A DNA stretch of 64,000 nucleotides from an uncultured virus (IMG/VR IMGVR_UViG_3300036823_000386) (lineage: Duplodnaviria > Heunggongvirae > Uroviricota > Caudoviricetes). The stretch is taken from IMG/VR virus record IMGVR_UViG_3300036823_000386. One strand, written 5' to 3'. The stretch's first letter is position 1, and each line of letters opens with the position of its first letter. The translations under genes were made by a program, and so were the position numbers. Positions 1-64,000 of the stretch are shown piece after piece. The notes below the pieces were generated by a model. It was not told the origin of the DNA. It worked only from the letters and a program-made list of their open reading frames with translations, and searched no databases.

Positions 1-336
1 GTGCTTAACCCAAAATTTCAATGGCTCTTGCATGAGCCGAAGCGAGTGGATGGCGTGTCGCCGTTGTGGACGATTGAAACGGTGGCGAGGGAGATTGTGA
101 TCAATCGCTCGCGGCTGACGGAAATTTTCAACAACAAGCCGCATCGGGGCGGGAAGTCGCGGCCCAGGATCGTGGCATTTTTCAAGCGGCAGTTTCCCAA
201 GACGTGGCCGGCGATTTTGGAAACGCTCGGCTGGGACGAGCGGGGAAATTTATTAACGGGGCCAACGCGGCGAAGGATTGACGTGGCGCGAAAAATTCGG
301 CGGACCCGGAAGTTGCACGTGCAACATTCCACATAG
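1..336 (+). CDS. Small putative HTH DNA-binding protein (Cro-like; may be 5'-truncated)
   Basis: WTIETVAREIVINRSRLTEIFN resembles an HTH; first gene of the + arm; starts at window edge. Confidence 0.4.
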   Translation: MLNPKFQWLLHEPKRVDGVSPLWTIETVAREIVINRSRLTEIFNNKPHRGGKSRPRIVAFFKRQFPKTWPAILETLGWDERGNLLTGPTRRRIDVARKIRRTRKLHVQHST

Positions 337-340
337 AACA

Positions 341-937
341 GTGAGCGAACCAGCCAAACAACTGACGACGGGCATCTGCGATAAATGCGGAGAGCCGTTT
401 GATTATCTGCGCGGGCGGAAACGGCGTCTCTTTTGCCCCCGTTGTTTGGTGGAAAACAACCGCGATTCCAAGACGCGGCATCGCAAGTCGCGAGAGTTGG
501 GCGACTCGAAGCTTCAAGCCTGCGCGAAACGGCCAATGGGAGCCTCCTACCGTCCGCATCGAGCCAAAGCGGCAAAGCGTTGCTACGACCCGACCGATGC
601 GGTGGCGAAGATGTCCACGGAAGAAATAGCCCGGCGGGAAGGTGTATCGGCGCAGGCGATACAGAAAACCCTGCAAAAAGCGCTGGGGATGATTCGGAAA
701 TCGCCGGAATTGAAAAACCTTTGGGCGTTGTTCACCGAGGAAGGGCGGCCGGTGCCGAAGGCGGAAACCGATTACGGCGAGCAGATACTGGAATGGCAGC
801 TTGAATTGGCGCGCTGGTATGAGCTTTACGAACAGATCAATGAGCCGGAAACGCAGGAAGAGGCGGCGGCCGTGCTGGCGGAAATCCAGAAATTCAGCGA
901 ACGCATTGGGGTGTTGATCGAAAAATTCAGAAACTAA
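341..937 (+). CDS. Zn-finger plus sigma70 region-4-like HTH regulator
   Basis: CDKC...CPRC and MSTEEIARREGVSAQAIQKTLQKALGMIRK; GTG at 341 in frame with track ORF 278..937. Confidence 0.6.
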   Translation: MSEPAKQLTTGICDKCGEPFDYLRGRKRRLFCPRCLVENNRDSKTRHRKSRELGDSKLQACAKRPMGASYRPHRAKAAKRCYDPTDAVAKMSTEEIARREGVSAQAIQKTLQKALGMIRKSPELKNLWALFTEEGRPVPKAETDYGEQILEWQLELARWYELYEQINEPETQEEAAAVLAEIQKFSERIGVLIEKFRN

Positions 938-3933
938 TGAGCACTAAAAATATATCGGTTCAGGTGCAGATTGCGACTCAGCCGCGGATGTTTCCGGGCG
1001 CGACCGCGCAATCCCCGGCGCAGTTTGTGACGCAATCGCTGGCGGGTTCGTTTTCCTGGGGAACGCAGCCGGGCACGGCGACGATTGTGTATATCGCGCC
1101 GACCGCAAATTGGGTGGTGGCGACGGGCGCGCTGTTGACGATGACCATCGGCGCGCATTTTTTTGCCGGGGTGTGCATCAGCGACGTGGAGAACCAAGGG
1201 AGCGCGGAGGGATTGATTCGGACGCTCCAGTTTAAAGACCTGCGGGAGTTTTTGCAGTGGGATTACACGTATTGCGCGTTCAACAAGCCGGACGTGATCC
1301 TGGTCAATGGCAGGCGCATCAAACGCTATAAGCATGTTTACCCGGCCGATTTTAATACGCTGACCTGGACCTATACCAACTCTCCATTGGAAGCGTGGGA
1401 AATCATCAACGCGATCCTGGGCTATAAAGCGTTCGGTCTGTTGGGCGGAGTCGTGGGCGGAACGGTGGGGTCGCCGTGGGCTTGGGACCTGACGGGGTTG
1501 GGATTGTTTCCCGAGGGGGTGTTTAATTTTCCCATTTACGATTACGACTGTCTCAACGGGAAGCGGCTGGACGCGGTGATGAGCGATTTTTCCGAGCGGT
1601 CGGGCTGTGTGATGGGATTGGCCAGTTCGCCGGAGTTGCCCTACGTGCTCACATTTACGCGCAAGGGTTATGGTGTGACGATAGACTTCCCGGAAAATTC
1701 AGACAATCGGCGGAGCGGGTTTGCGTTGAGCGGGCATCCAACGAACGTGCGCATACTGGGCGACCGGAATTTATATCAGGTCATGGGCGTGCCGATGCAG
1801 GCGGACTGGGCGAGCGGGTGGGAACAATTTTTGGTATTCGAGCAATTTGCGGATGACATTTATCACCGTGCCACCAATCCGTTGACGGCGGCGACTTACG
1901 ATCAAACGCCGAATGATCCCGAGGGTTATATCGGGCGACAACTGGCGACGGCGGCGGCGCTCTCGATGACGGTGCAGCAGTATGTGGATTTGCGGAATGC
2001 GACTTCCCAGGACGGCGCGCAGTTCGTGGATGGGCGCAAATTCGCGGCGAGGTTCCGCATGGATATGCCGGCGGCGCTTTACATTTCCACGCTGTTGTGG
2101 CGAGCGTTCCGGCCGGCGGACAGTTTCACCTTTTACAATGCGGTGCTCGCGAATAATTCGGTGCCGAATGGGGGAGGCGCTCCGCTGGGGCTGGGGTTGC
2201 AAGTGCCGCTGCCATCCCTGGACATCGCGGACAAACTGCTGTGCAAAGTGTTTCAAAACGACCCGACGTCGGGGTTGATGAATTTTGACGTGACCACGCC
2301 GAGCGACGGCAATGGTTTCGCCATTGCCAAGGGTTACATGGTGGGGGCGGATTTGTTCAAGAGCATCTCGAGTTCGCAGTTCAGTTTGAACTTTTTCAAG
2401 AACGCGAGCGCGGTGTGGCAGCATGTTCCGTTTCAGATTGACGATTCGGGCGAGGAAGTGCGGTTCATCATTTTTGACGAACCGGTGATCCTTTCGGAAA
2501 ACCTGATCGTGGCGGTCAATGGATACAATGTCATCAATGCGCAGGCCACGCTTTCCGTGCCGCCGGTAAATGCCACGCTGACCTTCGAGGCGGAACGGTT
2601 TTCGTATATCCAGGGCACGTATCCCGATGTGAGCAAAGACAGCGTGGAAAATGTTGGCGGGTTGAATTTGGAGGCGGTGGTTTCGAGCGACGGTTACACG
2701 GAAGTGCCTTATGCGGACGGCACGAGCGCCTTCACCAAGGCCAGCGTCATCGCGACGAATCTGTTGCTCCGGCAATACATTTACAGCGAGGGCGGCTTGA
2801 GACTGATTTACGATCCGCGGACGGCGATCAATTCCTTTGGCACGCCCTTGAGCAGCCTGACGGACCGCGTTCAAATCGAGACGAGTCCGAAGGGTGGCAC
2901 GTTTGAAGTGGTGGACCTGACCAACGAGCGGACGCGCGACACATTCGAGCCGGAGCGCGAACTCGACCGCAAGACGCAATCAAACAGTCTTTTTCCCGGG
3001 CAGGCGGAGTTGCGGATTCAGGCGGAGTACGCGCGCAAGCTCGCCTCGGCGTTCCGCCAGTTGCCGGGCATCCGCAAGGCGTTGAGCGATTTGATCGCGG
3101 GGCAGTTGGGCAATGACCAGCCGCTGACGCTCACGTGGCTGGTTCCGGTGTTGAACGCCACCTTGCCGGTGGGAACGGTATTGCGGCGGGCCCAAACGAT
3201 GCCGGGAACTCCGAATACCAATACAGTTCCCGTGCCGCCTGCGCTCGTGCAGGCCGCGCACAATATTTTTATGGGCGTGACCGTTCGCGACGCGGAAAAC
3301 GGAGCGAAGCCATTTCGCGTGCAGAGCACCGGTCGCGCGCTCGCGCTGGTGCAGGGGCCGGTGAACAATGGCGATCCGGTGGGATTGAGCGACGGTTCAA
3401 CGAGCAATAACTGTCTCGTGAAAAATGGAACGACGCCGGTCGGGATTGTGCGGCAGGACATCGCGGGAAGCGCTGTGACGCTGGTGGAAGTGGACTTGGG
3501 CGTGGGCGGCGCGGGAACGCCCGCGGTTACGGTGCAGAAATTTTACTACGTGAGTTCGGACAAGGATTTCATCACGGCGCAAATGGTTTCGGGCGACGTC
3601 CGCACCAATACCAAGATCGCGAAGCCGCCGGCGTTGCGAGGATCCATTGCGAGCAAGACGATTGACGCCGGGTCGGGGCCGGTCACGTGGTTATACAAAT
3701 ATCAAACATTTCAAAACAGTTGGGATTCGCGGGCGGCTCAAGTGGAGGGGCAAGGTCTTCAATATTATCAGCGCATTTCGCCGCCGTGGCTGGCTTCGCC
3801 CAATGAAAACAACCTCGGCTCCATTATCATAGCGGACCTCATCGGCGGCTCGACGGGGATTCCGGGAGTTGGCTGGCAGGCGCGGGCTGATGGCCGGGCC
3901 TGGGCGAACAAGAAAGACCAATCCACACCCTGA
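937..3933 (+). CDS. Large virion protein, probable tail-tip/hub protein with a capsid-cement (DUF2190-like) domain near the C-terminus
   Basis: 998 aa, beta-rich; FMGVTVRDA...RVQSTGRALALVQGPVNNGDPVG...PVGIVRQD resembles decoration domains; start overlaps upstream stop. Confidence 0.5.
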   Translation: MSTKNISVQVQIATQPRMFPGATAQSPAQFVTQSLAGSFSWGTQPGTATIVYIAPTANWVVATGALLTMTIGAHFFAGVCISDVENQGSAEGLIRTLQFKDLREFLQWDYTYCAFNKPDVILVNGRRIKRYKHVYPADFNTLTWTYTNSPLEAWEIINAILGYKAFGLLGGVVGGTVGSPWAWDLTGLGLFPEGVFNFPIYDYDCLNGKRLDAVMSDFSERSGCVMGLASSPELPYVLTFTRKGYGVTIDFPENSDNRRSGFALSGHPTNVRILGDRNLYQVMGVPMQADWASGWEQFLVFEQFADDIYHRATNPLTAATYDQTPNDPEGYIGRQLATAAALSMTVQQYVDLRNATSQDGAQFVDGRKFAARFRMDMPAALYISTLLWRAFRPADSFTFYNAVLANNSVPNGGGAPLGLGLQVPLPSLDIADKLLCKVFQNDPTSGLMNFDVTTPSDGNGFAIAKGYMVGADLFKSISSSQFSLNFFKNASAVWQHVPFQIDDSGEEVRFIIFDEPVILSENLIVAVNGYNVINAQATLSVPPVNATLTFEAERFSYIQGTYPDVSKDSVENVGGLNLEAVVSSDGYTEVPYADGTSAFTKASVIATNLLLRQYIYSEGGLRLIYDPRTAINSFGTPLSSLTDRVQIETSPKGGTFEVVDLTNERTRDTFEPERELDRKTQSNSLFPGQAELRIQAEYARKLASAFRQLPGIRKALSDLIAGQLGNDQPLTLTWLVPVLNATLPVGTVLRRAQTMPGTPNTNTVPVPPALVQAAHNIFMGVTVRDAENGAKPFRVQSTGRALALVQGPVNNGDPVGLSDGSTSNNCLVKNGTTPVGIVRQDIAGSAVTLVEVDLGVGGAGTPAVTVQKFYYVSSDKDFITAQMVSGDVRTNTKIAKPPALRGSIASKTIDAGSGPVTWLYKYQTFQNSWDSRAAQVEGQGLQYYQRISPPWLASPNENNLGSIIIADLIGGSTGIPGVGWQARADGRAWANKKDQSTP

Positions 3934-3934
3934 T

Positions 3935-5164
3935 ATGAACCCACCGGTTTACGATACAGGCGATTTCGATTCGGCGGATGATCCGGGAACCTCCGATTTT
4001 GAGACCGACTTGAATATGGACCGGAACAAGGCCATTCCCGACGTGAGGATCCTGGCGCGGACGGTGTATGGGTTTGGCGGCTCGGTTGGCTTTCAATCCT
4101 TCAATGATGGCACGGGAACGCAGTCGCAGGCTGAACTATACAAAGTCTGGGGAAAACGAAGCATCACGAATAATAATTCGCAGGGGAAAATTTATTATGA
4201 GTTGCCGGCGGGAACGGTGGCTTACACGCATGCGCTTCCGGCCACGAATGCCTATCAATTCGATTCAGCCACGAACGTGCCCAAAGCGGACATGGAAATT
4301 CCTGGTGTTGATTTCCTCATATTCGATTTTACGGCCAACACGATCACGGCGCCGCCGGTCACCACGTGGACCATCACGGACGGCGCGCAAAATTCCGCCG
4401 GGGAGGATGAGGCGGCACAGGGATTAACCGAAGGCGGGGGTTTTTTCCGGGCGAATACGACCACGAAAACCGCGACAGTGGTTCATACTTTTTGGGATCC
4501 CAATTCGCCAAATATCCATAACCCTCCTGACGGCAATCTCGCATTAGACCCATTGGGGCCGGGCGATGTCACCTTTGATATTCTCGTGGAGAACAGCGAT
4601 GAAATTCCGCTGAGTATCCTGAGTGATCCACTGATTGCGGCGCTCACAAAGTTCGATTTCACCACATTGCTTTGGCAGCAATCCACCCAACTGAACCTGA
4701 ATCGTTGGGGGGATGGCGATGGCAGTGAGGTGGCTGGAATAGAAGATGTGGACCTGACCACGATAGATTTTTCCCAGTGGGACGGAAAAATAATTCCTGG
4801 CGGCGGCGGGCAAGGACCTTCTTTTGGGGCGGACGCCTACGGCTTTAGCTTTCCCAATGCCGGCCTGTTGGGAGAAAACCAGTTTGGCGGCGTGAATGAG
4901 ACGGCCCAAGGGAGATGGTTTGGCGCGCGCACACAGGTTTTGTTTCTGACGGCCGGAGTGAAATATACGGTAACGAGGGTTGACATTGGGTCTGACACGC
5001 TGCCGCGTAACTCGACGATTGTGTCTCAAGGGGTTTCCAAATTTGGCCAGGTCATAGATTTGAACCCGGCTTCGGAATGGACGCCGCCCGCCTATGATTC
5101 GCCTTACCCTTTCGATCAGCCGTTTTTGTGCGGGCTCGGTTATCAGGTGAACATTCTACCCTAA
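3935..5164 (+). CDS. Putative minor tail/virion protein
   Basis: ATG 1 nt after upstream stop; acidic G/T/D/N-rich. Confidence 0.4.
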   Translation: MNPPVYDTGDFDSADDPGTSDFETDLNMDRNKAIPDVRILARTVYGFGGSVGFQSFNDGTGTQSQAELYKVWGKRSITNNNSQGKIYYELPAGTVAYTHALPATNAYQFDSATNVPKADMEIPGVDFLIFDFTANTITAPPVTTWTITDGAQNSAGEDEAAQGLTEGGGFFRANTTTKTATVVHTFWDPNSPNIHNPPDGNLALDPLGPGDVTFDILVENSDEIPLSILSDPLIAALTKFDFTTLLWQQSTQLNLNRWGDGDGSEVAGIEDVDLTTIDFSQWDGKIIPGGGGQGPSFGADAYGFSFPNAGLLGENQFGGVNETAQGRWFGARTQVLFLTAGVKYTVTRVDIGSDTLPRNSTIVSQGVSKFGQVIDLNPASEWTPPAYDSPYPFDQPFLCGLGYQVNILP

Positions 5165-5165
5165 T

Positions 5166-5906
5166 ATGGAAATCAAAATAACTGCGGATTTGGAGAGCTT
5201 GCCGGAGTTTCGCTTGCTCAATCATGCGATTGATAGCGCGCGGAATAAAAATGACGGTTCGGTTGTTGCGCTGGCGATGGTCGTGCGGCTATATCGGGAA
5301 CTGGCGTATCATGCGCAGACGACGAACCGCGCCGGATGGCTTAACCGTCCCGGCGTGATTTTGTTTGGGAATAGTTGCCTGACGTGGTTCGGAGACCTTG
5401 AGGCGGTGAAACTCCTGGAGGAATCGGGCTGGCTTAAAAAGGAGGCCGAAGGCAACGGGTATCTGTGCGAATCGTTTGCGCGGCTCAATGCGAACCTGGC
5501 TTCCGACTTTCGGTCGCGCGAGGAGAAGGGGGCGATGGCGAGCGCGCTCTCGCGCAACCGGCATCGCATTTCCCACGAGGCGCATCAACAGGCGAGCCTG
5601 TTGCCGGCGGAGATTTATCGGCGCGAAAATGGAACGGTCATCGAGCAGCCGAAGATTATCCGGCTGCATACGGTGATCAAGACGATTGATTATGCGCTGA
5701 AGCTGCCATCGCGCAGCGGGACGAGTTACACGCCGGGGTTGATCGCGGACGCGGCGGCGGCGGTGGAATCGCGGACGGAAGAGGAGATGCGGGAATTCTA
5801 TTTGTGGCTGGCGATGAACCGGGAAAATCCCGCGGTGCCGAAAACGGCGGAACAAATTCTCGCAAACTTTTCCGGGGTGTTTGCGATGCAGAGGGCTAGC
5901 GTATGA
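5166..5906 (+). CDS. Hypothetical protein, possibly replication-initiator-like
   Basis: N-terminus IKITADLESLPEFRLL...ALAMVVRLY loosely resembles phage replisome-organiser wHTH domains. Confidence 0.35.
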   Translation: MEIKITADLESLPEFRLLNHAIDSARNKNDGSVVALAMVVRLYRELAYHAQTTNRAGWLNRPGVILFGNSCLTWFGDLEAVKLLEESGWLKKEAEGNGYLCESFARLNANLASDFRSREEKGAMASALSRNRHRISHEAHQQASLLPAEIYRRENGTVIEQPKIIRLHTVIKTIDYALKLPSRSGTSYTPGLIADAAAAVESRTEEEMREFYLWLAMNRENPAVPKTAEQILANFSGVFAMQRASV

Positions 5907-5925
5907 AATCAAATTGAAGGAAAAA

Positions 5926-6174
5926 ATGAGTAACAATGAAGCAGCATTTGAAGAATGGTGGAACCGAGCAGGTAGGTTTTACGATCCCGACACATCCGAC
6001 GTGCCTTGGGAAGACAAGCGCAAAGCGCTTGCAGAATTGGCATTTGATACTGCCACAGCGCAAAGCAGAAACTACACAGCCGATAAGGAACAAAATCCGA
6101 CCCAGGTTGAATTCTCAAATGGGCGAGTTGTGGGCGTTTCAAACGGGATACTTGTAGTCCGATTAAAATCATAA
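5926..6174 (+). CDS. Hypothetical protein
   Basis: MSNNEAAFEEWW...; tight packing with neighbours. Confidence 0.55.
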   Translation: MSNNEAAFEEWWNRAGRFYDPDTSDVPWEDKRKALAELAFDTATAQSRNYTADKEQNPTQVEFSNGRVVGVSNGILVVRLKS

Positions 6175-7457
6175 TGAAAAATAAAAAAAAGAGCGGGGAG
6201 GAGTCGGCTGACCTGCTGAGCGGGGAGTTGGGAAGTGGAGTGACGCATCTTCCGCCATCACTGCACCTGACCGACGAGGAAAAGGCGAAGGCAGTCCGCG
6301 CCGCCCTGCCGCCCATTCTCGAATATACACCGTTAGGAGAAAGAATTCCCTGGCGGGTGGAGTTGTTTGAATTATTTGCGGCGGAGTTTCAGATTGCGGC
6401 GTCGAGTGAATTGCCAAAAGTGCTGGTGGAATTTCACGAGCTGGGGTTGCAGCATTCGCGGCCTTGGCTCATTTGCCGGAGGATATTCGGCATTGGGCCG
6501 GTGATACCCTCGCCAGACGCGCACCCGGACGATTTGCGGCCGCATACGCGCAAGGAATTGGGCGAGACGATGGGCATCACGGGGGAAGAATTGCAAGCGG
6601 AGCTGGACGCTTTACGGGCGATATGGTCCAACGCAATGCGGAGTTTGGAGTGCGGAGGGGGGAACGAAGAAACGAGAAAGGAGGAAGGGCCGCAACCGGC
6701 GCTGGCCTTTGCGGACAATGTGCTGCGGGATTTTGGGTTTAGCGAGGAGATGTTCAGAGTCTCAAGCTGGAACGCGGAGACGAAACAGACCGTCAACCGG
6801 CCAGCGGAAGACAATCGCATTGAGCGGGATTGGTTTTGTTCAAGGCTGGAAAGTTGGCGCAAGCCGCTGGCGGAGCAAGTGGGTGGCGCGCTCGCGCGCG
6901 AGGCGCTGATGAATGAATTGTATCTGCGCCGGTTCAGCGCGGACATGATGAAGCTTTCGCCGGGGTCGAAACAATTTCGCGAGCTTTACGACCTGAAGAA
7001 ACAGATCGAAACGAATCTCCAGGAGCAGTTGATGGAGCTTCAGGAAATGTACCCGGAAATGTCCATCCAAAGCCGCCAATCGTTTCGGGGCGTGATCAGC
7101 GACCTGAACCTGGCGCATCGCAATTATTATTCGACGGGGGACCGCAAGCTCGTGGACCGCGTGAACACCGCTACCGAGGTCGAAATTCTTTTGCGACAGA
7201 GCGTGCAATCACCGGCGCCGCGGTATCGCATGGGATTGAATATCGCGATCGTGGAAGCGATGCACAACCTTTACGACCCGAATTTCCGCAGCCAATTCAA
7301 GCCAAAGATTTTGAAAAAGCTGGATGCGGGTTTTCGCGCGGCGGTGGTCGCGATGCAGGAGGCGCAAAAGGAACCGCTGGTGGATTTGCAAAACGGCGTG
7401 ATGCCGGGTGAGGGGGACGATTTCGAAGATCTATTGGAGCCAAAAAATGAAAAATAA
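6174..7457 (+). CDS. Hypothetical helical protein, possible terminase small subunit/packaging factor
   Basis: HTH-like TRKELGETMGITGEEL; lies two genes upstream of TerL. Confidence 0.35.
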   Translation: MKNKKKSGEESADLLSGELGSGVTHLPPSLHLTDEEKAKAVRAALPPILEYTPLGERIPWRVELFELFAAEFQIAASSELPKVLVEFHELGLQHSRPWLICRRIFGIGPVIPSPDAHPDDLRPHTRKELGETMGITGEELQAELDALRAIWSNAMRSLECGGGNEETRKEEGPQPALAFADNVLRDFGFSEEMFRVSSWNAETKQTVNRPAEDNRIERDWFCSRLESWRKPLAEQVGGALAREALMNELYLRRFSADMMKLSPGSKQFRELYDLKKQIETNLQEQLMELQEMYPEMSIQSRQSFRGVISDLNLAHRNYYSTGDRKLVDRVNTATEVEILLRQSVQSPAPRYRMGLNIAIVEAMHNLYDPNFRSQFKPKILKKLDAGFRAAVVAMQEAQKEPLVDLQNGVMPGEGDDFEDLLEPKNEK

Positions 7458-7719
7458 AAAAGTCAACGTGGATGGGTTGAAGGTCAAAGCCGTGGGGCCC
7501 ATGCAGAGGTCGGGGAAAAAGAAACCGGTGTTGTTTCTAACGTGCGCGGATAAGCCGCCGAAAGGTTCAAAGCAGCTTATGATTCAGGTTTCGCGGGAGG
7601 AAATGCACGCGCTGGGCGCGGTTTTGAAGCGGCCGCCGCTGATGGCGGGCACGCATGCGATTCATTTGAAATCCCTGGCGCAAACCATCTGCCGGCAGTG
7701 GTTGTTCGGAAAATATTAA
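7447..7719 (+). CDS. Hypothetical basic protein
   Basis: ATG 7447 overlaps upstream stop; abuts TerL. Confidence 0.5.
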   Translation: MKNKKVNVDGLKVKAVGPMQRSGKKKPVLFLTCADKPPKGSKQLMIQVSREEMHALGAVLKRPPLMAGTHAIHLKSLAQTICRQWLFGKY

Positions 7720-7720
7720 A

Positions 7721-9586
7721 TTGATGGATGTGCTCGTTCCCAGTTCGCCGAAGCGGTTGAGAATCACCCCGACAATGGTGGATGATTTCCTGATTGATCC
7801 AGTTTTGGCAGCGCGGATTTTGTTGTCCATCACGTTCGATGCCTTTCAGGCGGCGGCGTTCCGCATTCTCTGGTGGGTTCCGAATGTGATTGATGAATCG
7901 GGTTTCGGCACTGGAAAATCTTTGCGCTTGTGGGCGGTGCAGCAGCTTCGCGCGATGCTGATCGAGGAGCAATGGTTATGCGCTTATTACCAGACGTTCG
8001 AGGCGGGCAAGTCCATCTATTGGCCGAACTACAACACGCGGATGGGGGCGAACCCATACTTTCGCGCGCAGTTGGGCAAGACTGATTTTGAGGGTGACAA
8101 GGACGGTAAAGACAACAGCAAAGGCCCGGCCTGTTATTCGCAGCATTTTAAAAATGGATCGGTGGTGAGGATGCCCGCGCCAAATTGGTTGCAGAATGCC
8201 ATCGGCCAAGCCGGGTTGACGATGAACGGCGTGGTCATTGACGAATGGACCAAGGTGGAGACGATGGGGAAAAAGAAAGGGGAAAGCACGACTTACAATC
8301 AAGCGGGGGCGGTGACCGGCGGCATCAACCAGCAAATCCTCGGGCGCTTGCGCAAGGCGAATTTTAACCAGCATCATTTGTTGTGGAAGAACCGGGTGAT
8401 TTTTTCCGCGACGGCGGAACATACGAACCATCCTTCGCAGGCGCGCGTGGCGCAGTTCGAGCGGGAAATCGCGGCGGGCAATCCCGAGTACGCGATTATT
8501 TCGTTCTCATTCAAAGACGCGTCGAATTTAAAGAGCCACACCGGGAAACCGTTCAAGGAACAGATCATTGACTGGGGCGCGATTTCGCGCATGCACAAGC
8601 AATTCACGCCGTCGCATTTTTTGCGGGAGGGCCTGGGCATCCGCCGGCGCGAAACGACGGGTTGGTATTCCGAGGACAAGGTCGGCGCTTGCGTGAAGGT
8701 GGGCGAGCGGAATGATTTGCAGCCGATTTTGAACCGCGAAAAGTTGACGCGTTTCAATGAGATCAGCCAGGCGCTGACTTTTTATTTCATGGGCATTGAC
8801 CCGGCGCCGGCGCGCGGGACGAAGTCGGACGACGGCGCGATGGCCATCCTGCGCGTGCGTCCGCGACCGGGTGTCAAAGAGCCATCGAAGACGGCGAGCG
8901 ATTGGCTGTGTGAATTCGTGTGGGCTTATCGTTTGCGCGGCGCGACGGCGAGCCAGTGGAGCGCGTTCATCCATAAGCAGCACCGGCATTTTGGTCTCGC
9001 CGGGATCTGCATGGACGCCCAAGGCGGCGGCATCTGGATCAACGACGAGATGATCAAGGAAGAGCAGATAATTGATGGGATCAAAACGCGGTGCGTGCCG
9101 ATCGCGTGCATCGAGGACCTGGAACGCACCGGTCCGAACGTGCAACAGATCCTCACGATGTATCGGCGGCGAGATCCGGGCATTCAAAGTTTGTGGCCGC
9201 ATTTGGCGGGCGAGGACGTGCTTTATGAAGCGATGCACAATGTCTTCCAAGAGGCGGTGGTGTATCAATCGGTGAGCTGGCCCAAGCCGTATAACGAACG
9301 GCAGCGGGAAGAGACATTGGCGTGGCCGGAGGAAAAGCAATGGGCGTTGCGCACGCTGGACGCGGGCCGGGGGCAGTTGGTGAATTTGCAAGTGGCGGTG
9401 AATCAGGACGGGACGTTTGCGCTGACGGCGAAGGGCGCGAAACAGTTCAGCGCAGGCGGGAAGAAGAAGGATTTGGCTTACGCGCAGATTTACGCGTATG
9501 TGCGCTTTCTGGTGTGGCTGCAAATGGCCGAGTGGGAATTTGCGGATGGTGCGGGCGGGAATGGTGAATGGGGAAGTGTGATGTAA
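7721..9586 (+). CDS. terL: Terminase large subunit
   Basis: Walker A SGFGTGKS, Walker B VVIDEW, motif III FSAT, RNase H-like nuclease motif YFMGIDPA...SDDGAM, C-terminal KKDLAYA. Confidence 0.85.
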   Translation: MMDVLVPSSPKRLRITPTMVDDFLIDPVLAARILLSITFDAFQAAAFRILWWVPNVIDESGFGTGKSLRLWAVQQLRAMLIEEQWLCAYYQTFEAGKSIYWPNYNTRMGANPYFRAQLGKTDFEGDKDGKDNSKGPACYSQHFKNGSVVRMPAPNWLQNAIGQAGLTMNGVVIDEWTKVETMGKKKGESTTYNQAGAVTGGINQQILGRLRKANFNQHHLLWKNRVIFSATAEHTNHPSQARVAQFEREIAAGNPEYAIISFSFKDASNLKSHTGKPFKEQIIDWGAISRMHKQFTPSHFLREGLGIRRRETTGWYSEDKVGACVKVGERNDLQPILNREKLTRFNEISQALTFYFMGIDPAPARGTKSDDGAMAILRVRPRPGVKEPSKTASDWLCEFVWAYRLRGATASQWSAFIHKQHRHFGLAGICMDAQGGGIWINDEMIKEEQIIDGIKTRCVPIACIEDLERTGPNVQQILTMYRRRDPGIQSLWPHLAGEDVLYEAMHNVFQEAVVYQSVSWPKPYNERQREETLAWPEEKQWALRTLDAGRGQLVNLQVAVNQDGTFALTAKGAKQFSAGGKKKDLAYAQIYAYVRFLVWLQMAEWEFADGAGGNGEWGSVM

Positions 9587-9596
9587 GGAGGAGAGC

Positions 9597-9971
9597 ATGG
9601 AAATTCAAGAATTTAAAAAACTTATGAATTGGCGGATCAGCCAATACAAATTTTCTTTTCAAACGGAGATGCAGCTTCAGGAGGAGATTGCCAAAATGTT
9701 GACTCGGGAAGGCGTGCCTTTTCTTAGAGAGTTCCGACTGAGCGATGCCGACCGGCCTGATTTTGTGGTTTCATTGGTGTATCCAAGATTGGTCGCGCTT
9801 GAAGTTAAGATTGCCGGCGGAGTGAATGGACACTTGCGACAGCTCCGCCGATATGCGGAATCCGAGCGCATTGCCGGAACCTTCCTGCTTTGCCCGAAAC
9901 CGTATCCACTTCCCGAAACGCTTTCAGGGAAACCATGCGCTTGCCTGCCATTGTGGACCAGCATGCTATGA
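9597..9971 (+). CDS. PD-(D/E)XK nuclease-like protein
   Basis: REFRL...RPDFVV...VALEVKI...QLRRY. Confidence 0.7.
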   Translation: MEIQEFKKLMNWRISQYKFSFQTEMQLQEEIAKMLTREGVPFLREFRLSDADRPDFVVSLVYPRLVALEVKIAGGVNGHLRQLRRYAESERIAGTFLLCPKPYPLPETLSGKPCACLPLWTSML

Positions 9972-11611
9972 AAACCTATGGCGAGATGTCGCTGGTGGAG
10001 GGTAGCTGGCAGATTAAAGCCGATCCTCACGTGATGCTGCGTTTGAAAAATGTCATCGGGCGGTTTGCCAAGCATCAGTTCGGAACCCTCACTGTAAAAA
10101 ACAGTCCGGAGATTTGCCGGGATCTTGAGTGGTTCACGGGGCGGTATCCTCTTCGCATAAAACATCAATGTGAATTGGTTGACGGGGCGGCGAGGCATCG
10201 CCAGACGCTGGAGCATCTGGAAAAGATTTTGCTCCCAGAGCATGTGCCGCAATACTTTGAACTGGCAAAACCGTTGCGGGATTATCAGGCGCGGGGTCTC
10301 GAAGTTCTGCTAGCGAAAGGGCGGCTGCTATGCGCCGATCAACTCGGCTTGGGGAAAACTGCCATAGGCATTGGCGCCATGACCCAGCCGGAAAATCTTC
10401 CCGGCCTAATCGTGGTGCAGACGCATCTGGCGAAACAATGGGCATCGGAGTTTGGCGCGTTCATGCCTTTCGCGACGACGCACATCATCAATAAACAAAA
10501 GACTTACGATTTACCGGAAGCGGACGTTTATATCATCACCTACCATAAGTTGCATGCCTGGGCGGAAGTTCTTTCGAAGTTTATTCGTTGCGTGGTATTT
10601 GATGAGGTTCAGGAGCTGCGGCATGAAGGAACGGGAAAATGGTGCGCGGCCAATGCCATTGCCGACGGGGCGCAACGCCGACTAGGTCTCTCGGCTACGC
10701 CGATTTATAATTACGGCGGAGAGATTTTTAATATTTACGAGGTAATCGCGCCAGGCGAATTAGGAGAGCGGGAAGAATTTGAACGGGAATGGTGCCGGCA
10801 TCACGGGGACCACTGGGTGTTGAAAGACCCGGAAGCATTCGGCGCGCATCTGAAAGACCAGTTCCTGATGATTCGGCGTACCCGCAAAGACGTCGGCCGT
10901 GAACTGCCACCCATGCAAACGATTGTGCACACAATCGAATATTCCGAAGAGTGCCTTGATCAAATCAAAGACGTGGCGACGGAACTGGCGCACCGAATAT
11001 TGAACGGCACTTTCATGGAAAAGGGGCTGGCGGCAAGAGAATTTGACATGCGACTCCGCCAAGCGACGGGCATTGCGAAAGCTCCCTTTGCCGCGGCGTT
11101 CGTCAAAATGCTCGTGGATGAAGGCGAGAGGGTAATTCTTACTGGATGGCACCGGGAAGTTTACGAAATCTGGCAGGCTCATTTTGACGAGATGAAATTG
11201 AAATGGGTTATGTTTACGGGTTCGGAAACGCCCGCGCAAAAGGAGAATGCAGTTCGAGATTTCGTTAATGGAGACGCGCAAGTATTCATCATGTCGCTGC
11301 GCTCAGGGGCGGGCATTGACGGATTGCAAAGGAAAGCGTCCACGATCGTACATGGAGAATTGGATTGGTCGCCGGGCGTGCACGAGCAATGCAGCGGGCG
11401 TTTATTCCGCGATGGGCAGACGGAACGAGTTTCCCAATTCTACCTGGTGGCGGATGGGGGTAGCGATCCGATTGTGGCCAATGTCCTGGGAATCAAGACG
11501 GCACAGGTTCAAGGATTACTCCAAGCTGGAGCATTGGGACTTAAGCGGAATGAAAACGACGATGGGGCAAGAGTCAAACGAATGGCCGAGGCATACCTGA
11601 AAAGGCGCTAA
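9968..11611 (+). CDS. SNF2-family helicase/ATPase
   Basis: LRDYQ, ADQLGLGKT, FDEVQ, LSATP, GAGIDGLQ, QCSGRLFRDGQ; ATGA overlap with nuclease gene. Confidence 0.9.
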   Translation: MKTYGEMSLVEGSWQIKADPHVMLRLKNVIGRFAKHQFGTLTVKNSPEICRDLEWFTGRYPLRIKHQCELVDGAARHRQTLEHLEKILLPEHVPQYFELAKPLRDYQARGLEVLLAKGRLLCADQLGLGKTAIGIGAMTQPENLPGLIVVQTHLAKQWASEFGAFMPFATTHIINKQKTYDLPEADVYIITYHKLHAWAEVLSKFIRCVVFDEVQELRHEGTGKWCAANAIADGAQRRLGLSATPIYNYGGEIFNIYEVIAPGELGEREEFEREWCRHHGDHWVLKDPEAFGAHLKDQFLMIRRTRKDVGRELPPMQTIVHTIEYSEECLDQIKDVATELAHRILNGTFMEKGLAAREFDMRLRQATGIAKAPFAAAFVKMLVDEGERVILTGWHREVYEIWQAHFDEMKLKWVMFTGSETPAQKENAVRDFVNGDAQVFIMSLRSGAGIDGLQRKASTIVHGELDWSPGVHEQCSGRLFRDGQTERVSQFYLVADGGSDPIVANVLGIKTAQVQGLLQAGALGLKRNENDDGARVKRMAEAYLKRR

Positions 11612-11619
11612 CTTTTCGT

Positions 11620-11644
11620 ATAAATTCGTTGGGACGGGGGCGGA
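11620..11644 (+). promoter_or_regulatory. 25-bp repeat copy 1 (putative late promoter/activator site)
   Basis: ATAAATTCGTTGGGACGGGGGCGGA identical to 18642..18666; intergenic upstream of putative portal. Confidence 0.55.
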
Positions 11645-11666
11645 TGGTGGGAGGTTGGATGGTTGA

Positions 11667-13061
11667 ATGGCTAGAAAGAAGTCTCCGATACCGTCCTACG
11701 TCAAACCGCTGCCTGTGCCGGCGGGTGCGGCATTTCAATTATGTTCGGCCTGGGAAGGCGAACGGGTGGTGGATGGGCCTTATTCCTTCAGCGCGGCGGA
11801 GAGTCAGCTGAGCCATTCGCAGGAAGCGCCGCGGCGGCCACGGGAGCAGTTCCAAAAATCGCGGGAATATTTCCGGGACCAGTTTTTTATCCGCGGCATC
11901 ATCCTTTTGCGGATGGCGTTTTTCCATTTCGGATTTCGCATTGCTTCCGAGGACGGGAAGGCCAGCAAACAAATCACGACGTGGGAGCAGAACAACCGCC
12001 GCATGTACCGGCGTTACGCGCGGGAGGCGTGGCTGGAATGGCTGATCGAGGACAACGTCGTGGGCGTGTGGCGCGTGCAGGGAGGCAAACCGCCGATCGC
12101 GTATCCGGTGGAAAACTGCAAGCTCGCGGATTTGTGGGGCGAGGAAGTGTTGGAGATTGAGCATAGGATCACGCCGGAAATGGCGAATGCGATGCAAGGT
12201 TTTTCCCAGGCGGAAAAGACCAAGTTTTTGCAGAACCCGAATCATCTGCTCATAACCCACAAAGACAATGTTTTTGGATTCGATGTTTTGCGCCGGGCGA
12301 AGATGGGGACCGGGTTCGGTTCGCCAACGATAGCGTCGGCATTTTCGGCGGCGGCGGAAATGACTTCGCTCGAAGTCGGGACGCAGACTTTGGGGGGCGC
12401 GTGCCGGCTGGTGCTCGAGCAGCATAAGATGGGTTACGAAATCAAGAGCGGTTTGCACGCGGGCTCCAAGGCGAACCATTGGAATGAAAAACGATCGGAT
12501 TCTTTCAAGAAGGAAATCAAGGGCAAGGTGGGCCATGTGCGCGCGAGCACGAACTTTGACCATACGATGGTGCAGGCGGCGAATTGGCCGGACCCGAAAC
12601 ATTTTCAAGAGGGCCGTTTTTCGGGCGCGATGTTGCGCCTGGCGAATTGGGCGATGCCGCTGGGCCAGATGTTGCTCGGAAAGAATTTGAATCCGTTCGT
12701 GTTTCCGATGCTCAAGCAACAGGCGCTGATGGAGCGCGATTACATGGCGGAACATTTGCGGACCATCTTCATCGAGGGATTGGGCGCGCCGCGCAATATC
12801 AAAATCGTTTGGAGCAACAAATGTTTTTCCGATCCGCGGGTGGCGGCGGACATGCTGAAAACGGCGCTGGCATCCGGGCCGCTGAGCCAGACGACGTTCC
12901 TGGAAGACATCGGCGAAGATCCCGAGACGGAGCGGGAAAATAAAAAAGCGGAGGCGGCGCTGCCAAAATCCCACACGAACCCGATTTACGACGCGGCGCA
13001 TGGACCGCCGAAAAAAGGAAAGGGCCGCCCGTCCGGATCGAGTGACGGCGACGATGTTTGA
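11667..13061 (+). CDS. Probable portal protein
   Basis: 464 aa, follows TerL region; C-terminal GPLSQTTFLEDIGEDPETERENK...GRPS resembles portal tails. Confidence 0.6.
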   Translation: MARKKSPIPSYVKPLPVPAGAAFQLCSAWEGERVVDGPYSFSAAESQLSHSQEAPRRPREQFQKSREYFRDQFFIRGIILLRMAFFHFGFRIASEDGKASKQITTWEQNNRRMYRRYAREAWLEWLIEDNVVGVWRVQGGKPPIAYPVENCKLADLWGEEVLEIEHRITPEMANAMQGFSQAEKTKFLQNPNHLLITHKDNVFGFDVLRRAKMGTGFGSPTIASAFSAAAEMTSLEVGTQTLGGACRLVLEQHKMGYEIKSGLHAGSKANHWNEKRSDSFKKEIKGKVGHVRASTNFDHTMVQAANWPDPKHFQEGRFSGAMLRLANWAMPLGQMLLGKNLNPFVFPMLKQQALMERDYMAEHLRTIFIEGLGAPRNIKIVWSNKCFSDPRVAADMLKTALASGPLSQTTFLEDIGEDPETERENKKAEAALPKSHTNPIYDAAHGPPKKGKGRPSGSSDGDDV

Positions 13062-13073
13062 ACATAAAAGCTC

Positions 13074-14123
13074 ATGAATCATTTCACTGATTTAACGGTT
13101 GATACGCCAGTCATTCAAAGCGCGGCGGCGACGGCGCCGACGCATTTGATCCGGCTTGCGGAAGCAATCGCATTGTTGTCGGCGCTTTACACCGGGCCGT
13201 GGAGTGGCACCACGAATTACACGGCGGGGCAAATGGCTTTGGACGGTGGCAGCCTCTACATCGCGAAGGTGGCGAACATTAATTTGCAGCCTTCGCTGAA
13301 TGGTTCGCAATGGGGTTTGGCGGCGGCGGGTGGAGCGGCGGCTTACCTGTATATCGCTTATGCGACGGACGCAAGCGGGACGGGATTCACCAATACGTTT
13401 GATTCGTCCAAGGGTTATATCGCGGTGAAGAATTCGACGTCGCCGATAGCGACGCCGCAAGCGAGCGATTTCGCGGGGTTGTGGAAAGCATATGCGGGTG
13501 CGGCCGGGGCGGATGGAAATGACGGGTCCAACGGCTCGGATGGAACGAACGGAGCGTCGGCTTATTTTTACATCGCGTTTGCGAGCGATACGAGCGGGAC
13601 GGGATTTTCGCTGACGCCGAATTCCAGCCTGGGATTTGTCGCGTGGCTGACGACCAACACGCAGATTGTTTCGCCGATCGCGGCGAACTTCGCGGGGTTG
13701 TGGCTGCCGTGGAAAGGGATCAACGGCACCAACGGAAGCAATGGGACCAATGGAACCAACGGCTCGAACGGCAGCAACGGGACTTCCTCATTTCTCTATG
13801 TGGCGTATGCGAGCGATTCGAGCGGCACGGGTTTTAGTTTGACGCCAGCGCCGGGGTTGATGTGGCTGGGGGTCAAGGTTTCAAGCACGGTGATTGCTTC
13901 GCCGCAGGCCAGTGATTTCACGGGGCTCTGGCTCAATGTGCAGGGAGTGGCCGGGCCATCGGGAACGGTGACAAGTTTCACGGCGGGAAGTTGCCGGGTG
14001 GTCGCGGGTGACGGGCTCTATCTGCAAAACTCACGGACCACTTTATTCCACAAGATGACCGTGGGTGACGCGGGCGCTGGGACGCCGGTCAATGTCCAGG
14101 CTGAACAAACAGGAGTTGCATAA
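13074..14123 (+). CDS. Fibre-like protein with CBM-like segment, three YxAYAxDxSGTGF repeats and collagen-like G-X-N linkers
   Basis: WSGTTNYTAGQM...YIAK; repeats YIAYATDASGTGF / YIAFASDTSGTGF / YVAYASDSSGTGF; GTNGSN runs. Confidence 0.7.
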   Translation: MNHFTDLTVDTPVIQSAAATAPTHLIRLAEAIALLSALYTGPWSGTTNYTAGQMALDGGSLYIAKVANINLQPSLNGSQWGLAAAGGAAAYLYIAYATDASGTGFTNTFDSSKGYIAVKNSTSPIATPQASDFAGLWKAYAGAAGADGNDGSNGSDGTNGASAYFYIAFASDTSGTGFSLTPNSSLGFVAWLTTNTQIVSPIAANFAGLWLPWKGINGTNGSNGTNGTNGSNGSNGTSSFLYVAYASDSSGTGFSLTPAPGLMWLGVKVSSTVIASPQASDFTGLWLNVQGVAGPSGTVTSFTAGSCRVVAGDGLYLQNSRTTLFHKMTVGDAGAGTPVNVQAEQTGVA

Positions 14124-14125
14124 TC

Positions 14126-16159
14126 ATGAAAAATAAATTTTTGGTTGGGTGGTGCGTGCTTTTTATGGCGGCGACCGCGCTGGCAAATCCATTCGGAACA
14201 CTCTCGATTGACTCGAGTGGAAACCTGATCAATCGGACATTCTTCCCGCAAAACCTTTGGCCGACGAATTGCGTTCCCAACGGAGCGGTTTACACGAGCG
14301 GCGCTTATACACCAACGCTGGTGACGGGCGCACTTTATTATTTTCAGAGTTCGCCGACTGACCAAGGCAGCCTGCACAATGGCAGCGCGGTTTATCCTTT
14401 CCCGACGAACCTGACGTTTGTGGCGGCGGCGGGGGCGTTCATCCATACGACCCAGTCGGTCACGCTGGTGTCGTCCACGCTTACGGGACAGCTTTGGACG
14501 AATGTGGGATTGTTTAACGGCGATTTTGTCGGGCGGTTCATTGGCGACGGTTCGGGCATGACGAACTCGGCGGCGCTAATGGGCGGGGACGCAACGGGGA
14601 TGTCCACGAGCATGGTATTGAACAATTCCTCAACGGCGCGGGGGCATCTGGGTTTGGGTACGATCGCGACACTGAACACCAACGGCGCGCTGGCGTTCAG
14701 CAATCTGCTCAACCAAATCGCGGGCATCTTCAACGGCAATGGCGGGGGGATCACGAATTTGCAGACGAGCCAGTTGGAGGGGAAAATTGCATCGGCGAAC
14801 CTGGACAGCAATCTGGTGTTCGTGATCGATTCACGGGGGAATTATAATTTCACCACCTTTGGCGGGTTGAATATCCAGGGGGACGGAACCATCGGCGGAG
14901 ACGCGAGTTCATTGAATATTCTGAACGGCAGCTTTTTCACGGTGGATCCGATCAGTTCGATGACGGTGCTCGGCCTGGCGGAATTTTACGCGCCGTTCGC
15001 GATGTATCTGACGGTGTCCAATGGCGCGCTGTTCAAGGGCGGGGTGACCAATAATTCCATTTTGGGATTTGTGGGCAACGGCGGCAACCTGACGAACGTC
15101 ACCGCGACCAACTTAAGTGGCACACTGGAAAATGTGACGGGGCATGATTTGAATTTGAGCGCGACGATATTAAACGGCGGATTGACATTGACGCTGGATG
15201 GCAATCCGAGTTCCAAAGCGGCTTTCAAATTGACGGGTCCGGCGGTGAACACTTTTTTCGATAACAACGGAAGTTTGCAGTTCTTCGACGGCGGGGGCGT
15301 GAATATTCAAGGCACGGGAAATTTTACGGGAAATGGCTCGGGCATCACGAACTTGAACGTGAATATGGCGTTCCCGATCGGGAGCATCATTCCGTCGCAA
15401 TTTTTGGGAAGCGGCGGAACGAGCACATCGTTTCTCCGCAAGGATGGCGTGTATGCGACGCTGTCGGGCTCGGGAACCGTGACGAGCCTGGGGATCCAAG
15501 GCGATGGCGCGTTGATTGCAACAGCGCCGACCGGATCGCCGGTGACGACGGCGGGGACGATCATTCTGCAAGCGGCGAATTCGCCGGCCAACAAGGTCGT
15601 AGCAGGACCCACCAGCGGCGGCCCTGCGCCGCTGACGCAACGGTTTTTGGTGGATGCGGATTTGGCGGCGACGGATGCGGCGTTAGTTATCGCCGCGCAG
15701 ACCTGGGCCGGCGCGCAACAGTTCACGAATAATAACAACAGCTTCGTGGGGAATGGAGCGGGCGTGACGAATATCTCGGCGGGCGGGGGATCGTTCGGGA
15801 CAGTTACGGCGCACGACAGCGTGACGAATTTCTGGCTGGATTTTGGCGGGGCGGGAAATCCGAGTGCGATCGCTTATCCTAAAATCTTTGCGAGCGGCGA
15901 TATCAACTTCACCACGCCGACGAATGGGCCGGGAGCGGTCGCGTATAAAATTTTGCCGAATGGAGCGAACCGGAATATTTCGTGGCCAACCAATTTCCTC
16001 ACGCTGAACACGAATGGCCTGACGCTGGCGGGAACGAATTGGGTGATGACGCTGACCAACGGCATTCGCGTGGCGTGGTGCACCTTCGTGGCGGATGGGC
16101 CGAATGAAACGGGTTTGCTGGCGACGAACGTGACGGCGTTGTGTGTGATCTCTCCCTGA
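14126..16159 (+). CDS. Fibre-like protein with predicted Sec signal peptide
   Basis: MKNKFLVGWCVLFMAATALA|N; repeated GNGxGxTN; fibre motifs GTVTS...GSPVTTAGTI and ANKVVAGPTSG. Confidence 0.65.
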   Translation: MKNKFLVGWCVLFMAATALANPFGTLSIDSSGNLINRTFFPQNLWPTNCVPNGAVYTSGAYTPTLVTGALYYFQSSPTDQGSLHNGSAVYPFPTNLTFVAAAGAFIHTTQSVTLVSSTLTGQLWTNVGLFNGDFVGRFIGDGSGMTNSAALMGGDATGMSTSMVLNNSSTARGHLGLGTIATLNTNGALAFSNLLNQIAGIFNGNGGGITNLQTSQLEGKIASANLDSNLVFVIDSRGNYNFTTFGGLNIQGDGTIGGDASSLNILNGSFFTVDPISSMTVLGLAEFYAPFAMYLTVSNGALFKGGVTNNSILGFVGNGGNLTNVTATNLSGTLENVTGHDLNLSATILNGGLTLTLDGNPSSKAAFKLTGPAVNTFFDNNGSLQFFDGGGVNIQGTGNFTGNGSGITNLNVNMAFPIGSIIPSQFLGSGGTSTSFLRKDGVYATLSGSGTVTSLGIQGDGALIATAPTGSPVTTAGTIILQAANSPANKVVAGPTSGGPAPLTQRFLVDADLAATDAALVIAAQTWAGAQQFTNNNNSFVGNGAGVTNISAGGGSFGTVTAHDSVTNFWLDFGGAGNPSAIAYPKIFASGDINFTTPTNGPGAVAYKILPNGANRNISWPTNFLTLNTNGLTLAGTNWVMTLTNGIRVAWCTFVADGPNETGLLATNVTALCVISP

Positions 16160-16161
16160 TT

Positions 16162-16992
16162 ATGAAAATAATTATTAGCGTTTTAATGGCAGTCGTGATG
16201 GCGGCGTTGCAAGTCGGCGCACAGGCGCTGACGCCACGAGATCCAGCTTTTTTGATTTGGGGAAGCGGCGCGAATGGCGGGAGTGTTTATGCCCCGGGCG
16301 CGTTCATCATATACGGTCAGCCCAATGTCTCGGCGGCGGTATTTCAAAATCTGTTGGCCTATTACACTTTTGATAACAGCGGAAACTTCGGCGCTGACTC
16401 GGTCGGGAGTTTAAGCCTGACCAAAAATGGAAGTCCAGGTGCAACGACCGGAGTGGTGAATGGGGCGATCAGCCTGCTTAATAATTCTTCAGATTCATTA
16501 TCGCACGCCGATGTGGCGGGTTTGCGGATCGACGGCAGCACGTCATTCACAATCGCGGGTTGGTTCTTAGCCAGCAGTTCCGGTTTTGACGAAATCCTGA
16601 TAGCTAAAAATACAGCGAACTATCAGCTTAAACTAAATGCCAGCGCCATGAGCACGCTGACTTTTACCCTTTTCAACACGACATCCGGTAGCACCTCGGT
16701 CACTTCAACGGCGTCCGTGCACGCTTCGCAATGGACTTTTTTTGCGATGTGGTACGACAAGCCCGGCAATACAATCAATATTTACGTTGCTGACCCTTTC
16801 AATAACTCAATGAATTCCGCAGCGTTTACCGGCACGCCGGGAGCGTCCGCGAACTCGACGTTTGTGGCAGGGTTTAGTTCCGGTCTTTCGGGCATTCCGG
16901 TCGCTTTCGACGCAATGGGAATTTGGGACCGGGTGGTGACGAGCGCGGAATTAGCCTACCTCTATAACAACGGGAGCGGGCGGCAATTATGA
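16162..16992 (+). CDS. LamG/concanavalin A-like domain protein with predicted signal peptide
   Basis: MKIIISVLMAVVMAALQVGAQA; LLAYYTFD...SFTIAGWF...DAMGIWDRVVTSAELAYLYN. Confidence 0.75.
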   Translation: MKIIISVLMAVVMAALQVGAQALTPRDPAFLIWGSGANGGSVYAPGAFIIYGQPNVSAAVFQNLLAYYTFDNSGNFGADSVGSLSLTKNGSPGATTGVVNGAISLLNNSSDSLSHADVAGLRIDGSTSFTIAGWFLASSSGFDEILIAKNTANYQLKLNASAMSTLTFTLFNTTSGSTSVTSTASVHASQWTFFAMWYDKPGNTINIYVADPFNNSMNSAAFTGTPGASANSTFVAGFSSGLSGIPVAFDAMGIWDRVVTSAELAYLYNNGSGRQL

Positions 16993-17843
16993 AAAGCTTG
17001 CATGGGATGACATTGGAAAATGTGAAGCTCCATTTGTGCGGGAGTAATGGCATCGAGATCGCCGGGAGAATTTTGCGGCCGGATGAAACGAAAAGCTATG
17101 TCGAGTTCACGTTGAGCCATGCGTTTCCGGTAGTGACCTGCGACAACACCTGCATTCATCCGCAGGTCGTGGCGAATAGTTACCGCACGATGCAGGACAA
17201 GGTTTTTGATCTGGCCCATATGTTGCGGGCGTACAATCCGAAGGACAATCCCCGCGATTATATTTTGGGCTGCGTGGTGGCGGTGGAATTTCCCGAGACA
17301 CCGGACGGTGGCTGGAAAGTCCAGGGGGACAAGTCGCGCGCACCAGGCATCCGCGGGGCGGCGGTGATGTGGAAAAAAGCGGAGAATGTCGAAACCATTC
17401 TCAATCAATATTTCAATGGGCAGGTTGATTGGACGGTTTCGATGGAGCAGTTGTTCGACCTGGGCAATTCGGCGTTCATCGTCAAAGCGACAGGCGCAAA
17501 TGAGGATTGGGAAGAATGGGTAAAAAAAACTCCCGATGATTTGAAAACGCTGGGGTGGACGTACGTGCCGTTTGTGGAAGCGCCCAACGATTTGCTGGCC
17601 TGCTATGACAAAAAGACCAGGGCCGTGAAGCAATATCGGGGCTGCGAAACGCTCCTGATGTTCGGCGGCCTCAACGGTGACGTTCATTACAACGGAGTGG
17701 GGCTCACGCCGATGGGAAAAGAAAATGAGGCGCAAGTGGTTCAGATGCTGGCGAGCGAGAAGTTGATCAAGGTCAACGGCGAGCTGATGCCGGACATCAT
17801 TGGATTGTTGAAACAGACGGCGGAAATCCTGGAATTATCATGA
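16989..17843 (+). CDS. Probable prohead protease
   Basis: Position between portal and scaffold; DLAH...ILGCV...WTVSME...YNGVGL resembles HK97-fold head proteases. Confidence 0.55.
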   Translation: MKSLHGMTLENVKLHLCGSNGIEIAGRILRPDETKSYVEFTLSHAFPVVTCDNTCIHPQVVANSYRTMQDKVFDLAHMLRAYNPKDNPRDYILGCVVAVEFPETPDGGWKVQGDKSRAPGIRGAAVMWKKAENVETILNQYFNGQVDWTVSMEQLFDLGNSAFIVKATGANEDWEEWVKKTPDDLKTLGWTYVPFVEAPNDLLACYDKKTRAVKQYRGCETLLMFGGLNGDVHYNGVGLTPMGKENEAQVVQMLASEKLIKVNGELMPDIIGLLKQTAEILELS

Positions 17844-18553
17844 GTTCCATCAAATGCTTTTTTGTTCAGCCAATGAACCGATGGACGCCGACGCTCAACC
17901 GGTTTGGCGGCGGAACGTGTGAGAAATCTCCGTTGCCTTCACCGTATAACGGGCATCGGGGCAATTCGGAATTGGATGACGTTTATAGCGATGAACTGGC
18001 GTTTCCGGAAGAAACGGATCCGCGTTGGCCGACGCGGTGCGATCATTGCGGTTATCTATTCAAGGACGACGACAGCCGGAGTTTGAGCCCGAACCGGCAT
18101 TGGCGCAACCCCGCGACGGAAGAAACATTCGTCGCTCCGCTGCCGGTGGGCGCGCTGTTCTTTAGCGATGAGAAAATCTTTCAAGGTCCCGGCCGGGGAA
18201 TGGATGGGCGCTCGCTGGTGGTGGTGATGCCTTCCGCCCGGGATTATTGCACGTGGAATGTGGATTCGCGGGCGGGCAACTGCACCGTGCCCTGCAAAAC
18301 CTGCGGGCAACTTTATGCGGTCCATGGCAACCGATATGATGAAGGGAAAAAAGAAATGGTGGCGGGAAGCGGCTGCAAAAAGTTTATGCCGGCGGACGAT
18401 GACAAGCACCGGTGCTGGACGCGGCGCGGTGAACCGCCCAACGTGACAGTGGGAAAAAGCGAGTTTGGCCCGACGTGCGGAGCGGGAGCGGGAAGCATCA
18501 TTGTGCCTGGCTGGCACGGGTTTTTGCGGAATGGAGTTTTGGAACCTTGTTAG
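17840..18553 (+). CDS. Cys/His-rich protein with DUF6527-like C-terminus
   Basis: CDHC, CKTC; CWTRRGEPPNVTV...SIIVPGWHGFLRNGVL. Confidence 0.5.
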   Translation: MSSIKCFFVQPMNRWTPTLNRFGGGTCEKSPLPSPYNGHRGNSELDDVYSDELAFPEETDPRWPTRCDHCGYLFKDDDSRSLSPNRHWRNPATEETFVAPLPVGALFFSDEKIFQGPGRGMDGRSLVVVMPSARDYCTWNVDSRAGNCTVPCKTCGQLYAVHGNRYDEGKKEMVAGSGCKKFMPADDDKHRCWTRRGEPPNVTVGKSEFGPTCGAGAGSIIVPGWHGFLRNGVLEPC

Positions 18554-18581
18554 TGCGGACTTAGGAATTGTGAAGTGAGAA

Positions 18582-18610
18582 GCGCCGGAATGATCCGGCG
18601 CATTTTTTTT
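18582..18610 (+). terminator. Rho-independent terminator
   Basis: GCGCCGGA-ATGA-TCCGGCGC stem followed by A and 8 T. Confidence 0.75.
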
Positions 18611-18616
18611 GTACGC

Positions 18617-18634
18617 GTGAAAAATATTTTTCAC
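18617..18634. promoter_or_regulatory. Perfect 18-bp palindrome (operator-like)
   Basis: GTGAAAAATATTTTTCAC is its own reverse complement. Confidence 0.45.
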
Positions 18635-18641
18635 AAAACGA

Positions 18642-18666
18642 ATAAATTCGTTGGGACGGGGGCGGA
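18642..18666 (+). promoter_or_regulatory. 25-bp repeat copy 2 (putative late promoter/activator site)
   Basis: Identical to 11620..11644; between a terminator and the scaffold gene. Confidence 0.55.
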
Positions 18667-18730
18667 CGGACGGAGGATGCGGTCGCTTGAGTGCGCGAGA
18701 CGCAAACAAAAACGAAATAAAATTCACGAT

Positions 18731-19579
18731 ATGAAAATTCCTACCGACGCGAAAAACACCCAGATCATTCGGGAATGCCTGAACGAAATGCGCCAGCACC
18801 TTTGCAGCGCGGCGGATCTGCTGGAGGAACCTTGGAAATCCCAGTTCAACGATTTGAAGGGGCTGTACGACAAAACGATCAGCGGCCTGCCCGCGACGGA
18901 TGCGGTTCCGGCGGCCCTCGAAGCCAATCAATTGCTCCAGGGATTGTTTTCCTGCATGTCCCACGGCAGCGCACTCATGACGTTGATGGCCTCGAAAATC
19001 AATAACCACAAAGGCGAGATGACGCAAGCAGTCGCGAGCGCGGTGGATGGGAAGATTGCCGAACGCATCGCTTCGGGTGATTTGATCGCGAAAGACACGC
19101 TGCCGGCGGTCGTCGCCAAAGCGGTCACGGAAAAAACCGCCGCGGGTGAACTCGTGGACAAGGGAACGGTGCAACAGCTTTGCAGTGCCGCCAAGGACCA
19201 GGGGATCGAGTTGGGGAAAGAAACCATTCGCACCGAAATCACGGCGAAGGAACAAACCACGGCCGCGATCGCGAAGCGCAAGACGATCCTCCAAACGTGC
19301 AGCCTGCCGCTGCCCGAGGCCGCGCTGGAAAGCGTGCTCGGAGGAACGGACGAAGCGTTTGAAGCGGCGAAGCAAACCGCCGAGGGACGCATCCAAGCGT
19401 TGTGCAGCAAAGGCGTCGCCATCACGGCGGCGAGCAAGATCGGAGCGAAAGTCTGGCTGCCGAAGGAGCAGTGGGAAGTCTTCGAGAGCCTCGCGCTGGA
19501 AACGCTGTCGGGTGGCGATCCGTTAGTCGTGCCGCCGACGCAACGCACCGGCGAGAAGCCTCCCGTGATGATGGTGTAA
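18731..19579 (+). CDS. Probable capsid scaffold protein
   Basis: Ala/Glu/Lys-rich helical protein upstream of decoration and capsid genes; ATG 18731. Confidence 0.55.
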   Translation: MKIPTDAKNTQIIRECLNEMRQHLCSAADLLEEPWKSQFNDLKGLYDKTISGLPATDAVPAALEANQLLQGLFSCMSHGSALMTLMASKINNHKGEMTQAVASAVDGKIAERIASGDLIAKDTLPAVVAKAVTEKTAAGELVDKGTVQQLCSAAKDQGIELGKETIRTEITAKEQTTAAIAKRKTILQTCSLPLPEAALESVLGGTDEAFEAAKQTAEGRIQALCSKGVAITAASKIGAKVWLPKEQWEVFESLALETLSGGDPLVVPPTQRTGEKPPVMMV

Positions 19580-19616
19580 ACCCCGACAACAACCGCAACT
19601 TTTAAAATAAAAAATT

Positions 19617-20096
19617 ATGAAACTACCTTTTGAAATCCGCCGCCGGTCGCCGATGCCTTTGATCACGCTGGTGACGCCCACCGGCACCGGTTATCCGATC
19701 GGGACGGCGATGCAGGAAAGCGCCACCGCCGGAACCGCCGAACTGGCCGACGGCACGAAAGTGTTTGCGGGGTTCATGACGCGCCAATCCATCGTCGGCG
19801 GGCCGACGCTGGGCGATGATATTTTTCCCGGGCGTTTGCAACTAGGGGTTGCCGCCGGTGATCCGGACAGCTTTGAGCGCGGGGAGGAAATCGAGTGCGA
19901 GGGCGCGTCTTATGTGGACGCGGGTATTACCGGTTCCACGGCGCTGAAGACGCCGCTTTCGTTTGCCGCTGGAAAATTCTGCGTGGCGGGTTCCGGTCAA
20001 TATGCGCAATTCGAATTGGTGGAACTGCCCGCGCCGGTGACAGCCGGAAACGTGCGCATCCGCGTGGTGCCGCTGGCTGCCTTTATCAAACCGTAA
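19617..20096 (+). CDS. Probable head decoration/cement protein
   Basis: 159 aa, Gly/Ala-rich beta protein directly upstream of capsid gene. Confidence 0.55.
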   Translation: MKLPFEIRRRSPMPLITLVTPTGTGYPIGTAMQESATAGTAELADGTKVFAGFMTRQSIVGGPTLGDDIFPGRLQLGVAAGDPDSFERGEEIECEGASYVDAGITGSTALKTPLSFAAGKFCVAGSGQYAQFELVELPAPVTAGNVRIRVVPLAAFIKP

Positions 20097-20146
20097 GTGT
20101 GAACGGATAACGATCCTCGAAAACCATAACTTTAAAAAATACCAAA

Positions 20147-21415
20147 ATGAAAAATCCGACCTCGGTCCACACCATGAGCCTTGAGCAGTTGCAGGGCAAC
20201 TTCAAGAAGTTCGCGCGCCGTTCGCTTTCGCTATGCGGTGTCATGCCAGATGGCAAGCCGCTTGGCGTCGCCGTGAAACAATTCTTCGACGATCTGCTGG
20301 CCAGCACCACGGACGCGGAGAAAATCCGTCAGCGAAATGAATTCATGGCGCGGGCCGAAACCGACGCCAAGGCGCGCCAACAACTATGCTCGATCCGCGT
20401 GGAGACCGTCAGCAACTACGTACTCGCGACGGTCAATATCCTGAGCATGTTCTTCGAGATCGTCAATTTGGCTGACGGTGAAACCTACTATTTCCAGAAC
20501 ACGACCGAACAGGAAATCGGCGTCAGTTACATGGGTCCCGACGGCGGCATGCAACAAAAGACCGTCACCAAAGATGATGACGAAATACGTATTCCCATGA
20601 AAATCCTCACCACGGATGAAGTCCGTTACAAGGTTTGGGACGTTTACCGCGGTTCGATTGTGGATGCGGCCTTAAAAGTTTTGCGGATGGCCTATGATTT
20701 GCAGAACAAGATTGATCAGCTCGCCTATCAGTTGCTCACCGATCCTAACAAGGGAGCATTCGGCCAGTTCATTTATCCAGGTTCAACTGCGGGCGGCGGT
20801 GCTGGTAGCGGTACAGTTCCCCCCGTGAAGACCAGTACGGGCGCGGTTTCGCAGACGGGTGTCAATTACACGTTCCTACCGAACAGCCGCATCAATATTG
20901 CGAACTTGCCGAAGACCAACGATATCGTTCTCTCCACCAACACGGCGAATTCGGTGATGCGTTACGAGGTATTTCAGAAAGCCATCAAGTATAAGGACCA
21001 GTGGCAAGGTTGCTGGCCGGATGGTGATCCTCAACTGAGCGGAGAAGTACTCATTCCTGGCGCGGATGCAAGCGATATTGCGACTGAAATTGTGCCTTCG
21101 GGTTCAACCAACAACCGCGTGGCCGATGAGCTTTTGGAAAATGGTTACACCACGGTTGATTATCTTGGACAGCGTTTCGTGTTGAAGGCGGATAATACGA
21201 TCACTCCAGGAAGCTGCTATTTCGGCATGACTAAAAAAGCGGGTCGCGCCTTGTTCAAACCGAGTGGTGACCGCAATTACCGCCGTGGACCGGAGGATGA
21301 TTACGAACTCGCTGCCAAGAATGAGGAGGTCCAGTGGATGAACAAGCCGTTGGGACTCTATATGCCCACGACCGAACGCATCTACGCGTTGCGGGTGACT
21401 TATAAAACTCTCTAA
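20147..21415 (+). CDS. Probable major capsid protein
   Basis: 422 aa after scaffold/decoration; followed by strong hairpin; assigned by synteny and size. Confidence 0.65.
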   Translation: MKNPTSVHTMSLEQLQGNFKKFARRSLSLCGVMPDGKPLGVAVKQFFDDLLASTTDAEKIRQRNEFMARAETDAKARQQLCSIRVETVSNYVLATVNILSMFFEIVNLADGETYYFQNTTEQEIGVSYMGPDGGMQQKTVTKDDDEIRIPMKILTTDEVRYKVWDVYRGSIVDAALKVLRMAYDLQNKIDQLAYQLLTDPNKGAFGQFIYPGSTAGGGAGSGTVPPVKTSTGAVSQTGVNYTFLPNSRINIANLPKTNDIVLSTNTANSVMRYEVFQKAIKYKDQWQGCWPDGDPQLSGEVLIPGADASDIATEIVPSGSTNNRVADELLENGYTTVDYLGQRFVLKADNTITPGSCYFGMTKKAGRALFKPSGDRNYRRGPEDDYELAAKNEEVQWMNKPLGLYMPTTERIYALRVTYKTL

Positions 21416-21421
21416 GTCGTG

Positions 21422-21444
21422 GCGGAGGCTCGTCGAGCCTCCGC
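21422..21444 (+). other. Perfect hairpin after capsid gene (mRNA stabiliser or weak terminator)
   Basis: GCGGAGGCTC-GTC-GAGCCTCCGC, no immediate poly-T. Confidence 0.5.
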
Positions 21445-21481
21445 AATTCTCCTCCGAATTTGAAAAACTAAAAACTTTTTT

Positions 21482-22546
21482 ATGAAATATACACTTCCAG
21501 CGGTGCAGACGGCGGATCTGGATACGATCCAATCGCCGTATTTCGGCGGTGAGTTCGCCGTCTATATGACCAATGTGCCGGGTGTGCGCATCGGCCAGGT
21601 GGATCTGACGGCGACGGCGCAGGGGACTTATACCGCGGACCCGGCGACGACCATCCAGGCGGCAGGCAGCGATCTGCAAATGGTGGCGATCACGCCGATC
21701 AACTCGGCGGCGCAGACGGTGGTCACATTGTCGGGAACGGACACGAGCGAACCGCCAGTGCCAATCACGTTGACGGCGACGTTCGCCCCGCCGGCGCGGT
21801 CGTTGAACCAGACGTTTAATTTTGCGCGCAGTTTCGCGGTGGACATGGTGGTGGGGCCAGTGAGTGTGCCGGCAAGCACTTTCCGGTCGCGCGCTTCCAA
21901 TGTCGCGACGCTGACGATCCCGGCGCACAAATTGTTGACGGGCATGAAGGTCAATGTGACCGGCGTGGGTGGCACGGGTTATAACGAGAATGGTGTGACC
22001 GTGACGGTCCTCACACCGAACACCTTCACTTATCCGAGTACGGGCGCGGATGAAGCCACGGCGGCGGACACGGGCGCGATGATCGCGGTCATCAATAACG
22101 GTTTGGCGGGAACCATCACCGGTTTGATCAGTGTTACAGGCGGCTCGGCGAATATGAGCTTCCGCGTTTACCAGCTTCCGGTGCTTGCCGATTACGTGCT
22201 GATCTCGCCGACGATGGAGATTGATTTCAACACGCGGTCGCGCGTGGCCAAGGGCATCAACAGCGGCATGGAAACGGACGCGTTCATCAAGAGCGGCATG
22301 TCTCAGCCGGGCGAGCTTTCCATCGGCAGCAATCTGGTGGACTTCGAGGCGGGCATGGCGCGTTTCGACGGCCAGAAAACCACGTGCATGCTGATCGGCT
22401 TGAAGGACGGCCAGCTTCAGGGAGACCGGATCGTGTTCCAGCAATACCACGGCACGGTGAAACCGAAACTGCCGACGGGCGATGGTGAAGCCACCATTGA
22501 GGCGGCGGGCAAGTTCGCGGACCTGCTGATATTCTTCGCGCCGTAA
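21482..22546 (+). CDS. Probable major tail tube protein with inserted beta domain
   Basis: C-terminal tube-like strands (PGELSI...ATIEAAGKF); insert RASNVATLTIPAHKLLTGMKVNVTG...NTFTY. Confidence 0.5.
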   Translation: MKYTLPAVQTADLDTIQSPYFGGEFAVYMTNVPGVRIGQVDLTATAQGTYTADPATTIQAAGSDLQMVAITPINSAAQTVVTLSGTDTSEPPVPITLTATFAPPARSLNQTFNFARSFAVDMVVGPVSVPASTFRSRASNVATLTIPAHKLLTGMKVNVTGVGGTGYNENGVTVTVLTPNTFTYPSTGADEATAADTGAMIAVINNGLAGTITGLISVTGGSANMSFRVYQLPVLADYVLISPTMEIDFNTRSRVAKGINSGMETDAFIKSGMSQPGELSIGSNLVDFEAGMARFDGQKTTCMLIGLKDGQLQGDRIVFQQYHGTVKPKLPTGDGEATIEAAGKFADLLIFFAP

Positions 22547-22675
22547 ACCCAAACAGTTTGAAGCCCTCCGCCCATTGGGTGTGACGGGCTTCGAGGCGCC
22601 CAGGGTCGAACACAAACCACGGTCCGGGCGCTTTTGAGAAATTCAAAAAACCAAAATTCAAAAGTTAAAATAAAT

Positions 22676-23233
22676 ATGAAATTCAAAAATAAAAATTCCG
22701 GTGGGTTCACGTTGGTGGAAATTCTTTTGACGATCGCAATCATCGCTGTCCTCGCGCCCATCGCAATCCCGCGAGTGGCAAAAGCGGCGGACATCGTGGT
22801 GAGCGGCCGGGCATTGGTGGAAAGCGCCAACTCGGGTGTGGTCACCAACGGCGGCAGCCTGGGCGGACCGTTCTCCAATTCGACGGTGACCAGCACGGCG
22901 AGTTCGCCAATCCCGGTGATTCCGGGGGTGGACATTGCGCTTTATATCACGCAGGTCGCCGCGGGTTCGGGCACGGCACCAGTGACTTACGGTTTCAACT
23001 TTGAAGGTTTAACCAACACGGCGGCGTTCCGTGGATCGGGCACGAATTTCTGGACGACCACGCTGCCTTATACCGCGACGCTGGCCTTGAACGGCACGAC
23101 GCAGGTGACGGGCTGGTTTGTCATCAACCATACCAACCTCATTGGCGTGGACCAGATCCGCTACGACTCCTGCTCGACCACGCAAGCCAACAATATTTTG
23201 GACGTGGTGCGTTGGAAATACGTCACCCCGTAA
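22676..23233 (+). CDS. Protein with type IV prepilin N-terminal cleavage/methylation motif
   Basis: MKFKNKNSGG|FTLVEILLTIAIIAVLAPIAIP: G-1, F+1, E+5 and hydrophobic helix. Confidence 0.8.
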   Translation: MKFKNKNSGGFTLVEILLTIAIIAVLAPIAIPRVAKAADIVVSGRALVESANSGVVTNGGSLGGPFSNSTVTSTASSPIPVIPGVDIALYITQVAAGSGTAPVTYGFNFEGLTNTAAFRGSGTNFWTTTLPYTATLALNGTTQVTGWFVINHTNLIGVDQIRYDSCSTTQANNILDVVRWKYVTP

Positions 23234-23237
23234 GCCA

Positions 23238-23258
23238 GGTCGGCAAGCGCCGACGGGC
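23238..23258 (+). repeat. Palindromic mini-repeat GGTCGGCAAGCGCCGACGGGC
   Basis: Identical copy 51071..51091; near copies 34293..34312 and 47329..47348. Confidence 0.7.
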
Positions 23259-23282
23259 CTATGTGGAAAGAAATAATCGGAC

Positions 23283-23307
23283 GGCGGCGACGCAGCACCG
23301 CCCTACC
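23283..23307 (-). repeat. GTAG-type REP-like hairpin
   Basis: Reverse strand GGTAG-GGCGG...CCGCC; related copy 35017..35041. Confidence 0.5.
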
Positions 23308-23337
23308 AGGTTAGTTGGTTGAATAAAAATATTTTTT

Positions 23338-23760
23338 ATGGAGCGAGTTAAAAAACATTGGCGGGTGGTCGCGGCGTTGACGGCGTTGTTGGCGCTCATC
23401 GCGTTTCCGGTTTTGGCGGACACGTTCGCCCGGATCGTGGACAACGCGACGGCGGTGAGCGCGCCGCAAATCGTGACGGTTACCAGCACGGCGGTATCCA
23501 CAGTTTTCTCGCTGAATCCTTCGCTCGGAGTGGGCCGGCCGATTTTGCGGACGGTTCAGAACACGGGGACGCAGCCGGTCCTTTATTTGATCAACAGCAC
23601 GAACGTGAGCACGACGAGTTATCACGGCGTGCTGGCGGCGGGCCAGGCGAATCGCGACGGGCTGGGCACGGTGCTGGACCTGAGCAAGGTGCCGTTCCCG
23701 GTGAGTTTCATCACGGAGAGCGGTTCGACCACGATTGCAGTGGTGGAAGAGATCCAATGA
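23338..23760 (+). CDS. Small signal-peptide protein resembling head spike-base/decoration domains
   Basis: KKHWRVVAALTALLALIAFPVLA|D; RTVQNTGTQPVLY...VSTTSYHGVLAAG. Confidence 0.55.
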   Translation: MERVKKHWRVVAALTALLALIAFPVLADTFARIVDNATAVSAPQIVTVTSTAVSTVFSLNPSLGVGRPILRTVQNTGTQPVLYLINSTNVSTTSYHGVLAAGQANRDGLGTVLDLSKVPFPVSFITESGSTTIAVVEEIQ

Positions 23761-23764
23761 TGCC

Positions 23765-23790
23765 AATGCGGAGTGCGGAGTGCGGAATGG
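23765..23790 (+). repeat. Heptamer tandem repeat (GCGGAGT/GCGGAAT)n
   Basis: Related arrays at 35838, 61136, 62285, 28119, 6635. Confidence 0.7.
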
Positions 23791-23813
23791 GGAGAATGAA
23801 GTCGCGGAGTTGA

Positions 23814-26678
23814 ATGAAAAAGAATTTTAACATGCGGGTGGGGCTGGTGCTGGCGCTTTTGAGCGCCAGTTGCTCTTTGGGCCTGGGGCAAACCCAGGAC
23901 GTGCGCCGCAATGGCGGTGGGGGCGGCGGGAGTGGTGGCGCGCCGTCGGGCTCGGCCGGTGGCGATTTGGGAAGCACGTATCCGAATCCTAGCGTCAGCC
24001 AAGTCGGGGGCGTGACGGCGGCGAATGTGGCGAGTGGGGCGACGGCGGCGAATAATGCCACGACCAACGCCACTGGTGGGACAATAGTGAAGCGCGATGC
24101 CGCTGGTGGGACGACCATCAGCACCGCGCGATTGGGCGGCGTGACGTTCAGTTCGGACAATGGCGGCGGCATCAATTTTGTCTGCACCAACGACACGGCA
24201 GCGGGCTACACGGCGGACGGAGTAGTGAGCGCGCTCAATAAGAATCCCCGGGGAAGCGGTTCGGGATGGGGGGCGCAATATGTCGGCAATGAATTGGTGA
24301 ACCAATATGGCGAGACGGGAACTTTGCTGGACACCGACAGCCAGGGACGTCCGCTCTATCTCTACGACCAATTTGGAATTGATATGCTGTTCGTGGGCGA
24401 GGATGCGCCCCGGGCGGTCATGAATGGCAAGGCGTTGATCGTGTTCGATGCGCCGCATGCGTTTGTGATTGGAGCGAACGGGGTGGACGGCGGAGCCAAC
24501 GGAGTCCAGGGATTGTTGTATTACTCGAACAAGGTGACTTACTTTTCGCAGTTCCAGGATGACACGAACAAGATCAATCCCTCGGACGTTGGGTATCTCT
24601 ACTCGTTGAAAATTGAGCACAACCCGAGCCATCCGAATGTGACGACGGGGAGCAATTTGTTCGTGGGCGGATTTTTATACAACGGCACGACGACAGCGCA
24701 GCCGCTGACGGACGTGGCGGGGTTGCGCGGGGATGCGTTTGACACTTCCATAAATCTGAATGTGCAAAACGCGGTGTTGGTGGGCACGAATTTTTCAGCG
24801 CGGCAACTGGGCGTGGCGGCTTTTAATACGGGGAGCAGCTTCGGGTTGGGCGCGAACGGCGGGAATAATTCCGGCGTGTATTATTTTGGCGGCAATCCGC
24901 TGCTGCACTTTGACGGGACCTCGGCGATCCGGGTGGAAGTGGATGAGCCGATTCAGCCGGTGACCGCCAATACCAGCAGCGTGGGAGGGCCTACGCTTCC
25001 TTTTGGTCATGCGTATTTCAAGAGTAATTCGATTTCGGGGAACTTGACCTTGTCTTATGCGGGTGCGGGTATCCTGGAGACCGATGGCGGCGGCAATGTG
25101 ACGTCGGTGGCTACGGTCCCCAACGCGAATCTTCCTTCGGCGGCGATGGTGGTGAAGACCGCGAACTACACCATCCAGGCCACGGACCACGTGGTCATCC
25201 TGACGAACACCAGCGGCACGATCAAAGCAACGCTCCCGGCCGCCGCCACCGTGGCGCATCAGCAATTTTATCTGGTCAACAGCGGAGCGGCGACGGTGAT
25301 TGTCACCAACGGCAACGGGACGGACCTGTTTAATTATCAAACGAAATCTCTGACGAACACGGTCCCGATGTCGTTCATTCCCTTATACAGTGACGGCACA
25401 AACTTCTTTGCCGCCGGGTATTCCAATGGTATCCCGATAATGCCATATACCAATCTCGACGCTTTGTATGTAGAAGATCTGCATGTGGCCAATGGCATCC
25501 TGCCGGGCAGCGGCGGCACGGGTTGGACGAATGTTTTTCCGGGGACAATATTCGTTTGGAACGGCACGAACCTACCTGATCCGGTGGCGCTGAGCAGCAG
25601 CTTTTCACTTTCGGGAAGTCCGGGTGACACGAACCGGGTGCTGTCCATTGCGCCGGTATTCAGCATAGACACGAATATCCTGGTTACCAATTCTGTTTTA
25701 ACAGACCTGCTCGATTTTAATTTGCCCACGAATGGACAGTTTGTCGCGACTTACAATCTGACCATACAGGGGGAAAGTAATAATCGGGCATCATTCATAA
25801 ACGGGTCAGTAGTCTGCGCTAGCACCCCGGCTGGGGCCATGATCATTTCGACCAACAATCAGGTAACCAATCTCAACAAGTTTTGCTTTTGGAGCAACTT
25901 GTGGATACCGAGCGGAAACGACCTGCGGTTTAAGGTGACGGGAATGACGAACCAGTATACCTGGATTCACGTCAAGGGCGATGGTTATTTCGATACCAAC
26001 GGCGCGCCGCCGCCGCCCACGCCGCCGCCAGCAGGGCCGACCCCGGATAACGCGTGGTGGAAATTCGCCGAAGGGGCCGGGCACTCTACCAGCGCAGACC
26101 AGACCAGTGGCGGGCATGCGATTACTCTGGTAAACTCCCCGACCTGGGGAACGGATAACGCCGGATTTGCCAACTTTGGGGACGTTATCCTGGATGGAAC
26201 CAGCCAATACCTTTCCTACTCGGGCAGCGTTCTGCCAGGTAATGGTTCGCCGATCAATTTCAGCATTGTTGTTTGGGTGAAGTTTTCCGGCTCGCCAGCG
26301 GGCACAGTGGTTGGCTCTGATGCCTTCGGCGGCCTTAGGCTGGACGTTTCGAGCGGCGGGAACATTACCTTCTCCACCGACGCTACTGGTTTTAGCGCGG
26401 CCAGCACTGGCGGAACTTTAGCCAACGATAACCACTGGCACATGATTGGATTTACTGAAGATTCAATCGGTGACTACGTAATCTATATTGATGGCGTTAA
26501 TTTGACCCATGCGCAGCACAATTCTGGCTGGCTTGGGGGAGGTCACTATATTGGCGCGGATTTGGATGGAGGCGCGAATAACTTTCTCAATGCCGCTGTC
26601 GCGGACGTGGCGGTTTACACCACCACGCTTACCGATGCGAATATGACCACGCTTTATGCCGCAAAACCTCGTCACTAA
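23814..26678 (+). CDS. Large fibre/adhesin-like protein with predicted signal peptide and C-terminal LamG domain
   Basis: MKKNFNMRVGLVLALLSASCSLGLG; AGGDLGSTYPNP; KTANYT...TLPAAA; Pro linker; WWKFAEG...FSIVVWVK...WHMIG...ADVAVY. Confidence 0.7.
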   Translation: MKKNFNMRVGLVLALLSASCSLGLGQTQDVRRNGGGGGGSGGAPSGSAGGDLGSTYPNPSVSQVGGVTAANVASGATAANNATTNATGGTIVKRDAAGGTTISTARLGGVTFSSDNGGGINFVCTNDTAAGYTADGVVSALNKNPRGSGSGWGAQYVGNELVNQYGETGTLLDTDSQGRPLYLYDQFGIDMLFVGEDAPRAVMNGKALIVFDAPHAFVIGANGVDGGANGVQGLLYYSNKVTYFSQFQDDTNKINPSDVGYLYSLKIEHNPSHPNVTTGSNLFVGGFLYNGTTTAQPLTDVAGLRGDAFDTSINLNVQNAVLVGTNFSARQLGVAAFNTGSSFGLGANGGNNSGVYYFGGNPLLHFDGTSAIRVEVDEPIQPVTANTSSVGGPTLPFGHAYFKSNSISGNLTLSYAGAGILETDGGGNVTSVATVPNANLPSAAMVVKTANYTIQATDHVVILTNTSGTIKATLPAAATVAHQQFYLVNSGAATVIVTNGNGTDLFNYQTKSLTNTVPMSFIPLYSDGTNFFAAGYSNGIPIMPYTNLDALYVEDLHVANGILPGSGGTGWTNVFPGTIFVWNGTNLPDPVALSSSFSLSGSPGDTNRVLSIAPVFSIDTNILVTNSVLTDLLDFNLPTNGQFVATYNLTIQGESNNRASFINGSVVCASTPAGAMIISTNNQVTNLNKFCFWSNLWIPSGNDLRFKVTGMTNQYTWIHVKGDGYFDTNGAPPPPTPPPAGPTPDNAWWKFAEGAGHSTSADQTSGGHAITLVNSPTWGTDNAGFANFGDVILDGTSQYLSYSGSVLPGNGSPINFSIVVWVKFSGSPAGTVVGSDAFGGLRLDVSSGGNITFSTDATGFSAASTGGTLANDNHWHMIGFTEDSIGDYVIYIDGVNLTHAQHNSGWLGGGHYIGADLDGGANNFLNAAVADVAVYTTTLTDANMTTLYAAKPRH

Positions 26679-27569
26679 ATGAAGTATCTAATCATTTTCT
26701 TCATCGCCGTGGCCCGGCTCGCTTGCGCCGACGAGGTTGCGGATGTCGCACTCATCTCTACGGTCTGGACTAACGGTGCAAATATCACCGACGCCGCTTA
26801 CTACAATTCAATTACGGTTCATTCTTCCGCTGGCGCAGGAACGTGGATCACGAACGGATTCGGCCATACGAATTCCTTTGCGGCGACAGTAACCAATCTC
26901 TATGGGCGGGTACTCAACATAGGAGGCCAGCGATATCCAGATCTCACAAACAACATCGCCATTGCACTATCAATGACGAACAACAATAACTGGATGCAGT
27001 ATAATTTCACCACCCCTCAGTCAGAAGTTCTCATGGTGATGATGGTACAATTTGGCGCCCACGTGACCGGCGGCTCGGGCGTATTCGATATCTTCAACAT
27101 CAATGCCGGGTCTAAGGATGTTATTTCTCAATACTACGAAGCGCAGAATATTGGCGGAACGGATTATCCGACTATTTACGCTCACAACGCTGCCACAACA
27201 GAATTCGATCAGCCTATCTTCAATTTTACGCTCTCGACCAAGTGGTATATCCTGACGCTCTTCAAAAGCGTTTCTCGCGACGTCGCCATAATCACACTGA
27301 TTGATGCGGACACGGGTGTTGTATTCGGGAGCAGCTCCGTTACGCCGGCGCTGCAAAGCGAGATGTCCCCATTTGTGTCTATTGGCCGATTTGACAACCA
27401 CGCTCCGACGGATGAACAGGGGGGGCCGGAAACGAGCGGACCAGCCCCGGCGAACACCGTCATCAAAGACTGGCATGTGATCGTGGGCGCCGCGGCTGAC
27501 GCGCCCTATCACTGGCGCGATCAAGTGATTTGGAATGTCAACCACATGATCGCAGGGAATATGCGGTAA
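26679..27569 (+). CDS. Secreted beta-sandwich (lectin-like) protein
   Basis: MKYLIIFFIAVARLACA|D signal peptide; N/T-rich. Confidence 0.55.
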   Translation: MKYLIIFFIAVARLACADEVADVALISTVWTNGANITDAAYYNSITVHSSAGAGTWITNGFGHTNSFAATVTNLYGRVLNIGGQRYPDLTNNIAIALSMTNNNNWMQYNFTTPQSEVLMVMMVQFGAHVTGGSGVFDIFNINAGSKDVISQYYEAQNIGGTDYPTIYAHNAATTEFDQPIFNFTLSTKWYILTLFKSVSRDVAIITLIDADTGVVFGSSSVTPALQSEMSPFVSIGRFDNHAPTDEQGGPETSGPAPANTVIKDWHVIVGAAADAPYHWRDQVIWNVNHMIAGNMR

Positions 27570-27576
27570 CCCATTT

Positions 27577-27882
27577 ATGCCCGCTGAAAATTCGATGAGC
27601 AAGACCGAGAAGCTGAATCTGACGTTCACGATCCTGGGGCCGGTGGTAGTGATCGGCTTTTTATCCTGGTGTGCCTGGTCGTTCAATATCCGGCTGACGG
27701 TCGAGATGCAGGCGGCGGATAAGCGGGTGGCGGACGGTTACGTTTCCAAAGCGTGGTTTGAGCAAACAACGTCGGGCACGAACAAACGGCTGGATGATAT
27801 TTCGGCGGAGGTAAACGAGGTGCAGCGGGACGTGGCCACGTTGCGCGGCGAGATGTCCACAACGATAAGGACGGGCCGATAA
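27577..27882 (+). CDS. Single-TM coiled-coil protein (holin/antiholin-like)
   Basis: TM FTILGPVVVIGFLSWCAWSF then coiled coil. Confidence 0.5.
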   Translation: MPAENSMSKTEKLNLTFTILGPVVVIGFLSWCAWSFNIRLTVEMQAADKRVADGYVSKAWFEQTTSGTNKRLDDISAEVNEVQRDVATLRGEMSTTIRTGR

Positions 27883-27890
27883 ATTTATTT

Positions 27891-28271
27891 ATGGACCGGA
27901 TCAAGCAGGCGGAATTTTGGATCTACTCGCTGTTGAGCGCGTTCATCACGGGCGGTTGCAGCGCCATGGGGAGTGACGAAAGTGTTTCGCTGGCGCAACG
28001 GTTCGGGGCTCATGTCGAGGCGCTGTCGCTGAAGCAGATGGGGGCGATTTTCATTGTCGGCGGGATTACCGGAGCGGTGGCGTATCTGAAGAAAAGTCCA
28101 TTGCCGCCGTTGGCGGCCAGTGCGGAGCGCGAAGTGCGGAGTGTGGAATTGGGGAAGGAAGGGAAAGAAGCAGGAGCGGGGACGCGACCGCCAATTACCC
28201 CGGCATTTCTTTCGGCTCCGATTAATCAGGGTTCGGCTGCCGAACCGGAAAATTTGACGGCTAAAACATAA
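27891..28271 (+). CDS. Putative holin
   Basis: Two hydrophobic segments ending AYLKKSPLP. Confidence 0.5.
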   Translation: MDRIKQAEFWIYSLLSAFITGGCSAMGSDESVSLAQRFGAHVEALSLKQMGAIFIVGGITGAVAYLKKSPLPPLAASAEREVRSVELGKEGKEAGAGTRPPITPAFLSAPINQGSAAEPENLTAKT

Positions 28272-28322
28272 ACCAAAAAACGGCCGTCATTGACGGCCGC
28301 CACAGAAGAAAGAAAAGCAAAA

Positions 28323-29003
28323 ATGAAACAGTTGAAATTCGGAATGATCGCGGTGGCCAGTGCGTTGATGCTGGCTGCCTGCAAGACGACGGTCACGAGC
28401 ACGCCGGTGGTTACCAATGGTGTCACCAATTTGGTGCAGACAACGAATACGACGTTTGCAGGGATCGCAGTGACGCCGAGCGGGCTTTATAACTCGCTGA
28501 AGGCGGCGACGGCGGATGGCGCGAATATCGCCAAGGCGGACACGAACGCGGTGCAGTACATGGTGGCGTTGCGCGCCGTGATTGGGGATGCGCTGGGCGG
28601 GACGAACGTGGACATGACGGCGTTGCAAGCGGCGGTGAATCAACTGCCGTTGAGTTCGATTCATAGTCCGGTCGCGGTGGAAGCCATCCAGCAGGGTTTC
28701 AGCATTTTCGCGGCGTTGCTGCCGACGATCATCGCGCAGACGGGATCGAACAACCGGTTTGTGATGCCGGCGTTGCAGGGGGTTTACGATGGGTTGAGTC
28801 AGGCGCTGGGTTATCCCGTGACGCCGTATGTGCCGACGAGTTTGGAGCCGAGTGTGATTCTGCCGAGGCCACTCATTCAGAAATGCAGCGGCTTGGCCCA
28901 GGGGAAAAGCTTCTTCCCAGTCGTCAGCCCGATCGCGGTGGAGCAGGCGAATAACGCTGGGTTCGTGGATTTCTTCATTAATCTCGAGGCCCTGACAAAA
29001 TAG
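28323..29003 (+). CDS. Lipoprotein
   Basis: MKQLKFGMIAVASALMLAAC lipobox. Confidence 0.7.
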   Translation: MKQLKFGMIAVASALMLAACKTTVTSTPVVTNGVTNLVQTTNTTFAGIAVTPSGLYNSLKAATADGANIAKADTNAVQYMVALRAVIGDALGGTNVDMTALQAAVNQLPLSSIHSPVAVEAIQQGFSIFAALLPTIIAQTGSNNRFVMPALQGVYDGLSQALGYPVTPYVPTSLEPSVILPRPLIQKCSGLAQGKSFFPVVSPIAVEQANNAGFVDFFINLEALTK

Positions 29004-29005
29004 TT

Positions 29006-29245
29006 ATGGATCTTCCTCCGGTTCCAACTTCGGACGTCGCGGCGGTGGCCGATGCGGTCACCGCCGCAACCGACTTAGTCAAGCAACGCGACACCGAGGA
29101 GAATACTCCTGAAGTGCAAGCGGCCGCTGCCAAAGCCCAGGAACAGGCGGCATTCGATAGAATTCAAAAAGACGTGGCGGAAGGAAACATAGATGAAATT
29201 CGCAAAGACATTGCTGCTTCTCCCAATACTGGCCCTGCTACTTAG
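29006..29245 (+). CDS. Small helical protein (spanin-like position)
   Basis: Overlapped by downstream lipoprotein gene in another frame, as for Rz/Rz1. Confidence 0.4.
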   Translation: MDLPPVPTSDVAAVADAVTAATDLVKQRDTEENTPEVQAAAAKAQEQAAFDRIQKDVAEGNIDEIRKDIAASPNTGPAT

Positions 29246-29555
29246 CGGTTGCTTTACAGTCAAGCCGAAGGTTGTGCGAGCTGCCCGTCCCTCAATGGAT
29301 GGGAACGCTGCTACCAGCGGTTTGCAGGGCACAAACGCACCGGGTGGTTTCCCAATTAGCGAAGAAGCCTATCAGCGCTTCTGCTATTTGCGTGACCACT
29401 ACGGAAAATATATGACACCACCGTTGACGAACAACGTGGGCATCACGCCCGGGCCGAACAAAAAGGGGACTGACAAATGGATTATGGATGGTGAACGGAT
29501 GGTGGACTTCGGGGTGATGACCGCAATCGCCAATAATCCGAACTTCAAAAAATAA
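29193..29555 (+). CDS. Lipoprotein (o-spanin-like)
   Basis: MKFAKTLLLLPILALLLSGC lipobox; overlaps previous gene. Confidence 0.6.
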   Translation: MKFAKTLLLLPILALLLSGCFTVKPKVVRAARPSMDGNAATSGLQGTNAPGGFPISEEAYQRFCYLRDHYGKYMTPPLTNNVGITPGPNKKGTDKWIMDGERMVDFGVMTAIANNPNFKK

Positions 29556-29559
29556 AACC

Positions 29560-30297
29560 GTGCAAGCTGAGTTCGACATCCAGGAGGCGTATTATTTCGC
29601 TCGCCGCGCCCAAGCGGTTTATGACGAAAAGCCGACGATCTACGATCCGGTGACGGACACGGCGGTGATGATTCGCGAGACCGCCAAGCGAATCGAAATC
29701 GGTTTTCCGGGCACGCGCAATTTTCGCGACGTGATGAAGGACCTGGAAGTGTTGCGGTCAGCGCGTTTGATCGGCGGCGTGGTATGCGGGGTGCATCACG
29801 GTTTTGATTTGGCGTGGAATGGCGTGAGGGACGCGGTGATGGATTCCCTGAGCCGCATGGAAGCCGGAAAGCCGGTGGCGGGTTTTGGGCACAGCAAAGC
29901 GGGGGCGGTGGCGACACGTTGCCTGCCGGACATTTCCAAACTCACGGGCCGACCGATTGATTCGTGCTACACGTTCGGCGAGCCACGTGGCGGCGATGCC
30001 AACTATGCGCTGATGTGCGACGTGCTGTTTGGCGATCGGCATTGGCGCGTGGAAGACGGCGACGATGCCATCTGCCGTCTGCCCGGGTGGTTTGCGGGAA
30101 ACCGGCACAGCGGTCATTGCGTGCTGCTGAATGCCAATCGGCCGCAATACAAGATTGATCCGAACCTTTGGTTCAAGATCACGTCCGACGCGCTGGAAGT
30201 ATGGAAGGCAAAATTCACCGGGAACGTCATGGTGCTGGCGGAGGACCATCATGTGGACAAATACGTGGAGCGGTTTCGCCGGCTGACAATCAATTAA
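29560..30297 (+). CDS. Class 3 lipase (alpha/beta hydrolase)
   Basis: IGFPGT, VHHGF, GHSKAGA, YTFGEPR, DAICRLP, DHHVDKY. Confidence 0.85.
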   Translation: MQAEFDIQEAYYFARRAQAVYDEKPTIYDPVTDTAVMIRETAKRIEIGFPGTRNFRDVMKDLEVLRSARLIGGVVCGVHHGFDLAWNGVRDAVMDSLSRMEAGKPVAGFGHSKAGAVATRCLPDISKLTGRPIDSCYTFGEPRGGDANYALMCDVLFGDRHWRVEDGDDAICRLPGWFAGNRHSGHCVLLNANRPQYKIDPNLWFKITSDALEVWKAKFTGNVMVLAEDHHVDKYVERFRRLTIN

Positions 30298-30300
30298 TTT

Positions 30301-30594
30301 ATGGACGCGGAAAATAATTTTAACCTGATTGATTCGTTCGACATTGACGACGAGTCGTTGAAGGGTCTCACGCCGCAAATGATTTTCGCGCTCGGGGTGG
30401 AGTGGGAGCAATTTCGCATGCTGCTGAAGTTGGGCCGGAGATTTCGCTTGCTGGTGTTGCCGGCGAATGCGGAGCGGCTGGTGAAAATGGCGGAGCGCCA
30501 CGGGCGTTTTGTGGAAAGCCGCCCGAATATTTGCCCGGGATATACGGAGGTGTGGTTGGGAGATTTTTTGCCGACGGCGGCGCAACAAGGATGA
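30301..30594 (+). CDS. Hypothetical protein
   Basis: ATG after AT-rich leader; FALGVEW motif. Confidence 0.55.
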   Translation: MDAENNFNLIDSFDIDDESLKGLTPQMIFALGVEWEQFRMLLKLGRRFRLLVLPANAERLVKMAERHGRFVESRPNICPGYTEVWLGDFLPTAAQQG

Positions 30595-30765
30595 AAGATT
30601 TAATGAAAGGTGGTGATGAAACCATGAAGATACGAATTGGTGGATTGATGTACAGCCTGAAAGAATGCCTTCCGCGACTTTTCCTCGCGAGCATTGGACT
30701 GTCAAATCCAACGGCGTATTGCAACCGCGCACTGAACGCTTCGGCAAGTAGGGGCTGAATTTATT

Positions 30766-31653
30766 TTGAAAACCATTGTCTTAACGCAGGGAAATTTGCC
30801 GCTGATCAGCGCGACGCTCCATGGCCCGACGTGCGCGATCGTGGACCTGACGGGTTGCACGGTGCAGTTTGTGTTTGAGCAAAAGCTTGGGCCGATCATA
30901 CCGGGCGGCACGGGAAATAATTCGCCGTTCACCTTCACCGCGAATGCCACGGTGGTGGGATCGCCCGCGAATGGTCAGGTATCATATCAATTTGTTTCCG
31001 GGCAAACGAATCTTCCGGGCGAGTTCGAGGCGCAATGGCTGGTGACGAATACCGCGACGAGCGCGGTCACGGTTTATCCGGTGAGCAATGCGTTCAGCCG
31101 GTCCACGGTGATTCATTTTGAGATCAAAGCGCCGCTGCCGGTGGCCTCGCCGCAGACGATCGTACAGATCCAGCAGTTGCGCGTGCCGGTGCGCGTGACG
31201 CTGGGGGATTTCGACAAGTCGTTTCCCAATTACAGCGACGAGGCGATTGACGACGTGGTGCGGACCAAGCTGATGTGCGGCGAAGTGCCCGGGCAAAAAT
31301 TGGGCATGGACCGCAAGAGCATCCTCCCCGGCATCACGCAGCCGTGCGATTTGGCGCGTCTGATGTATAAGGCGGCGCTGACGTTCAAAGCGCCGGAGAC
31401 GGCGCAGTATTCGTACCGCACGCGGGCCATCGAGGAGAAGTTTGGCCGGGAGGATTTTTTCATCCGCGAATTGCAGAACGCGATTTACGAGCTGGATAAC
31501 GGCCGGATGTTCGACAGCTTCCAAAGTTTTTACGGCTGGGTGAACGCGCTGCGCGGTTTGGATATTTGGGGGTTGATGACGGACATGAATGTGAATGCGC
31601 CGGTAATGGCGGTGAGCATTGGACCGGCGGGCATAACGGTGCAGACCCGGTGA
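30766..31653 (+). CDS. BppU-N-like domain fused to putative head-tail connector
   Basis: VDLTGCTVQF...ANGQVSYQF...GEFEAQWLVT then VRVTLGD...YSDEAIDDV. Confidence 0.5.
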   Translation: MKTIVLTQGNLPLISATLHGPTCAIVDLTGCTVQFVFEQKLGPIIPGGTGNNSPFTFTANATVVGSPANGQVSYQFVSGQTNLPGEFEAQWLVTNTATSAVTVYPVSNAFSRSTVIHFEIKAPLPVASPQTIVQIQQLRVPVRVTLGDFDKSFPNYSDEAIDDVVRTKLMCGEVPGQKLGMDRKSILPGITQPCDLARLMYKAALTFKAPETAQYSYRTRAIEEKFGREDFFIRELQNAIYELDNGRMFDSFQSFYGWVNALRGLDIWGLMTDMNVNAPVMAVSIGPAGITVQTR

Positions 31654-31656
31654 TAA

Positions 31657-32079
31657 ATGAAAGCGATTCCACTAAAATCCAAAGACGGCCAGATGGTTCA
31701 ATGCGAGCCGAGTGAGGCGACGCATGTCAGGTTGCATTTGCCGGGGCCGACGAGCCAATTAACATTGCCGGTCATCATCAAGGGAACGCGTGCGGGAACC
31801 GGTTGGTGGACGTGGAACGGAGACTGTGAGAAGCCCACCTTAAAACCAAGCGTGCTGCTCACATCCGGCCATTTTGCGAAAGAATTCGACGCATCAAAAG
31901 ATACATGCTGGTGCAAATATAATAAGGAGCATCCGAATGAAACGCCGGTCTTCCATTGCTTCCGCTGCCACACCTGGATCAACGACGGGATAGCCCAGTT
32001 CCTAGACGATTGTACTCACGCCTTCCGCGGGCAATCGGTCGAATTGCTGGAAGTCGAATTGCCGGTCGCGACGGCGTAA
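31657..32079 (+). CDS. DUF6527-like protein
   Basis: WTWNGDCEKPTLKPSVL...CHTWINDGIAQFLDDCTHAFRGQSV. Confidence 0.7.
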   Translation: MKAIPLKSKDGQMVQCEPSEATHVRLHLPGPTSQLTLPVIIKGTRAGTGWWTWNGDCEKPTLKPSVLLTSGHFAKEFDASKDTCWCKYNKEHPNETPVFHCFRCHTWINDGIAQFLDDCTHAFRGQSVELLEVELPVATA

Positions 32080-32085
32080 ATACCA

Positions 32086-33021
32086 ATGAACTTGAATTTG
32101 ACGAACCAATTTGTGCTGACGTTGCTGGAGGCGAAGATCTCGCTTTATCCGGCGGCGGCGGATGGCTCGATTTCGGGCAACGCGCTTTGGAACGGTGCAG
32201 ACGCGGAAAGTCTTTCGGTGCGGGAACGCTGGATCAAAGGCGAGACGCGGCCAACGGGGGTGAGTTATCCGCGGCGGCATCCGCTGATCCAACAGTTCGA
32301 GATTTCCCTTGGACGGGTGTGGGCGTTGCAGATCACGAACGCGGGCGGGTTCACGACGGTTCCGCAATATTATGTCCTCGATATCGTGTGGACGGACGAG
32401 GACACGGGCAACTGGCATCGTGAGACGTTTTACAACGTGACGATCAGCGAGCGTTCGCGGAACAGCCGGACGATTGACGAGGGGTTCACGGATGAAATGG
32501 TTTTCGATTCGGAATATATGGCGCCGCCGACGGGTGGCGAGGGAGCGGTTCCGGCGGTTTCAACGACGCTGCCGTATTACGTTTTGTGGAACGGGCCGGA
32601 CGGCGTGATGCCGCTGTACAATTACGATCCGGTGGCGCAAACTTTTGCGGAAGTGACAACAGGCATCAGTGCCACGCGCGCCGTCCTGGCTTACAGTCCG
32701 ACCAATCGTTCAGGAGATTTCACCATCACGTTCGACGGCGCTTCCGGCCCGGCGCTCGAAGTCAATGCGGACCAGGGTTTGGTGGTGACGGGCTTGATGC
32801 AGCGCGCGCCGGACATCAGCGCAGTCCCGCGGGTGGATTTTTATTACGGCAACGTGCGCGTGGCGTCGGTAGATGCGGCGGGGAATCTGTACGGAGCCTC
32901 GTTTGACGACAGCGCGCCGACTTCGGGGACGGGAGTGTTTTCCATATTTGCCGACGGCGCGGTGGCGCTGACGCTGTCCGGCCCGGCGATCATGACGGAA
33001 TTTGTTCAAGAAGGATCATGA
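32086..33021 (+). CDS. Putative virion (tail/neck) protein
   Basis: Beta-rich, within morphogenesis cluster. Confidence 0.45.
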   Translation: MNLNLTNQFVLTLLEAKISLYPAAADGSISGNALWNGADAESLSVRERWIKGETRPTGVSYPRRHPLIQQFEISLGRVWALQITNAGGFTTVPQYYVLDIVWTDEDTGNWHRETFYNVTISERSRNSRTIDEGFTDEMVFDSEYMAPPTGGEGAVPAVSTTLPYYVLWNGPDGVMPLYNYDPVAQTFAEVTTGISATRAVLAYSPTNRSGDFTITFDGASGPALEVNADQGLVVTGLMQRAPDISAVPRVDFYYGNVRVASVDAAGNLYGASFDDSAPTSGTGVFSIFADGAVALTLSGPAIMTEFVQEGS

Positions 33022-33452
33022 GAAGCAGAATTGGGAAAATCATAAACCGGCTGGCGGCGAATCTCGAGGAGAACGGGACGCTGGTGAAGGTGACGTGGGC
33101 GGTTTATCCGGCGGGCGCGATTGACCCGGTGACGCAAAGCAAGACCGGGACGCCGGTCGAGGAAAGCATTTGCGTGCGCGCATTCCTGCATTTTCCCGAG
33201 CCGGCGAACAACACGGGCGTGCAACAATTCAATGAGATCGAGCGGGGCGATTGCATCGCGGACTTTCATCAGGACACGCCGCTGGATGGGAAAGACAAGC
33301 TGGAATTTATTTTTTTGACGAATGAAGGCGAGCCGATTGACGGTCAAAAATGGGTGGCGAAACCGACTTCGGAAAAGCTGACGCAAACCTGGGGTGCGGT
33401 GGTGCGCGGCCAGCGGTTGATGCGGACGGTGTTGTTGAGAAAAGCCACGTGA
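33018..33452 (+). CDS. Putative head-closure protein
   Basis: IDPVT...IERGD...size and synteny. Confidence 0.45.
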   Translation: MRSRIGKIINRLAANLEENGTLVKVTWAVYPAGAIDPVTQSKTGTPVEESICVRAFLHFPEPANNTGVQQFNEIERGDCIADFHQDTPLDGKDKLEFIFLTNEGEPIDGQKWVAKPTSEKLTQTWGAVVRGQRLMRTVLLRKAT

Positions 33453-33455
33453 GCC

Positions 33456-34136
33456 ATGCGAATTGAATCGAACATTGTGGGTGTGATTCGGCAGACGGAA
33501 CGGCTGATCCAGCGGGTTCCGGAAGCGGCGGCGCGCGTATTGCGGCCGGAGCATTGGCGCGACGAAGCGGTGGAGATCGCCACCAAAGTTTTGAATGTGC
33601 TGGCCGCGCCGGCGGAACTGAAATTTGTGCCGATGTTCATTTCCAGGCTGGCGGTGGGTTTGTTCGACGGCGGTTTGAGCATCGGCATGAGCACGCCGTT
33701 CCCGGCGTTGCACGACATCCTGGCATCGGCGCAGGCGGCGGCGGGCGTGACGGCGAACAAGGATTTGGGCATGGGCCTGTTTGATCTGCCGGTGGCGGAG
33801 TTTGAGGAATTGATTTTGAAATGGGTGGAGGCCTCGGAGGCCGAAGGCGGCAAGCGGCGCGACGAACGGGACGCGGGCAAGACAGGCGAGGAAATTGCGC
33901 GATTGATTTCCTACATCATGCTCACGCCGCGGCCGGGGGTGAAGGCGTTGATCGCGCGGCAAAGATTGGCGCCGCATATCACGGCGTTTCTCGCGGCGGG
34001 ACAGGCGGACCGGCTGCCGCCGGAGAAGGTGGATTTGTGGTTGCGGGCGGTGCTGGGCGCGTGGCGCGAGATGGTGCGCGCTCGGTTTCGCGTGAAGATG
34101 ATGGGCGAGTTAAAAGCGATGAAAGGCGAATTATGA
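33456..34136 (+). CDS. Putative neck/tail-completion protein
   Basis: Basic helical protein after head-closure gene. Confidence 0.4.
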   Translation: MRIESNIVGVIRQTERLIQRVPEAAARVLRPEHWRDEAVEIATKVLNVLAAPAELKFVPMFISRLAVGLFDGGLSIGMSTPFPALHDILASAQAAAGVTANKDLGMGLFDLPVAEFEELILKWVEASEAEGGKRRDERDAGKTGEEIARLISYIMLTPRPGVKALIARQRLAPHITAFLAAGQADRLPPEKVDLWLRAVLGAWREMVRARFRVKMMGELKAMKGEL

Positions 34137-34381
34137 GTCGAACGAACGGACAGGATTTCAAACCGAAACATACCGAGGGAGCGGTCAGCGCGGAGACGCG
34201 GTATGTGCCGCATCAAGCCTCATGGAATGATGGCCATGAGAATTTTCAGCGGATACGGAAAAATAAACTTTGGGAAAAGCTGTATGCGAAACGGTCGGCA
34301 GGCGCCGACGGGTCAATAGAGAAGGCCAATGCGGAATCGGGAAATGGGGAAACCAACGCGCCGGTTTACAACGTCACGTAA
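34133..34381 (+). CDS. Small hypothetical protein
   Basis: ATGA overlap upstream and TAATG overlap downstream. Confidence 0.5.
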   Translation: MSRTNGQDFKPKHTEGAVSAETRYVPHQASWNDGHENFQRIRKNKLWEKLYAKRSAGADGSIEKANAESGNGETNAPVYNVT

Positions 34382-34980
34382 TGCCATCGCTCAATTCCAG
34401 TGCGGTCAATGGATTGAACCTGGAGGGTTCGGTGCTGGCTTTGTTTGCGGAATTCCTCGCGGGCTTTTTTGACGGCGGCAATCACGCGATTGGCGCAAAT
34501 GGGGCGGTAAAGTTTCCGGTGGCGCAGTTGCGATCGCAGGAGGCGCCGTTGCCGAAGACGCTGGATGCGGCCATCGGCCTCAGTACGGTTTGGGTGGCGC
34601 CATCGAGCGTTTACACCTACTGGGACACGCTGACGCAGGCGGAGATTGCGGCGTTGCCCGAGGGCTCGGAACCGGCGGTTCGCCAGCAGCGCGCATGCGG
34701 CCATGCCACGATTTTATTTTTAATCCGGTCTTCCGAGACGGGCGGCGATCCGAACGCGCAAAAGCAGGTGCAGGACGGCGCCGGGTTGTTGTTCGGGTTA
34801 TTGCAGAATTCGCTGGCGACGGAACCGCTGGCTCAAAAGGGCATTCATCGGCTGCGGCCGATGCCGCCGCGCATGGCGTTTCCGGGTGACGGCGCGCCTT
34901 CAGCGGACCTGGCTTACCGGCTGCGGATTCTTTCGTGCGCGGTGAAATTGCGCTGGCCGTTGGTGAGCCAGCAGGAATGA
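34381..34980 (+). CDS. Putative tail terminator protein
   Basis: Synteny before tail chaperone; ATG 34381. Confidence 0.4.
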   Translation: MPSLNSSAVNGLNLEGSVLALFAEFLAGFFDGGNHAIGANGAVKFPVAQLRSQEAPLPKTLDAAIGLSTVWVAPSSVYTYWDTLTQAEIAALPEGSEPAVRQQRACGHATILFLIRSSETGGDPNAQKQVQDGAGLLFGLLQNSLATEPLAQKGIHRLRPMPPRMAFPGDGAPSADLAYRLRILSCAVKLRWPLVSQQE

Positions 34981-35016
34981 GGTTTCAAGTTTCAAGTGTT
35001 CAGTTTCAAGCAAGAC

Positions 35017-35041
35017 GGCGGAGCGGCAGCTCCGCCCTACC
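35017..35041 (-). repeat. GTAG-type REP-like hairpin
   Basis: Reverse strand GGTAG-GGCGGAGC-TGCC-GCTCCGCC. Confidence 0.55.
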
Positions 35042-35071
35042 GTTGAGAGTGTGGAAATAACAAAATAAAAA

Positions 35072-35557
35072 ATGAAAAATAAAAAAGTCAAAGCAGGGGA
35101 AGGCAGCGCGGCGGTGGTGGTGAAAATCGGGTCGCTGGACGAATTGCAAACGCGCGTGGACGCGCCGTTGATCTGCCAGTTCGCGATGGATGGCGACGTG
35201 ATTGAACTCGTTTGCAAGCGGGTGAGCTTTGAGTTGAGCGAGCAGGTGCGCGCCCTGGAAAACAAAGTCATTCCTCCATTCGTGGAGAAGCGCGGGGATT
35301 ACGATTATTTCGATTTGCAGTATCGCGCCCGGAAGGAATTGGCGAAGGCGCAGGGGCGGTCGCTCTTGATTTATTTCGGCTGCCCGGTGGTGTCCGCGAA
35401 GAAACCGGGGCTGATGAACCCGGTGGACATCCACAAGTTCGTCAGCAGCATCCTCTCGGAAAACATTCTGGAATTTTTGGCGGCGACGATTCAGGGCGGC
35501 GGGATGGGAGTGGTTGAGCGCACAAATTTTACCTCGCCCAGCGCCTCGGAAAACTGA
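35072..35557 (+). CDS. Tail assembly chaperone (gpG-like)
   Basis: Upstream of tape measure; slippery heptamer near 3' end. Confidence 0.7.
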   Translation: MKNKKVKAGEGSAAVVVKIGSLDELQTRVDAPLICQFAMDGDVIELVCKRVSFELSEQVRALENKVIPPFVEKRGDYDYFDLQYRARKELAKAQGRSLLIYFGCPVVSAKKPGLMNPVDIHKFVSSILSENILEFLAATIQGGGMGVVERTNFTSPSASEN

Positions 35558-35838
35558 GGGGCTGGAAGCAGCGCGCGCGACCGGACGAGCCGGCGCTGCC
35601 GCCGTTTGACCAGGAGTTTTTGGAATTGCGAACGGCGAAGGCGTGGGGAATGACGCCGCGGCAATGGCGCGAAGCGGACGTGGACGACCGGGCGCGCATG
35701 ATGGCGTTTGAATTATTTTGCCAGACGCGCGACGCGTATCGCGACGAGTGGAAAGAGGACTGGCGCAAGCGCAATGAAAAGGGCGGCGGCGGAGTCAATC
35801 CATACGAGGCGATGAAAAAGCAGATGGGGATGGTTTAA
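35524..35838 (+). CDS. -1 frameshift extension of tail chaperone (gpGT-like)
   Basis: A AAT TTT at 35524..35530; -1 frame open from 35530 to stop at 35838 (...WGMTPRQWREADVDDRARMMA). Confidence 0.75.
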   Translation, partial: KFYLAQRLGKLRGWKQRARPDEPALPPFDQEFLELRTAKAWGMTPRQWREADVDDRARMMAFELFCQTRDAYRDEWKEDWRKRNEKGGGGVNPYEAMKKQMGMV

Positions 35839-35886
35839 GTGCGGAATGCGGAGTGCGGAATGTGAATTTGGAAACCATTAAATATT

Positions 35887-38800
35887 ATGGGTGAACTTTT
35901 GGATGCAGTTGAGTTGCGGGTGACGGCGCCGAAGTTGCCGTTGCCCGGGTTGGAGGAGGCGCATCGCAAGCTCGTGGCGATCAGCGGGGAGTTGCAATCG
36001 GTTCAGAACCGCATCAACGCGGTTTCCACCAGTTCGGCATTTACGCGGACGGCGAAGGGGATTGAAGATGTTTTAAAACAATTCCAATCGAAGCGCGGCA
36101 AAGGCATCAGCCAGGCGGACGCCGCAAAAATGCTCGGCTTCGATCCCAAGGATGTCCGTCAATATTTCCTCCGCGAACAGGAGAAGTTGGCGCAGGCGAT
36201 GTCGGCGGCGGAAAACAAGCGCAAGACGTTGCGCGGCTCGCAACACGATTCGGCGCGCAAAGACTTGCTCGCAAAAGAGAAAAAATTGCAGTCCGATTTG
36301 CAATCGCTTCGCCGGACATTTGAAGGCCAGAACCTGAACATTTCCGGGGCGGGAAGCGCGGCGAAGTTTTTTTCCGGTTATCAAAAGGCGGCGGTGCGGT
36401 CGGCGAAAGATCCGGTGGATGCGTTGCGAGCGCTGTTCGGCGGCGGCGGGGGCGGCGCGCCGGGGACGATCGGCGTGGGTGGCGGGAAGATTGATTTGAT
36501 TATTCCGGCCTCGCAGATCACGGCGACGATTGGGCCGGGACCGATCGGGGTGAACATTCCGGCGGGTTCGGTTTCGGGTGGTGGTGGTGGGAATGGTGGC
36601 GGCGGTGGGCGCGGTGGCAAGGGTGGCAAAAAAGGTGGCGAATTCTCGGAAGGAGATGGCGCGCTGATCGAGGAGCGGACGGTGACAACGGCCGATTCGA
36701 AATTGGTTTCGCGGAAAAATTACGAGGGCGCCGGCGAGACGGTGGAAAATATTTTCAAGGAAGTGGAGGGGCAGCTTGAGCAGGTCAAGCAGGTGAGCAT
36801 CAGCAGCCCGGCGCGCGCGGCGAAACAACAGTTGCAACAGGAGATCGCGGGTATTCGCGCGGAGATGGAAGGCCTGCTTGCAGGAACGAATGACCCGCGA
36901 AAGATAGCGGCGATCCATCGGAAGCAGGCCCAGCAGTTGGGCGGGATATTTGGATCGGCGGACGAGCCGAGCGAACGCGCCACGGAATTTGAAGCGCTGG
37001 GTTTGGGCACGGTGGTTTCGCGGACGCGTGGGGCGGCATCGAAACTTGAGGGGCGCGGCAGTGATCTTGCGCAAAAGGCGATGCGCGATGACTTGAAAAA
37101 ACAGGGAGCGATTCGCAAGGCGCTGGCAGCGGCGCGCGCCAAGGGTGAGGCCGAGGAAGCAGCGCGGTTGAACGCGGAGCGGCGCGCGAATGAAAAACGG
37201 ATTCGCGATCATAACCGGTTTCTCGCGGCGGGCCAGCGCAGTACCAACCAAGCCGCCGCGCAGGCGCAAAAGGTAGCGAACCTTAACCGCCAGCAAGCGC
37301 AGGCGGCGGCGTATAAAACGCTGACGTATCAGGGCGCGGATTCGGCATGGGCGGATTTCATGCGCACAGGTGGCCGGCAGATTTCGGACCGGCAAAGTTT
37401 ATTGCCGGGCGGCGGGCGGCGGTTGGTGGGTGAACGGGAAACCAATGGGCGCAAAGAAACCATGACGGTCACGTATGACCAGGCGGGCGCGAAGATTGAA
37501 CGGCTCACCAAGGCCATGAGCGAGTCGCGCAAGGAGGGCGGTTATCTGGCCAGTGATTTTATCAAGAACACGGCCAAGGTGGCGACGTGGGCGGCGAGCG
37601 TGGGCGTGCTTTACAAAAGTCTCGAGCTGGTGACTTACAGCATGGGCCGGCTGGTGGACATCGGGCCGCAGGTCGGACGGTTGGACCAGGTGTTCAAAGG
37701 CGTGGGCGGTTCGGCGATGGCGCTGACCGAGGACATCATCGGGCTCGCGGCGGCGAATGGATCCTCGACCGAGCAGGCGATGGAGGCGGCGATCCAGTGG
37801 TCGCGGCTGGGCCTGACGCGGGTGCAGGTGAACGAGGCGGTGCGCGTCTCGCTCATGGCGGCGAACGTGGCGCAGATTGACGCGCTGGAAGCCACGGAAA
37901 AAATGCAGGCGGTGATGCAGGCGTATGGGCTGGATGTCAGCGACCTGCGGAGTGAGCTGGGGCAGATCGTCCAGATTTCCAATTCATACAACGTGACCAA
38001 CGAGGACATGCTGCAAGGGCTTTCGCGCGTGGCGGCGGTGGCGCGGCAGGCGGGTTTGCCACTGGCGGAATTGCAGGGCATTCTCGGCGCGACGATTGGC
38101 GGAACGGGACAGAGCGGATCGAACATCGGCAATATGATGAAGAGCGTGATTCTCTCGCTGAGCAATCCTGACCTTCAGAAAAAATTGCGGCAGAATTTCA
38201 AATTCGAGACGAGCACGGGCGGCGAGGAAATCAAAGGCATGTCGGCCTTGCTCTCGGATCTGTTCGTCAAATACCAGCATTTGAACCAGCTTCAGCGGCA
38301 GAGTTTGTTGTTCACGGTCGGCGGCAAGACGCAGTCCTCGCGGTTGGAAGCGATGCTCGATGGATATATCAAGGCGCAGATTCTGGCGGTGAACGCGCAG
38401 TTGCATTTGAACACGGCAGAACAGGAGAACGCCAAAATCGTTGCGACGTTAAAAAATCAGTTGAAAGGTTTGACGGCTGAATGGGAAAAATTCGTAGTAA
38501 TTCAAGGCAGTAACGGCCCAGCGCAGGCGATGACGGCCACCGCAACCGCATTCCACAATTTGCTCAGTCTGGCGAACACGCCGGCGGCAAGCTGGCTGAC
38601 GACGGCGATCGGCGGTTTGCTGGCGGCGGGCACCGCGAAATCCATTCTAACAGGTTTGAAGGGAGGGGACGGTTTCCTGGGGCGAAGTCAAGGTCACATC
38701 CGGCAAGTGCTCGGAGAGTTTAACGGTTCCATGATGCAGCTTTATGCGAATACCGTTGGCGGCGCGCTGGCAACCAATGTGGGGACGCGGCAAACGGGAA

Positions 38801-40959
38801 TTATAGGCGCAACGCGTCAGCCGGTTTACAGCAAACTATACGCGTGGAGCGAGGCGGCGATGCGCGTTGGCCGGTCTTCCGCGGTTACCAGCGCGCCAGT
38901 GAGAGCGATGGCCACGGCGATCGGCGGGGTAACCCGAGCGTTGGGTGCAGGGTTGATCGCGTTGCAGTCCTGGTTTGTACCGCTGGTAGTGACGGCCGCG
39001 GGGATTTATGCGTTCAACAAGGGCATGGAAATGATCGGTCTTTCGAGCGAGAAAGCAGAAGCCAAGCTGGCAGGTTTTAACGAGGAGGCGCAAAAAGCGG
39101 GTGCGGCGGCGAACGCGTACGCCGAAGCGGCGGATGCACTGGCAACGATTCAGCGGGCGGTCAGTCCGGAAAAAGGATTTCAAGGGATGAAGTCCGCGGA
39201 TCAGAAAAAGTATCTGTCCCAAGCCAGCGAACTGGTCGGCTTGTATGAACCGGATATAAAGAAACAGCAAATGCTTCAAGACACGTTTCGGAAGCAGACT
39301 GCGGAACTGCTCAAGCAAGGAGACATCGGGGGCGTGATAAACCTGATGGATGCCGAGCGAAACAAGCTGGGCGCAGCCCGTCGCGAGGAGCTGCAAAAAC
39401 AATTTGTCTCTTTATCCAATCAGCAACGGACGCTGGCGGATGAGATAGAACGTCTTCAGGCAAAGCAGAGGGGAAGCTTTGGTAGAATTGGATATGATGC
39501 GCGAGCGAAAAGCATCGTTGAAAAGCAAACGCAGTTAGAGGAGCTGAACGGCAATAAAGTTCGCAACTTTATGGATCAGAGCGACGCGTACGAAAAGGCG
39601 ATCCAGTATGATGAAAAATATCAATCGGCCATTCGAGCCCAGAAATTGCTTTGGGAAAGCATGGCAGAGATCTTTGATCAGGTAAACGCGAACAATCCGA
39701 TTGAGAAATCAGCATTGAAGGTGGCGAGTTTGCAGGCGCAAAACGAAGCGATAAAAAAACACATTCAGCTTCTTGATACCGAGGACGCGGCGGATACCGC
39801 AGGCCAATCGGCGAAAGAGAAGCGGCTTAAAGAACTCGACGCGCAGGAGCAGGATGCCAGGCAGCGATTGGCGGTGGCGGAAAAAGAAAAAGGGTTCGGC
39901 GGTGATAAAGTGGGCGCGGCCATTCAACACTTCTTTGGGCAGGACGCCAAAGAAGATGCCGCCGCCAGCCAAGCCAAGGCGGACATTGAAAGTATTAATG
40001 CAGCCCGCGAGTCATTAAATCAGAATCAAGTTCCCGGCCAGGAAGGTTTAGGATTCGCCCGCCGTCAGGCAGAAAGGAGCGGCGATATAGAGCAGAATAA
40101 AAAAAACCAAGCGGAAATTGATGCCATCCGCCGCAACAAAGCGATCATCGAGGCGCAGGCGCAGGCGCAGTTTGGGCGGGAGGAAGGTCGGCGCGAGACG
40201 ACGTCGTTTGATTATGGGCGCGATGAAACCCAGAAGTTGCAGCATCGGCGCGACGGGATTCGCCAGCGGTTGAACCAGATGCTGCAGGGGCCGCAGACGG
40301 TGAGCACGGTGGCGCGCGAACTGGAACTTCAGAACCAGCTTTACCAGACGCAAATCGAATTGCGGAACCGAAGTTTCGGCATCGAGCGCGATATCAATCA
40401 GTTGATCGTGGACCGGCGGAAAGAGTTTGAGCATTCGTTGTTGTCGGCTGGGCCCGCCGAGATGTTGCGGAAGCTGGCGGCGTTGAGCATGGGGACGGGC
40501 GGCAAGATGTCGCCGGGACAATTTCTCGCGCTTTCGCCGGACATGCGCAAGGATCTCTCGATGGTGGATCCGCGGTTCGATCCGCAGATGATGGACTTGA
40601 TGGCGGAGCGCAATCGCGGCGGCAAGCGACCGGGGGAACCGGCGTTTGACAATTCGCTGACGCAAATCTCGACGGCGGCCGGGGAGTTGGCGGCGCGTTT
40701 GCAAAAGGTATTGCCGGACACGAGCACTTACGATGCGGCGGCGGCAAATGTTTCCAAGCTCGCGGGGAGTGCCGGGGCGGCGGCGGATGCGCTCGATCGG
40801 TTGACCGCTGCGGCGGGCAAGGCGCATCCGGTTCCGGGCGGTTCGGTGAGTTCGCCGGCGGGATCCGCGCCGAAGAATGCGCAGTCGGGCGGCAATGGCG
40901 GCGGTGCGGGATTTATCGGCAAGTCTTTGGGACATTCCGTGGGTGCGGTTTACGGATAA
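35887..40959 (+). CDS. Tape measure protein (TP901-type core)
   Basis: 1690 aa helical Ala/Gln-rich; core EAAIQWSRLG...AANVAQID...SGSNIGNMMKS. Confidence 0.9.
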   Translation: MGELLDAVELRVTAPKLPLPGLEEAHRKLVAISGELQSVQNRINAVSTSSAFTRTAKGIEDVLKQFQSKRGKGISQADAAKMLGFDPKDVRQYFLREQEKLAQAMSAAENKRKTLRGSQHDSARKDLLAKEKKLQSDLQSLRRTFEGQNLNISGAGSAAKFFSGYQKAAVRSAKDPVDALRALFGGGGGGAPGTIGVGGGKIDLIIPASQITATIGPGPIGVNIPAGSVSGGGGGNGGGGGRGGKGGKKGGEFSEGDGALIEERTVTTADSKLVSRKNYEGAGETVENIFKEVEGQLEQVKQVSISSPARAAKQQLQQEIAGIRAEMEGLLAGTNDPRKIAAIHRKQAQQLGGIFGSADEPSERATEFEALGLGTVVSRTRGAASKLEGRGSDLAQKAMRDDLKKQGAIRKALAAARAKGEAEEAARLNAERRANEKRIRDHNRFLAAGQRSTNQAAAQAQKVANLNRQQAQAAAYKTLTYQGADSAWADFMRTGGRQISDRQSLLPGGGRRLVGERETNGRKETMTVTYDQAGAKIERLTKAMSESRKEGGYLASDFIKNTAKVATWAASVGVLYKSLELVTYSMGRLVDIGPQVGRLDQVFKGVGGSAMALTEDIIGLAAANGSSTEQAMEAAIQWSRLGLTRVQVNEAVRVSLMAANVAQIDALEATEKMQAVMQAYGLDVSDLRSELGQIVQISNSYNVTNEDMLQGLSRVAAVARQAGLPLAELQGILGATIGGTGQSGSNIGNMMKSVILSLSNPDLQKKLRQNFKFETSTGGEEIKGMSALLSDLFVKYQHLNQLQRQSLLFTVGGKTQSSRLEAMLDGYIKAQILAVNAQLHLNTAEQENAKIVATLKNQLKGLTAEWEKFVVIQGSNGPAQAMTATATAFHNLLSLANTPAASWLTTAIGGLLAAGTAKSILTGLKGGDGFLGRSQGHIRQVLGEFNGSMMQLYANTVGGALATNVGTRQTGIIGATRQPVYSKLYAWSEAAMRVGRSSAVTSAPVRAMATAIGGVTRALGAGLIALQSWFVPLVVTAAGIYAFNKGMEMIGLSSEKAEAKLAGFNEEAQKAGAAANAYAEAADALATIQRAVSPEKGFQGMKSADQKKYLSQASELVGLYEPDIKKQQMLQDTFRKQTAELLKQGDIGGVINLMDAERNKLGAARREELQKQFVSLSNQQRTLADEIERLQAKQRGSFGRIGYDARAKSIVEKQTQLEELNGNKVRNFMDQSDAYEKAIQYDEKYQSAIRAQKLLWESMAEIFDQVNANNPIEKSALKVASLQAQNEAIKKHIQLLDTEDAADTAGQSAKEKRLKELDAQEQDARQRLAVAEKEKGFGGDKVGAAIQHFFGQDAKEDAAASQAKADIESINAARESLNQNQVPGQEGLGFARRQAERSGDIEQNKKNQAEIDAIRRNKAIIEAQAQAQFGREEGRRETTSFDYGRDETQKLQHRRDGIRQRLNQMLQGPQTVSTVARELELQNQLYQTQIELRNRSFGIERDINQLIVDRRKEFEHSLLSAGPAEMLRKLAALSMGTGGKMSPGQFLALSPDMRKDLSMVDPRFDPQMMDLMAERNRGGKRPGEPAFDNSLTQISTAAGELAARLQKVLPDTSTYDAAAANVSKLAGSAGAAADALDRLTAAAGKAHPVPGGSVSSPAGSAPKNAQSGGNGGGAGFIGKSLGHSVGAVYG

Positions 40960-40961
40960 GC

Positions 40962-41183
40962 ATGAACGATATTCCTGAACAATTATTTGCGGCGGTGATT
41001 TTGCTGGCTGTGTTGCTGGTTTTGCTGTGGCCGACGAAAGAAAAGCCGCGGAAACATTTCACGCGAGACGCGAGCAAATTGCGGCCGGGGAGGCAGTCGG
41101 ACATTGTTTCGCGCGAGGAAGTGGAGCGGAGCAAAATCAAACATCGGAAGGCATACGGGCGCAAAAGATTTTGGATTCGATAG
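40962..41183 (+). CDS. Small single-TM basic protein
   Basis: LFAAVILLAVLLVLLW. Confidence 0.5.
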   Translation: MNDIPEQLFAAVILLAVLLVLLWPTKEKPRKHFTRDASKLRPGRQSDIVSREEVERSKIKHRKAYGRKRFWIR

Positions 41184-41194
41184 CGATTTGAATT

Positions 41195-44095
41195 ATGCAA
41201 TTATTTTATAACGGGTTTGCGATCCATAACATGGGCGAGTTCACGATTTCGCAACAGCGCGAGATTGAGGATGGGCAACGGGTCAAGGTGACGCTGAAGG
41301 TGGGAGTGACTTTGTTTCAGCGATCGTACGGGGACAATTATTCGCTGGTGCAGGCTTTGATGAGTGCGCTGGCGACGCAGGAGGCGGTGTTGCAATGGAC
41401 GAACACGGACAACGGGACGAATTATATCAACCAGACGGTGACGCAGGTCTCGAACGATTTGCCGGAGGAATGGGGCACTTACCAGATGCAATTCAATCTG
41501 GTGTTTTTTTATTACGAACAAAACCTGGTGACGAATAATTTGCCGCTAACGTATGCCGGCGGCGGGGCGGTGTTGACGCTGGGCAATGTGAGCAAGTTTT
41601 CGCAGGTGATCAATACCGACCGGTTTTCGACGTATCACTCGCAGCGCAAGGTGGTGAAGGGCAAGCTCACCGTGACGGGTTATTTGCTGGGCGATCCGAC
41701 GCTGGCGCTGGACCAGCGGCGCACGGCGTTGCTGGCGGCAAAGGCGGCGATGGACACGGCGCTCAACGGCTCGGTGGATGGGCTGTTGCAATTCGGCGCG
41801 CAGGGGAGTGTGTTCAACGGGACGGTGCGCCCGGAGGAATACTCGAGTGAGATTGACGAGCTGAAGTATCAAATCGGCTGGAGCTTCACGGCGAGCTACA
41901 CGGTGTTTCCGAAGGAGGCGACGTTTGCCACGGTGGAATATTCGGCGGAGCAGCGCGACGCGAACACGGGCGAGCAATGGCTGATGTTGACGGGCAAAAT
42001 CACGGCGTTCACCGAGGCGACGGCGCGCACGCAGTTGGCGGCGGTGATCACGGCGGCGACGACGCAGTATGGTTTCAACGTGCAGAGCCAGCAGTTGCGG
42101 AACGATTCCAAGGCGGACCTGGTGCAGGCGAACGGCGATGGCAATGCGTTCATCGAGCTATCGTTCACGGTGGAGTATCGGCGGTTCCGCAGCGACAACC
42201 TTCAACTGACGTTTGTCGCGACGAAAAATAAAAAACAAATCCCGTTCGGGAACACGGTGCATTTTGCGCAGGAATATTCGGCGCGGCGGTTCAATGAGTT
42301 GCGGTCGCAACGCTCGATGGCGGGCGGCCGGGTGACGGCGAGCGGGACGTGGCTGGGCGATGCCAAGCTGACTTTGACGGCGTTGCGCACGGCGCTGATC
42401 GCGCAACAAACGGCGATGCTCAATGAGGTGAACAATGCCGACGGCACGCTGACCTACGGCGCGTTCAGCCAGGTCGGGCGCGTGGAAAATTTGAAGGCGG
42501 AAATCAATCAGGCGCTGACAGGGATTGATTGGAGTTTCACAATGATCTATTCGCTCTTCCCGAATGAGTCGGGCTATGCGACGGCGGATTATGTGAGCGA
42601 TGTGACCACGAACATTGAGACGGGGGACACGATGCTGGGTTTCTCGGGGACGATTCTCGCGCCGGACGAAGCGCTGGCGATCGCGAAGCTCGGGACGGTG
42701 CGGACATCGGTCCTGACGCTTTACGGTTTCAATATCAGCCAGCAGCTTGAAGCGAACCAGAAATCGCGCCGGGTGTTTGCGAACGGGGACAAGACGGCGA
42801 CGATTGCCTCGCTGGAAGCGGCGGACGGGACGACGTTCATTGAATTGAGTTTTTCGGAGAGTTACCGGCAACGGATGGCGTCGCTCCTGGGTTTCAAATT
42901 GCAGCAGGGGAGCAAGCAGGATGTGACATCCGGGATGATCATGACGACGTATTCCGGGACCGTCTCGGCGGGCGGTTCGTCCGCGGACGCGGCTTATACG
43001 GCGGCGCTGGTGAAGGCCCAGGCGCTGGGTTTGGGCCGCGAGCCGCAGCTTGGGCCGGGGGCGTTCCTCAAATCTTCCCAGGTGACGTGGGACCAGCGGC
43101 AGACGCAGGCGGCGAACAACATCGAGTTTGTCTCGCTGAGTTTTGCCTACGAATACCAGAGCCGCATGCCGGCGGGAAATGCGTACGTGGAAATGAGCAC
43201 GGATTGGACGACGGAGACGTTCGGCAATGATGCGGTGTCCGTGAGCGGCTCGGTGATTGCGACGACGAATCTGGCGGCGAAGGGACTTTACGAATCCACC
43301 GTGAAGTCGGTTTATGCGGGGATGATCATCACGGGCGAGTCGTTGCGCTACGCGACGTTGACGGCGAACGCGGACAGCAATTCCCCGGCGGCGCAGGATG
43401 TCCGGTTTGATTTCAGTTTCAGCGCGTTCGTGCCGAAGGCGGTAGGCAAGGTGGCGTATCGCTACGGCCTGACGACTTCCAACGATTATCTGCAACTGCA
43501 ACGCGAATCGCGGGTGCAGGGAACGGTCTATGCGCTGGACGTGGCGACCGCCACGGCGGCGGTGGCCACGCTATTGGCGACGCTCAATCTGGGTTCGCTG
43601 GTGGCGGACAGCAGCGGGGTGGACCGCGAATATACGTCGGACAGCACGCTCGATGTTTTTCTCAAATACGATTTCGAGGCGCGGTATGTGGCGAAGATCA
43701 CGGGCATCGGCAATTTGCTCGAGATGAAGGTGACGGAGAGCGTGAAATATTCCGGGACACGCTGGATCACGCAATCGGTCCCGCGAGCGCCGGACGGGAC
43801 AGGCGGCGTGAGCATCGTCCAGGACGGCGGGTTGGAGCCGGGCAGCCGTCAGGTGCGCGGGGAAGTGTCAGCAGCGACGAAGGCGACGGCGATCGCGTGG
43901 GCGCGCCAGCAGCGGGCCTTGCTGACGGGGGACAATAGCGGGGGCAGTTATCCGCAGCCGGAGGAGCTGGACGTGGCGTATGGATTTTTGCCGCGGGTGG
44001 ACGGGGTGATCGTGGGCGTGGGCGAGAACGTGCAGATCTACAAGGTGAGCTTTGGGTTCTCGGAGATTTTGCCGAATTATTTGCCCGGCACCTAG
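41195..44095 (+). CDS. Distal tail-like protein with internal tandem duplication
   Basis: Follows TMP; duplicated ~220-aa unit (GNVSKFSQ...RF...SQR / GNTVHFAQ...RF...SQR; WSFTASYTVFP / WSFTMIYSLFP). Confidence 0.6.
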   Translation: MQLFYNGFAIHNMGEFTISQQREIEDGQRVKVTLKVGVTLFQRSYGDNYSLVQALMSALATQEAVLQWTNTDNGTNYINQTVTQVSNDLPEEWGTYQMQFNLVFFYYEQNLVTNNLPLTYAGGGAVLTLGNVSKFSQVINTDRFSTYHSQRKVVKGKLTVTGYLLGDPTLALDQRRTALLAAKAAMDTALNGSVDGLLQFGAQGSVFNGTVRPEEYSSEIDELKYQIGWSFTASYTVFPKEATFATVEYSAEQRDANTGEQWLMLTGKITAFTEATARTQLAAVITAATTQYGFNVQSQQLRNDSKADLVQANGDGNAFIELSFTVEYRRFRSDNLQLTFVATKNKKQIPFGNTVHFAQEYSARRFNELRSQRSMAGGRVTASGTWLGDAKLTLTALRTALIAQQTAMLNEVNNADGTLTYGAFSQVGRVENLKAEINQALTGIDWSFTMIYSLFPNESGYATADYVSDVTTNIETGDTMLGFSGTILAPDEALAIAKLGTVRTSVLTLYGFNISQQLEANQKSRRVFANGDKTATIASLEAADGTTFIELSFSESYRQRMASLLGFKLQQGSKQDVTSGMIMTTYSGTVSAGGSSADAAYTAALVKAQALGLGREPQLGPGAFLKSSQVTWDQRQTQAANNIEFVSLSFAYEYQSRMPAGNAYVEMSTDWTTETFGNDAVSVSGSVIATTNLAAKGLYESTVKSVYAGMIITGESLRYATLTANADSNSPAAQDVRFDFSFSAFVPKAVGKVAYRYGLTTSNDYLQLQRESRVQGTVYALDVATATAAVATLLATLNLGSLVADSSGVDREYTSDSTLDVFLKYDFEARYVAKITGIGNLLEMKVTESVKYSGTRWITQSVPRAPDGTGGVSIVQDGGLEPGSRQVRGEVSAATKATAIAWARQQRALLTGDNSGGSYPQPEELDVAYGFLPRVDGVIVGVGENVQIYKVSFGFSEILPNYLPGT

Positions 44096-44167
44096 CGGTG
44101 CTGCCACTGGGGGAAAGAAAGCCGGCTCGCTACCATTTGCGGTCTAAATGACGCCGGGCTTTGCGAG

Positions 44168-44641
44168 TCAATGCAGGTTGAGGAGACGGACGAGGTCATC
44201 GCGCATGCGGTTGAGGTCGTCTATCGTGTTGACTTGGCGGGCGGCGGGATGTGGGCCGGTGATTAAGTGAGGACGCCATTCTAAATCGCCTTCGCTCAGG
44301 GCAGTTTGGATGGCTGGTTCGAGAGCTGCGGCCGCGTGCTTGCCAAAGATAAGAATGATTTGAGGACGTTGAGTGGCTAGGACTTCGCCAATGTGTTTCA
44401 TATCAGGCGGAAAAACCGAGCTTGCGTGGCCACCGATTTCGCGGCTGATTTCTTCCCAGTGGATTTCGTCGCAGAGTTCGCCGAAGGCGGCCTTCAAACG
44501 CCTCCCGGTAAGGCAGCCAGCGAACAGAGCGTACTCGAGGATCCGGAGACGCAGTTCTTCGCCATCTTCTTTGATCATTTTCCGCACGCGTTCTGGGTCT
44601 TTGAACCATTGGTTTTGGAGGAAGGCGACGGTGGTTTTCAT
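44168..44641 (-). CDS. Uracil-DNA glycosylase-superfamily-like protein
   Basis: RPQIILIFGKHAAAAL...PHPAAR. Confidence 0.5.
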   Translation of the reverse strand: MKTTVAFLQNQWFKDPERVRKMIKEDGEELRLRILEYALFAGCLTGRRLKAAFGELCDEIHWEEISREIGGHASSVFPPDMKHIGEVLATQRPQIILIFGKHAAAALEPAIQTALSEGDLEWRPHLITGPHPAARQVNTIDDLNRMRDDLVRLLNLH

Positions 44642-44886
44642 GGCTCGTTATTTTCGAGGGATTTTCTGAGGGCGAAGTCGTTTTTGATGTCGGTGCGCCG
44701 CAGGAAGTCGCGGGCGGATTCGGTGGCGGCGAAGACATTTCCCTTGCGGGTGGAAAGGGCAGCGGTGGCCATGTCGTCATCGTCGTCGCGATAGGTGACG
44801 ATGATGAGAACGGAGTCGGCGTGCTCGGCGAGCTTGGCGGCCGCTTCCGTCATGATTTGTTCGAGGGTTTGGCGGGTGGTGCTCAT
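44638..44886 (-). CDS. Hypothetical protein
   Basis: Overlapping start/stop with neighbour. Confidence 0.55.
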   Translation of the reverse strand: MSTTRQTLEQIMTEAAAKLAEHADSVLIIVTYRDDDDDMATAALSTRKGNVFAATESARDFLRRTDIKNDFALRKSLENNEP

Positions 44887-44892
44887 GGCGTT

Positions 44893-45288
44893 TTATATTT
44901 CAAAATCCAAAGATGGTTCAGTGGTTTCAGAGTCTTTCCAGTGGCCGAACGCGCGCAACATGGCTTGCGCCTTGTTAAATTTGGTGGCGTGAATGAGCGC
45001 AAAATCCTGGATGAAAGACCATTTGCCGTTCATGTTGGGAGAAACGCCCACGATGTTCATGAGATGGTTGACGTAGGAACGCTTTACTTCGATGGCGGAC
45101 ACATCCAGCAGAAGCGCCTCAATCTGGTGTATGGCTTCGAAGCTCAAAGGGTCAAAGGTTGGAACTGGCCCTTCGAATTGGGTACCTCCACGTTTGATTA
45201 TTTGATACGTGCCATTGCTGTATCGGCGTATGGCAAAAATGTTAGGTAAGAGCTGAGCCAAGGTCAGACGTTGATTGTCGTAAGTCAT
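44893..45288 (-). CDS. Hypothetical protein
   Basis: Packed in - operon; IHAT...AQAMLRAFG motif. Confidence 0.55.
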   Translation of the reverse strand: MTYDNQRLTLAQLLPNIFAIRRYSNGTYQIIKRGGTQFEGPVPTFDPLSFEAIHQIEALLLDVSAIEVKRSYVNHLMNIVGVSPNMNGKWSFIQDFALIHATKFNKAQAMLRAFGHWKDSETTEPSLDFEI

Positions 45289-45557
45289 ACGGATTCGTGA
45301 GTGTTGCCGGGGTGGAAAAATTCTCCGTAGGTTTGGCGGAGTTGTTTGCGCATGGCGTGGCGCAGTTTTTTAACGGCGGTATGTTCGATGTTGAAGATGG
45401 TTCCGCGGGAGACGCCACAGACTTTGGCGATGTCACGATGGGTCATGGTTTGATGGGGTTTCACCCAGGCGCGCAGGCAGATGAGCCCGGCTTCTAGGCT
45501 GCCATCGGCGATTTGCTCGGGGTGCTTTTCCCAAGGTTCGGTCGCGTGATCGGGCAT
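45285..45557 (-). CDS. Sigma70 region-4-like HTH protein
   Basis: MTHRDIAKVCGVSRGTIFNIEHTAVKKLR. Confidence 0.7.
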   Translation of the reverse strand: MPDHATEPWEKHPEQIADGSLEAGLICLRAWVKPHQTMTHRDIAKVCGVSRGTIFNIEHTAVKKLRHAMRKQLRQTYGEFFHPGNTHESV

Positions 45558-45564
45558 AACGAAT

Positions 45565-45885
45565 TTAGCTTTTGTGCGGGTCGCGGTAGTTGAGGGTGGC
45601 GGAGCCGGGGTCGGCGGTCGGTTCGGGTTGGAGGTCGGTCGGGCCGTGGTAATAACCGCCATCTAAATTGGTAATGATCATCTGGGTGTTGGGCACGGTC
45701 GGGCCAAGTCCGTTGGTCATGCTTAACCCGCCTAATTGAATCACGACGATGGGATCGCCCAGGCGCATGGCGGCGGACTTGGCGATGACGTTGTTTTGTT
45801 CGCGCAGGTAGGAGTTTGTCAATACGAGGCCAAGATCGCCAGCGGCGAGGAGGGTGAGGATGGAAATGGTGGTTAGATTTTTCAT
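45565..45885 (-). CDS. Membrane/secreted hypothetical protein
   Basis: MKNLTTISILTLLAAG. Confidence 0.5.
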   Translation of the reverse strand: MKNLTTISILTLLAAGDLGLVLTNSYLREQNNVIAKSAAMRLGDPIVVIQLGGLSMTNGLGPTVPNTQMIITNLDGGYYHGPTDLQPEPTADPGSATLNYRDPHKS

Positions 45886-45901
45886 GGGTTTAAGTTTTGA
45901 G

Positions 45902-46303
45902 TTAGTTTGAGCCGGCGCGAAAAAACATTCGCTGCCCGGTAAAGTTGGTGCGGAGTTGGAAGTTGGTGCCGTTGGCCGGGTAATCGAATTGCAAGTAGGG
46001 CGTCCAGGTGACGAGATCGGTGGAGGAGAGCAGGAAAACATTGTGGCCGGTGGCGCAGGGCACGACGGTCATGAGGATGCTGAGGGTGAGGGTGAGTGGT
46101 TGTGCGGGCGCTGGCGCGTTGGTGGCGGGCTCGGTTACGAATGGAATGAACATCAGAGTGGGCGCTGGCGGTAGTGGCGGCGGTGATGCCACCGCAGGCA
46201 ATGTTTTTGGAATGGGAGTCGTGGATGAGGGCGCTGGGGATGTCGTGCAGCCGGTGAGGATGAGCGCGGCGCAAAGGAGTTTAAGATTTTGATTTTTGAA
46301 CAT
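45902..46303 (-). CDS. Lipoprotein with Verrucomicrobia-type C-terminal domain
   Basis: LLCAALILTGC lipobox; LLSSTDLVTW...RMFFRA. Confidence 0.6.
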   Translation of the reverse strand: MFKNQNLKLLCAALILTGCTTSPAPSSTTPIPKTLPAVASPPPLPPAPTLMFIPFVTEPATNAPAPAQPLTLTLSILMTVVPCATGHNVFLLSSTDLVTWTPYLQFDYPANGTNFQLRTNFTGQRMFFRAGSN

Positions 46304-46307
46304 GGTT

Positions 46308-46517
46308 TTAGCGGTGTTTGTCGGCCCAGAGGAAGGCAAAGAAAAGACCCGCGCCGATGAAGATGACGCCTCCCGCGCAGGCGAAAGCTATGAAGGCGTG
46401 AACCGCACCGAGATCTCGGAGCATGTCGGTCACGGTTTGGTATCCGAGAATAATTACAGTGAGCACCCCCGAAATCCAGAGGCCGAAGTAGAGGAAGTTT
46501 GCGATGATTTTTTTCAT
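46308..46517 (-). CDS. Small two-TM protein
   Basis: MKKIIANFLYFGLWISGVLTVIILG...FIGAGLFFAFLW. Confidence 0.55.
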   Translation of the reverse strand: MKKIIANFLYFGLWISGVLTVIILGYQTVTDMLRDLGAVHAFIAFACAGGVIFIGAGLFFAFLWADKHR

Positions 46518-46519
46518 GA

Positions 46520-47296
46520 TTAAGCGGCTTGTTCCCAAAGCGGGAGGGAGGCATACAACGGATCCACGGGATGTTCGGCGACGTGGGTGGCGATGGCTTG
46601 CGTCTCTTCGATGGTTGGAGGCTGGCCTTGGGCTTGAGCCTCCGGCGATTTGATGCGCAGGGCCAGCGGCAGCCAGGGCATGATGTAGTGGATGTTGGAC
46701 CAGGCTTTCCACATTTCGTTGCTGATGGTGTTGCCGTGGATGACGCGGGTGGGAATGCCCCAAAGCGTGGTGTTGATGAAGCACATATCGCAGGCGATGG
46801 GGTTGATATCAATGGCGGTGACGCGCAGGCGGCGGAGCATCGCGGGATCGCAGACTTTGCCGATGGCGAGAATCATGGCGCCGGCGCCGCACGCGGGTTC
46901 GCAGATGGTGATATTTTGGTCGGCCGGAAACTTTTCCAGGTCGCTGAGCGTCATGCGGGCCATTAATTCGCAGATTGAAGGGGGCGTGTGGAATTCGCCA
47001 TTCCATTGCTGGCCTTTTTTGGAGAGGGCTTGTTCCATGTAATAGCCGCCGAGCAGGTCTTCAAACGGGTGGGCTTCCATGTCCATTACCAGCGCCCCAA
47101 GTGCGGTGGCAAAAATGGACATGTCATCTTTTTGCCACTGTTTCATTTCCTCGAAGTATTCGGGCTCACGGGTTTGCATGGCCAAGGCGCAGGCGGCAAA
47201 GCGAGTGAACGCGGAGAAAACTTTATGCGGGTTGTGCCGATGATCGAGGCTATCGAGCAGCTTGCGAAAGTCGGATGGCGGGGGTGATTTTTTCAT
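46520..47296 (-). CDS. N6-DNA-methylase-like protein (SAM-binding part only)
   Basis: GEFHTP, ICEPACGAGAM, AIDIN, HGNT; no NPPY/F motif seen. Confidence 0.75.
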   Translation of the reverse strand: MKKSPPPSDFRKLLDSLDHRHNPHKVFSAFTRFAACALAMQTREPEYFEEMKQWQKDDMSIFATALGALVMDMEAHPFEDLLGGYYMEQALSKKGQQWNGEFHTPPSICELMARMTLSDLEKFPADQNITICEPACGAGAMILAIGKVCDPAMLRRLRVTAIDINPIACDMCFINTTLWGIPTRVIHGNTISNEMWKAWSNIHYIMPWLPLALRIKSPEAQAQGQPPTIEETQAIATHVAEHPVDPLYASLPLWEQAA

Positions 47297-49530
47297 GCGG
47301 CTTGCTGCCAGAGCGGCAGATCGTCGAAGTCGGCAGGCGCCGACGAGCGATGGTCGGGGAGTACGATGGGCAAATCCGCGCTACCATTTGTCAGGAGCAT
47401 GGGCGTGGAAGGACATTCGAGAGGGATGATGGTTTCGGCGGCGGGTTCGTTATTCCAGGCGCGCATGGCGGCGGCGAGGCGCGTGCGGAGGGTGGGCCAT
47501 TCTTTGACGAGGTCCCGTTCGTCAATCAGTGACGACTGCATGTGGGCGAAGTCGGCGCGCGCGCTTTGGAGGAGTTCGGCGAGGTTGACTTCGTGGGGAT
47601 CTTCGCCGAGCAGGTGGCCGTCGAGGACGAGTTCGGTGGCGTCCTGCTTTTCCATGATGTTGCCTTCGAGACGGCGGTCAATCGTGCCATCGCACAGGAG
47701 GGAATACACATTGACGTCCTTGGTGGACGTGAGGCGGAGGATGCGCTTGATGGCCTGAAGAAATTTGTCCCACGCCCAGCTATAGGCGAGGAGGATGGCG
47801 TTGTTGCAGAGGTTGAAGCTGTGGCCTTCACTCATGGATTCGACGCCGGCGAGCATCACGGGGATCGCGCCCGCGGGACCGCGTTTGAACTGAGCGGCGG
47901 CGACTCCGCGTTTGGCGGGGCTGACGCGGCTATCCAGGACGACGTGACGGATGCCGGCTTCGTGGAGGCGCGCGCTAAGACAGTCGAGCGAATCATGGAA
48001 GGCGCTGAAGATGACGACTTGCTCGCCGCGCTCGAGGATCTGGGCGATGAGTGTGAGGGTGGCGGCAACTTTGGGAATGTAGGCGTGCGGACTGGCGGGC
48101 TGGCCGGGCGTGCGGTCCTTGTCGGACTCCGGGCGTTTTAGGAGCGCGCTGGCGGGATTGGCGGCGCAGATGCGCAGGGCCTGAAGGCGCGCGCCGATGG
48201 CTTCGCGGCCATTGATATCCAAATATTTTGCGTCAATGTGGAACTTGTAGGCGGCGGCTTGATGCAGGCCCATGGGAACGCGGATGACGTGGCGGACTTG
48301 TTTGACGACGTCTTCACCGCAGTCCTCAAAGCGGCGGCGGCAGATGAGGGGAGCCAGCAATTTCCAAAGGCGATGGATGTTGCAGACTTGCGGGGTGCGG
48401 CGGACGAAGCGGCCGCCTTTTTCCTGTTCACGGCTGAGGTTGCGTTCGGTGATGGAGAATTCGCCGGCGAAATCCTCCTGGCCGTCGCGACCGAAAGGAA
48501 AGCGCGGATGCGCGGCGTAGTGGCCGCCGGCGGCGGTGTGGGCGAGGAAGAAAATATCGGGCAAACGATTTTTGATGGGGGTGGCGGTCATGATCATGCG
48601 GTGGCGCGCATTGATCTGGCGGAAGCCGATGCCGATGTGGCTGGTGGCGCTTTTGATTTTCACGGCTTCATCGCCGACGAGAACGGCAAAGGTGTCGCAA
48701 CACAAATCGGCGAGGCTGGGGGAGTAAACGCATTTGACGGTGCGACCGGTGGTTTCGTCATCGCGAAAGCGGTCCACGTTTTGCGAGGCGGCCTCGTGTG
48801 CGTCCCGGGCGAGCCGGGCCTTGAGGAAGCGCTGTTGGGCGGGATCGAGATCGTTGAATTCCCTGGCGGGACGAGCGGCGATGAAGTTCTTGAGGTCGTA
48901 GTAAGCGTCATCGAGATCTTTGCAGCGTTGTTCGTTGCGGATATATTCTTTGCGCAGGGTGAGCCATTGGGCGTGGAGATGGGCGGCGGTTTCGTCGGGG
49001 GTGTTGGGACGGATCTCGAGCAGTTCGTAACATTTCGCGAGGCGGGTGACGCGGCTGGTGAAATAATCTTCGATTTCGCGCTCGGTGACGTTGAGCGCGG
49101 CGCAGGCGGCGGAGGGATCGGCGTGGTTGAACTTGGGGAAGGGGATGACGCCATTGCGCGTGAGTTCGGTGTAGGTGGTGAGATAATAGCCGGGCGGGAG
49201 GGTGCGGCGGCCGGTGCGGGGATCGAGCGAAGAGAGGCGCAGGAAAGTTTGTTGGCTGTCGAGCAGGGTGGGGCGGACTTTAAATTTATCGCGGCCTTCC
49301 TCGAGGATTTGCGTGTGCAGATCACCACTGGCGACGAGCAGGACGGGTTCCCTGGGGCAGACAGGTTTGACGGGAACGCCGGCGGCATCGCGGAGCAAGC
49401 CGACTTTGAGCAGGGGATAGACATAGGCCCAGATGCCTTTGCCGAGCCCGGCGTCCTGAGCGCAGATGGCGCCGGAGTCAGGGATGGCCATGCGGGAATA
49501 ATCTTCACGCTGGTAGTGGCGGAATTTCAT
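47293..49530 (-). CDS. SNF2-family helicase/ATPase with large insertion
   Basis: RHYQ, QDAGLGKG, GDEAVKIK, MTATPIKNR, SEGHSF, QAIKRILR. Confidence 0.8.
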   Translation of the reverse strand: MKFRHYQREDYSRMAIPDSGAICAQDAGLGKGIWAYVYPLLKVGLLRDAAGVPVKPVCPREPVLLVASGDLHTQILEEGRDKFKVRPTLLDSQQTFLRLSSLDPRTGRRTLPPGYYLTTYTELTRNGVIPFPKFNHADPSAACAALNVTEREIEDYFTSRVTRLAKCYELLEIRPNTPDETAAHLHAQWLTLRKEYIRNEQRCKDLDDAYYDLKNFIAARPAREFNDLDPAQQRFLKARLARDAHEAASQNVDRFRDDETTGRTVKCVYSPSLADLCCDTFAVLVGDEAVKIKSATSHIGIGFRQINARHRMIMTATPIKNRLPDIFFLAHTAAGGHYAAHPRFPFGRDGQEDFAGEFSITERNLSREQEKGGRFVRRTPQVCNIHRLWKLLAPLICRRRFEDCGEDVVKQVRHVIRVPMGLHQAAAYKFHIDAKYLDINGREAIGARLQALRICAANPASALLKRPESDKDRTPGQPASPHAYIPKVAATLTLIAQILERGEQVVIFSAFHDSLDCLSARLHEAGIRHVVLDSRVSPAKRGVAAAQFKRGPAGAIPVMLAGVESMSEGHSFNLCNNAILLAYSWAWDKFLQAIKRILRLTSTKDVNVYSLLCDGTIDRRLEGNIMEKQDATELVLDGHLLGEDPHEVNLAELLQSARADFAHMQSSLIDERDLVKEWPTLRTRLAAAMRAWNNEPAAETIIPLECPSTPMLLTNGSADLPIVLPDHRSSAPADFDDLPLWQQAA

Positions 49531-49775
49531 TTTGATGCGTGGTTGAGGCGGTTGCTGATGGTTGCGAGGTCTTTGGTGGTGGAATCAATTTCTGCGGCGA
49601 GCGCGGATTGCATGACGATTTCGAGCGTGAGGGCTTCTTTTAATTTATCGAAGCGGCGCTGGTCCTCGAAAGGGATGGCGGAGTTCCAATTCGCGATGAT
49701 GGTGTAAACGGCGAAGATAAGGACCGCCAAGACAAACAGGTTTATAAACCAATCAATGAGTTTTTGAGATTTCAT
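49527..49775 (-). CDS. Small single-TM protein
   Basis: WFINLFVLAVLIFAVYTII. Confidence 0.55.
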   Translation of the reverse strand: MKSQKLIDWFINLFVLAVLIFAVYTIIANWNSAIPFEDQRRFDKLKEALTLEIVMQSALAAEIDSTTKDLATISNRLNHASK

Positions 49776-49993
49776 TTTTGGTTGAATTGTTTTTCGCTCC
49801 AGCGCGAATATTCGGTGATCCAGTAAACGGCGCGACGACGGGCCTTGATGGTTTTGCGGTGGCCGATGCGGCAAAGGTTTTTGAAGCATTGGTCGGCTTT
49901 GCGTTGGGTCCGCCGCATTTGCGGACTGCGGCTTAAGCGGCGAATGCGGCCGTAGGATTGGAGGAAATCACCGGGAGTATAGGTTGGGTTCAT
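49772..49993 (-). CDS. Small basic hypothetical protein
   Basis: Overlap coupling with neighbour. Confidence 0.45.
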   Translation of the reverse strand: MNPTYTPGDFLQSYGRIRRLSRSPQMRRTQRKADQCFKNLCRIGHRKTIKARRRAVYWITEYSRWSEKQFNQK

Positions 49994-50009
49994 TTAGTTG
50001 GGCGGCGGC

Positions 50010-51749
50010 TCACACCGTCAGTTGTTCGATTTCATCGAGGAGTTTGAGGTTGTTTTGGTAGGCTTCGGGATTCACGCGGGCGACGTCGGGGACATCGGGA
50101 ATGAGGAAATGGCTGACGAGTTCCTGGAGGGTAAAGTCAATCGGACAATCGGAGGGCTCGCCGCTGGTGGCGAGTTCATCGCCGCGCAAGGGTTTGTCGG
50201 ACTGATTGGCGAGGCTGAGCTTCACGGTGGCGTCGCGCAAACGGCCTTCCATGAAGACGCGTTCGACGCCGTGCTCGTCGGTGATAAAAAACGCAAGTTC
50301 CTGTCCGTTCCATTGCACGTCGTCGAGCAGGCCGATGAGATTGGTTTTTGTGCCGCTGCGCTGGACCTGGATCGTGGCGCTGCGGAGTTTGTATTGGCGG
50401 TCGGCGAGGAACACGGCGGGAGAATTATTTTGGCCGGGCGTGAGGCGCAAGGTGTGTTCGCAGAGGACGTGGTCCTGTTCGTCGAGGTAGCCAAGGCGCT
50501 GGATGGGGGAAAGTTCGTAGAGCGGTGCGCGGCAAATGCTGTATTGCTCGATGGCCTCGCGCACAGCGGATTGCAACTTGGGATCCACGCGCCAGATGTT
50601 GCCGAAGGCGGCTTGTTCCAACGCGCGGCGATGGGCGCGCTGGATGACGAGTTCCATCGGGTGTTTGCCGTTGAGTTCAAAAAGCGCGTTGGCTTGTTCG
50701 GCGAGGACGCGCGAACTGGCGGTATCGAAGAGCGAAACATTGGTGGCGATGAGGCCGTTGGCGGTGAGCCAGAGATTGTAGCGGATGAAATTGCCGGTGC
50801 GCTCGGTGGGATAGAGGCGTTCCCATTCGTCACGCACGGCGATCCATTTGGACGTAGTGATTTCGACGCGGTGATTGTACGATTTTATTTCGTGGCCGTC
50901 GCGGAGCTGAAGGCGGTCGCGCTGCAAGGTTTCGCAAACGAGGGTCGCGGAGTGCAGGTCGGCCAATGGCGCCGGCGGGATGGAGCGCAGGAGCGGGGAG
51001 CTGGACGGCGGCAGGCCGCTGCTGTGGTCGCGCGCGAAGTAGATGACGCCGGTCTGAAATGCGGACTGCGGGTCGGCAAGCGCCGACGGGCGATTCTGAG
51101 AGGTGCTGGTGCAGATGTTTCCCTCGATGGCAAGGTGAGCCCAGATGTGTTCGGCAAGGGCGGCGTGCGGGGCGTTGGGGCTGAGGATGAGGCGTTGGAG
51201 GGTGGATTCGTTGCCGATGAGCAGGCCTTCACCGCAACGGCTCAAGAGGTCGAGCGCGATGCAGAGAGTGGCAACCGTGCTGTCTATGGTATCGCGGCCG
51301 CAACGGCCATCGTGATTGGCGAAGGCGGCGCGCACGGCAGGGAGTTCGCTGGTGGTGAGCAATTTCAGTCGCGAGCGGTAGAGATGCAAATCCCAGGGAG
51401 GATTGAGGACAATGCAATCGGCGCAAAAATCAATGGCGCGCGCGAGGGGATGAAGCAGGGCAAGATCGCCGGTGATGCGTTGGAGGGAAATGGCGCCGCT
51501 GGTATCTTCGCACGGGTCAATGTCGCAACCGAGGAGATGATTGGTGCTGCCGCGGGCGGCGCCGCGCAGGAGATGGCCGCTGCCGCAATTCAGGTCGAGC
51601 AGGACAGGGCGAAAACGCGGGAGCGGAATGGCGAGAGCTTGCGCCCACGGAACCGGCGTGAAGTATTGGGCTTGGCCTTTGTCGCCGGCGTTCGAGGCGC
51701 TCTCCAGGAATTGCTGATAGATGGCGGGGTTGATGTTGGTTTTTTGCAT
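50010..51749 (-). CDS. Amino-(N6A/N4C) DNA methyltransferase with C-terminal extension
   Basis: AQYFTP, LDLNCGSG, GCDID, VLNPPW. Confidence 0.75.
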   Translation of the reverse strand: MQKTNINPAIYQQFLESASNAGDKGQAQYFTPVPWAQALAIPLPRFRPVLLDLNCGSGHLLRGAARGSTNHLLGCDIDPCEDTSGAISLQRITGDLALLHPLARAIDFCADCIVLNPPWDLHLYRSRLKLLTTSELPAVRAAFANHDGRCGRDTIDSTVATLCIALDLLSRCGEGLLIGNESTLQRLILSPNAPHAALAEHIWAHLAIEGNICTSTSQNRPSALADPQSAFQTGVIYFARDHSSGLPPSSSPLLRSIPPAPLADLHSATLVCETLQRDRLQLRDGHEIKSYNHRVEITTSKWIAVRDEWERLYPTERTGNFIRYNLWLTANGLIATNVSLFDTASSRVLAEQANALFELNGKHPMELVIQRAHRRALEQAAFGNIWRVDPKLQSAVREAIEQYSICRAPLYELSPIQRLGYLDEQDHVLCEHTLRLTPGQNNSPAVFLADRQYKLRSATIQVQRSGTKTNLIGLLDDVQWNGQELAFFITDEHGVERVFMEGRLRDATVKLSLANQSDKPLRGDELATSGEPSDCPIDFTLQELVSHFLIPDVPDVARVNPEAYQNNLKLLDEIEQLTV

Positions 51750-51755
51750 AAAAAA

Positions 51756-52085
51756 TTAGCTGAAATTTTCTTCGACCCATTTTCTCCATGAAAAACCGCA
51801 TCGGCAGTTGGGCCACTTGCGATAGCGTTTGCGCCAGTCAAAATTCATGTCGGCTGGATCGCCGCATTTCGGGCAGCAAGGAACTTCGATGGTTACACGG
51901 CTTCCAGGGGGCATTTGTCTTGCGTCTAGTTCGAGTTTAAGAACCTCTCCGTCTTCAGAATCTCCCTCCTTGGGATACGAGGTCATCCAACGTGGGCGAT
52001 GGAGATTCGAGTTCTTTCCGTCGTAGGTGTCGGGCTCTTGGCGAAAGGTTTGGCGTTCCACATAACGCAGTTCTTTTTTATTCAT
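51756..52085 (-). CDS. Zn-ribbon hypothetical protein
   Basis: CPKC...CRCG. Confidence 0.55.
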   Translation of the reverse strand: MNKKELRYVERQTFRQEPDTYDGKNSNLHRPRWMTSYPKEGDSEDGEVLKLELDARQMPPGSRVTIEVPCCPKCGDPADMNFDWRKRYRKWPNCRCGFSWRKWVEENFS

Positions 52086-52519
52086 AGTTCGAGTGGTTTT
52101 GGGTTGCCGTTTGCGTCCAGGATGGGAGAGAAAGGATGGTGATAGAAAAAGACGCCTTGGCGGCCGGTGAACGGGATGGGCTCGTCGAGGAGTTGTTGAT
52201 CGCGGAGATGCCAGTGGAAGGCATCGGCCACGCCCCAGCCGCAGGGGGATTCAACAGCGGAATATTTGCAGTCAAAAACTTCCACCATGCCAATGATGGC
52301 GCCGAAGGCGAGGTCATCCGGGACGGCGAGCTTGTGGCGGACATTGAGCAGCTCGAGAACGCTGGCGACGTCCCGGGTGGTTTTGCTGGCGTGGATGAGC
52401 AGGCGGCCGCGATAGCGGAATGGGCGGCGGCGGTTCTCAATGCCTTTGCCGTGGAAGATGGCCCAGGCCCATGGTTGCCACACGCTGATGCAGCGATACG
52501 TTCCGGGAGCGAGTTTCAT
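52082..52519 (-). CDS. ASCH domain protein
   Basis: ISVWQPWAWAIFHGKGIENR...YRGRLLIHAS...GAIIG...GRQG. Confidence 0.9.
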   Translation of the reverse strand: MKLAPGTYRCISVWQPWAWAIFHGKGIENRRRPFRYRGRLLIHASKTTRDVASVLELLNVRHKLAVPDDLAFGAIIGMVEVFDCKYSAVESPCGWGVADAFHWHLRDQQLLDEPIPFTGRQGVFFYHHPFSPILDANGNPKPLEL

Positions 52520-52717
52520 TCAATGATCGAGTTGGCGGAGTTCTTCGCGGGTGGCGGCGGCTTTGGTGAGCCACTCGGAGCTTTTCAGGGATTCACCCAT
52601 TTGGATCTCGTGATCGAGGCGGCCGCACAAATGTTTGATTTGGTCCTTTTTCGCTTTGGCGCGAGCGCGGTAAAGACGTTGTTTTTCGACCGGAACTTTA
52701 GGAGCGGTTTTATTCAT
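52520..52717 (-). CDS. Small coiled-coil hypothetical protein
   Basis: Fills gap between DUF4326-like and ASCH genes. Confidence 0.5.
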   Translation of the reverse strand: MNKTAPKVPVEKQRLYRARAKAKKDQIKHLCGRLDHEIQMGESLKSSEWLTKAAATREELRQLDH

Positions 52718-53052
52718 TTGGAGTTGGCAATCTTGAGGAGGACGTCGGCGTGGCAGGGCGCGCCAGGCTTGCACCAGCAGGCGAGATTTTTGCCGCGGAG
52801 TTCGCGGCGGATGCGCACCCGGAACTCCGGGTCATGCTCAATCTGGATACGAAAACGGTTCACGGCGGCCTCGGGCGTGGTGCACATATGCCAGGCGTCC
52901 ATCATGGTCGTTAATGGTCCGGCGAGCGGATCTGCGGGAACGACGCGATGGGGATTTCCCCAAGGTGTGGTGCGGTCCACCTTCACGGTGTTGGGCGGCA
53001 TGCGCCAGCCTTTGGTGCGGCGGAGTTGGATGCGGCTGGGTGTTGTGCGCAT
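52714..53052 (-). CDS. DUF4326-like protein
   Basis: KVDRTTPWGNP...LRGKNLACWC...CHADVLL. Confidence 0.85.
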   Translation of the reverse strand: MRTTPSRIQLRRTKGWRMPPNTVKVDRTTPWGNPHRVVPADPLAGPLTTMMDAWHMCTTPEAAVNRFRIQIEHDPEFRVRIRRELRGKNLACWCKPGAPCHADVLLKIANSK

Positions 53053-53054
53053 GA

Positions 53055-54095
53055 TTATTTTGAGAGGAGAGTTTTGAAGCGCTCGATCTCTGACCACGGG
53101 AAAACGGTGCAGCCGATGGTGACGCCGTTGGTGGGGTGGATCTCTTTGAATTCAAAGTTCTCCACTTTGGTTCCCCGGCCGTGCTGAGCTTTCCAAGCTT
53201 TTTTGCGGAACTTAGCGGCGAAACTCAAAGCTTTGCGCGCGGCAGCAAGCGCGACGCTGTTGCCGTTACTAACTTCAAGGCGCTGGCCATTGATGCGGAT
53301 GCGAATGGTGGAGAAGTGCTGCCGTATGTCTTCGCCCGCGATCCAGCGATCGAGATTATTTTCGATGGCGGCTTGCCGATTAGCCTCAAAAGCGACAAAA
53401 TCTTTGTCGTCCATCGTGCGGCTAATGGCGTCGTGTTTCCTCTTGATGAGATCCCGCAGAATATCGAGATCGAAATGACGCCAAACATCACTGGTGGTTC
53501 CAGAAGCACCGATAGCGATTTGGATTTCGTCAAGCTGCAACAATTCCCGGGCGGCAGAGATACGTTTTTCAAAAACGCTGCGAAGGTCGTCGTATTCCTT
53601 GCGCTTGGCCATCAGCTCGTCGTGGGTGATGCGAAAGCGGCGGCCACTGACGGTTTGTTCTTCGTGCTGAACGGTGCAGGCGATGAGGGATTTTTTACCG
53701 TCGTTGAAACTGGTCACGGAAACCAGATGCCCTTGCCACGTGAATTGACTGCCGATGGCCAATCGTTCGGGAGTTTTGGTTTTTTCCGCCCAGAGCCAGG
53801 GAACACGTCCAAAATACTTTTCAAAGGCGATGGCGGCGGAAAGATTGTAGGAGCCGCTTTCGCCACCGCAGGCCAGGGCATAGGTGCCTTCCTCATAGCA
53901 AAGCCAATAATGCATGCGAGCATGGGCGCTGAGATATTGAATATCGTTCTCATCAAAGCGCATTCCGCTGCGAACGGAGTTTCTTAATGCGGAATAGAGT
54001 GCGTTATTGAAGCGTCGGTGCGATTGGCGGGGAGCGTTATGCGACACGTGCATGACGTGGGCGAGCGCGGGGGATTGTGAGCGTTTAGATTTCAT
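53055..54095 (-). CDS. Hypothetical phage protein
   Basis: C-terminal LEVSNG...VTIGCTVFPWSEIERF; ATG 54095. Confidence 0.55.
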   Translation of the reverse strand: MKSKRSQSPALAHVMHVSHNAPRQSHRRFNNALYSALRNSVRSGMRFDENDIQYLSAHARMHYWLCYEEGTYALACGGESGSYNLSAAIAFEKYFGRVPWLWAEKTKTPERLAIGSQFTWQGHLVSVTSFNDGKKSLIACTVQHEEQTVSGRRFRITHDELMAKRKEYDDLRSVFEKRISAARELLQLDEIQIAIGASGTTSDVWRHFDLDILRDLIKRKHDAISRTMDDKDFVAFEANRQAAIENNLDRWIAGEDIRQHFSTIRIRINGQRLEVSNGNSVALAAARKALSFAAKFRKKAWKAQHGRGTKVENFEFKEIHPTNGVTIGCTVFPWSEIERFKTLLSK

Positions 54096-54438
54096 AATTG
54101 TCGAGGGGGAGTTCTTTTTCGGGCCGGACGATGGGTGGCAACCACCAGCCATCGGTGCGTTGTTCAAAGGACATTTTGCGGAGCCATGGTTCACTTTGCT
54201 CGGTGCCTTGCTGGGTGATAAAAGTCGAATCGGGATAGCCGCCGCGAAGGGCGAGAAACATTTTTGTGAGATATCCCCGCCGCCGCATTGTCGGATGAAC
54301 GTAGCAATGGAGGATTTCAATATAATTTCCCATTACTATGCGGTAGTAGAGATAGCCGATCGGCGCGGCCCATTCTGGCAGCACCGCAAAGACCGCGCTC
54401 GTACCCGGGATGACGGATTGAGTAAAGAATGGTTTCAT
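54085..54438 (-). CDS. GNAT acetyltransferase
   Basis: YVHPTMRRRGY acetyl-CoA motif A; WLRKMSF. Confidence 0.7.
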   Translation of the reverse strand: MKPFFTQSVIPGTSAVFAVLPEWAAPIGYLYYRIVMGNYIEILHCYVHPTMRRRGYLTKMFLALRGGYPDSTFITQQGTEQSEPWLRKMSFEQRTDGWWLPPIVRPEKELPLDNYEI

Positions 54439-55427
54439 TTCGGCCAGGCGGAGATTTTGGACCAGTGGATTTCGAACCACGATTTGTCCCAGTGACCGGT
54501 CGCGAGCGATTTATCAGGCCAGAGGTGCAGGACGTTGTCGGGAATGCCGTGATACACTTGCGCGAGGGATTGAAATGCGCCGAGTTGCTCTTGGGCGTAG
54601 CGCTTCCACAATTCGCGCGTGGCGAAGACTTCGGTATTTATTTTCGCGCCGAGGCTTTGAGCATGGGCCTCGATGCGTTTCACGTTGTCGGCGCGGATGT
54701 TGATCGGCTCCATGAAGATGGTCACGGGGTCGAGTTCTTTGACGGCTTTCAGCGTGCGGGACATATCCACCATGTCGCAATCGGGATAGACGGGTGCGAC
54801 GGCGACGAAAACGTGAAGGCCAAGTTCCTTGGCGGCGCGGAGCGTTGCGAGGCGTTGAGTTGGCGCGGGGGCTTTGGGTTCGTAAATTTTGGCGAGGCGA
54901 TTGTCCAGCGTGGGAATCGACATGCCGAACAGGAGGCGTTTGCCAAAGCATTTGAACAGGTCAAAGTCTTCGCGCGCGAGGGGCGAGCGGGTGAGGATGC
55001 GGACGTTGAGCGTGGATCCATCGAGGATTTCGCGGAGGGCTTCGCGCACGAGCGTGCGGCGCTGCGCCTGCATGTCTTTGGGGAGGACTTGATACGGGTC
55101 GGTGGTGGTGCAGAGCATGACGGCGCGATTGCCGTCGGGCGCGAGCTGGTCCACCGGGGTTTCCTGGGCCTTGTGGAGCGAGTTGAGGAAAACCGATTTA
55201 TCCCACGTGCGCGGGAAGACGTATTCGCCCCATTGCGCGTCGGGATCGGTGACGCCGTAGGTTTCGAGTTTGCCGGCCATGCGGTTGGTGGAGACTTCGG
55301 GCACGTAGCAAAAACGGCAGGCATGCTCGCAACCGACGGCGATGTTGTAGGACCAGTTCGAGAGCGACTTGAACTTGAAGTTGTTCGGCTCGATGGTCGC
55401 GGGGCGGTTCCAGATTTTGGTGATCAT
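54435..55427 (-). CDS. Radical SAM protein (spore-photoproduct-lyase-like)
   Basis: GCEHACRFCY; TTTDPYQ; ILTRSPL; YEPKAP. Confidence 0.85.
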   Translation of the reverse strand: MITKIWNRPATIEPNNFKFKSLSNWSYNIAVGCEHACRFCYVPEVSTNRMAGKLETYGVTDPDAQWGEYVFPRTWDKSVFLNSLHKAQETPVDQLAPDGNRAVMLCTTTDPYQVLPKDMQAQRRTLVREALREILDGSTLNVRILTRSPLAREDFDLFKCFGKRLLFGMSIPTLDNRLAKIYEPKAPAPTQRLATLRAAKELGLHVFVAVAPVYPDCDMVDMSRTLKAVKELDPVTIFMEPINIRADNVKRIEAHAQSLGAKINTEVFATRELWKRYAQEQLGAFQSLAQVYHGIPDNVLHLWPDKSLATGHWDKSWFEIHWSKISAWPK

Positions 55428-55849
55428 TTGAGGTTGGTGGTGCAGCCGAGGCGGGTGAGGGCGGCGGCGAATTCCTCGGTAACGGATTCGCCCACGACGA
55501 GGAGGAGGACAACTTTGAGATTTTTGAACGTGAGACTGGTGTAGGACCAAGTCTGGTGATGTTCGTGCATGGCTTCGAAAATCCTGCGCACGGGAGTCTC
55601 CAGGGTGATCAGGAAGCGCTCGCTTTGATTCAGTGGAAGTTTCGCAACGTGACTGTGCAGGAATGGACCAACTTCGCGGAGCGCCTTGGAACCGATCATG
55701 ACGACCGCGACGCCGGTGGCCTTAGACTCGAATGGCAGAGCGCGACGGACAAGGCTGACACGGTCGAGACCGTTGGCGGTCGCGACATCCACAAGCAGCG
55801 GGACGGTGGGTTCGATATGGGATTGGTCAACGAAATCGGTTGGTTTCAT
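55424..55849 (-). CDS. Hypothetical protein
   Basis: Coupled in - operon. Confidence 0.5.
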   Translation of the reverse strand: MKPTDFVDQSHIEPTVPLLVDVATANGLDRVSLVRRALPFESKATGVAVVMIGSKALREVGPFLHSHVAKLPLNQSERFLITLETPVRRIFEAMHEHHQTWSYTSLTFKNLKVVLLLVVGESVTEEFAAALTRLGCTTNLK

Positions 55850-55852
55850 AAA

Positions 55853-56176
55853 TCAGGATTCAAATTTGCAGCGGCGGGAATTTGGAATTTTGTCGAGGCC
55901 GGCTTCGACCCACATGGTTTCGCGGTCGGTCCAATCGCGCGGATGGGCGATGGCGTGGTAGGCGAGTTCGCGCGCCTGTGGTTGCATGGATTTTACAACG
56001 GTGCCGAAAGCGACCGCGACTTGCGGCCGCCGATCGTACGCGTAAAGTTCAGCGATTTGGACGGCGGCCTGGAGCGCCCGGGCATCCGTGCCGGTGAGGA
56101 CGCCAAGGCAGTTTTTACCAAGGTTAGCGCGCAGCCATGGAAAGACGGTGGCGGCATAAGGTTTGGAGGTGCTCAT
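55853..56176 (-). CDS. Hypothetical protein
   Basis: ATG 56176, 4 nt after ThiF stop. Confidence 0.55.
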   Translation of the reverse strand: MSTSKPYAATVFPWLRANLGKNCLGVLTGTDARALQAAVQIAELYAYDRRPQVAVAFGTVVKSMQPQARELAYHAIAHPRDWTDRETMWVEAGLDKIPNSRRCKFES

Positions 56177-56180
56177 AGTT

Positions 56181-56948
56181 TTATGCGGGTTTTCCGCCAA
56201 AGATTTCAGCCAGCGTTTTGCCGGGTGGTGGTTGAGGGACGAGAATGGGGCGGACGTTGCCGGTTTCGAGGTTGATGAAATAGCCTTGATGATAGGTTTC
56301 ACCATGGCGCAGGAAGGACCAGAGGAGTTGCAAAGCCCACGTGGCCACGCTTTGGTTGATGAACAGGTCCTGGCGTTCCAATGCTGCGGCGAGGCTGCAA
56401 CTGGGCGTGGTGTTGTCCTCCTTGACTTTGCCGCGGTTGAGTTCGGGAAAGATTTCGAGGACGGTGCGCGGGCGCGTGTGATCGCCTTTGTTGTGGTACC
56501 ATTTGGGCGCGCCGAGGATGACCTGGCCGGTACGATCGCGATTGCCTAAATCGAGCCAGTAGTGAAAGTGGTTGCGGCTGATCGCGCGGCGGCTGGTGAT
56601 GGTATCCACGCAGCCGATGACGATGTGCGGCTGCAAAGTTCCGCCGTCCGACATCCTGGGCACGGCTGTCCAGCCGAGACCATAGTAACAATTCAGCCGA
56701 TGAATCAGGACGGAAGCTTTGTTTTGTCCGATGTCCGAAGGGCTGAAAAGCTGGCGGCCGACATTGGCTTCGGAAACAGAATCGCCATCAAACGCGATGA
56801 CTTTGAGGCCGGGATGGCCGAGGGATTGAAGGGCGATGTGCATGCGGGCAAGGCCATTTAGCATTTGCGAGCCGTTGCCTCCGCAACCGACCAAGTCAAT
56901 GCTCACCTGCGCGCCGACCAAATCTTTGTGGAGTTTATGAGGAATCAT
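56181..56948 (-). CDS. PRTRC system ThiF/E1-like enzyme
   Basis: LVGCGGNGS, DGDSVSEANVGRQ, IGCVD, YWLDLGN, TPSCSLAAALERQDLFIN. Confidence 0.9.
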   Translation of the reverse strand: MIPHKLHKDLVGAQVSIDLVGCGGNGSQMLNGLARMHIALQSLGHPGLKVIAFDGDSVSEANVGRQLFSPSDIGQNKASVLIHRLNCYYGLGWTAVPRMSDGGTLQPHIVIGCVDTITSRRAISRNHFHYWLDLGNRDRTGQVILGAPKWYHNKGDHTRPRTVLEIFPELNRGKVKEDNTTPSCSLAAALERQDLFINQSVATWALQLLWSFLRHGETYHQGYFINLETGNVRPILVPQPPPGKTLAEIFGGKPA

Positions 56949-57682
56949 AGATTGGTTTGATGCTTGAGCCATGAACCGAGCTTGGTGCTGTTGTAGGGCT
57001 GGAGATATTTGCGCGGGAAAACTTTCGCGGTCTGCATTTCACGCCAAAGACCGAGGTGTGAATCAGGATGGCGGGTGAGTTTGTGGCCGTAGTTGGAATG
57101 GGAAAAGGCGGAGTCGAAAAATCCGGCTTCGAATTTTTCGATGAGCGACGGTGTGGCAATGTCCGGAAAGTGGGCGGACCCTTTGCAGAGCGAGCCGTTG
57201 GCATCGCAATTATAATAGGGAGCCACGTAAAGCGGAGTGTCAGCGACAGGACGTTTGTTTTCTGCGAGCGCAAAGACGCGGAGGCCGCGGTTTGCCGCGA
57301 AAAAGAGTGGCGGATGCATGACGAATCGTCCGTTGAGTTTGCGCAATCCTTCGTTGACGTCCTTATCGCTCCCCGATGGCTTGAACCAGATGCGGCGGCG
57401 GCGCGCCGGGCACCACCACGTCATCTGCGAAAGGCTAATGCTCAGGATGCGCTCGGGGAGAAGATGGTTCTCGAGCTTTCGACCGAGGGATTCGGCCAGT
57501 GCTTCCACACCGGCAACGGTGACCGGCTGGCCAGCTTTGAGAACGGGCCGCCCATGCACAAGATCCACTTCATGGATAGAAGCGGCGGCGGCGCTGGAAG
57601 AACCCTGCTCCTCGTAAATGAGAACGGCGTGGGCAAGGTGAAAGTTGCGCTCGGCATTTCCGAATTTGGCTTCAACGCGCAT
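56945..57682 (-). CDS. PRTRC system protein B (prokaryotic E2 family D)
   Basis: WWCPA, LRVFAL...RP...LYVAPYYN...GSLCKGS, FFDSAFSH. Confidence 0.85.
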   Translation of the reverse strand: MRVEAKFGNAERNFHLAHAVLIYEEQGSSSAAAASIHEVDLVHGRPVLKAGQPVTVAGVEALAESLGRKLENHLLPERILSISLSQMTWWCPARRRRIWFKPSGSDKDVNEGLRKLNGRFVMHPPLFFAANRGLRVFALAENKRPVADTPLYVAPYYNCDANGSLCKGSAHFPDIATPSLIEKFEAGFFDSAFSHSNYGHKLTRHPDSHLGLWREMQTAKVFPRKYLQPYNSTKLGSWLKHQTNL

Positions 57683-58811
57683 AGTTGTCCTTTCCGATCA
57701 ATTTGATGAGATTTTCAGTGAGTTGCATGATGTGGAGATAATTGCGGAGGCGAACGACGGCGCGTTCGATGGATGGTTTGTCCCACCAGGCGAATGCGGC
57801 GTTGATTTCCATGGACGATTCGCCGGCTTCAAACATTGGGTTTATGACGTCGTCCCAGATTTGACACATGGGATCGCCCCCGCCCTGATTGTCGTATTTG
57901 TTCCAGTTCAAAAGGAACGGGCAAACTTCCCATTCCAAATGTTCAAAGCGATCGAAGTCGGATGAAAGCTTCCATGACTTGGAGCGGCGGCTTAGGGTTT
58001 CAAGTCCTTTCATCAGCGCGCGTGTGGCAATGACGATATTTTTGTGGCGCGGGTGCTTGATGCGCTGGGCGAGAAGCGCACGGTAGGAAAATGGTTTGAT
58101 AGCACCGCTCCCAGCCCAGCCGGGAATGGCTTTATCAAACTCCGCCTTTGTGTAAATGTTATAGTCTTTACGTATGTCGGCATCGCTGGTTCCAGGCGGA
58201 TAGTTACCACGGATCTCGTCCATAAAATCGGACTCGTCCATTTCTCCGCGCCAATAGGCAGATTGACACCAGCCATAAGCGCTACGCGGTGTCATGCCCC
58301 GGCAGGAATTGTGGAGACCTTCGTCGAGGGTACTAAGAACCGTTTGACCGAGCCGGGGCAGCGCAGCTTCCAATTCGCGTAGTGTAGGGCCGATGAGTTT
58401 GATGTAGGTTGACTCCATGTCGAGAGTCAGAAAAATGACGCCGACATTCTCCGGTGCATTGTTTTTCCGATAATCGAAATCATGGAATGACCCGAGTTCA
58501 GAGGCATCGTCGGTAAAATGCAGTTTGAGTTTGACGAGCGGATCCGGACGCGCGGTATCGCAAAGTTCGGCGAGCGCGCGGGCGCAAGAATTCCCAATGT
58601 GGCCGGTCCAGTGGCGGTCCTGCAGGACGTTTGCATCCGCTAGCCCTTCGGCAAACTGGGCGAGGCTTTGTTTGCTGCCTTCAACTTTGAAGCTGGGCAA
58701 GCAGGCAGAAAGGTCCGGGAGGGCTAAAGCGGTGGCGCAAGGAGCGATGACGGCATGGCGAAACGGAATCCGTGAGTCGTCCGGGCGAGTTTGTGTAGAG
58801 CTTTGCTGCAT
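57672..58811 (-). CDS. PRTRC system protein F-like
   Basis: LEAALPRLGQTVL...TP...YWRGEMDE; between proteins C and B. Confidence 0.7.
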   Translation of the reverse strand: MQQSSTQTRPDDSRIPFRHAVIAPCATALALPDLSACLPSFKVEGSKQSLAQFAEGLADANVLQDRHWTGHIGNSCARALAELCDTARPDPLVKLKLHFTDDASELGSFHDFDYRKNNAPENVGVIFLTLDMESTYIKLIGPTLRELEAALPRLGQTVLSTLDEGLHNSCRGMTPRSAYGWCQSAYWRGEMDESDFMDEIRGNYPPGTSDADIRKDYNIYTKAEFDKAIPGWAGSGAIKPFSYRALLAQRIKHPRHKNIVIATRALMKGLETLSRRSKSWKLSSDFDRFEHLEWEVCPFLLNWNKYDNQGGGDPMCQIWDDVINPMFEAGESSMEINAAFAWWDKPSIERAVVRLRNYLHIMQLTENLIKLIGKDNYAR

Positions 58812-58977
58812 ACCGTGAATTTCGGATTGTTGATGGGAAGGGGAGGAATGGTTTCTCCGCCTTGCTCCTGGGCGGCGATGGCAATTTTCTCGTGAAGGGA
58901 AAGCGCGGGTGATTTGACTCGCGCGCGACCGGAGGTTTTCCGGCGCGCGCGCGGCGACGATTTACGGCGCGGCATGA

Positions 58978-59187
58978 TTATCCCTTGGTGCCGGCGGAGA
59001 CGATGAAGGTGTAAGTCTGGACATTTCCTTTCATCACCGGTCCGTCAATCGCGGCGGTGGCGAGTTCGGGGTGGTCGGTGCTTAGGATGTCGCGGGCTTG
59101 CTCGACGCTGATGACCGGGTTGGGGTCCGCGAGTTCAGTTCCTTTATAAACGAATTTCCGAGCGATGTTGGAGGCTTCGAGGGGCAT
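58978..59187 (-). CDS. PRTRC system protein C (prokaryotic ubiquitin-like)
   Basis: RKFVYKG.ELADP...HPELATA.IDGP...AGTKG-stop. Confidence 0.9.
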   Translation of the reverse strand: MPLEASNIARKFVYKGTELADPNPVISVEQARDILSTDHPELATAAIDGPVMKGNVQTYTFIVSAGTKG

Positions 59188-59225
59188 AGATTATTTTTCT
59201 TATTGGGTTGTGGTTTGAAAATGGA

Positions 59226-59723
59226 TTAGATGCCGAGGTCGCTGGTGGCTGCTTCGGCTGATTTATCTTTGGGAGCAGGTTTTGGCTGTTCCTTTTTCTC
59301 TGCGGGTTCGTCCTCGCCTTCGCCTTCGCCTTCGCCTTCGCCTTCGCCTTCGCCTTCGCCTTCAGCGGATGCATCGGACGCGGCGGCGGTGGTCGCGGCG
59401 GCTTTAGGCTTGGATTTAGGGGCGAGCTTGGAGGTCTTGGCGTGCTGGTGCGCGGCCTCGACGTCGGCGATGGTGTTGCGCAGGCCGACGGTGGACACCT
59501 GGAAGCGTTCGAGCGTGGCGGCGAATTCCGGGGAATCCAATTCCTCGACCGTGCCGACCATGGTGAGCGGCTGGCTCAGGGCTTTGCGATCTTCACCGTG
59601 CTGGCCGTCCATGGTGAACAGCTTGGGGGTGACGTTCACGCGGAACTGGGTTTCGTTTTCGCGCGTGATGTGGAGGACGAGGGTATCGCCCTTTTTCAAT
59701 ATTGGAGTGAGTTCTTTGAACAT
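59226..59723 (-). CDS. PRTRC system protein E
   Basis: MFKELTP...VNVTPK...ALSQPLTMVGTVEELD; low-complexity tail. Confidence 0.85.
   Translation of the reverse strand: MFKELTPILKKGDTLVLHITRENETQFRVNVTPKLFTMDGQHGEDRKALSQPLTMVGTVEELDSPEFAATLERFQVSTVGLRNTIADVEAAHQHAKTSKLAPKSKPKAAATTAAASDASAEGEGEGEGEGEGEGEGEDEPAEKKEQPKPAPKDKSAEAATSDLGI
59314..59361 (-). repeat. Hexanucleotide tandem repeat (8 x TCGCCT on +) encoding (EG)8
   Basis: Directly visible perfect repeat. Confidence 0.9.
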
Positions 59724-59749
59724 GATTTATTGGCGGTTAGGGAATTGAG

Positions 59750-60910
59750 TTATTTGCTTTCAGATTTTTTTTCGGCGGGTTTCTCTTCCGACTTTTTGCT
59801 GGGCGGGGTGATGGCGGCGGTGAGGGAAAGCCATTGACGGCTGGCGACTTTGATGACGGCGGGCTTGAATTCTCCGATGCAATAGAGGCGCACTTCATCG
59901 TCATCCACGGCCGATAGCGCCTCGATCAGAAAGGGGAGATTGAAATTGACGGTGAGCGATTTGGTTTCGGGAATGAGCAAGGATTCGACGGCTTCACCGG
60001 GAATGTCTTTCCCGCGCCCGCGGACGGTGAGATTTTGTTTTTCGAATTCGAGGGTGCAAAGGTCCGTCACGAAGTTGACGCGCTGGAGCGTGCTTAACAG
60101 CAGGTGGCGATTGATGGGGATGCCCTCGCCCAGTTCCTTGGGGATGATGTTTTCGTAAGGCGGATATTTGCCTTCCATGAGTTTGCTGCTCAAGAGGGTT
60201 TCGCCGATTTGAAAGTGCGCGGCGTTTTTGCCGATGCCGGCGGTGACGGTAAGAGCGGTTTCATTTTCCCCCGGTTTTTTGGTGGAGAGCAGGCGAAGCA
60301 ATTCCTTGACGGCCTTTTGCGGGAGAATGAAATCGGCTTTTGCGCCGGCGACCCCCTCGGGCAACGGAACGGACTCGACGGCGAGGCGTTTGCCATCGCA
60401 CGCGGCGACGGTGAGGCTGCCGTTGAGCCGCACGAGAGAACCCTGGAGCATGGCGCGCGCTTCATCCGCGCCCTGGCAGTAAGCGGTGGCGAGCAAGAGG
60501 CTGTGGAAGATGTGCTGGGTGAGTTGGAATTCGCGCGAATCATCGAGCTTGGGTACCGGCGGCATGTCCTTGGCGGGCATGGAACCGAGTTTGTAGCGCG
60601 ACTGGCCGCACTCGATTTTCAAATCGTGCGTGAGTTCAATCAGTTCGACGGGTTGATCGCCGCTGAAGCTGTTGACGAGGTTGTAGAGCATGGCGGCGTT
60701 GACGGTGCAGGAGCCGGTTTCCTCAACGTCCACGGGGATGCGTGTGCTGATGGAGATGTCGTTATCCGTGGCGCGCAGTTCCAGGCTTTTGCCCTGGGCG
60801 CGCAAACAGACGTTGGCAAGGATGGGCAGCGAACCATTTTTGGTGGTGGCGCTGCGGACGATGTTCAGGGCTTTGGTCAGCTCCTGACGCGGGAGACTTA
60901 TTTTCATCAT
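59750..60910 (-). CDS. dnaN: DNA polymerase III beta sliding clamp
   Basis: LPILANV, LRATD, ACDGKRLA, SKLMEGKYPPY, FNLPFLIEAL. Confidence 0.9.
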   Translation of the reverse strand: MMKISLPRQELTKALNIVRSATTKNGSLPILANVCLRAQGKSLELRATDNDISISTRIPVDVEETGSCTVNAAMLYNLVNSFSGDQPVELIELTHDLKIECGQSRYKLGSMPAKDMPPVPKLDDSREFQLTQHIFHSLLLATAYCQGADEARAMLQGSLVRLNGSLTVAACDGKRLAVESVPLPEGVAGAKADFILPQKAVKELLRLLSTKKPGENETALTVTAGIGKNAAHFQIGETLLSSKLMEGKYPPYENIIPKELGEGIPINRHLLLSTLQRVNFVTDLCTLEFEKQNLTVRGRGKDIPGEAVESLLIPETKSLTVNFNLPFLIEALSAVDDDEVRLYCIGEFKPAVIKVASRQWLSLTAAITPPSKKSEEKPAEKKSESK

Positions 60911-61081
60911 ATGCGGATTGCGGTTGGGGTGGGAGATTTCCGCCACACGGCGAAAAGTTTTGGGCTAGACGGGTACTGAAAAGAAAGAAAACGGGGTTAG
61001 CGCGGCGCGCTGGACGTGTGTCCATCGGGTGTCTATAAAACACACGACGAACACACAAGGCAAGCTTTATTTCTAGAAATC

Positions 61082-61111
61082 AAAAAGGCCCGCACGAACG
61101 GCGTGCGGGCC
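61082..61111 (-). terminator. Rho-independent terminator (- strand)
   Basis: GGCCCGCACG-AACGG-CGTGCGGGCC stem with AAAAA on the + 5' side. Confidence 0.7.
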
Positions 61112-61158
61112 GGAGGCAGTTACTGGAAGAGTGTCAGTGCGGAATGCGGAGTGCGGAA

Positions 61159-61434
61159 TTATGCGCGGGAAAACCAGATTACACCGTCGCCTTTAGTTTC
61201 GGCAATGAACCCAGGAACGTAATCAGGTTTTTGCATTTCGTGATCCGGGAACCGCTGTTCGAATTTTTTGATTGCTGCCTTGAGCAAGGAAATTTTTTGC
61301 CGTGGAGTTAGCAACCGTTTTTCATCCATCACGCGGATGTTAAAGGTATCGCCCTTAAATTGCCCCCAATCTTCCAGGAGATAATTTACTTTAATGTAGG
61401 CGGCTCCCGTGGTTATTGCTTTTGGTTTTGCCAT
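61159..61434 (-). CDS. Hypothetical protein
   Basis: MAKPKAITTG...; AT-rich leader. Confidence 0.5.
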   Translation of the reverse strand: MAKPKAITTGAAYIKVNYLLEDWGQFKGDTFNIRVMDEKRLLTPRQKISLLKAAIKKFEQRFPDHEMQKPDYVPGFIAETKGDGVIWFSRA

Positions 61435-61445
61435 AATCGTTTTTT

Positions 61446-61658
61446 TTAATTGCGGCCGTCGTGGGAGATGTGCCAATCAGTCACGGACTGACGGGCTTCT
61501 TCGAGTTCGCGGCGGGTGCGTTGGAGGGATTCGTGATCGGGTTCACCGCTGCCTTCGCCACGTTTGATGATTTGTTCAAGCTGGCGTTCGAGTTGGACGA
61601 CGTTCTGCCGCAGTTGGGCGATGGATGGCGCATCAGACATGCGGCAGAACATAATCAT
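61446..61658 (-). CDS. Small coiled-coil protein
   Basis: IAQLRQNVVQLERQLEQ. Confidence 0.5.
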   Translation of the reverse strand: MIMFCRMSDAPSIAQLRQNVVQLERQLEQIIKRGEGSGEPDHESLQRTRRELEEARQSVTDWHISHDGRN

Positions 61659-62279
61659 TTAAGCGGCGGCCTGCAAGGCGCTTTCGGCATCAATGAGCGC
61701 GGCACGCACATTGCCGGCGGCGCCAAAGGCGATGTGGGTGATGGTGCGCTCGTCGGTTAAAAACTTGCGCAGCAGGCCTTGGACTTCGTGTTCCAGCGGG
61801 GGAGCCATTTCATAAATTTTGAAGCGGGTTTGAAAACGCTTTTTGAATTCGTCCACCTTGCAGTTGCTGGTGCAGATGACGGCGGCGCCATCGGGCAGAT
61901 CGTCGAGCAGGGTGAGGAACCGAACCTGGGCCACGGCGGGAATCATGTCGGCTTCCTCGATCCAAATGATGCGGTATGCGCCGTAGATATCGCAATAGTG
62001 CAAGTCGCGGGCGATTTCTTCCACGGTCTCGAGTTTGATTTGAGTGCCGTTATATTTTTTGTAGGACCATTTATCGGAAGGGTTCGCGCCGAGCAGGGTG
62101 ATCAAATAGCGCGACACGGCACTTTTGCCGATGCCGGGCTCGCCATTGAACAGGACTTTGATGGGCGCGTTGGCGTGGGCTTTGGCATCGGTGGCGACGC
62201 GGCCGAGTTGCAGGGAAACAGTTTTGGCATCGCCGATGAAATCGGCGGGCGACTTGGGGATATATCGGGTGGGAAGCAT
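61659..62279 (-). CDS. Clamp-loader/RarA-clade AAA+ ATPase
   Basis: RYIPKSPADFIG, GEPGIGKS, IEEAD, CTSN, FQTRF, GNVRAAL. Confidence 0.75.
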   Translation of the reverse strand: MLPTRYIPKSPADFIGDAKTVSLQLGRVATDAKAHANAPIKVLFNGEPGIGKSAVSRYLITLLGANPSDKWSYKKYNGTQIKLETVEEIARDLHYCDIYGAYRIIWIEEADMIPAVAQVRFLTLLDDLPDGAAVICTSNCKVDEFKKRFQTRFKIYEMAPPLEHEVQGLLRKFLTDERTITHIAFGAAGNVRAALIDAESALQAAA

Positions 62280-62306
62280 AATTCAATGCGGAGTGTGGAA
62301 TTAAAA

Positions 62307-63134
62307 TCAGGCGGCGACGGCTACGCGAGTGGCGAGCCAGTCTTTTACAGTTTTGGAGTTGATGATTTTGGCGACGTTGCCGGATTGCCATTTGCCGGTG
62401 TTGAAGCGGGTTTCGCCTTTGTATTTGATGATGTCGCCCCGGCCATGTTTGGTGGGGACGTTGTGGGCATTGAGGTTTTTCGCGATGCTGTGATAGCCCC
62501 AGCCGGCGTTGCGAAGCTGGACCATGTAGAGGATCCATTTTTGCTCTTCGAGATTGTCCACGAGCTTGCGGATGTTGACGGTGTGTTTGCCTTTGGGGCG
62601 AGCTTCGCCGGTTTCGACGGCGTCCCAGCCATACGGCACAGTGCCGCACAGTTCGCCTTTGGAGCGTTTTTCCTCGAAGCCGGCGGCGATGCGTTCGTGG
62701 ATGCGGGCGAGTTCAAGCTGGGCAAAAATGGCGGCGATCTGAAGGAAGGCCATGCCCATGGGCGTGGTGGTATCGCAACCGATATCGAGGAACACCATGC
62801 GGACCTTGAGCGAGTGAAACAGCTTCACGGTTTGGGAAACGTCAATGGTATCGCGACCGAGCCGGTCCACCTTCGGGATGATCATGGTGACCGAACGATT
62901 GGCGGCGAGCGCTTCGTGAGCGACGGCGACGAGACGCTTGCCTTCCTTGCGTTCGGCAAAGACGGAAGCGCCGCTGGCGTTCGCTTCCGCGAAGATGATG
63001 GGTTCGGGCAACTGATACGCGGTGCTGTACCGGCGGATGGTTTCGCTTTGGGCGTCCACCGAAAGTTCCTGACGATCGGTGGACACGCGGATATAGCCCA
63101 GGCAAATGGCGGCGGGCGGAGAATTAGTTGTCAT
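62307..63134 (-). CDS. Serine recombinase (resolvase plus recombinase domain)
   Basis: GYIRVSTDRQ...S..AQ, KVDRLGR, ERI, VPYGW, IAKNLN. Confidence 0.9.
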   Translation of the reverse strand: MTTNSPPAAICLGYIRVSTDRQELSVDAQSETIRRYSTAYQLPEPIIFAEANASGASVFAERKEGKRLVAVAHEALAANRSVTMIIPKVDRLGRDTIDVSQTVKLFHSLKVRMVFLDIGCDTTTPMGMAFLQIAAIFAQLELARIHERIAAGFEEKRSKGELCGTVPYGWDAVETGEARPKGKHTVNIRKLVDNLEEQKWILYMVQLRNAGWGYHSIAKNLNAHNVPTKHGRGDIIKYKGETRFNTGKWQSGNVAKIINSKTVKDWLATRVAVAA

Positions 63135-63197
63135 ACAATGAAGGATTGAACTGCGCAGAGTCGTGAGGGCACGACGGCCCATTGGGGGACCGATTGG

Positions 63198-63653
63198 CTA
63201 TGCGTTGCGGAGGAAACGGGTGCGCCAGGCGGGTAGTTGGCCGGGTGCAGGCGGATTGATGGGAATGGATTTGGCGACCTGGCTGGCGGGTTGTTCGTCG
63301 AAATTTACTTTCACGACGTTGGGCACTGGCGCTGGCCCGGGTGGATTGCCGGAGATGAGTTGTTCGGCGAATTTGCGGGTGACGTCGTTGCGGCGGGCAT
63401 ACCAATATTTTAATTTGCGATGCCAATGCCATTGGTGCGCGGCGGGAAGTTCGGCGGTGCGATGGAAGGCGGCGAGGGTGGGTTCATCGGGCCGCGTGGG
63501 GAAACGCAGTTCGAGGCCGTCCTTGGCGTTGTTCTCGGTGAGCGTAGGAGAGTGCGAGATGACGGGCGGCCGTGGAATATCGCCCTTGGGCAATGGCTGA
63601 GGGCGTTGGGGTTTGACGGGCGCGTTGGGGCGCAGAGGATTGAAGCGTGGCAT
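63198..63653 (-). CDS. Hypothetical protein with polyvalent-protein-like small domain
   Basis: GLELRFPTRPDE...WHWHRKLKYWYA. Confidence 0.55.
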   Translation of the reverse strand: MPRFNPLRPNAPVKPQRPQPLPKGDIPRPPVISHSPTLTENNAKDGLELRFPTRPDEPTLAAFHRTAELPAAHQWHWHRKLKYWYARRNDVTRKFAEQLISGNPPGPAPVPNVVKVNFDEQPASQVAKSIPINPPAPGQLPAWRTRFLRNA

Positions 63654-63661
63654 GATTTTAT

Positions 63662-64000
63662 TTATTTGGTTGAGGGGGAAATGTAACCGAGTTCGCGAAG
63701 GGAACAGTGGCGGCCGGCGCCGATGATGATGTGGTCTTCGACTTCGATTTTAAGCAGTTGACCGGCGCGCACCATGTCCCGGGTGACTTTGATATCTCCT
63801 TCCGACGGACCTGGATCGCCACTGGGATGATTGTGGCAGAGAATAATGGCGGCAGCGCTGGTCATGATGGCGACGCGAAAGACTTCGCGCGCGTGGACGA
63901 GCAAGGTGTCCATGGTTCCCGTAGCGACGAGGTAATGGCCTTTGATGCGGCGGCGGGTATTCAAGATCAGGACGACGAAACATTCGACTTCAGGATTGTA
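63662..64000 (-). CDS. radC: RadC-like JAB/MPN domain protein (5'-truncated by window)
   Basis: ECFVVLILNT...VHAREVFR...HNHPSGDPGPSEGD...DHIII; frame open to 64000. Confidence 0.9.
   Translation of the reverse strand, partial: YNPEVECFVVLILNTRRRIKGHYLVATGTMDTLLVHAREVFRVAIMTSAAAIILCHNHPSGDPGPSEGDIKVTRDMVRAGQLLKIEVEDHIIIGAGRHCSLRELGYISPSTK

What the first reader, a model, noticed from the sequence alone, without database searches (positions are those of the whole stretch)
14126..27569. Virion fibre/decoration-type genes carrying export signals: a candidate phage-encoded secreted fibre system
Seen: six genes embedded among head and tail genes start with export signals (14126, 16162, 23338, 23814, 26679 Sec-like; 22676 prepilin-like). 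Their bodies contain phage fibre motifs (GTVTS..GSPVTTAGTI, ANKVVAGPTSG, AGGDLGSTYPNP, KTANYT..TLPAAA), LamG tips and a spike-base-like domain. They are TN-rich; I count roughly 20 N-x-S/T sequons by hand in 14126..16159. Established: tailed-phage virions assemble in the cytoplasm and their fibres normally lack signal peptides. Inference: these proteins are exported, possibly folded or glycosylated in the periplasm, and then either join the virion at lysis or build a phage-encoded surface appendage on the host.
Basis: partly seen in the sequence, partly recalled or inferred. Interest (0 to 1): 0.85.

Follow-up and report, generated by a model that had tools for sequence, protein, structure and literature searches.

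The report
Phage fibre genes with export signals
A prophage in a soil bacterium puts bacterial secretion signals on its fibre-like and lectin-like proteins and on two small conserved partner proteins encoded among its head, lysis-type and tail genes, so these parts most likely fold outside the cytoplasm where tailed-phage particles are built; whether they later join the particle is untested.

Summary
The core observation holds. The six ORFs at 14126, 16162, 22676, 23338, 23814 and 26679 start with Sec-type leaders, or a prepilin-type leader at 22676. No start codon avoids the hydrophobic segment without leaving a large gap. They lie between an HK97-fold capsid gene (20147-21415) and a tape-measure gene (35887-40959).

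Export is conserved. The small jellyroll protein 23338 has 11 relatives, and all begin with a variable hydrophobic N-terminus. The relative of the prepilin-type protein 22676 carries a Sec-type leader instead. In two other uncultured phages the same order recurs after the head genes: exported small protein, then exported fibre or spike.

Periplasmic N-glycosylation and the "spike-base" domain are not supported.

The fate of the proteins is open. My best reading (0.4) is periplasmic maturation and attachment to particles at lysis. Its support is the cultured Cellulophaga phage phi18:3, where three leader-bearing proteins are annotated as structural from MS/MS. The main rival (0.3) is exported late proteins that act on the envelope and never join the virion.

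This scan has already noted at least 14 similar cases on other DNA. Six literature searches found no paper describing the phenomenon. I rate it a new variant of a known kind, interest about 0.6.

The parts
13074..14123 (+). Signal-less collagen-like/tail-fibre-like protein (349 aa), immediately upstream of the first exported fibre
   Evidence: No leader found. PHROG tail-fibre and collagen-like hits, e.g. phrog_22212 at 3.7e-12 and phrog_5073 tail fibre at 7e-7. Sequon excess of 12 against 4.8 despite having no leader.
14126..16159 (+). Exported fibre-like protein (677 aa), Sec-type leader ...ATALA|NP
   Evidence: Heuristic score 35.0. No upstream in-frame start, and a 2-nt gap to 13074. Only itself in the word-based search of 5.8 billion proteins. 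The nearest Atlas clusters are viral tail-fibre and head-fibre clusters, score 0.90, a lead only.
16162..16992 (+). Exported LamG lectin-like protein (276 aa), Sec-type leader
   Evidence: Laminin_G_3 PF13385 at 4.5e-13, 50 bits against a cut-off of 27.6. Heuristic score 42.1. The gene starts 2 nt after 14126 and overlaps the next head-module gene by 4 nt.
16989..17843 (+). Conserved head-module gene (284 aa, function unassigned), no leader
   Evidence: 51% identical to L005:173-1099. No Pfam or PHROG hit.
18575..19579 (+). Scaffold-like helical protein, conserved head-module gene
   Evidence: 47% identical to L005:3411-4262. The name rests only on composition and position, which is inference.
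19617..20096 (+). Small conserved head-module protein (159 aa)
   Evidence: 58% identical to L005:4411-4914 and 42% to L006.
20147..21415 (+). Major capsid protein, HK97 fold
   Evidence: AF2 model with pLDDT 80.6. Foldseek PDB gives 356 hits at E<=1e-3; the top hits are phage capsids and HK97, at 1.3e-10 to 2.2e-9. The exhaustive search finds 203 cluster representatives.
21482..22546 (+). Conserved 354-aa protein after the capsid gene, no leader, function unassigned
   Evidence: 51% identical to L005:6273-7340.
22676..23233 (+). Prepilin-type (class III) leader protein, 185 aa, with a beta-rich body
   Evidence: N_methyl PF07963 at 1.6e-6, above the cut-off. phrog_3433 'pilin' at 8.6e-7. The body is 38% identical over 78 aa to L005:7405-7926, which has a Sec-type leader. 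The host has a prepilin peptidase.
23338..23760 (+). Exported small single-jellyroll protein (140 aa), a conserved partner gene
   Evidence: Heuristic score 47.4. The family has 12 aligned members, all with hydrophobic N-termini. AF2 model with pLDDT 79.3: an N-terminal helix followed by an 8-strand sandwich. VIA-align best match is PM2 spike P1, Z 9.0. BFVD gives 37 uncharacterised phage proteins at E<=1e-3.
23814..26678 (+). Exported fibre-like protein (954 aa): leader, Gly-rich linker, fibre repeat, unknown middle part, ConA/LamG-like C-terminus
   Evidence: Heuristic score 34.1. Residues 40-98 match fibre repeats in P0001 and P0004 at 63-73% identity. The C-terminus has a sub-threshold PF07953 hit. 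The start codon directly follows an in-frame stop.
26679..27569 (+). Exported LamG/ConA-like protein (296 aa)
   Evidence: Heuristic score 30.7. The ATG directly follows the stop of 23814. The Atlas points to Laminin_G_3 clusters by features (0.93-0.95) and by structure (TM 0.54-0.60), which is a lead only. Pfam finds nothing.
27577..27882 (+). Single-pass membrane protein with a charged helical tail (i-spanin- or holin-like by form only)
   Evidence: Hydrophobic windows at residues 13-36. No family hit.
27891..28271 (+). Small protein with two moderately hydrophobic stretches (possibly a membrane protein)
   Evidence: Read from the sequence. No 19-residue window passed my threshold, so membrane insertion is uncertain.
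28323..29003 (+). Lipobox protein (…LMLAAC|K)
   Evidence: Heuristic 'lipo' call, score 33.2.
29193..29555 (+). Small lipobox protein (…LLLSGC|F), o-spanin-like by form only
   Evidence: Heuristic 'lipo' call, score 42.7.
29560..30297 (+). Class-3 lipase/esterase, no leader
   Evidence: Lipase_3 PF01764 at 3.7e-11. phrog_21992 esterase/lipase at 3.4e-14.
35887..40959 (+). Tail tape-measure protein (marks the tail module)
   Evidence: PF10145 at 5.8e-24. phrog_4211 at 1.1e-28.

Best explanation
The element is a divergent siphovirus-type prophage. Its late operon holds an 'extracytoplasmic module' of two small conserved proteins and two fibre-plus-lectin pairs. The small proteins are a pilin-like protein (22676) and a single-jellyroll protein (23338). 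The pairs are 14126+16162 and 23814+26679. All six proteins carry export signals.

Proposed mechanism:
1. The six proteins are made together with the head proteins. This step is inferred from the tight gene packing.
2. They are translocated by Sec, or handled by the host prepilin peptidase in the case of 22676. The leaders are shown and conserved; cleavage and translocation are inferred.
3. They fold and oligomerise in the periplasm. Each fibre meets its lectin partner there, because both partners of each pair carry a leader.
4. They meet the cytoplasmically built, DNA-filled particles only when the adjoining membrane/lipoprotein/lipase block (27577-30297) opens the envelope. They then attach as side fibres or decoration. 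Steps 3 and 4 are inferred.
For: (a) Leaders are real and conserved.
- 8 of 34 phage ORFs are flagged, against a 1.1% chance rate on internal protein segments.
- In the 23338 family, 10 of 12 members get a Sec-like call: 6 at score >=30 and 4 at 23-27. The other 2 have short N-termini that are still hydrophobic. Pairwise identity is 23% over the leader and 54% over the mature part.
- The leader type is swapped between 22676 (prepilin) and its L005 homologue (Sec).

(b) The genes behave as core late genes.
- 23338 is 55% identical to its L005 homologue; the capsid protein is 53% identical.
- Gaps and overlaps of -4 to 2 nt tie 14126 and 16162 into the head operon.
- GC3 lies within the phage range.
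- Promoter-like and terminator-like sites do not exceed shuffled sequence: 5 against 9.6 +/- 3.3, and 22 against 24.8 +/- 5.9.

(c) The order recurs in other phages.
- In L005 and in the otherwise different phage L007, a leader-bearing small protein and then a leader-bearing fibre or spike follow the head genes. None of the head genes there has a leader.

(d) The bodies look like phage fibres.
- The repeats match fibre proteins.
- The Atlas neighbours of 14126 are viral fibre clusters.
- One LamG domain is solid.

(e) There is a precedent for virion association.
- In the cultured Cellulophaga phage phi18:3, gp085-087 are annotated 'structural protein, annotation based on experimental MS/MS proteomics analysis'. 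All three start with Sec-type leaders.
- In phi46:3, the five homologous or neighbouring leader-bearing genes are followed by membrane proteins and a glycosyl hydrolase. This is the same order as in this window.
- The first 102 residues of phi46:3 gp080 are 90-91% identical in phages whose remainder differs. That is the modular pattern of a conserved docking end.

(f) Only one large gene (41195-44095) follows the tape-measure gene. The usual place for receptor-binding fibres is therefore nearly empty.
Against: - There is no proteomic, expression or structural evidence for this phage.
- The heuristic is not a trained signal-peptide predictor.
- The fibre and lectin proteins (14126, 16162, 23814, 26679) have no full-length homologues, so their leaders could not be tested by conservation.
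- The phage also encodes signal-less candidates for host recognition (13074, 937-3933, 41195-44095), so it may not need the exported proteins on the particle.
- The Cellulophaga annotation may reflect proteins that co-purified with particles. I could not read the paper behind it.
- No endolysin was identified, so calling 27577-29555 a lysis block rests on protein form only.
- The share of leader-bearing ORFs is not above the host genome's own rate.
Confidence: 0.4

Rival explanations
1. The six are exported late accessory proteins that act on the cell envelope and never join the particle. They would be lectin or fibre proteins that bind envelope glycans from the periplasmic side or after release. 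Possible roles are masking receptors on lysing cells and debris, excluding superinfecting phages, or helping the adjoining membrane/lipoprotein/lipase block to open the envelope.
For: - They lie directly next to TM proteins, two lipobox proteins and a lipase. L005 and Cellulophaga phi46:3 show the same adjacency.
- There are up to three lectin-type domains.
- L007's third exported protein is weakly beta-helix-like, which is depolymerase-like (PF13229, 2.5e-3, below the cut-off).
- Signal-less fibre candidates exist for the virion itself.
- The pilin-like protein hits a PHROG that is filed as a moron 'pilin'.
- The large exported proteins differ completely between the window, L005 and L007.
Against: - Known receptor-masking or exclusion proteins such as T5 Llp and Cor are small (recalled from memory, not tested here). 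They are not 677-954-aa fibres with paired tips.
- No catalytic family was found in any of the six.
- Variable C-terminal parts are equally what receptor-binding fibres show.
- The MS/MS-based 'structural' annotation of leader-bearing proteins in phi18:3 points the other way.
Confidence: 0.3
2. This is a phage-borne surface-fibre system for the host, that is, lysogenic conversion. The exported fibres would be relatives in kind of cellular MAT-type fibres. They would be displayed on the lysogen, or on sibling cells after partial induction, as adhesins. The pilin-like and jellyroll proteins would serve as anchors.
For: - The host itself encodes a 3846-aa Sec-leader fibre that ends in a Peptidase_S74 chaperone domain (2.2e-17). 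It shares the shaft repeats of 23814 and 14126.
- Bdellovibrio MAT proteins combine a signal peptide, a conserved N-terminal domain and a phage-like trimeric fibre, and they are surface-located (PMC10769870, passages read).
- The host has a prepilin peptidase and five secretins, which could carry periplasmic proteins outward.
Against: - No separate promoter or terminator signal above chance was found.
- The composition is not foreign, except for a lower GC3 in the two LamG genes.
- The genes are translationally packed into head genes, which argues for late expression only.
- The jellyroll gene diverges in step with the capsid gene, unlike sporadic morons.
- No S74 domain and no similarity to the host fibre's N-terminal part was found in the phage proteins.
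Confidence: 0.12
3. The hydrophobic N-termini are not export signals. They could be uncleaved membrane anchors or assembly helices, or they could come from wrongly chosen starts. In that case the proteins would be ordinary cytoplasmically assembled fibres.
For: - No trained predictor was run.
- 26679 has an Arg inside its hydrophobic run, and its score of 30.7 sits at the threshold.
- 23814 could instead be read as a poor lipobox (LSASC).
- AF2 models the 23338 N-terminus simply as a helix.
Against: - Downstream starts past the hydrophobic run would leave about 90-300 nt of open frame untranslated in otherwise tightly packed genes, and upstream starts only lengthen the N-terminus.
- The chance rate of the pattern is 1.1%.
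- The leader is conserved as a feature in the 12 family members while its sequence drifts.
- The swap between prepilin-type and Sec-type leaders in homologues is hard to explain unless export itself is selected.
- None of the head, scaffold or tape-measure proteins shows the pattern, in the window, in L005 or in L007.
Confidence: 0.08

Closest known systems
Leader-bearing 'structural proteins' gp085-087 of Cellulophaga phage phi18:3 (GenBank KC821620) and gp079-083 of phi46:3 (KC821622), Pachyviridae
   Same: - They are large fibre- or spike-like late proteins of a tailed phage that start with classical Sec-type leaders.
- They are encoded consecutively, directly upstream of membrane proteins and a glycosyl hydrolase.
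- The N-terminal end is conserved while the rest is swapped between phages.
- The record annotates them as structural from MS/MS.
   Different: - There is no sequence similarity to the window's proteins.
- They belong to a Bacteroidota host and a different phage family.
- There is no pilin-type leader and no jellyroll partner gene.
- I saw only the record's annotation. The paper behind it (recalled as Holmfeldt et al. 2013, PNAS) was not held.
Bdellovibrio bacteriovorus MAT (mosaic adhesive trimer) fibres, and this host's own S74 fibre (G000 C12:187898-199627)
   Same: - The architecture is a signal peptide, a phage-tail-fibre-like shaft and a variable tip (PMC10769870, passages).
- Residues 40-98 of 23814 match a Bdellovibrio 'beta strand repeat-containing protein' at 63% identity over 59 aa.
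- The same stretch matches the host fibre at 57% over 54 aa.
- The host fibre has a Sec leader and a Peptidase_S74 domain.
   Different: - MAT proteins are chromosomal cell-surface adhesins of a predator, not genes inside a phage head/tail operon.
- The phage proteins have no S74 domain.
- No similarity to the conserved N-terminal domain was detected.
Filamentous phage (Ff) coat proteins pIII and pVIII (recalled, not tested here)
   Same: They are virion proteins made with Sec-type leaders. They are inserted or exported before they join the particle.
   Different: - Ff particles assemble at and through the membrane without lysis.
- The window instead has an HK97-fold capsid and a tape-measure protein. 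It is therefore a tailed phage, and its particle is built in the cytoplasm.
Exported non-virion proteins of tailed phages: T5 Llp, lambda Bor and Lom, spanins, SAR or signal-peptide endolysins (recalled; a signal-peptide endolysin is described in PMC8951688, passages)
   Same: They are phage-encoded lipoproteins or leader-bearing proteins that act in the envelope. Some are encoded among late genes. The window's 28323 and 29193 fit this class by form.
   Different: These proteins are small, or they are enzymes. None is a 677-954-aa fibre with lectin tips, and none forms a conserved small-protein-plus-fibre cassette.
Streptococcus mitis phage SM1 PblA/PblB (recalled, not tested here)
   Same: They are tail-fibre-type phage proteins that also serve on the bacterial surface.
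   Different: As far as I recall, they have no leaders and reach the surface through phage lysis.

Membership tests
Sec-type (signal peptidase I) signal peptide | Basic n-region, an uncharged hydrophobic h-region of about 8-18 residues, and small residues at -3/-1 | tested here: met
   A crude heuristic gives these scores: 14126 35.0, 16162 42.1, 23338 47.4, 23814 34.1, 26679 30.7. The false-positive rate on internal segments is 36/3341. No trained predictor such as SignalP was available.
Sec-type (signal peptidase I) signal peptide | The leader is kept in homologues while its sequence drifts | tested here: met
   This was testable only for 23338. Ten of 12 members are flagged, and the other 2 have short N-termini. 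Pairwise identity is 23% over the leader and 54% over the mature part. It could not be tested for 14126, 16162, 23814 or 26679, because they have no homologues.
Sec-type (signal peptidase I) signal peptide | Actual translocation and cleavage | not testable with these tools
   This needs reporter fusions or N-terminal peptide mapping.
Type IV pilin-like (prepilin) proteins | N-terminal methylation motif: a short basic leader, Gly at -1, a hydrophobic +1 residue, Glu at +5, then a hydrophobic helix | tested here: met
   22676 reads MKFKNKNSGG|FTLVEILLTIAIIAVL. PF07963 scores 27.9 bits against a cut-off of 21.2 (E 1.6e-6). The host has a Peptidase_A24 gene.
Type IV pilin-like (prepilin) proteins | Pilin alpha-beta globular fold and incorporation into a pilus or pseudopilus | not tested
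   Pfam finds nothing on the body. The closest homologue (L005:7405-7926) has a Sec-type leader and no pilin helix. The body is therefore not tied to pilus assembly.
Laminin_G_3 / ConA-like lectin domain (PF13385) | Profile match above Pfam's gathering score | tested here: met
   For 16162-16992: 50 bits against 27.6, E 4.5e-13.
Laminin_G_3 / ConA-like lectin domain (PF13385) | The same match for the 23814 C-terminus and for 26679 | tested here: inconclusive
   The 23814 C-terminus gets only PF07953, a ConA-like clan member, at 19.8 bits against a cut-off of 23.8. For 26679 Pfam finds nothing. The Atlas suggests LamG clusters for it.
Tailed-phage structural module (Caudoviricetes) | HK97-fold major capsid protein | tested here: met
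   356 PDB matches at E<=1e-3, including HK97 1ohg_A at 2.2e-9.
Tailed-phage structural module (Caudoviricetes) | Tape-measure protein | tested here: met
   PF10145 at 5.8e-24 and phrog_4211 at 1.1e-28.
Tailed-phage structural module (Caudoviricetes) | Recognisable terminase and portal | tested here: inconclusive
   Pfam and PHROGs find nothing at E<=0.01 for 7721-9586 or 11667-13061. Their roles are guessed from size and position only.
Bdellovibrio-type MAT fibres | Signal peptide followed by a conserved beta-rich N-terminal domain of about 130 aa | tested here: inconclusive
   The leader is present. BLAST found no similarity between the phage proteins' N-terminal parts and the host S74 fibre or P0004. 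No MAT N-domain profile was available.
Bdellovibrio-type MAT fibres | An S74 chaperone tip or a characterised non-S74 tip | tested here: not met
   Pfam finds no Peptidase_S74 in 14126 or 23814. The host fibre has it at 2.2e-17.
Gram-negative lysis cassette (holin, endolysin, spanins) | Small membrane proteins, an outer-membrane lipoprotein and a peptidoglycan hydrolase | tested here: inconclusive
   A TM protein (27577), a possible membrane protein (27891) and two lipobox proteins are present. No endolysin family was found anywhere in the element.
Periplasmic N-glycosylation (PglB-type) | An oligosaccharyltransferase (STT3 family) in the host, and a sequon excess specific to the exported proteins | tested here: not met
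   PF02516 was not found in the 96.2%-complete genome. The control search rang only in four archaea, so there was no bacterial positive control. The signal-less 13074 shows the same sequon excess. The 14126 protein has only 3 D/E-x-N-x-S/T sites.
Moron (independently expressed prophage accessory gene) | Own promoter and terminator, deviating composition, sporadic presence | tested here: not met
   Promoter-like and terminator-like sites do not exceed shuffles, although the sigma-70 consensus may not fit this host. GC3 lies within the phage range, except for 16162 (0.585) and 26679 (0.616). 22676 and 23338 are conserved with the head genes.

The most novel reading that the evidence does not exclude
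A tailed phage builds its particle in two compartments. The head and tail form in the cytoplasm. The host-recognition fibres, their lectin tips and a small jellyroll adaptor are exported by Sec or as a prepilin and assembled in the periplasm. They dock onto particles only at lysis. The conserved jellyroll protein would be the docking adaptor. It would hold the fibre by the fibre's first mature residues, the Q-x-Q-x-[VI]-R-R stretch and Gly-rich linker seen in both the window and L007.
Probability: 0.25. Interest if true: 0.85.

Novelty: new variant of a known kind. Interest (0 to 1): 0.6.

Why it matters
Textbook assembly of tailed phages is wholly cytoplasmic. If the exported fibres prove to be virion parts, several things follow:
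- Host-range determinants would mature in the periplasm, with its own folding machinery.
- Particle completion would be coupled to lysis.
- Fibre genes could not be judged or engineered without their leaders.

If they are not virion parts, phages would carry a widespread, undescribed class of exported fibre and lectin proteins that act on the envelope.

Either way, annotation pipelines that call such genes 'tail fibre' miss the leader.

This window adds three points to the earlier cases of this scan:
- A small exported partner family is conserved with the head genes.
- Homologues swap between a prepilin-type and a Sec-type leader, which argues that export itself is under selection.
- The host encodes its own exported, S74-capped fibre with the same shaft repeats.

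Tried and rejected
**Relatives**
- Single-protein scans of viral contigs with the capsid protein and with 23814 found nothing.
- Alignments A1 and A2 were too diverse for the locus finder.
- A3 found nothing in viral contigs. It found three loci in metagenome contigs.
- Genome contigs with P0008 and with A4 found nothing.
- tblastn against 50,697 phage records found nothing for the capsid protein, 23338 or 21482.
- Whole-genome searches found the capsid protein in 0 of 60 relatives and 0 of 400 sampled genomes of the phylum.
- A4 gave only two weak hits (E about 1e-4) inside very long ORFs among 400 genomes of the order. I did not follow them up.
- The rest of the 65.9-kb contig behind L005 could not be fetched.

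**Sequence and fold searches**
- PDB sequence searches found nothing useful for the capsid protein, 14126 or 23814.
- Foldseek against the PDB with the jellyroll model gave no hit at E<=1e-3.
- The VIA-align top hit, PM2 spike P1 at Z 9.0, is only just above the usual best Z of 7-8. It is followed by cupins, Ena pilins and PirA, so I read it as 'single jellyroll' and nothing more.

**Complex prediction**
- Complex prediction (jellyroll with the fibre N-terminus) was not available, and nothing was folded.

**Expression**
- No RNA holder was listed; the four holders are soil-metagenome DNA runs.
- Laying contigs of three of those runs showed only the same sequence at low depth.

**Ideas rejected or left unsettled**
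- Glycosylation is rejected.
- The moron reading is not supported.
- The fibre and lectin proteins are not paralogues of one another.
- Gln at +1: 26% of 381 host Sec-like ORFs have small-x-small|Q, and 2 of the 5 phage Sec leaders do. This is too weak to use.
- The T9SS sorting-domain search, meant to place the host, was uninformative because its control rang nowhere.

**Literature**
- I ran six full-text searches.
- I read passages of PMC3556154, PMC12014285, PMC4642752, PMC5723332 and PMC8951688.
- None describes leader-bearing tail fibres of tailed phages.
- PMC4642752 reports 0 signal peptides among the 52 CDS of verrucophage P8625.
- I saw listings and passages only, so a paper may have been missed.

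Full report
**1. What is there**

The window is G000:C27:36547-100546, minus strand, from a 5.1-Mb, 41-contig, 55% GC genome. The DNA occurs in soil metagenomes. From upstream of position 1 to about 44095, all long ORFs run on the + strand and are tightly packed.

Few of them match known families.
- A tape-measure protein lies at 35887-40959 (PF10145, 5.8e-24).
- An SNF2 helicase lies at 9890-11611.
- A class-3 lipase lies at 29560-30297.
- A Laminin_G_3 domain lies in 16162-16992 (4.5e-13).
- A prepilin N-terminal methylation motif lies in 22676-23233 (1.6e-6).

The 422-aa protein at 20147-21415 had no family. An exhaustive HMMER search found 203 cluster representatives for it. An AlphaFold model built on 40 of them (pLDDT 80.6) matches HK97-type capsid proteins: 356 PDB hits at E<=1e-3, the best at 1.3e-10.

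This is a tailed-phage structural region inside a bacterial contig, with head genes upstream of the second gene cluster and tail genes downstream of it. I found no integrase, and I did not fix the ends of the element.

**2. The leaders**

No signal-peptide predictor was on hand. I wrote a crude test that asks for net positive charge, then 8-18 uncharged residues with mean hydropathy of at least 1.7, then small residues at -3/-1. It has separate patterns for lipoboxes and for prepilin motifs.

Of 34 phage ORFs, 8 pass at score >=30 or as prepilin. Two more ORFs score about 15, which I count as negative, and 24 score nothing.

Three rates put this in context.
- The same test passes 36 of 3341 internal protein segments of this genome (1.1%). 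Six to eight hits among 34 are therefore not chance (P 1.6e-6 to 2.6e-9).
- It passes 452 of 3643 genome ORFs of at least 120 aa (12.4%).
- The phage's share of exported proteins is thus about that of the host proteome (P 0.24 for six, 0.05 for eight). What is odd is which proteins carry leaders, not how many.

The starts are secure.
- Four of the six have no upstream in-frame start.
- Three begin 0-2 nt after the preceding stop codon.
- Starts lying beyond the hydrophobic run would leave about 90-300 nt of open frame untranslated in otherwise tightly packed genes.

**3. Are the leaders kept in relatives?**

The large proteins are orphans.
- 14126 found only itself among 5.8 billion proteins.
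- 23814 found five proteins that match only 3-6% of its length, namely the repeat GGDLxGxYPNPxV...VGGVTAANVASGA...IVKRDAxG.

The small ones can be tested.
- The metagenome scan gave L005 (with L004 as the same phage), whose capsid protein is 53% identical.
- Five head-module genes are shared at 47-58% identity.
- The next two genes are also shared: 22676 (38% over 78 aa; pairwise E 4e-6) and 23338 (55% over the mature part).
- The L005 copy of 22676 has a Sec-type leader (score 42.0) instead of the prepilin motif.
- 23338 has ten further relatives in the protein collection.

In the 12-row alignment of the 23338 family, 10 rows get a Sec-like call: six at score >=30 and four at 23-27. The other two rows have short N-termini that still begin hydrophobic. 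Pairwise identity is 23% across the leader and 54% across the mature part. A feature kept while its sequence drifts, and even exchanged for another export route, is what selection for export predicts.

**4. A recurring cassette**

| Locus | Genes after the capsid gene |
|---|---|
| L005 | leader-less 355-aa protein; three leader-bearing proteins (7405, 8030, 8437); two small membrane-type proteins; a possible lipoprotein; a leader-bearing protein ending ...IIWKF; then leader-less collagen-like and other fibre genes |
| L007 | five leader-less head-region ORFs (the first weakly portal-like; the 598-aa ORF not identified); a 23338 homologue with a leader (score 41.0); a 409-aa leader protein; a 508-aa leader protein (score 28.9) with a weak beta-helix signal |

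L007 is a 13.4-kb IMG/VR contig with a different head region, including a 598-aa ORF where a capsid gene might be expected.

The mature N-terminus of the 409-aa L007 protein reads QQQTIRRGGSGGGGGGG. The window's 23814 reads QTQDVRRNGGGGGGSGG at the same place. That resemblance is short and not significant by BLAST, so I treat it as a lead only.

None of the head-type proteins in the window, L005 or L007 has a leader.

**5. What the exported proteins look like**

- 23338 models as an N-terminal helix plus an eight-strand sandwich (pLDDT 79.3). It is a plain single jellyroll. The best solved match is the PM2 spike P1 (Z 9.0, rmsd 2.9 over 90 residues), followed by Ena pilins, PirA, STIV A223 and many cupins at Z about 7. 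Foldseek finds nothing in the PDB at E<=1e-3. It does find 37 uncharacterised Caudovirales proteins in BFVD, most 83-138 aa long.
Its Atlas neighbours are nearly all viral fibre clusters (score 0.90, a lead only).
- 16162 is a LamG lectin domain.
- 26679 and the C-terminus of 23814 are LamG/ConA-like only by weak evidence.
- A 'spike-base' domain was not supported.

The own genome holds no paralogues of any of them. The exception is the shaft repeats, which recur in one giant host protein. That protein has its own Sec leader, LVIVD repeats and a C-terminal Peptidase_S74 chaperone domain (2.2e-17). This is the architecture described for Bdellovibrio MAT surface fibres (PMC10769870, passages).

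**6. Glycosylation**

I count 22 N-x-S/T sequons in 14126, against 13.4 +/- 3.1 in shuffles (3 of 1000 shuffles reach 22). The leader-less 13074 shows 12 against 4.8 (1 of 1000), and 23814 shows 21 against 14.7 (41 of 1000). No STT3-family transferase was found in the genome (no bacterial positive control). The excess follows the NGS/NGT repeat motifs, not export.

**7. Neighbours**

The second exported cluster is followed directly by:
- a single-pass membrane protein with a charged helical tail (27577);
- a small, possibly membrane-bound protein (27891);
- two lipobox proteins (28323, 29193);
- the lipase.

This looks like a lysis block, but I found no endolysin, so the label is inference.

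The host has a prepilin peptidase and five secretins.

Sigma-70-type promoter and terminator patterns do not exceed shuffled sequence. GC3 of the six genes lies within the phage's range, with the two free LamG genes at the low end. Both points argue against independently expressed morons.

**8. Earlier notes of this scan, and a test of their lead**

Word searches returned 16 earlier notes, of which at least 14 describe leader-bearing fibre or late genes in phage structural modules of other genomes. So this is a recurring finding of the scan, not a first. None concerns this genome or look-alike DNA.

Several of those notes name Cellulophaga phages as the closest known case. I checked that myself.
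- In GenBank KC821620 (phi18:3), gp085-087 are annotated 'structural protein; annotation based on experimental MS/MS proteomics analysis'.
- All three begin with classical leaders...SFGYS|Q...GVSA|QT and ...GLNA|QT.
- In KC821622 (phi46:3), gp079-083 do the same.
- They are followed by small membrane proteins and a glycosyl hydrolase. This is the same order as in the window.
- The first 102 residues of phi46:3 gp080 are 90-91% identical in several phages whose remainder differs. That is the usual sign of a conserved docking end with swapped receptor-binding parts.

I could not read the paper behind the annotation.

**9. Reading**

- Shown: conserved export leaders on fibre-type, lectin-type and small partner proteins inside the late operon of a tailed phage.
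- Inferred: the proteins fold in the periplasm.
- Open: where they end up.

| Reading | Odds |
|---|---|
| Attachment to particles at lysis | 0.40 |
| Exported late proteins that act on the envelope without joining the particle | 0.30 |
| A host-surface fibre system | 0.12 |
| Leaders that are not export signals | 0.08 |
| Something else | the remainder |

**10. Novelty**

Six full-text searches and passages of six papers produced no description of leader-bearing fibres in tailed phages (see Tried and rejected). I saw listings and passages only. A database precedent exists in the Cellulophaga records, and the scan has many parallel cases. I therefore class this as a new variant of a known kind, not a new category.

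The points particular to this window are:
- the conserved exported jellyroll partner family;
- the swap between a prepilin-type and a Sec-type leader;
- a host with its own S74-capped exported fibre sharing the shaft repeats.

Noticed in passing
G000 C12:187898-199627 (locus L019:190-11727): The host encodes a 3846-aa protein with a Sec-type leader (…SQFASA|QS), 14 LVIVD repeats and long fibre-repeat stretches. It ends in a Peptidase_S74 'chaperone of endosialidase' domain (2.2e-17). This makes it a MAT-like exported fibre, and it shares shaft repeats with the phage proteins 14126 and 23814.
   Followed up: partly
L005:1706-3037 (minus strand): The related phage carries a full-length serpin gene (PF00079, 3.1e-91) with a leader-like N-terminus. 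It sits on the opposite strand between the head-module gene and the scaffold-like gene. The window has the Cys-rich ORF 17840-18553 at that place.
   Followed up: no
window 17840-18553: This is a 237-aa Cys-rich protein with CxxC-type pairs and no family hit, wedged between head-module genes with 4-nt overlaps. L005 lacks it.
   Followed up: no
window 20777-20881 (capsid protein residues about 211-245): The capsid protein has a Gly/Ser/Thr-rich insertion (YPGSTAGGGAGSGTVPPVKTSTGAVSQTG). P0009 shares it, but P0008 and the L005 copy do not. It is modelled with pLDDT below 50, so it may be a surface loop.
   Followed up: no
window 23814-23950 and L007:9118-9250: Behind their leaders, both 'third-gene' fibres start with Q-x-Q-x-[VI]-R-R and then a run of Gly. 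The L005 counterpart starts QEQHQ. This may be a docking peptide, or an N-terminal Gln that becomes pyroglutamate. The match is not significant by BLAST.
   Followed up: partly
window 19590-19616, 20120-20146, 21455-21481, 22650-22675, 23310-23337: The head genes 19617, 20147 and 21482 are preceded by A/T-rich leaders without a Shine-Dalgarno match. So are the two small exported genes 22676 and 23338. The large exported genes are instead coupled directly to the preceding stop codon.
   Followed up: no
window 23358-23813: A 151-aa Gly/Arg-rich ORF overlaps 23338-23760 in another frame. It looks like an off-frame artefact. The 23338 frame is the conserved one, with 11 relatives.
   Followed up: partly
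window 9890-11611 and 46520-49530 (minus strand): One SNF2 helicase gene sits between the terminase-sized and portal-sized genes. A second SNF2 helicase, an N6 DNA methylase and a sigma-70 region-4 protein lie on the opposite strand just beyond the last tail gene. The element may therefore extend past 44095. I found no integrase.
   Followed up: partly
window 29560-30297: A class-3 lipase without a leader follows the two lipobox proteins. It may be a lysis esterase like mycobacteriophage LysB (that comparison is recalled, not tested). No peptidoglycan hydrolase was found in the element.
   Followed up: no
L005:10638-11204: This is a leader-bearing 188-aa protein that ends ...AGIIWKF. A C-terminal aromatic residue is typical of small outer-membrane beta-barrels such as Lom or OmpX (recalled, not tested). 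It lies downstream of the exported block of the related phage.
   Followed up: no

Follow-up and report, generated by a model that had tools for sequence, protein, structure and literature searches.

A PRTRC ubiquitin-like gene set in one operon with the sliding clamp gene of an integrated, prophage-like element

Background

The canonical PRTRC (ParB-related, ThiF-related cassette; NCBIfam TIGR03734-03742) corresponds to operon type 6d in passages of Iyer, Burroughs and Aravind 2006 (PMC1779556). Canonical examples are found on Aromatoleum EbN1 plasmid 1, on pMOL28 and on the Polaromonas plasmid pPNAP01, and in such loci ParB occupies the slot directly upstream of gene E. In eukaryotes the sliding clamp is a platform, and PCNA undergoes ubiquitylation and SUMOylation; in bacteria, the ubiquitin-like (Ubl) systems Bil and CBASS Cap2 act in defence. 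A search of the literature found no paper on a link between PRTRC and a clamp.

In this work we analysed a stretch of 64,000 nucleotides from an uncultured virus (IMGVR_UViG_3300036823_000386), hereafter the window, in which a reading made from the sequence alone had placed a PRTRC cluster directly downstream of a sliding clamp gene. PRTRC is a known gene set with a putative tagging activity; here it is trimmed down and forms one operon with the element's own clamp gene.

Results

The locus lies on the minus strand and comprises, in transcription order, RadC, an ORF of 151 aa, a serine recombinase, an AAA+ ATPase, two small ORFs, a terminator-like hairpin, dnaN, and the genes for E, C, F, B and ThiF. 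ORF calling and family profiles found each gene named in the sequence-only reading at its given place on this strand; three ORFs were missing from that list, at 63198-63653 (151 aa), 61446-61658 (70 aa) and 61159-61476 (105 aa). The RadC-like JAB protein (63662..64000; PF04002, 122 bits) has its C-terminal 112 aa inside the window, and its full ORF of 180 aa extends past the window end (C27:36343-36885); the stretch HNHPSG...SEGD is present in its translation, and RadC occurs at three places in the genome, this one included, the third consisting of two split matches. The 151-aa protein (63198..63653) is without a family match and has phmmer matches beside the recombinase in two surveyed loci (L060 and L061). 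The serine recombinase (62307..63182; PF00239, 103 bits) is syntenic in L012, L060, L061 and L064, and the small AAA+ ATPase (61659..62279) in L012, L014, L060, L061, L064, L067 and L073. The ATPase is clamp-loader-like by matches below the cut-offs (NCBIfam delta', E 2e-7; PHROG clamp loader, 1.2e-11; PDB RFC small subunit, 8e-4), and with only 206 aa it has little space for a C-terminal collar domain. The two small ORFs overlap (61159..61658), and family profile searches gave no family above cut-off for either.

The last small ORF is separated from dnaN by a terminator-like hairpin with a T-run (61077..61111), in which a 10-bp stem with 9 G-C pairs, the hairpin proper being at 61111-61087 on the minus strand, is followed by TTTTTGATTT. 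This is the strongest terminator-like site of the region, where the total of such sites is at chance level (13 found against 13.0 expected). The hairpin parts the upstream genes from the dnaN-PRTRC unit.

The element that carries the cassette is integrated and prophage-like. The 12 kb past the window end contain SRAP, ORFs of no assigned family and a tyrosine integrase, followed by host genes. The earlier description of the element as a phage holds as far as the integrase and a tape-measure protein of 1690 aa are concerned; the parts scanned yielded no recognisable capsid, portal or terminase. The PRTRC loci nearest to that of the window belong to Verrucomicrobiota MAGs.

The dnaN product (59750..60946) matches the beta-clamp profile TIGR00663 with 201.7 bits against a cut-off of 137.65, contains all three beta-clamp domains (PF00712, PF02767 and PF02768) and matches 54 PDB clamps at E<=1e-10 (best E 7e-37); its start is likely at 60907, which gives a protein of 385 aa. 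The Lys-rich tail first read from the DNA, PPSKKSEEKPAEKKSESK, is present in the translation and makes up the 19 C-terminal residues. The host's own dnaN (336.8 bits) is located on contig C23; that of the element is additional to it. A tail rich in Lys, Pro and Ala was found in 9 of the 9 full-length clamps of the PRTRC clade to which the window belongs, with 3 to 11 lysines at unconserved positions; the host clamp and the clamp of L028 are tail-less and end in ...MPMRL and ...MPTRL, respectively, and the plasmid clamps beside PRTRC have ordinary C-termini, free of a Lys-rich tail. The clade's tails can equally well be explained as plain DNA-binding tails.

The gap between the dnaN stop and the start of E is 26 nt (59724-59749), as had been noticed before. 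All five cassette proteins score above their cut-offs: PRTRC_E (59226..59723; TIGR03741, 55.9 bits against 37.95), PRTRC_C (58978..59187; TIGR03738, 81.4 against 45.95; PF14454), PRTRC_F (57672..58811; TIGR03742, 61.9 against 58.4), PRTRC_B (56945..57682; TIGR03737, 178.9 against 131.45) and the E1, PRTRC_ThiF (56181..56972; TIGR03736, 273.1 against 144.75). PRTRC_C is a ubiquitin-like protein of 69 aa that ends in ...AGTKG immediately before the stop, and G-x-K-G followed by the stop is the end of this protein in nearly all loci. The model of PRTRC_F is mixed alpha/beta and helical for the most part (AF2 pTM 0.79), and fold comparison gave no clear match for it. PRTRC_B is E2-like (Prok-E2_D) and carries GSLCKG, with Cys166 invariant in 27 of 27 sequences and His195 present in at least 90%; PRTRC_ThiF carries TPSCS, with Cys192 in 89 of 90 sequences, and its Gly loop, R73, K85 and D123 are conserved. 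The order E-C-F-B-(A)-ThiF is that of Ralstonia phage Dina and of the Aromatoleum, Polaromonas and pMOL28 plasmids. The ORFs of ThiF and B overlap by 28 nt, so that there is no room for protein A between them. Downstream of ThiF, an ORF for a small protein without a family match (55853..56305, minus strand) overlaps the ThiF end, and its true start is therefore probably internal; phmmer matches to it follow ThiF immediately in L067 and L069 and lie farther downstream in L064.

In the whole of the 96%-complete genome, no match to protein A (TIGR03735) reached E<=0.01, and none to Prok-JAB its cut-off; for PRTRC ParB (TIGR03734) there was likewise none above cut-off, the best being a match of 121 bits on contig C34, and none on this contig. 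The claim that ParB and protein A are absent from the cluster can thus be extended, by profile searches, to the contig and the genome; the 12 kb past the window end, where the two could have escaped the first reading, hold neither. With PADLOC, no system fits the whole cassette, nothing was found for E, C, F and B, and ThiF gave only weak E1-E2 and BilD matches (best 3.3e-7). The known anti-phage Ubl systems (Bil, CBASS Cap2 and 6A-MBL) were rejected as the identity of the locus, given that their PADLOC component models drew no more than these weak ThiF matches. We are highly confident that the locus is a dnaN-led PRTRC operon devoid of JAB protein and ParB.

In the AF2 model of PRTRC_E, residues 1-99 form a folded N-domain and residues 100-165 are disordered; the tail is first Lys-rich, then acidic, and ends in ...SDLGI. 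Of the 150 E representatives listed, the 138 with at least 125 aa were compared with shuffles using patterns composed after the sequences had been viewed: L[FW] in the tail was observed 80 times against 9.6 +/- 2.8 in shuffled tails, [SDTNAPG][LI][FWLI] within the last 6 residues 48 times against 1.6, and Q-x-x-hydrophobic-hydrophobic 16 times against 4.0. In 10 of the 12 E proteins of the window's clade, [S/D/P]-L-(G/D)-[I/L/M] is found within the last 5 residues. QLSLF is given as the clamp-binding consensus in passages of two published papers (PMC4549789, PMC9690074); measured against the motif class QL[SD]LF, the ...SDLGI of the window's disordered tail agrees with the consensus in part only. 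Across the family, E has a disordered tail, at the end of which stands a conserved short hydrophobic peptide with partial resemblance to the clamp-binding motif. Because the consensus Gln is absent from most E tails, the strict QLxLF occurs in none of the 138, and the motif of the clade itself is devoid of aromatic residues, the peptide could instead bind a different partner, for instance F, B, ThiF, SSB or ParB. Loci of the SNF2 type encode a helicase immediately before E, and its C-terminus is ...EQLSLFADLAGVA.

A neighbourhood survey covered 128 related PRTRC loci, 12 of which have a dnaN profile match. The tree of protein B contains an 18-row clade (SH-aLRT 98) formed by all 12 dnaN rows, 5 rows with unseen upstream sequence, and L062. 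Among the 12 loci of the window's clade that show the position upstream of E, dnaN is directly 5' of E in 11, with L062 as the sole exception, and the gaps are of 4-47 nt (9 loci); the linkage proposed from the single locus is thus conserved. The lowest identities within the clade are about 42-45% (B) and 32-50% (dnaN). The clade's dnaN-E junction can be explained by a single origin and subsequent inheritance. L028, which represents an independent lineage, shows the order Rad52-dnaN-x-SSB-E. In many loci dnaN is missing and E is preceded by ParB, SNF2, DUF3150 or SSB. The neighbourhoods of 8 PRTRC plasmids were also viewed for an annotated dnaN within 10 kb, which was present in 4, from different genera; the same 4 carry ParB, and the stretch viewed in the remaining 4 has no dnaN. 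As a background rate, 330 of 72,556 plasmid records (<0.5%) have any dnaN-like match. The order is dnaN-ParB-E in the Xanthomonas plasmid and ParB-dnaN-E in the Aeromonas plasmid; in the Pseudomonas and Polaromonas plasmids, where ParB is also present, dnaN lies 3.8 and 9.7 kb downstream, respectively.

Discussion

The genes dnaN-E-C-F-B-ThiF are one operon in the replication/recombination module of the element. The recurring association of dnaN with PRTRC suggests that the putative tagging machinery acts at the clamp; from gene neighbourhoods and tail peptides, we consider that a functional link between the cassette and the sliding clamp has slightly less than an even chance of being real. 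The catalytic residues are intact (the Gly loop and Cys192 of the E1, Cys166 of the E2, and a Ubl ending in Gly). By analogy with the protein families, ThiF would adenylate the C-terminal Gly of the Ubl and load it onto Cys192, from which it would be handed on to Cys166 of protein B and then to a target lysine; since the Ubl is produced with a free terminal Gly, its maturation would not need a JAB protease. The anatomy of the locus would be compatible with tagging at the DNA-loaded clamp, where E may dock its short hydrophobic C-terminal peptide (...SDLGI) and so bring in the conjugation machinery. Candidate acceptors are the Lys-rich clamp tail, the Lys-rich linker of E and clamp-bound proteins, and the likely purpose would be to regulate how the element itself is replicated or repaired.

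Tentatively, and with rather low confidence, we propose that PRTRC is the mobile-element counterpart of PCNA ubiquitylation: E would sit on the DNA-loaded beta clamp, the E1 and E2 would put the Ubl on the clamp or on a clamp-bound factor, and the tag would switch the partners of the clamp. In the window's clade the likely Ubl site would be the added Lys-rich tail. If so, a Ubl tag would govern the replication or repair of phages, plasmids and ICEs, or their copy number, through the choice of clamp partners.

It could also be that dnaN and PRTRC are neighbours only, the cassette being a self-contained Ubl system, placed in an early replication module with an inherited junction, whose targets are unrelated to the clamp (such as competing phages, host defence proteins or regulators of the element itself). 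The single origin of the dnaN-E junction in the window's clade, the different genes upstream of E in other clades, the half of the sampled plasmids that show no nearby dnaN, and the weak matches of ThiF to PADLOC E1-E2 and BilD, given that Bil and CBASS Cap2 are defence systems, all agree with this explanation. Nevertheless, at least five separate settings place dnaN next to PRTRC, though fewer than 0.5% of plasmid records have a dnaN-like match; the SNF2 partner bears a canonical QLSLF and E a conserved terminal peptide, and the whole cassette fits no PADLOC system. We regard mere neighbourhood as somewhat unlikely.

The sequence-only reading had suggested that the clamp may replace ParB as the DNA-sliding partner or substrate; in a sharper form of this idea, the clamp took over the DNA-sliding role of ParB in this clade and is itself the substrate, tagged on its Lys-rich tail. 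Part of this stands: dnaN occupies exactly the ParB slot directly upstream of E, the clade has neither ParB nor protein A, and the tail is common to its nine full-length clamps and missing from those of the host and L028. The replacement does not hold in general, since 4 of the 8 sampled plasmids, those of Xanthomonas, Aeromonas, Pseudomonas and Polaromonas, carry both ParB and dnaN and have tail-less clamps; moreover, the number of tail lysines varies and their positions are unconserved. The combined proposal is quite unlikely, and the coexistence of ParB with a nearby dnaN indicates that the clamp is a recurrent partner and not a simple substitute of ParB.

It was also suggested that the upstream RadC-type JAB acts as the deconjugase of the cassette in the stead of protein A. 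Its JAB-type metal motif is intact, and RadC genes are near 6 of 10 ParB-type PRTRC loci; however, it lies about 2.7 kb upstream of dnaN, behind three genes, two small ORFs and the terminator-like site, the 3.4 kb that precede the homologous block in L060 and L061 gave no RadC, and the RadC genes near proteobacterial PRTRC loci accompany protein A and are on the opposite strand. The Ubl requires no processing and the genome has further RadC copies, so this role is very unlikely and RadC is probably not a member of the cassette. Finally, that the Ubl and the E1 form a ThiS/MoaD-type sulfur-carrier pair for cofactor or thio-modification chemistry, with no protein tagging, would suit a ThiF-family E1 with a beta-grasp protein ending in Gly and the PAPS-reductase family genes downstream of ThiF in three plasmids, but it is most improbable, given that the cassette always includes an E2-like protein whose Cys is invariant, that the locus has no rhodanese or sulfur-metabolism genes, and that passages of Iyer et al. 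2006 (PMC1779556) place the operon type among E2 and JAB conjugation systems.

Returning to the proposed counterpart of PCNA modification, PCNA ubiquitylation/SUMOylation, Bil and CBASS-Cap2 share the E1-E2-Ubl chemistry with the cassette of the window, at which no E3 was recognised, and their homology to it is limited to the E1, E2 and Ubl folds. With canonical PRTRC it has in common the five proteins E, C, F, B and ThiF and their order, the carriage by a mobile element, a Ubl ending in Gly and the conserved E2 and E1 Cys; it differs in the lack of JAB protein A and ParB, in the Lys-rich tail of the clamp encoded in the ParB slot, and in a host outside the Proteobacteria. Ralstonia phage Dina (NC_055026) and Burkholderia phage BgVeeders33 also have a PRTRC cassette in a temperate phage, in the order E-C-F-B-...-ThiF; unlike the window, Dina keeps protein A, extends its Ubl C-terminally past the Gly and lacks dnaN in the part of its genome that was viewed. 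P. aeruginosa pPUV-18, Aeromonas pK524-KPC and Xanthomonas pJS749-3.1 keep ParB and have clamps with ordinary C-termini, whereas they resemble the window in an element-encoded dnaN at 0-4 kb from the cassette. In addition, pPUV-18 and pK524-KPC are, like the window, devoid of protein A, and the E-like protein of the latter ends in ...SSLGI, near the ...SDLGI of the window.

Results

Organisation of the PRTRC locus

The window corresponds to G000:C27:36547-100546 in reversed orientation. The ubiquitin-like PRTRC cassette and the genes preceding it lie on the minus strand. In transcription order the region begins with the gene encoding RadC (63662-64000, running on past the window end), followed by an uncharacterised 151-aa ORF, a serine recombinase gene (62307-63182), the gene for a 206-aa AAA+ protein (61659-62279) and two small ORFs. 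After these come dnaN (59750-60946, likely start 60907) and the genes for E (59226-59723), the Ubl C (58978-59187), F (57672-58811), the E2-like protein B (56945-57682) and the E1 ThiF (56181-56972), all six above the curated NCBIfam cut-offs. The features listed by a sequence-only reading of this DNA, i.e. a 26-nt gap between dnaN and E, the clamp tail PPSKKSEEKPAEKKSESK, a Ubl ending in TKG, GSLCKG in B and TPSCS in ThiF, were all found in the window or its translations. A terminator-like hairpin with a 10-bp stem (9 G-C pairs) and a T-run, the strongest of the region, is present at 61111-61087, just 5' of dnaN, so that dnaN-E-C-F-B-ThiF reads as a single transcription unit that excludes the genes for RadC, the recombinase and the AAA+ protein.

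Other minus-strand genes are found 3' of the cassette. Three genes after ThiF there is a radical SAM protein of the PA0069/Rv2578c type (54435-55550), a homologue of which also follows the cassette in locus L064. A SNF2 helicase (47293-49530) ends in ...PADFDDLPLWQQAA, resembling the acidic C-terminal tips of SSB in loci L028 (...PEFDDLPL) and L045 (...DDLDDVPF), and this end may be an SSB-tail mimic. Adjoining a SNF2 helicase and an N6-methylase is a 579-aa protein (50010-51749) that matches the PADLOC model 'mad2' (E 7.6e-9), and together with its neighbours it may form a DNA-modification module.

The dnaN-E junction is conserved in a clade of PRTRC loci

A survey was carried out on 128 loci encoding protein B relatives (40 genomes, 8 viral contigs and 80 metagenomes), gathered with a 12-sequence alignment, a 27-sequence one being too diverse for pattern scans; their six-frame ORFs were scanned with the window proteins, reference proteins and a dnaN profile. 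A scan of viral contigs with ThiF as the single query gave no match. dnaN was detected in 12 of the 128 loci, 11 of them relatives of the window (L012, L014, L060, L061, L064, L066-L069, L072 and L073), and in all 11 it is placed directly 5' of E, with gaps of 4-47 nt in the loci showing both gene ends. In the protein B tree, from which the clade was read since the ThiF tree lost most of its members to the length filter, these sequences fall in an 18-row clade (SH-aLRT 98) formed by all 12 dnaN rows, the window included, five rows from short contigs that leave the position of dnaN out of view, and L062. This last locus is the one exception, without dnaN before E; there, a UvrC-like N-terminal frame continues stop-free into E (L062:476-2137), an arrangement that may reflect a fusion or an integration junction. 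The linkage of dnaN and PRTRC is thus conserved, and the junction in this clade has a single origin; it persisted through the divergence of protein B (identities down to about 42-45%) and of dnaN (32-50%). The dnaN-bearing loci of the clade keep the AAA+ gene upstream, often with the recombinase, and a SNF2 helicase downstream. The closest named records to the locus are Verrucomicrobiota MAGs.

Catalytic residues of the putative conjugation machinery are preserved

Conserved features of ThiF are the Gly loop, R73, K85 and D123, together with Cys192 (89 of 90 sequences); in B, Cys166 is invariant (27/27). The Ubl ends in G-x-K-G followed by the stop codon in nearly all loci, and an extension past the Gly appears solely in some loci bearing protein A, the JAB peptidase (e.g. 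that of the Ralstonia phage Dina). A cassette devoid of the JAB protein can still work, given that its Ubl already ends at Gly. PADLOC returned no system-level match for the cassette. For protein F, a Foldseek search with a predicted model (pTM 0.79) gave no match at E<=0.001, the top rows having a TM of at most 0.2. The best Z of the wide VIA-align search (5.8, with small ribosome hibernation factors) is within the stated noise range of the tool, and F is assigned no fold.

Tails of protein E and of the clamp

Protein E is predicted to be folded over residues 1-99 and to continue as a disordered tail; its model had no match in the PDB with Foldseek at E<=0.001, and in the Atlas it matched PRTRC_E clusters only. 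The tails of 150 diverse representatives of the 1099 matches at E<=0.001 were analyzed, with statistics on the 138 of at least 125 aa. They are of low complexity but have a short hydrophobic peptide at the C-terminus or close to it. Using patterns that were defined after the sequences had been viewed, L[FW] occurs in 80/138 tails vs 9.6 +/- 2.8 after shuffling, [SDTNAPG][LI][FWLI] in the last six residues of 48/138 proteins vs 1.6, and Q-x-x-hydrophobic-hydrophobic in 16/138 tails vs 4.0. Strict QLxLF was absent from all 138, and the terminal peptide matches the clamp motif only in part. In the clade of the window, 10 of 12 E proteins end in [S/D/P]-L-(G/D)-[I/L/M], and an E-like protein of Aeromonas, likewise encoded after dnaN, ends in ...SSLGI. 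In the clade where a SNF2 helicase precedes E, the helicase ends in ...EQLSLFADLAGVA, with a conserved QLSLF some 8 residues before its C-terminus (L029, L031, L040, L084, L086 and other SNF2-type loci); this sequence is the published beta-clamp-binding consensus (PMC4549789, PMC9690074). The clamp-motif-like peptides of E and the canonical QLSLF of the neighbouring helicase point the same way, and would favour the hypothesis of tagging at the clamp.

In the window's clade, each of the nine full-length clamps has a tail of 17-70 residues rich in Lys, Pro and Ala; the clamps of the host, of L028 and of the plasmids have normal C-termini. The Lys-rich tails are candidate acceptor sites for the Ubl, and with this composition they could also be simply DNA-binding.

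The gene directly upstream of E

In annotated records of canonical PRTRC plasmids (Aromatoleum EbN1, Polaromonas and pMOL28) the order is ParB-E-C-F-B-A-ThiF, so that dnaN occupies the place of ParB; phage Dina has E-C-F-B-A-ThiF, with protein A kept. Across the loci surveyed, ParB is directly before E in 10, all proteobacterial and all with protein A; a SNF2 helicase in 18, mostly from Acidobacteria; DUF3150 in five; and SSB in three, including L028 with the arrangement Rad52-dnaN-x-SSB-E. The proposal of the sequence-only reading that the clamp may replace ParB agrees with the slot in which dnaN is found, but a plain substitution does not hold: in a small sample of eight PRTRC plasmids of different genera, taken from incomplete PLSDB gene tables, four have an annotated dnaN within 10 kb, and all of these have ParB as well. 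The order is dnaN-ParB-E in a Xanthomonas plasmid and ParB-dnaN-E in one from Aeromonas; dnaN is 3.8 kb downstream in Pseudomonas pPUV-18, which has ParB and lacks protein A, and 9.7 kb downstream in the Polaromonas plasmid, where ParB is present. The remaining four showed no dnaN in the stretch viewed. With this query, a dnaN-like match was obtained in only 330 of 72,556 plasmid records.

As for other plasmid genes, one of the PAPS-reductase family is found repeatedly, a few genes 3' of ThiF, in L142, L151 and L156 (plasmids from Aromatoleum, Vibrio and Shewanella), and BRCT-domain proteins are encoded within the cassettes of Vibrio and Shewanella or close to them.

Absence of protein A and ParB, and the suggested role of RadC

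Protein A had no match at E<=0.01 across the 96%-complete genome, where neither Prok-JAB nor a PRTRC-type ParB scored above the cut-off. The B and ThiF genes overlap by 28 nt; therefore, protein A is cleanly absent and not degraded. The best ParB score, 121 bits, comes from a ParB-like ORF of 358 aa on another contig (G000:C34:94916-95455), which aligns to the N-terminal third of the model; this contig carries no PRTRC genes. Neither ParB nor protein A is encoded just outside the window, because the flank contains an SOS-response associated peptidase (SRAP) gene directly 5' of RadC (G000:C27:35573-36295; PF02586, 138 bits), uncharacterised ORFs, a tyrosine integrase gene (C27:24271-25416) and then host genes, including those for a sigma-70 factor, a trypsin-like peptidase and an MFS transporter.

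RadC, a JAB-type protein encoded upstream, had been suggested as the deconjugase. This role is unsupported: the RadC gene is separated from the cassette by the terminator-like site, the homologous block of L060 and L061 showed no adjacent RadC, and in proteobacterial loci RadC accompanies protein A near the PRTRC genes, on the opposite strand.

The element and its host

The element is integrated. It encodes a tape-measure protein of 1690 aa, which matches PF10145 and the tape-measure families of PHROG, as well as two SNF2 helicases and methyltransferases, and it has many uncharacterised ORFs. Neither Pfam nor PHROGs recognised capsid, portal or terminase genes in the stretches scanned for them (1-47 kb of the window and C27:100.5-120 kb); for this reason the 'phage' label is drawn from the integrase and the tape-measure protein, and the evidence goes no further than 'prophage-like'. 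Its dnaN (201.5 bits) is a second, divergent copy, the host's own being on contig C23 (336.8 bits). PRTRC_B gave no match in the 60 relatives searched, of which one shares the genus, eight the family and 51 the order; this fits a sporadic mobile cassette.

On the plus strand, the structural region includes a 140-aa ORF (31657-32079) with a weak DUF6527 match (E 1.9e-5, 24.9 bits vs a cut-off of 23.6) and a protein with a prepilin-type N-terminal methylation motif (22634-23233; PF07963, PHROG pilin). GC skew is positive in all 2-kb bins of window 1-64000, despite the switch in gene orientation near 44 kb.

Discussion

PRTRC genes have been catalogued since 2006, and to our knowledge no substrate or role is known for them. 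They occur in 354 PLSDB plasmid records as well as on ICEs and phages, and in phages they were already annotated, in Dina. The cassette family corresponds to the NCBIfam PRTRC models and to operon type 6d of Iyer et al. 2006 (PMC1779556). A dnaN-led variant without JAB and ParB, or a wider association of PRTRC with clamps, was not found in the literature searched, with around 1.7 million articles of PMC and every subscription journal lying outside the search; no mechanistic study of PRTRC was found among the matches listed.

dnaN and PRTRC genes share a conserved locus anatomy, and their association recurs. The account best supported by these sequences, which we favour tentatively, is a PRTRC variant that would work at a DNA-loaded clamp; what we infer here is that binding occurs, which way transfer runs and what the target is. 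Protein E would act as a docking adaptor or as the substrate. The conserved operon of PRTRC genes with an element-encoded sliding clamp leads to a concrete hypothesis amenable to bench experiments, namely ubiquitin-like tagging at the bacterial replication clamp. If true, it would add a new control layer over the replication of mobile elements, and would be a prokaryotic parallel to the modification of PCNA.
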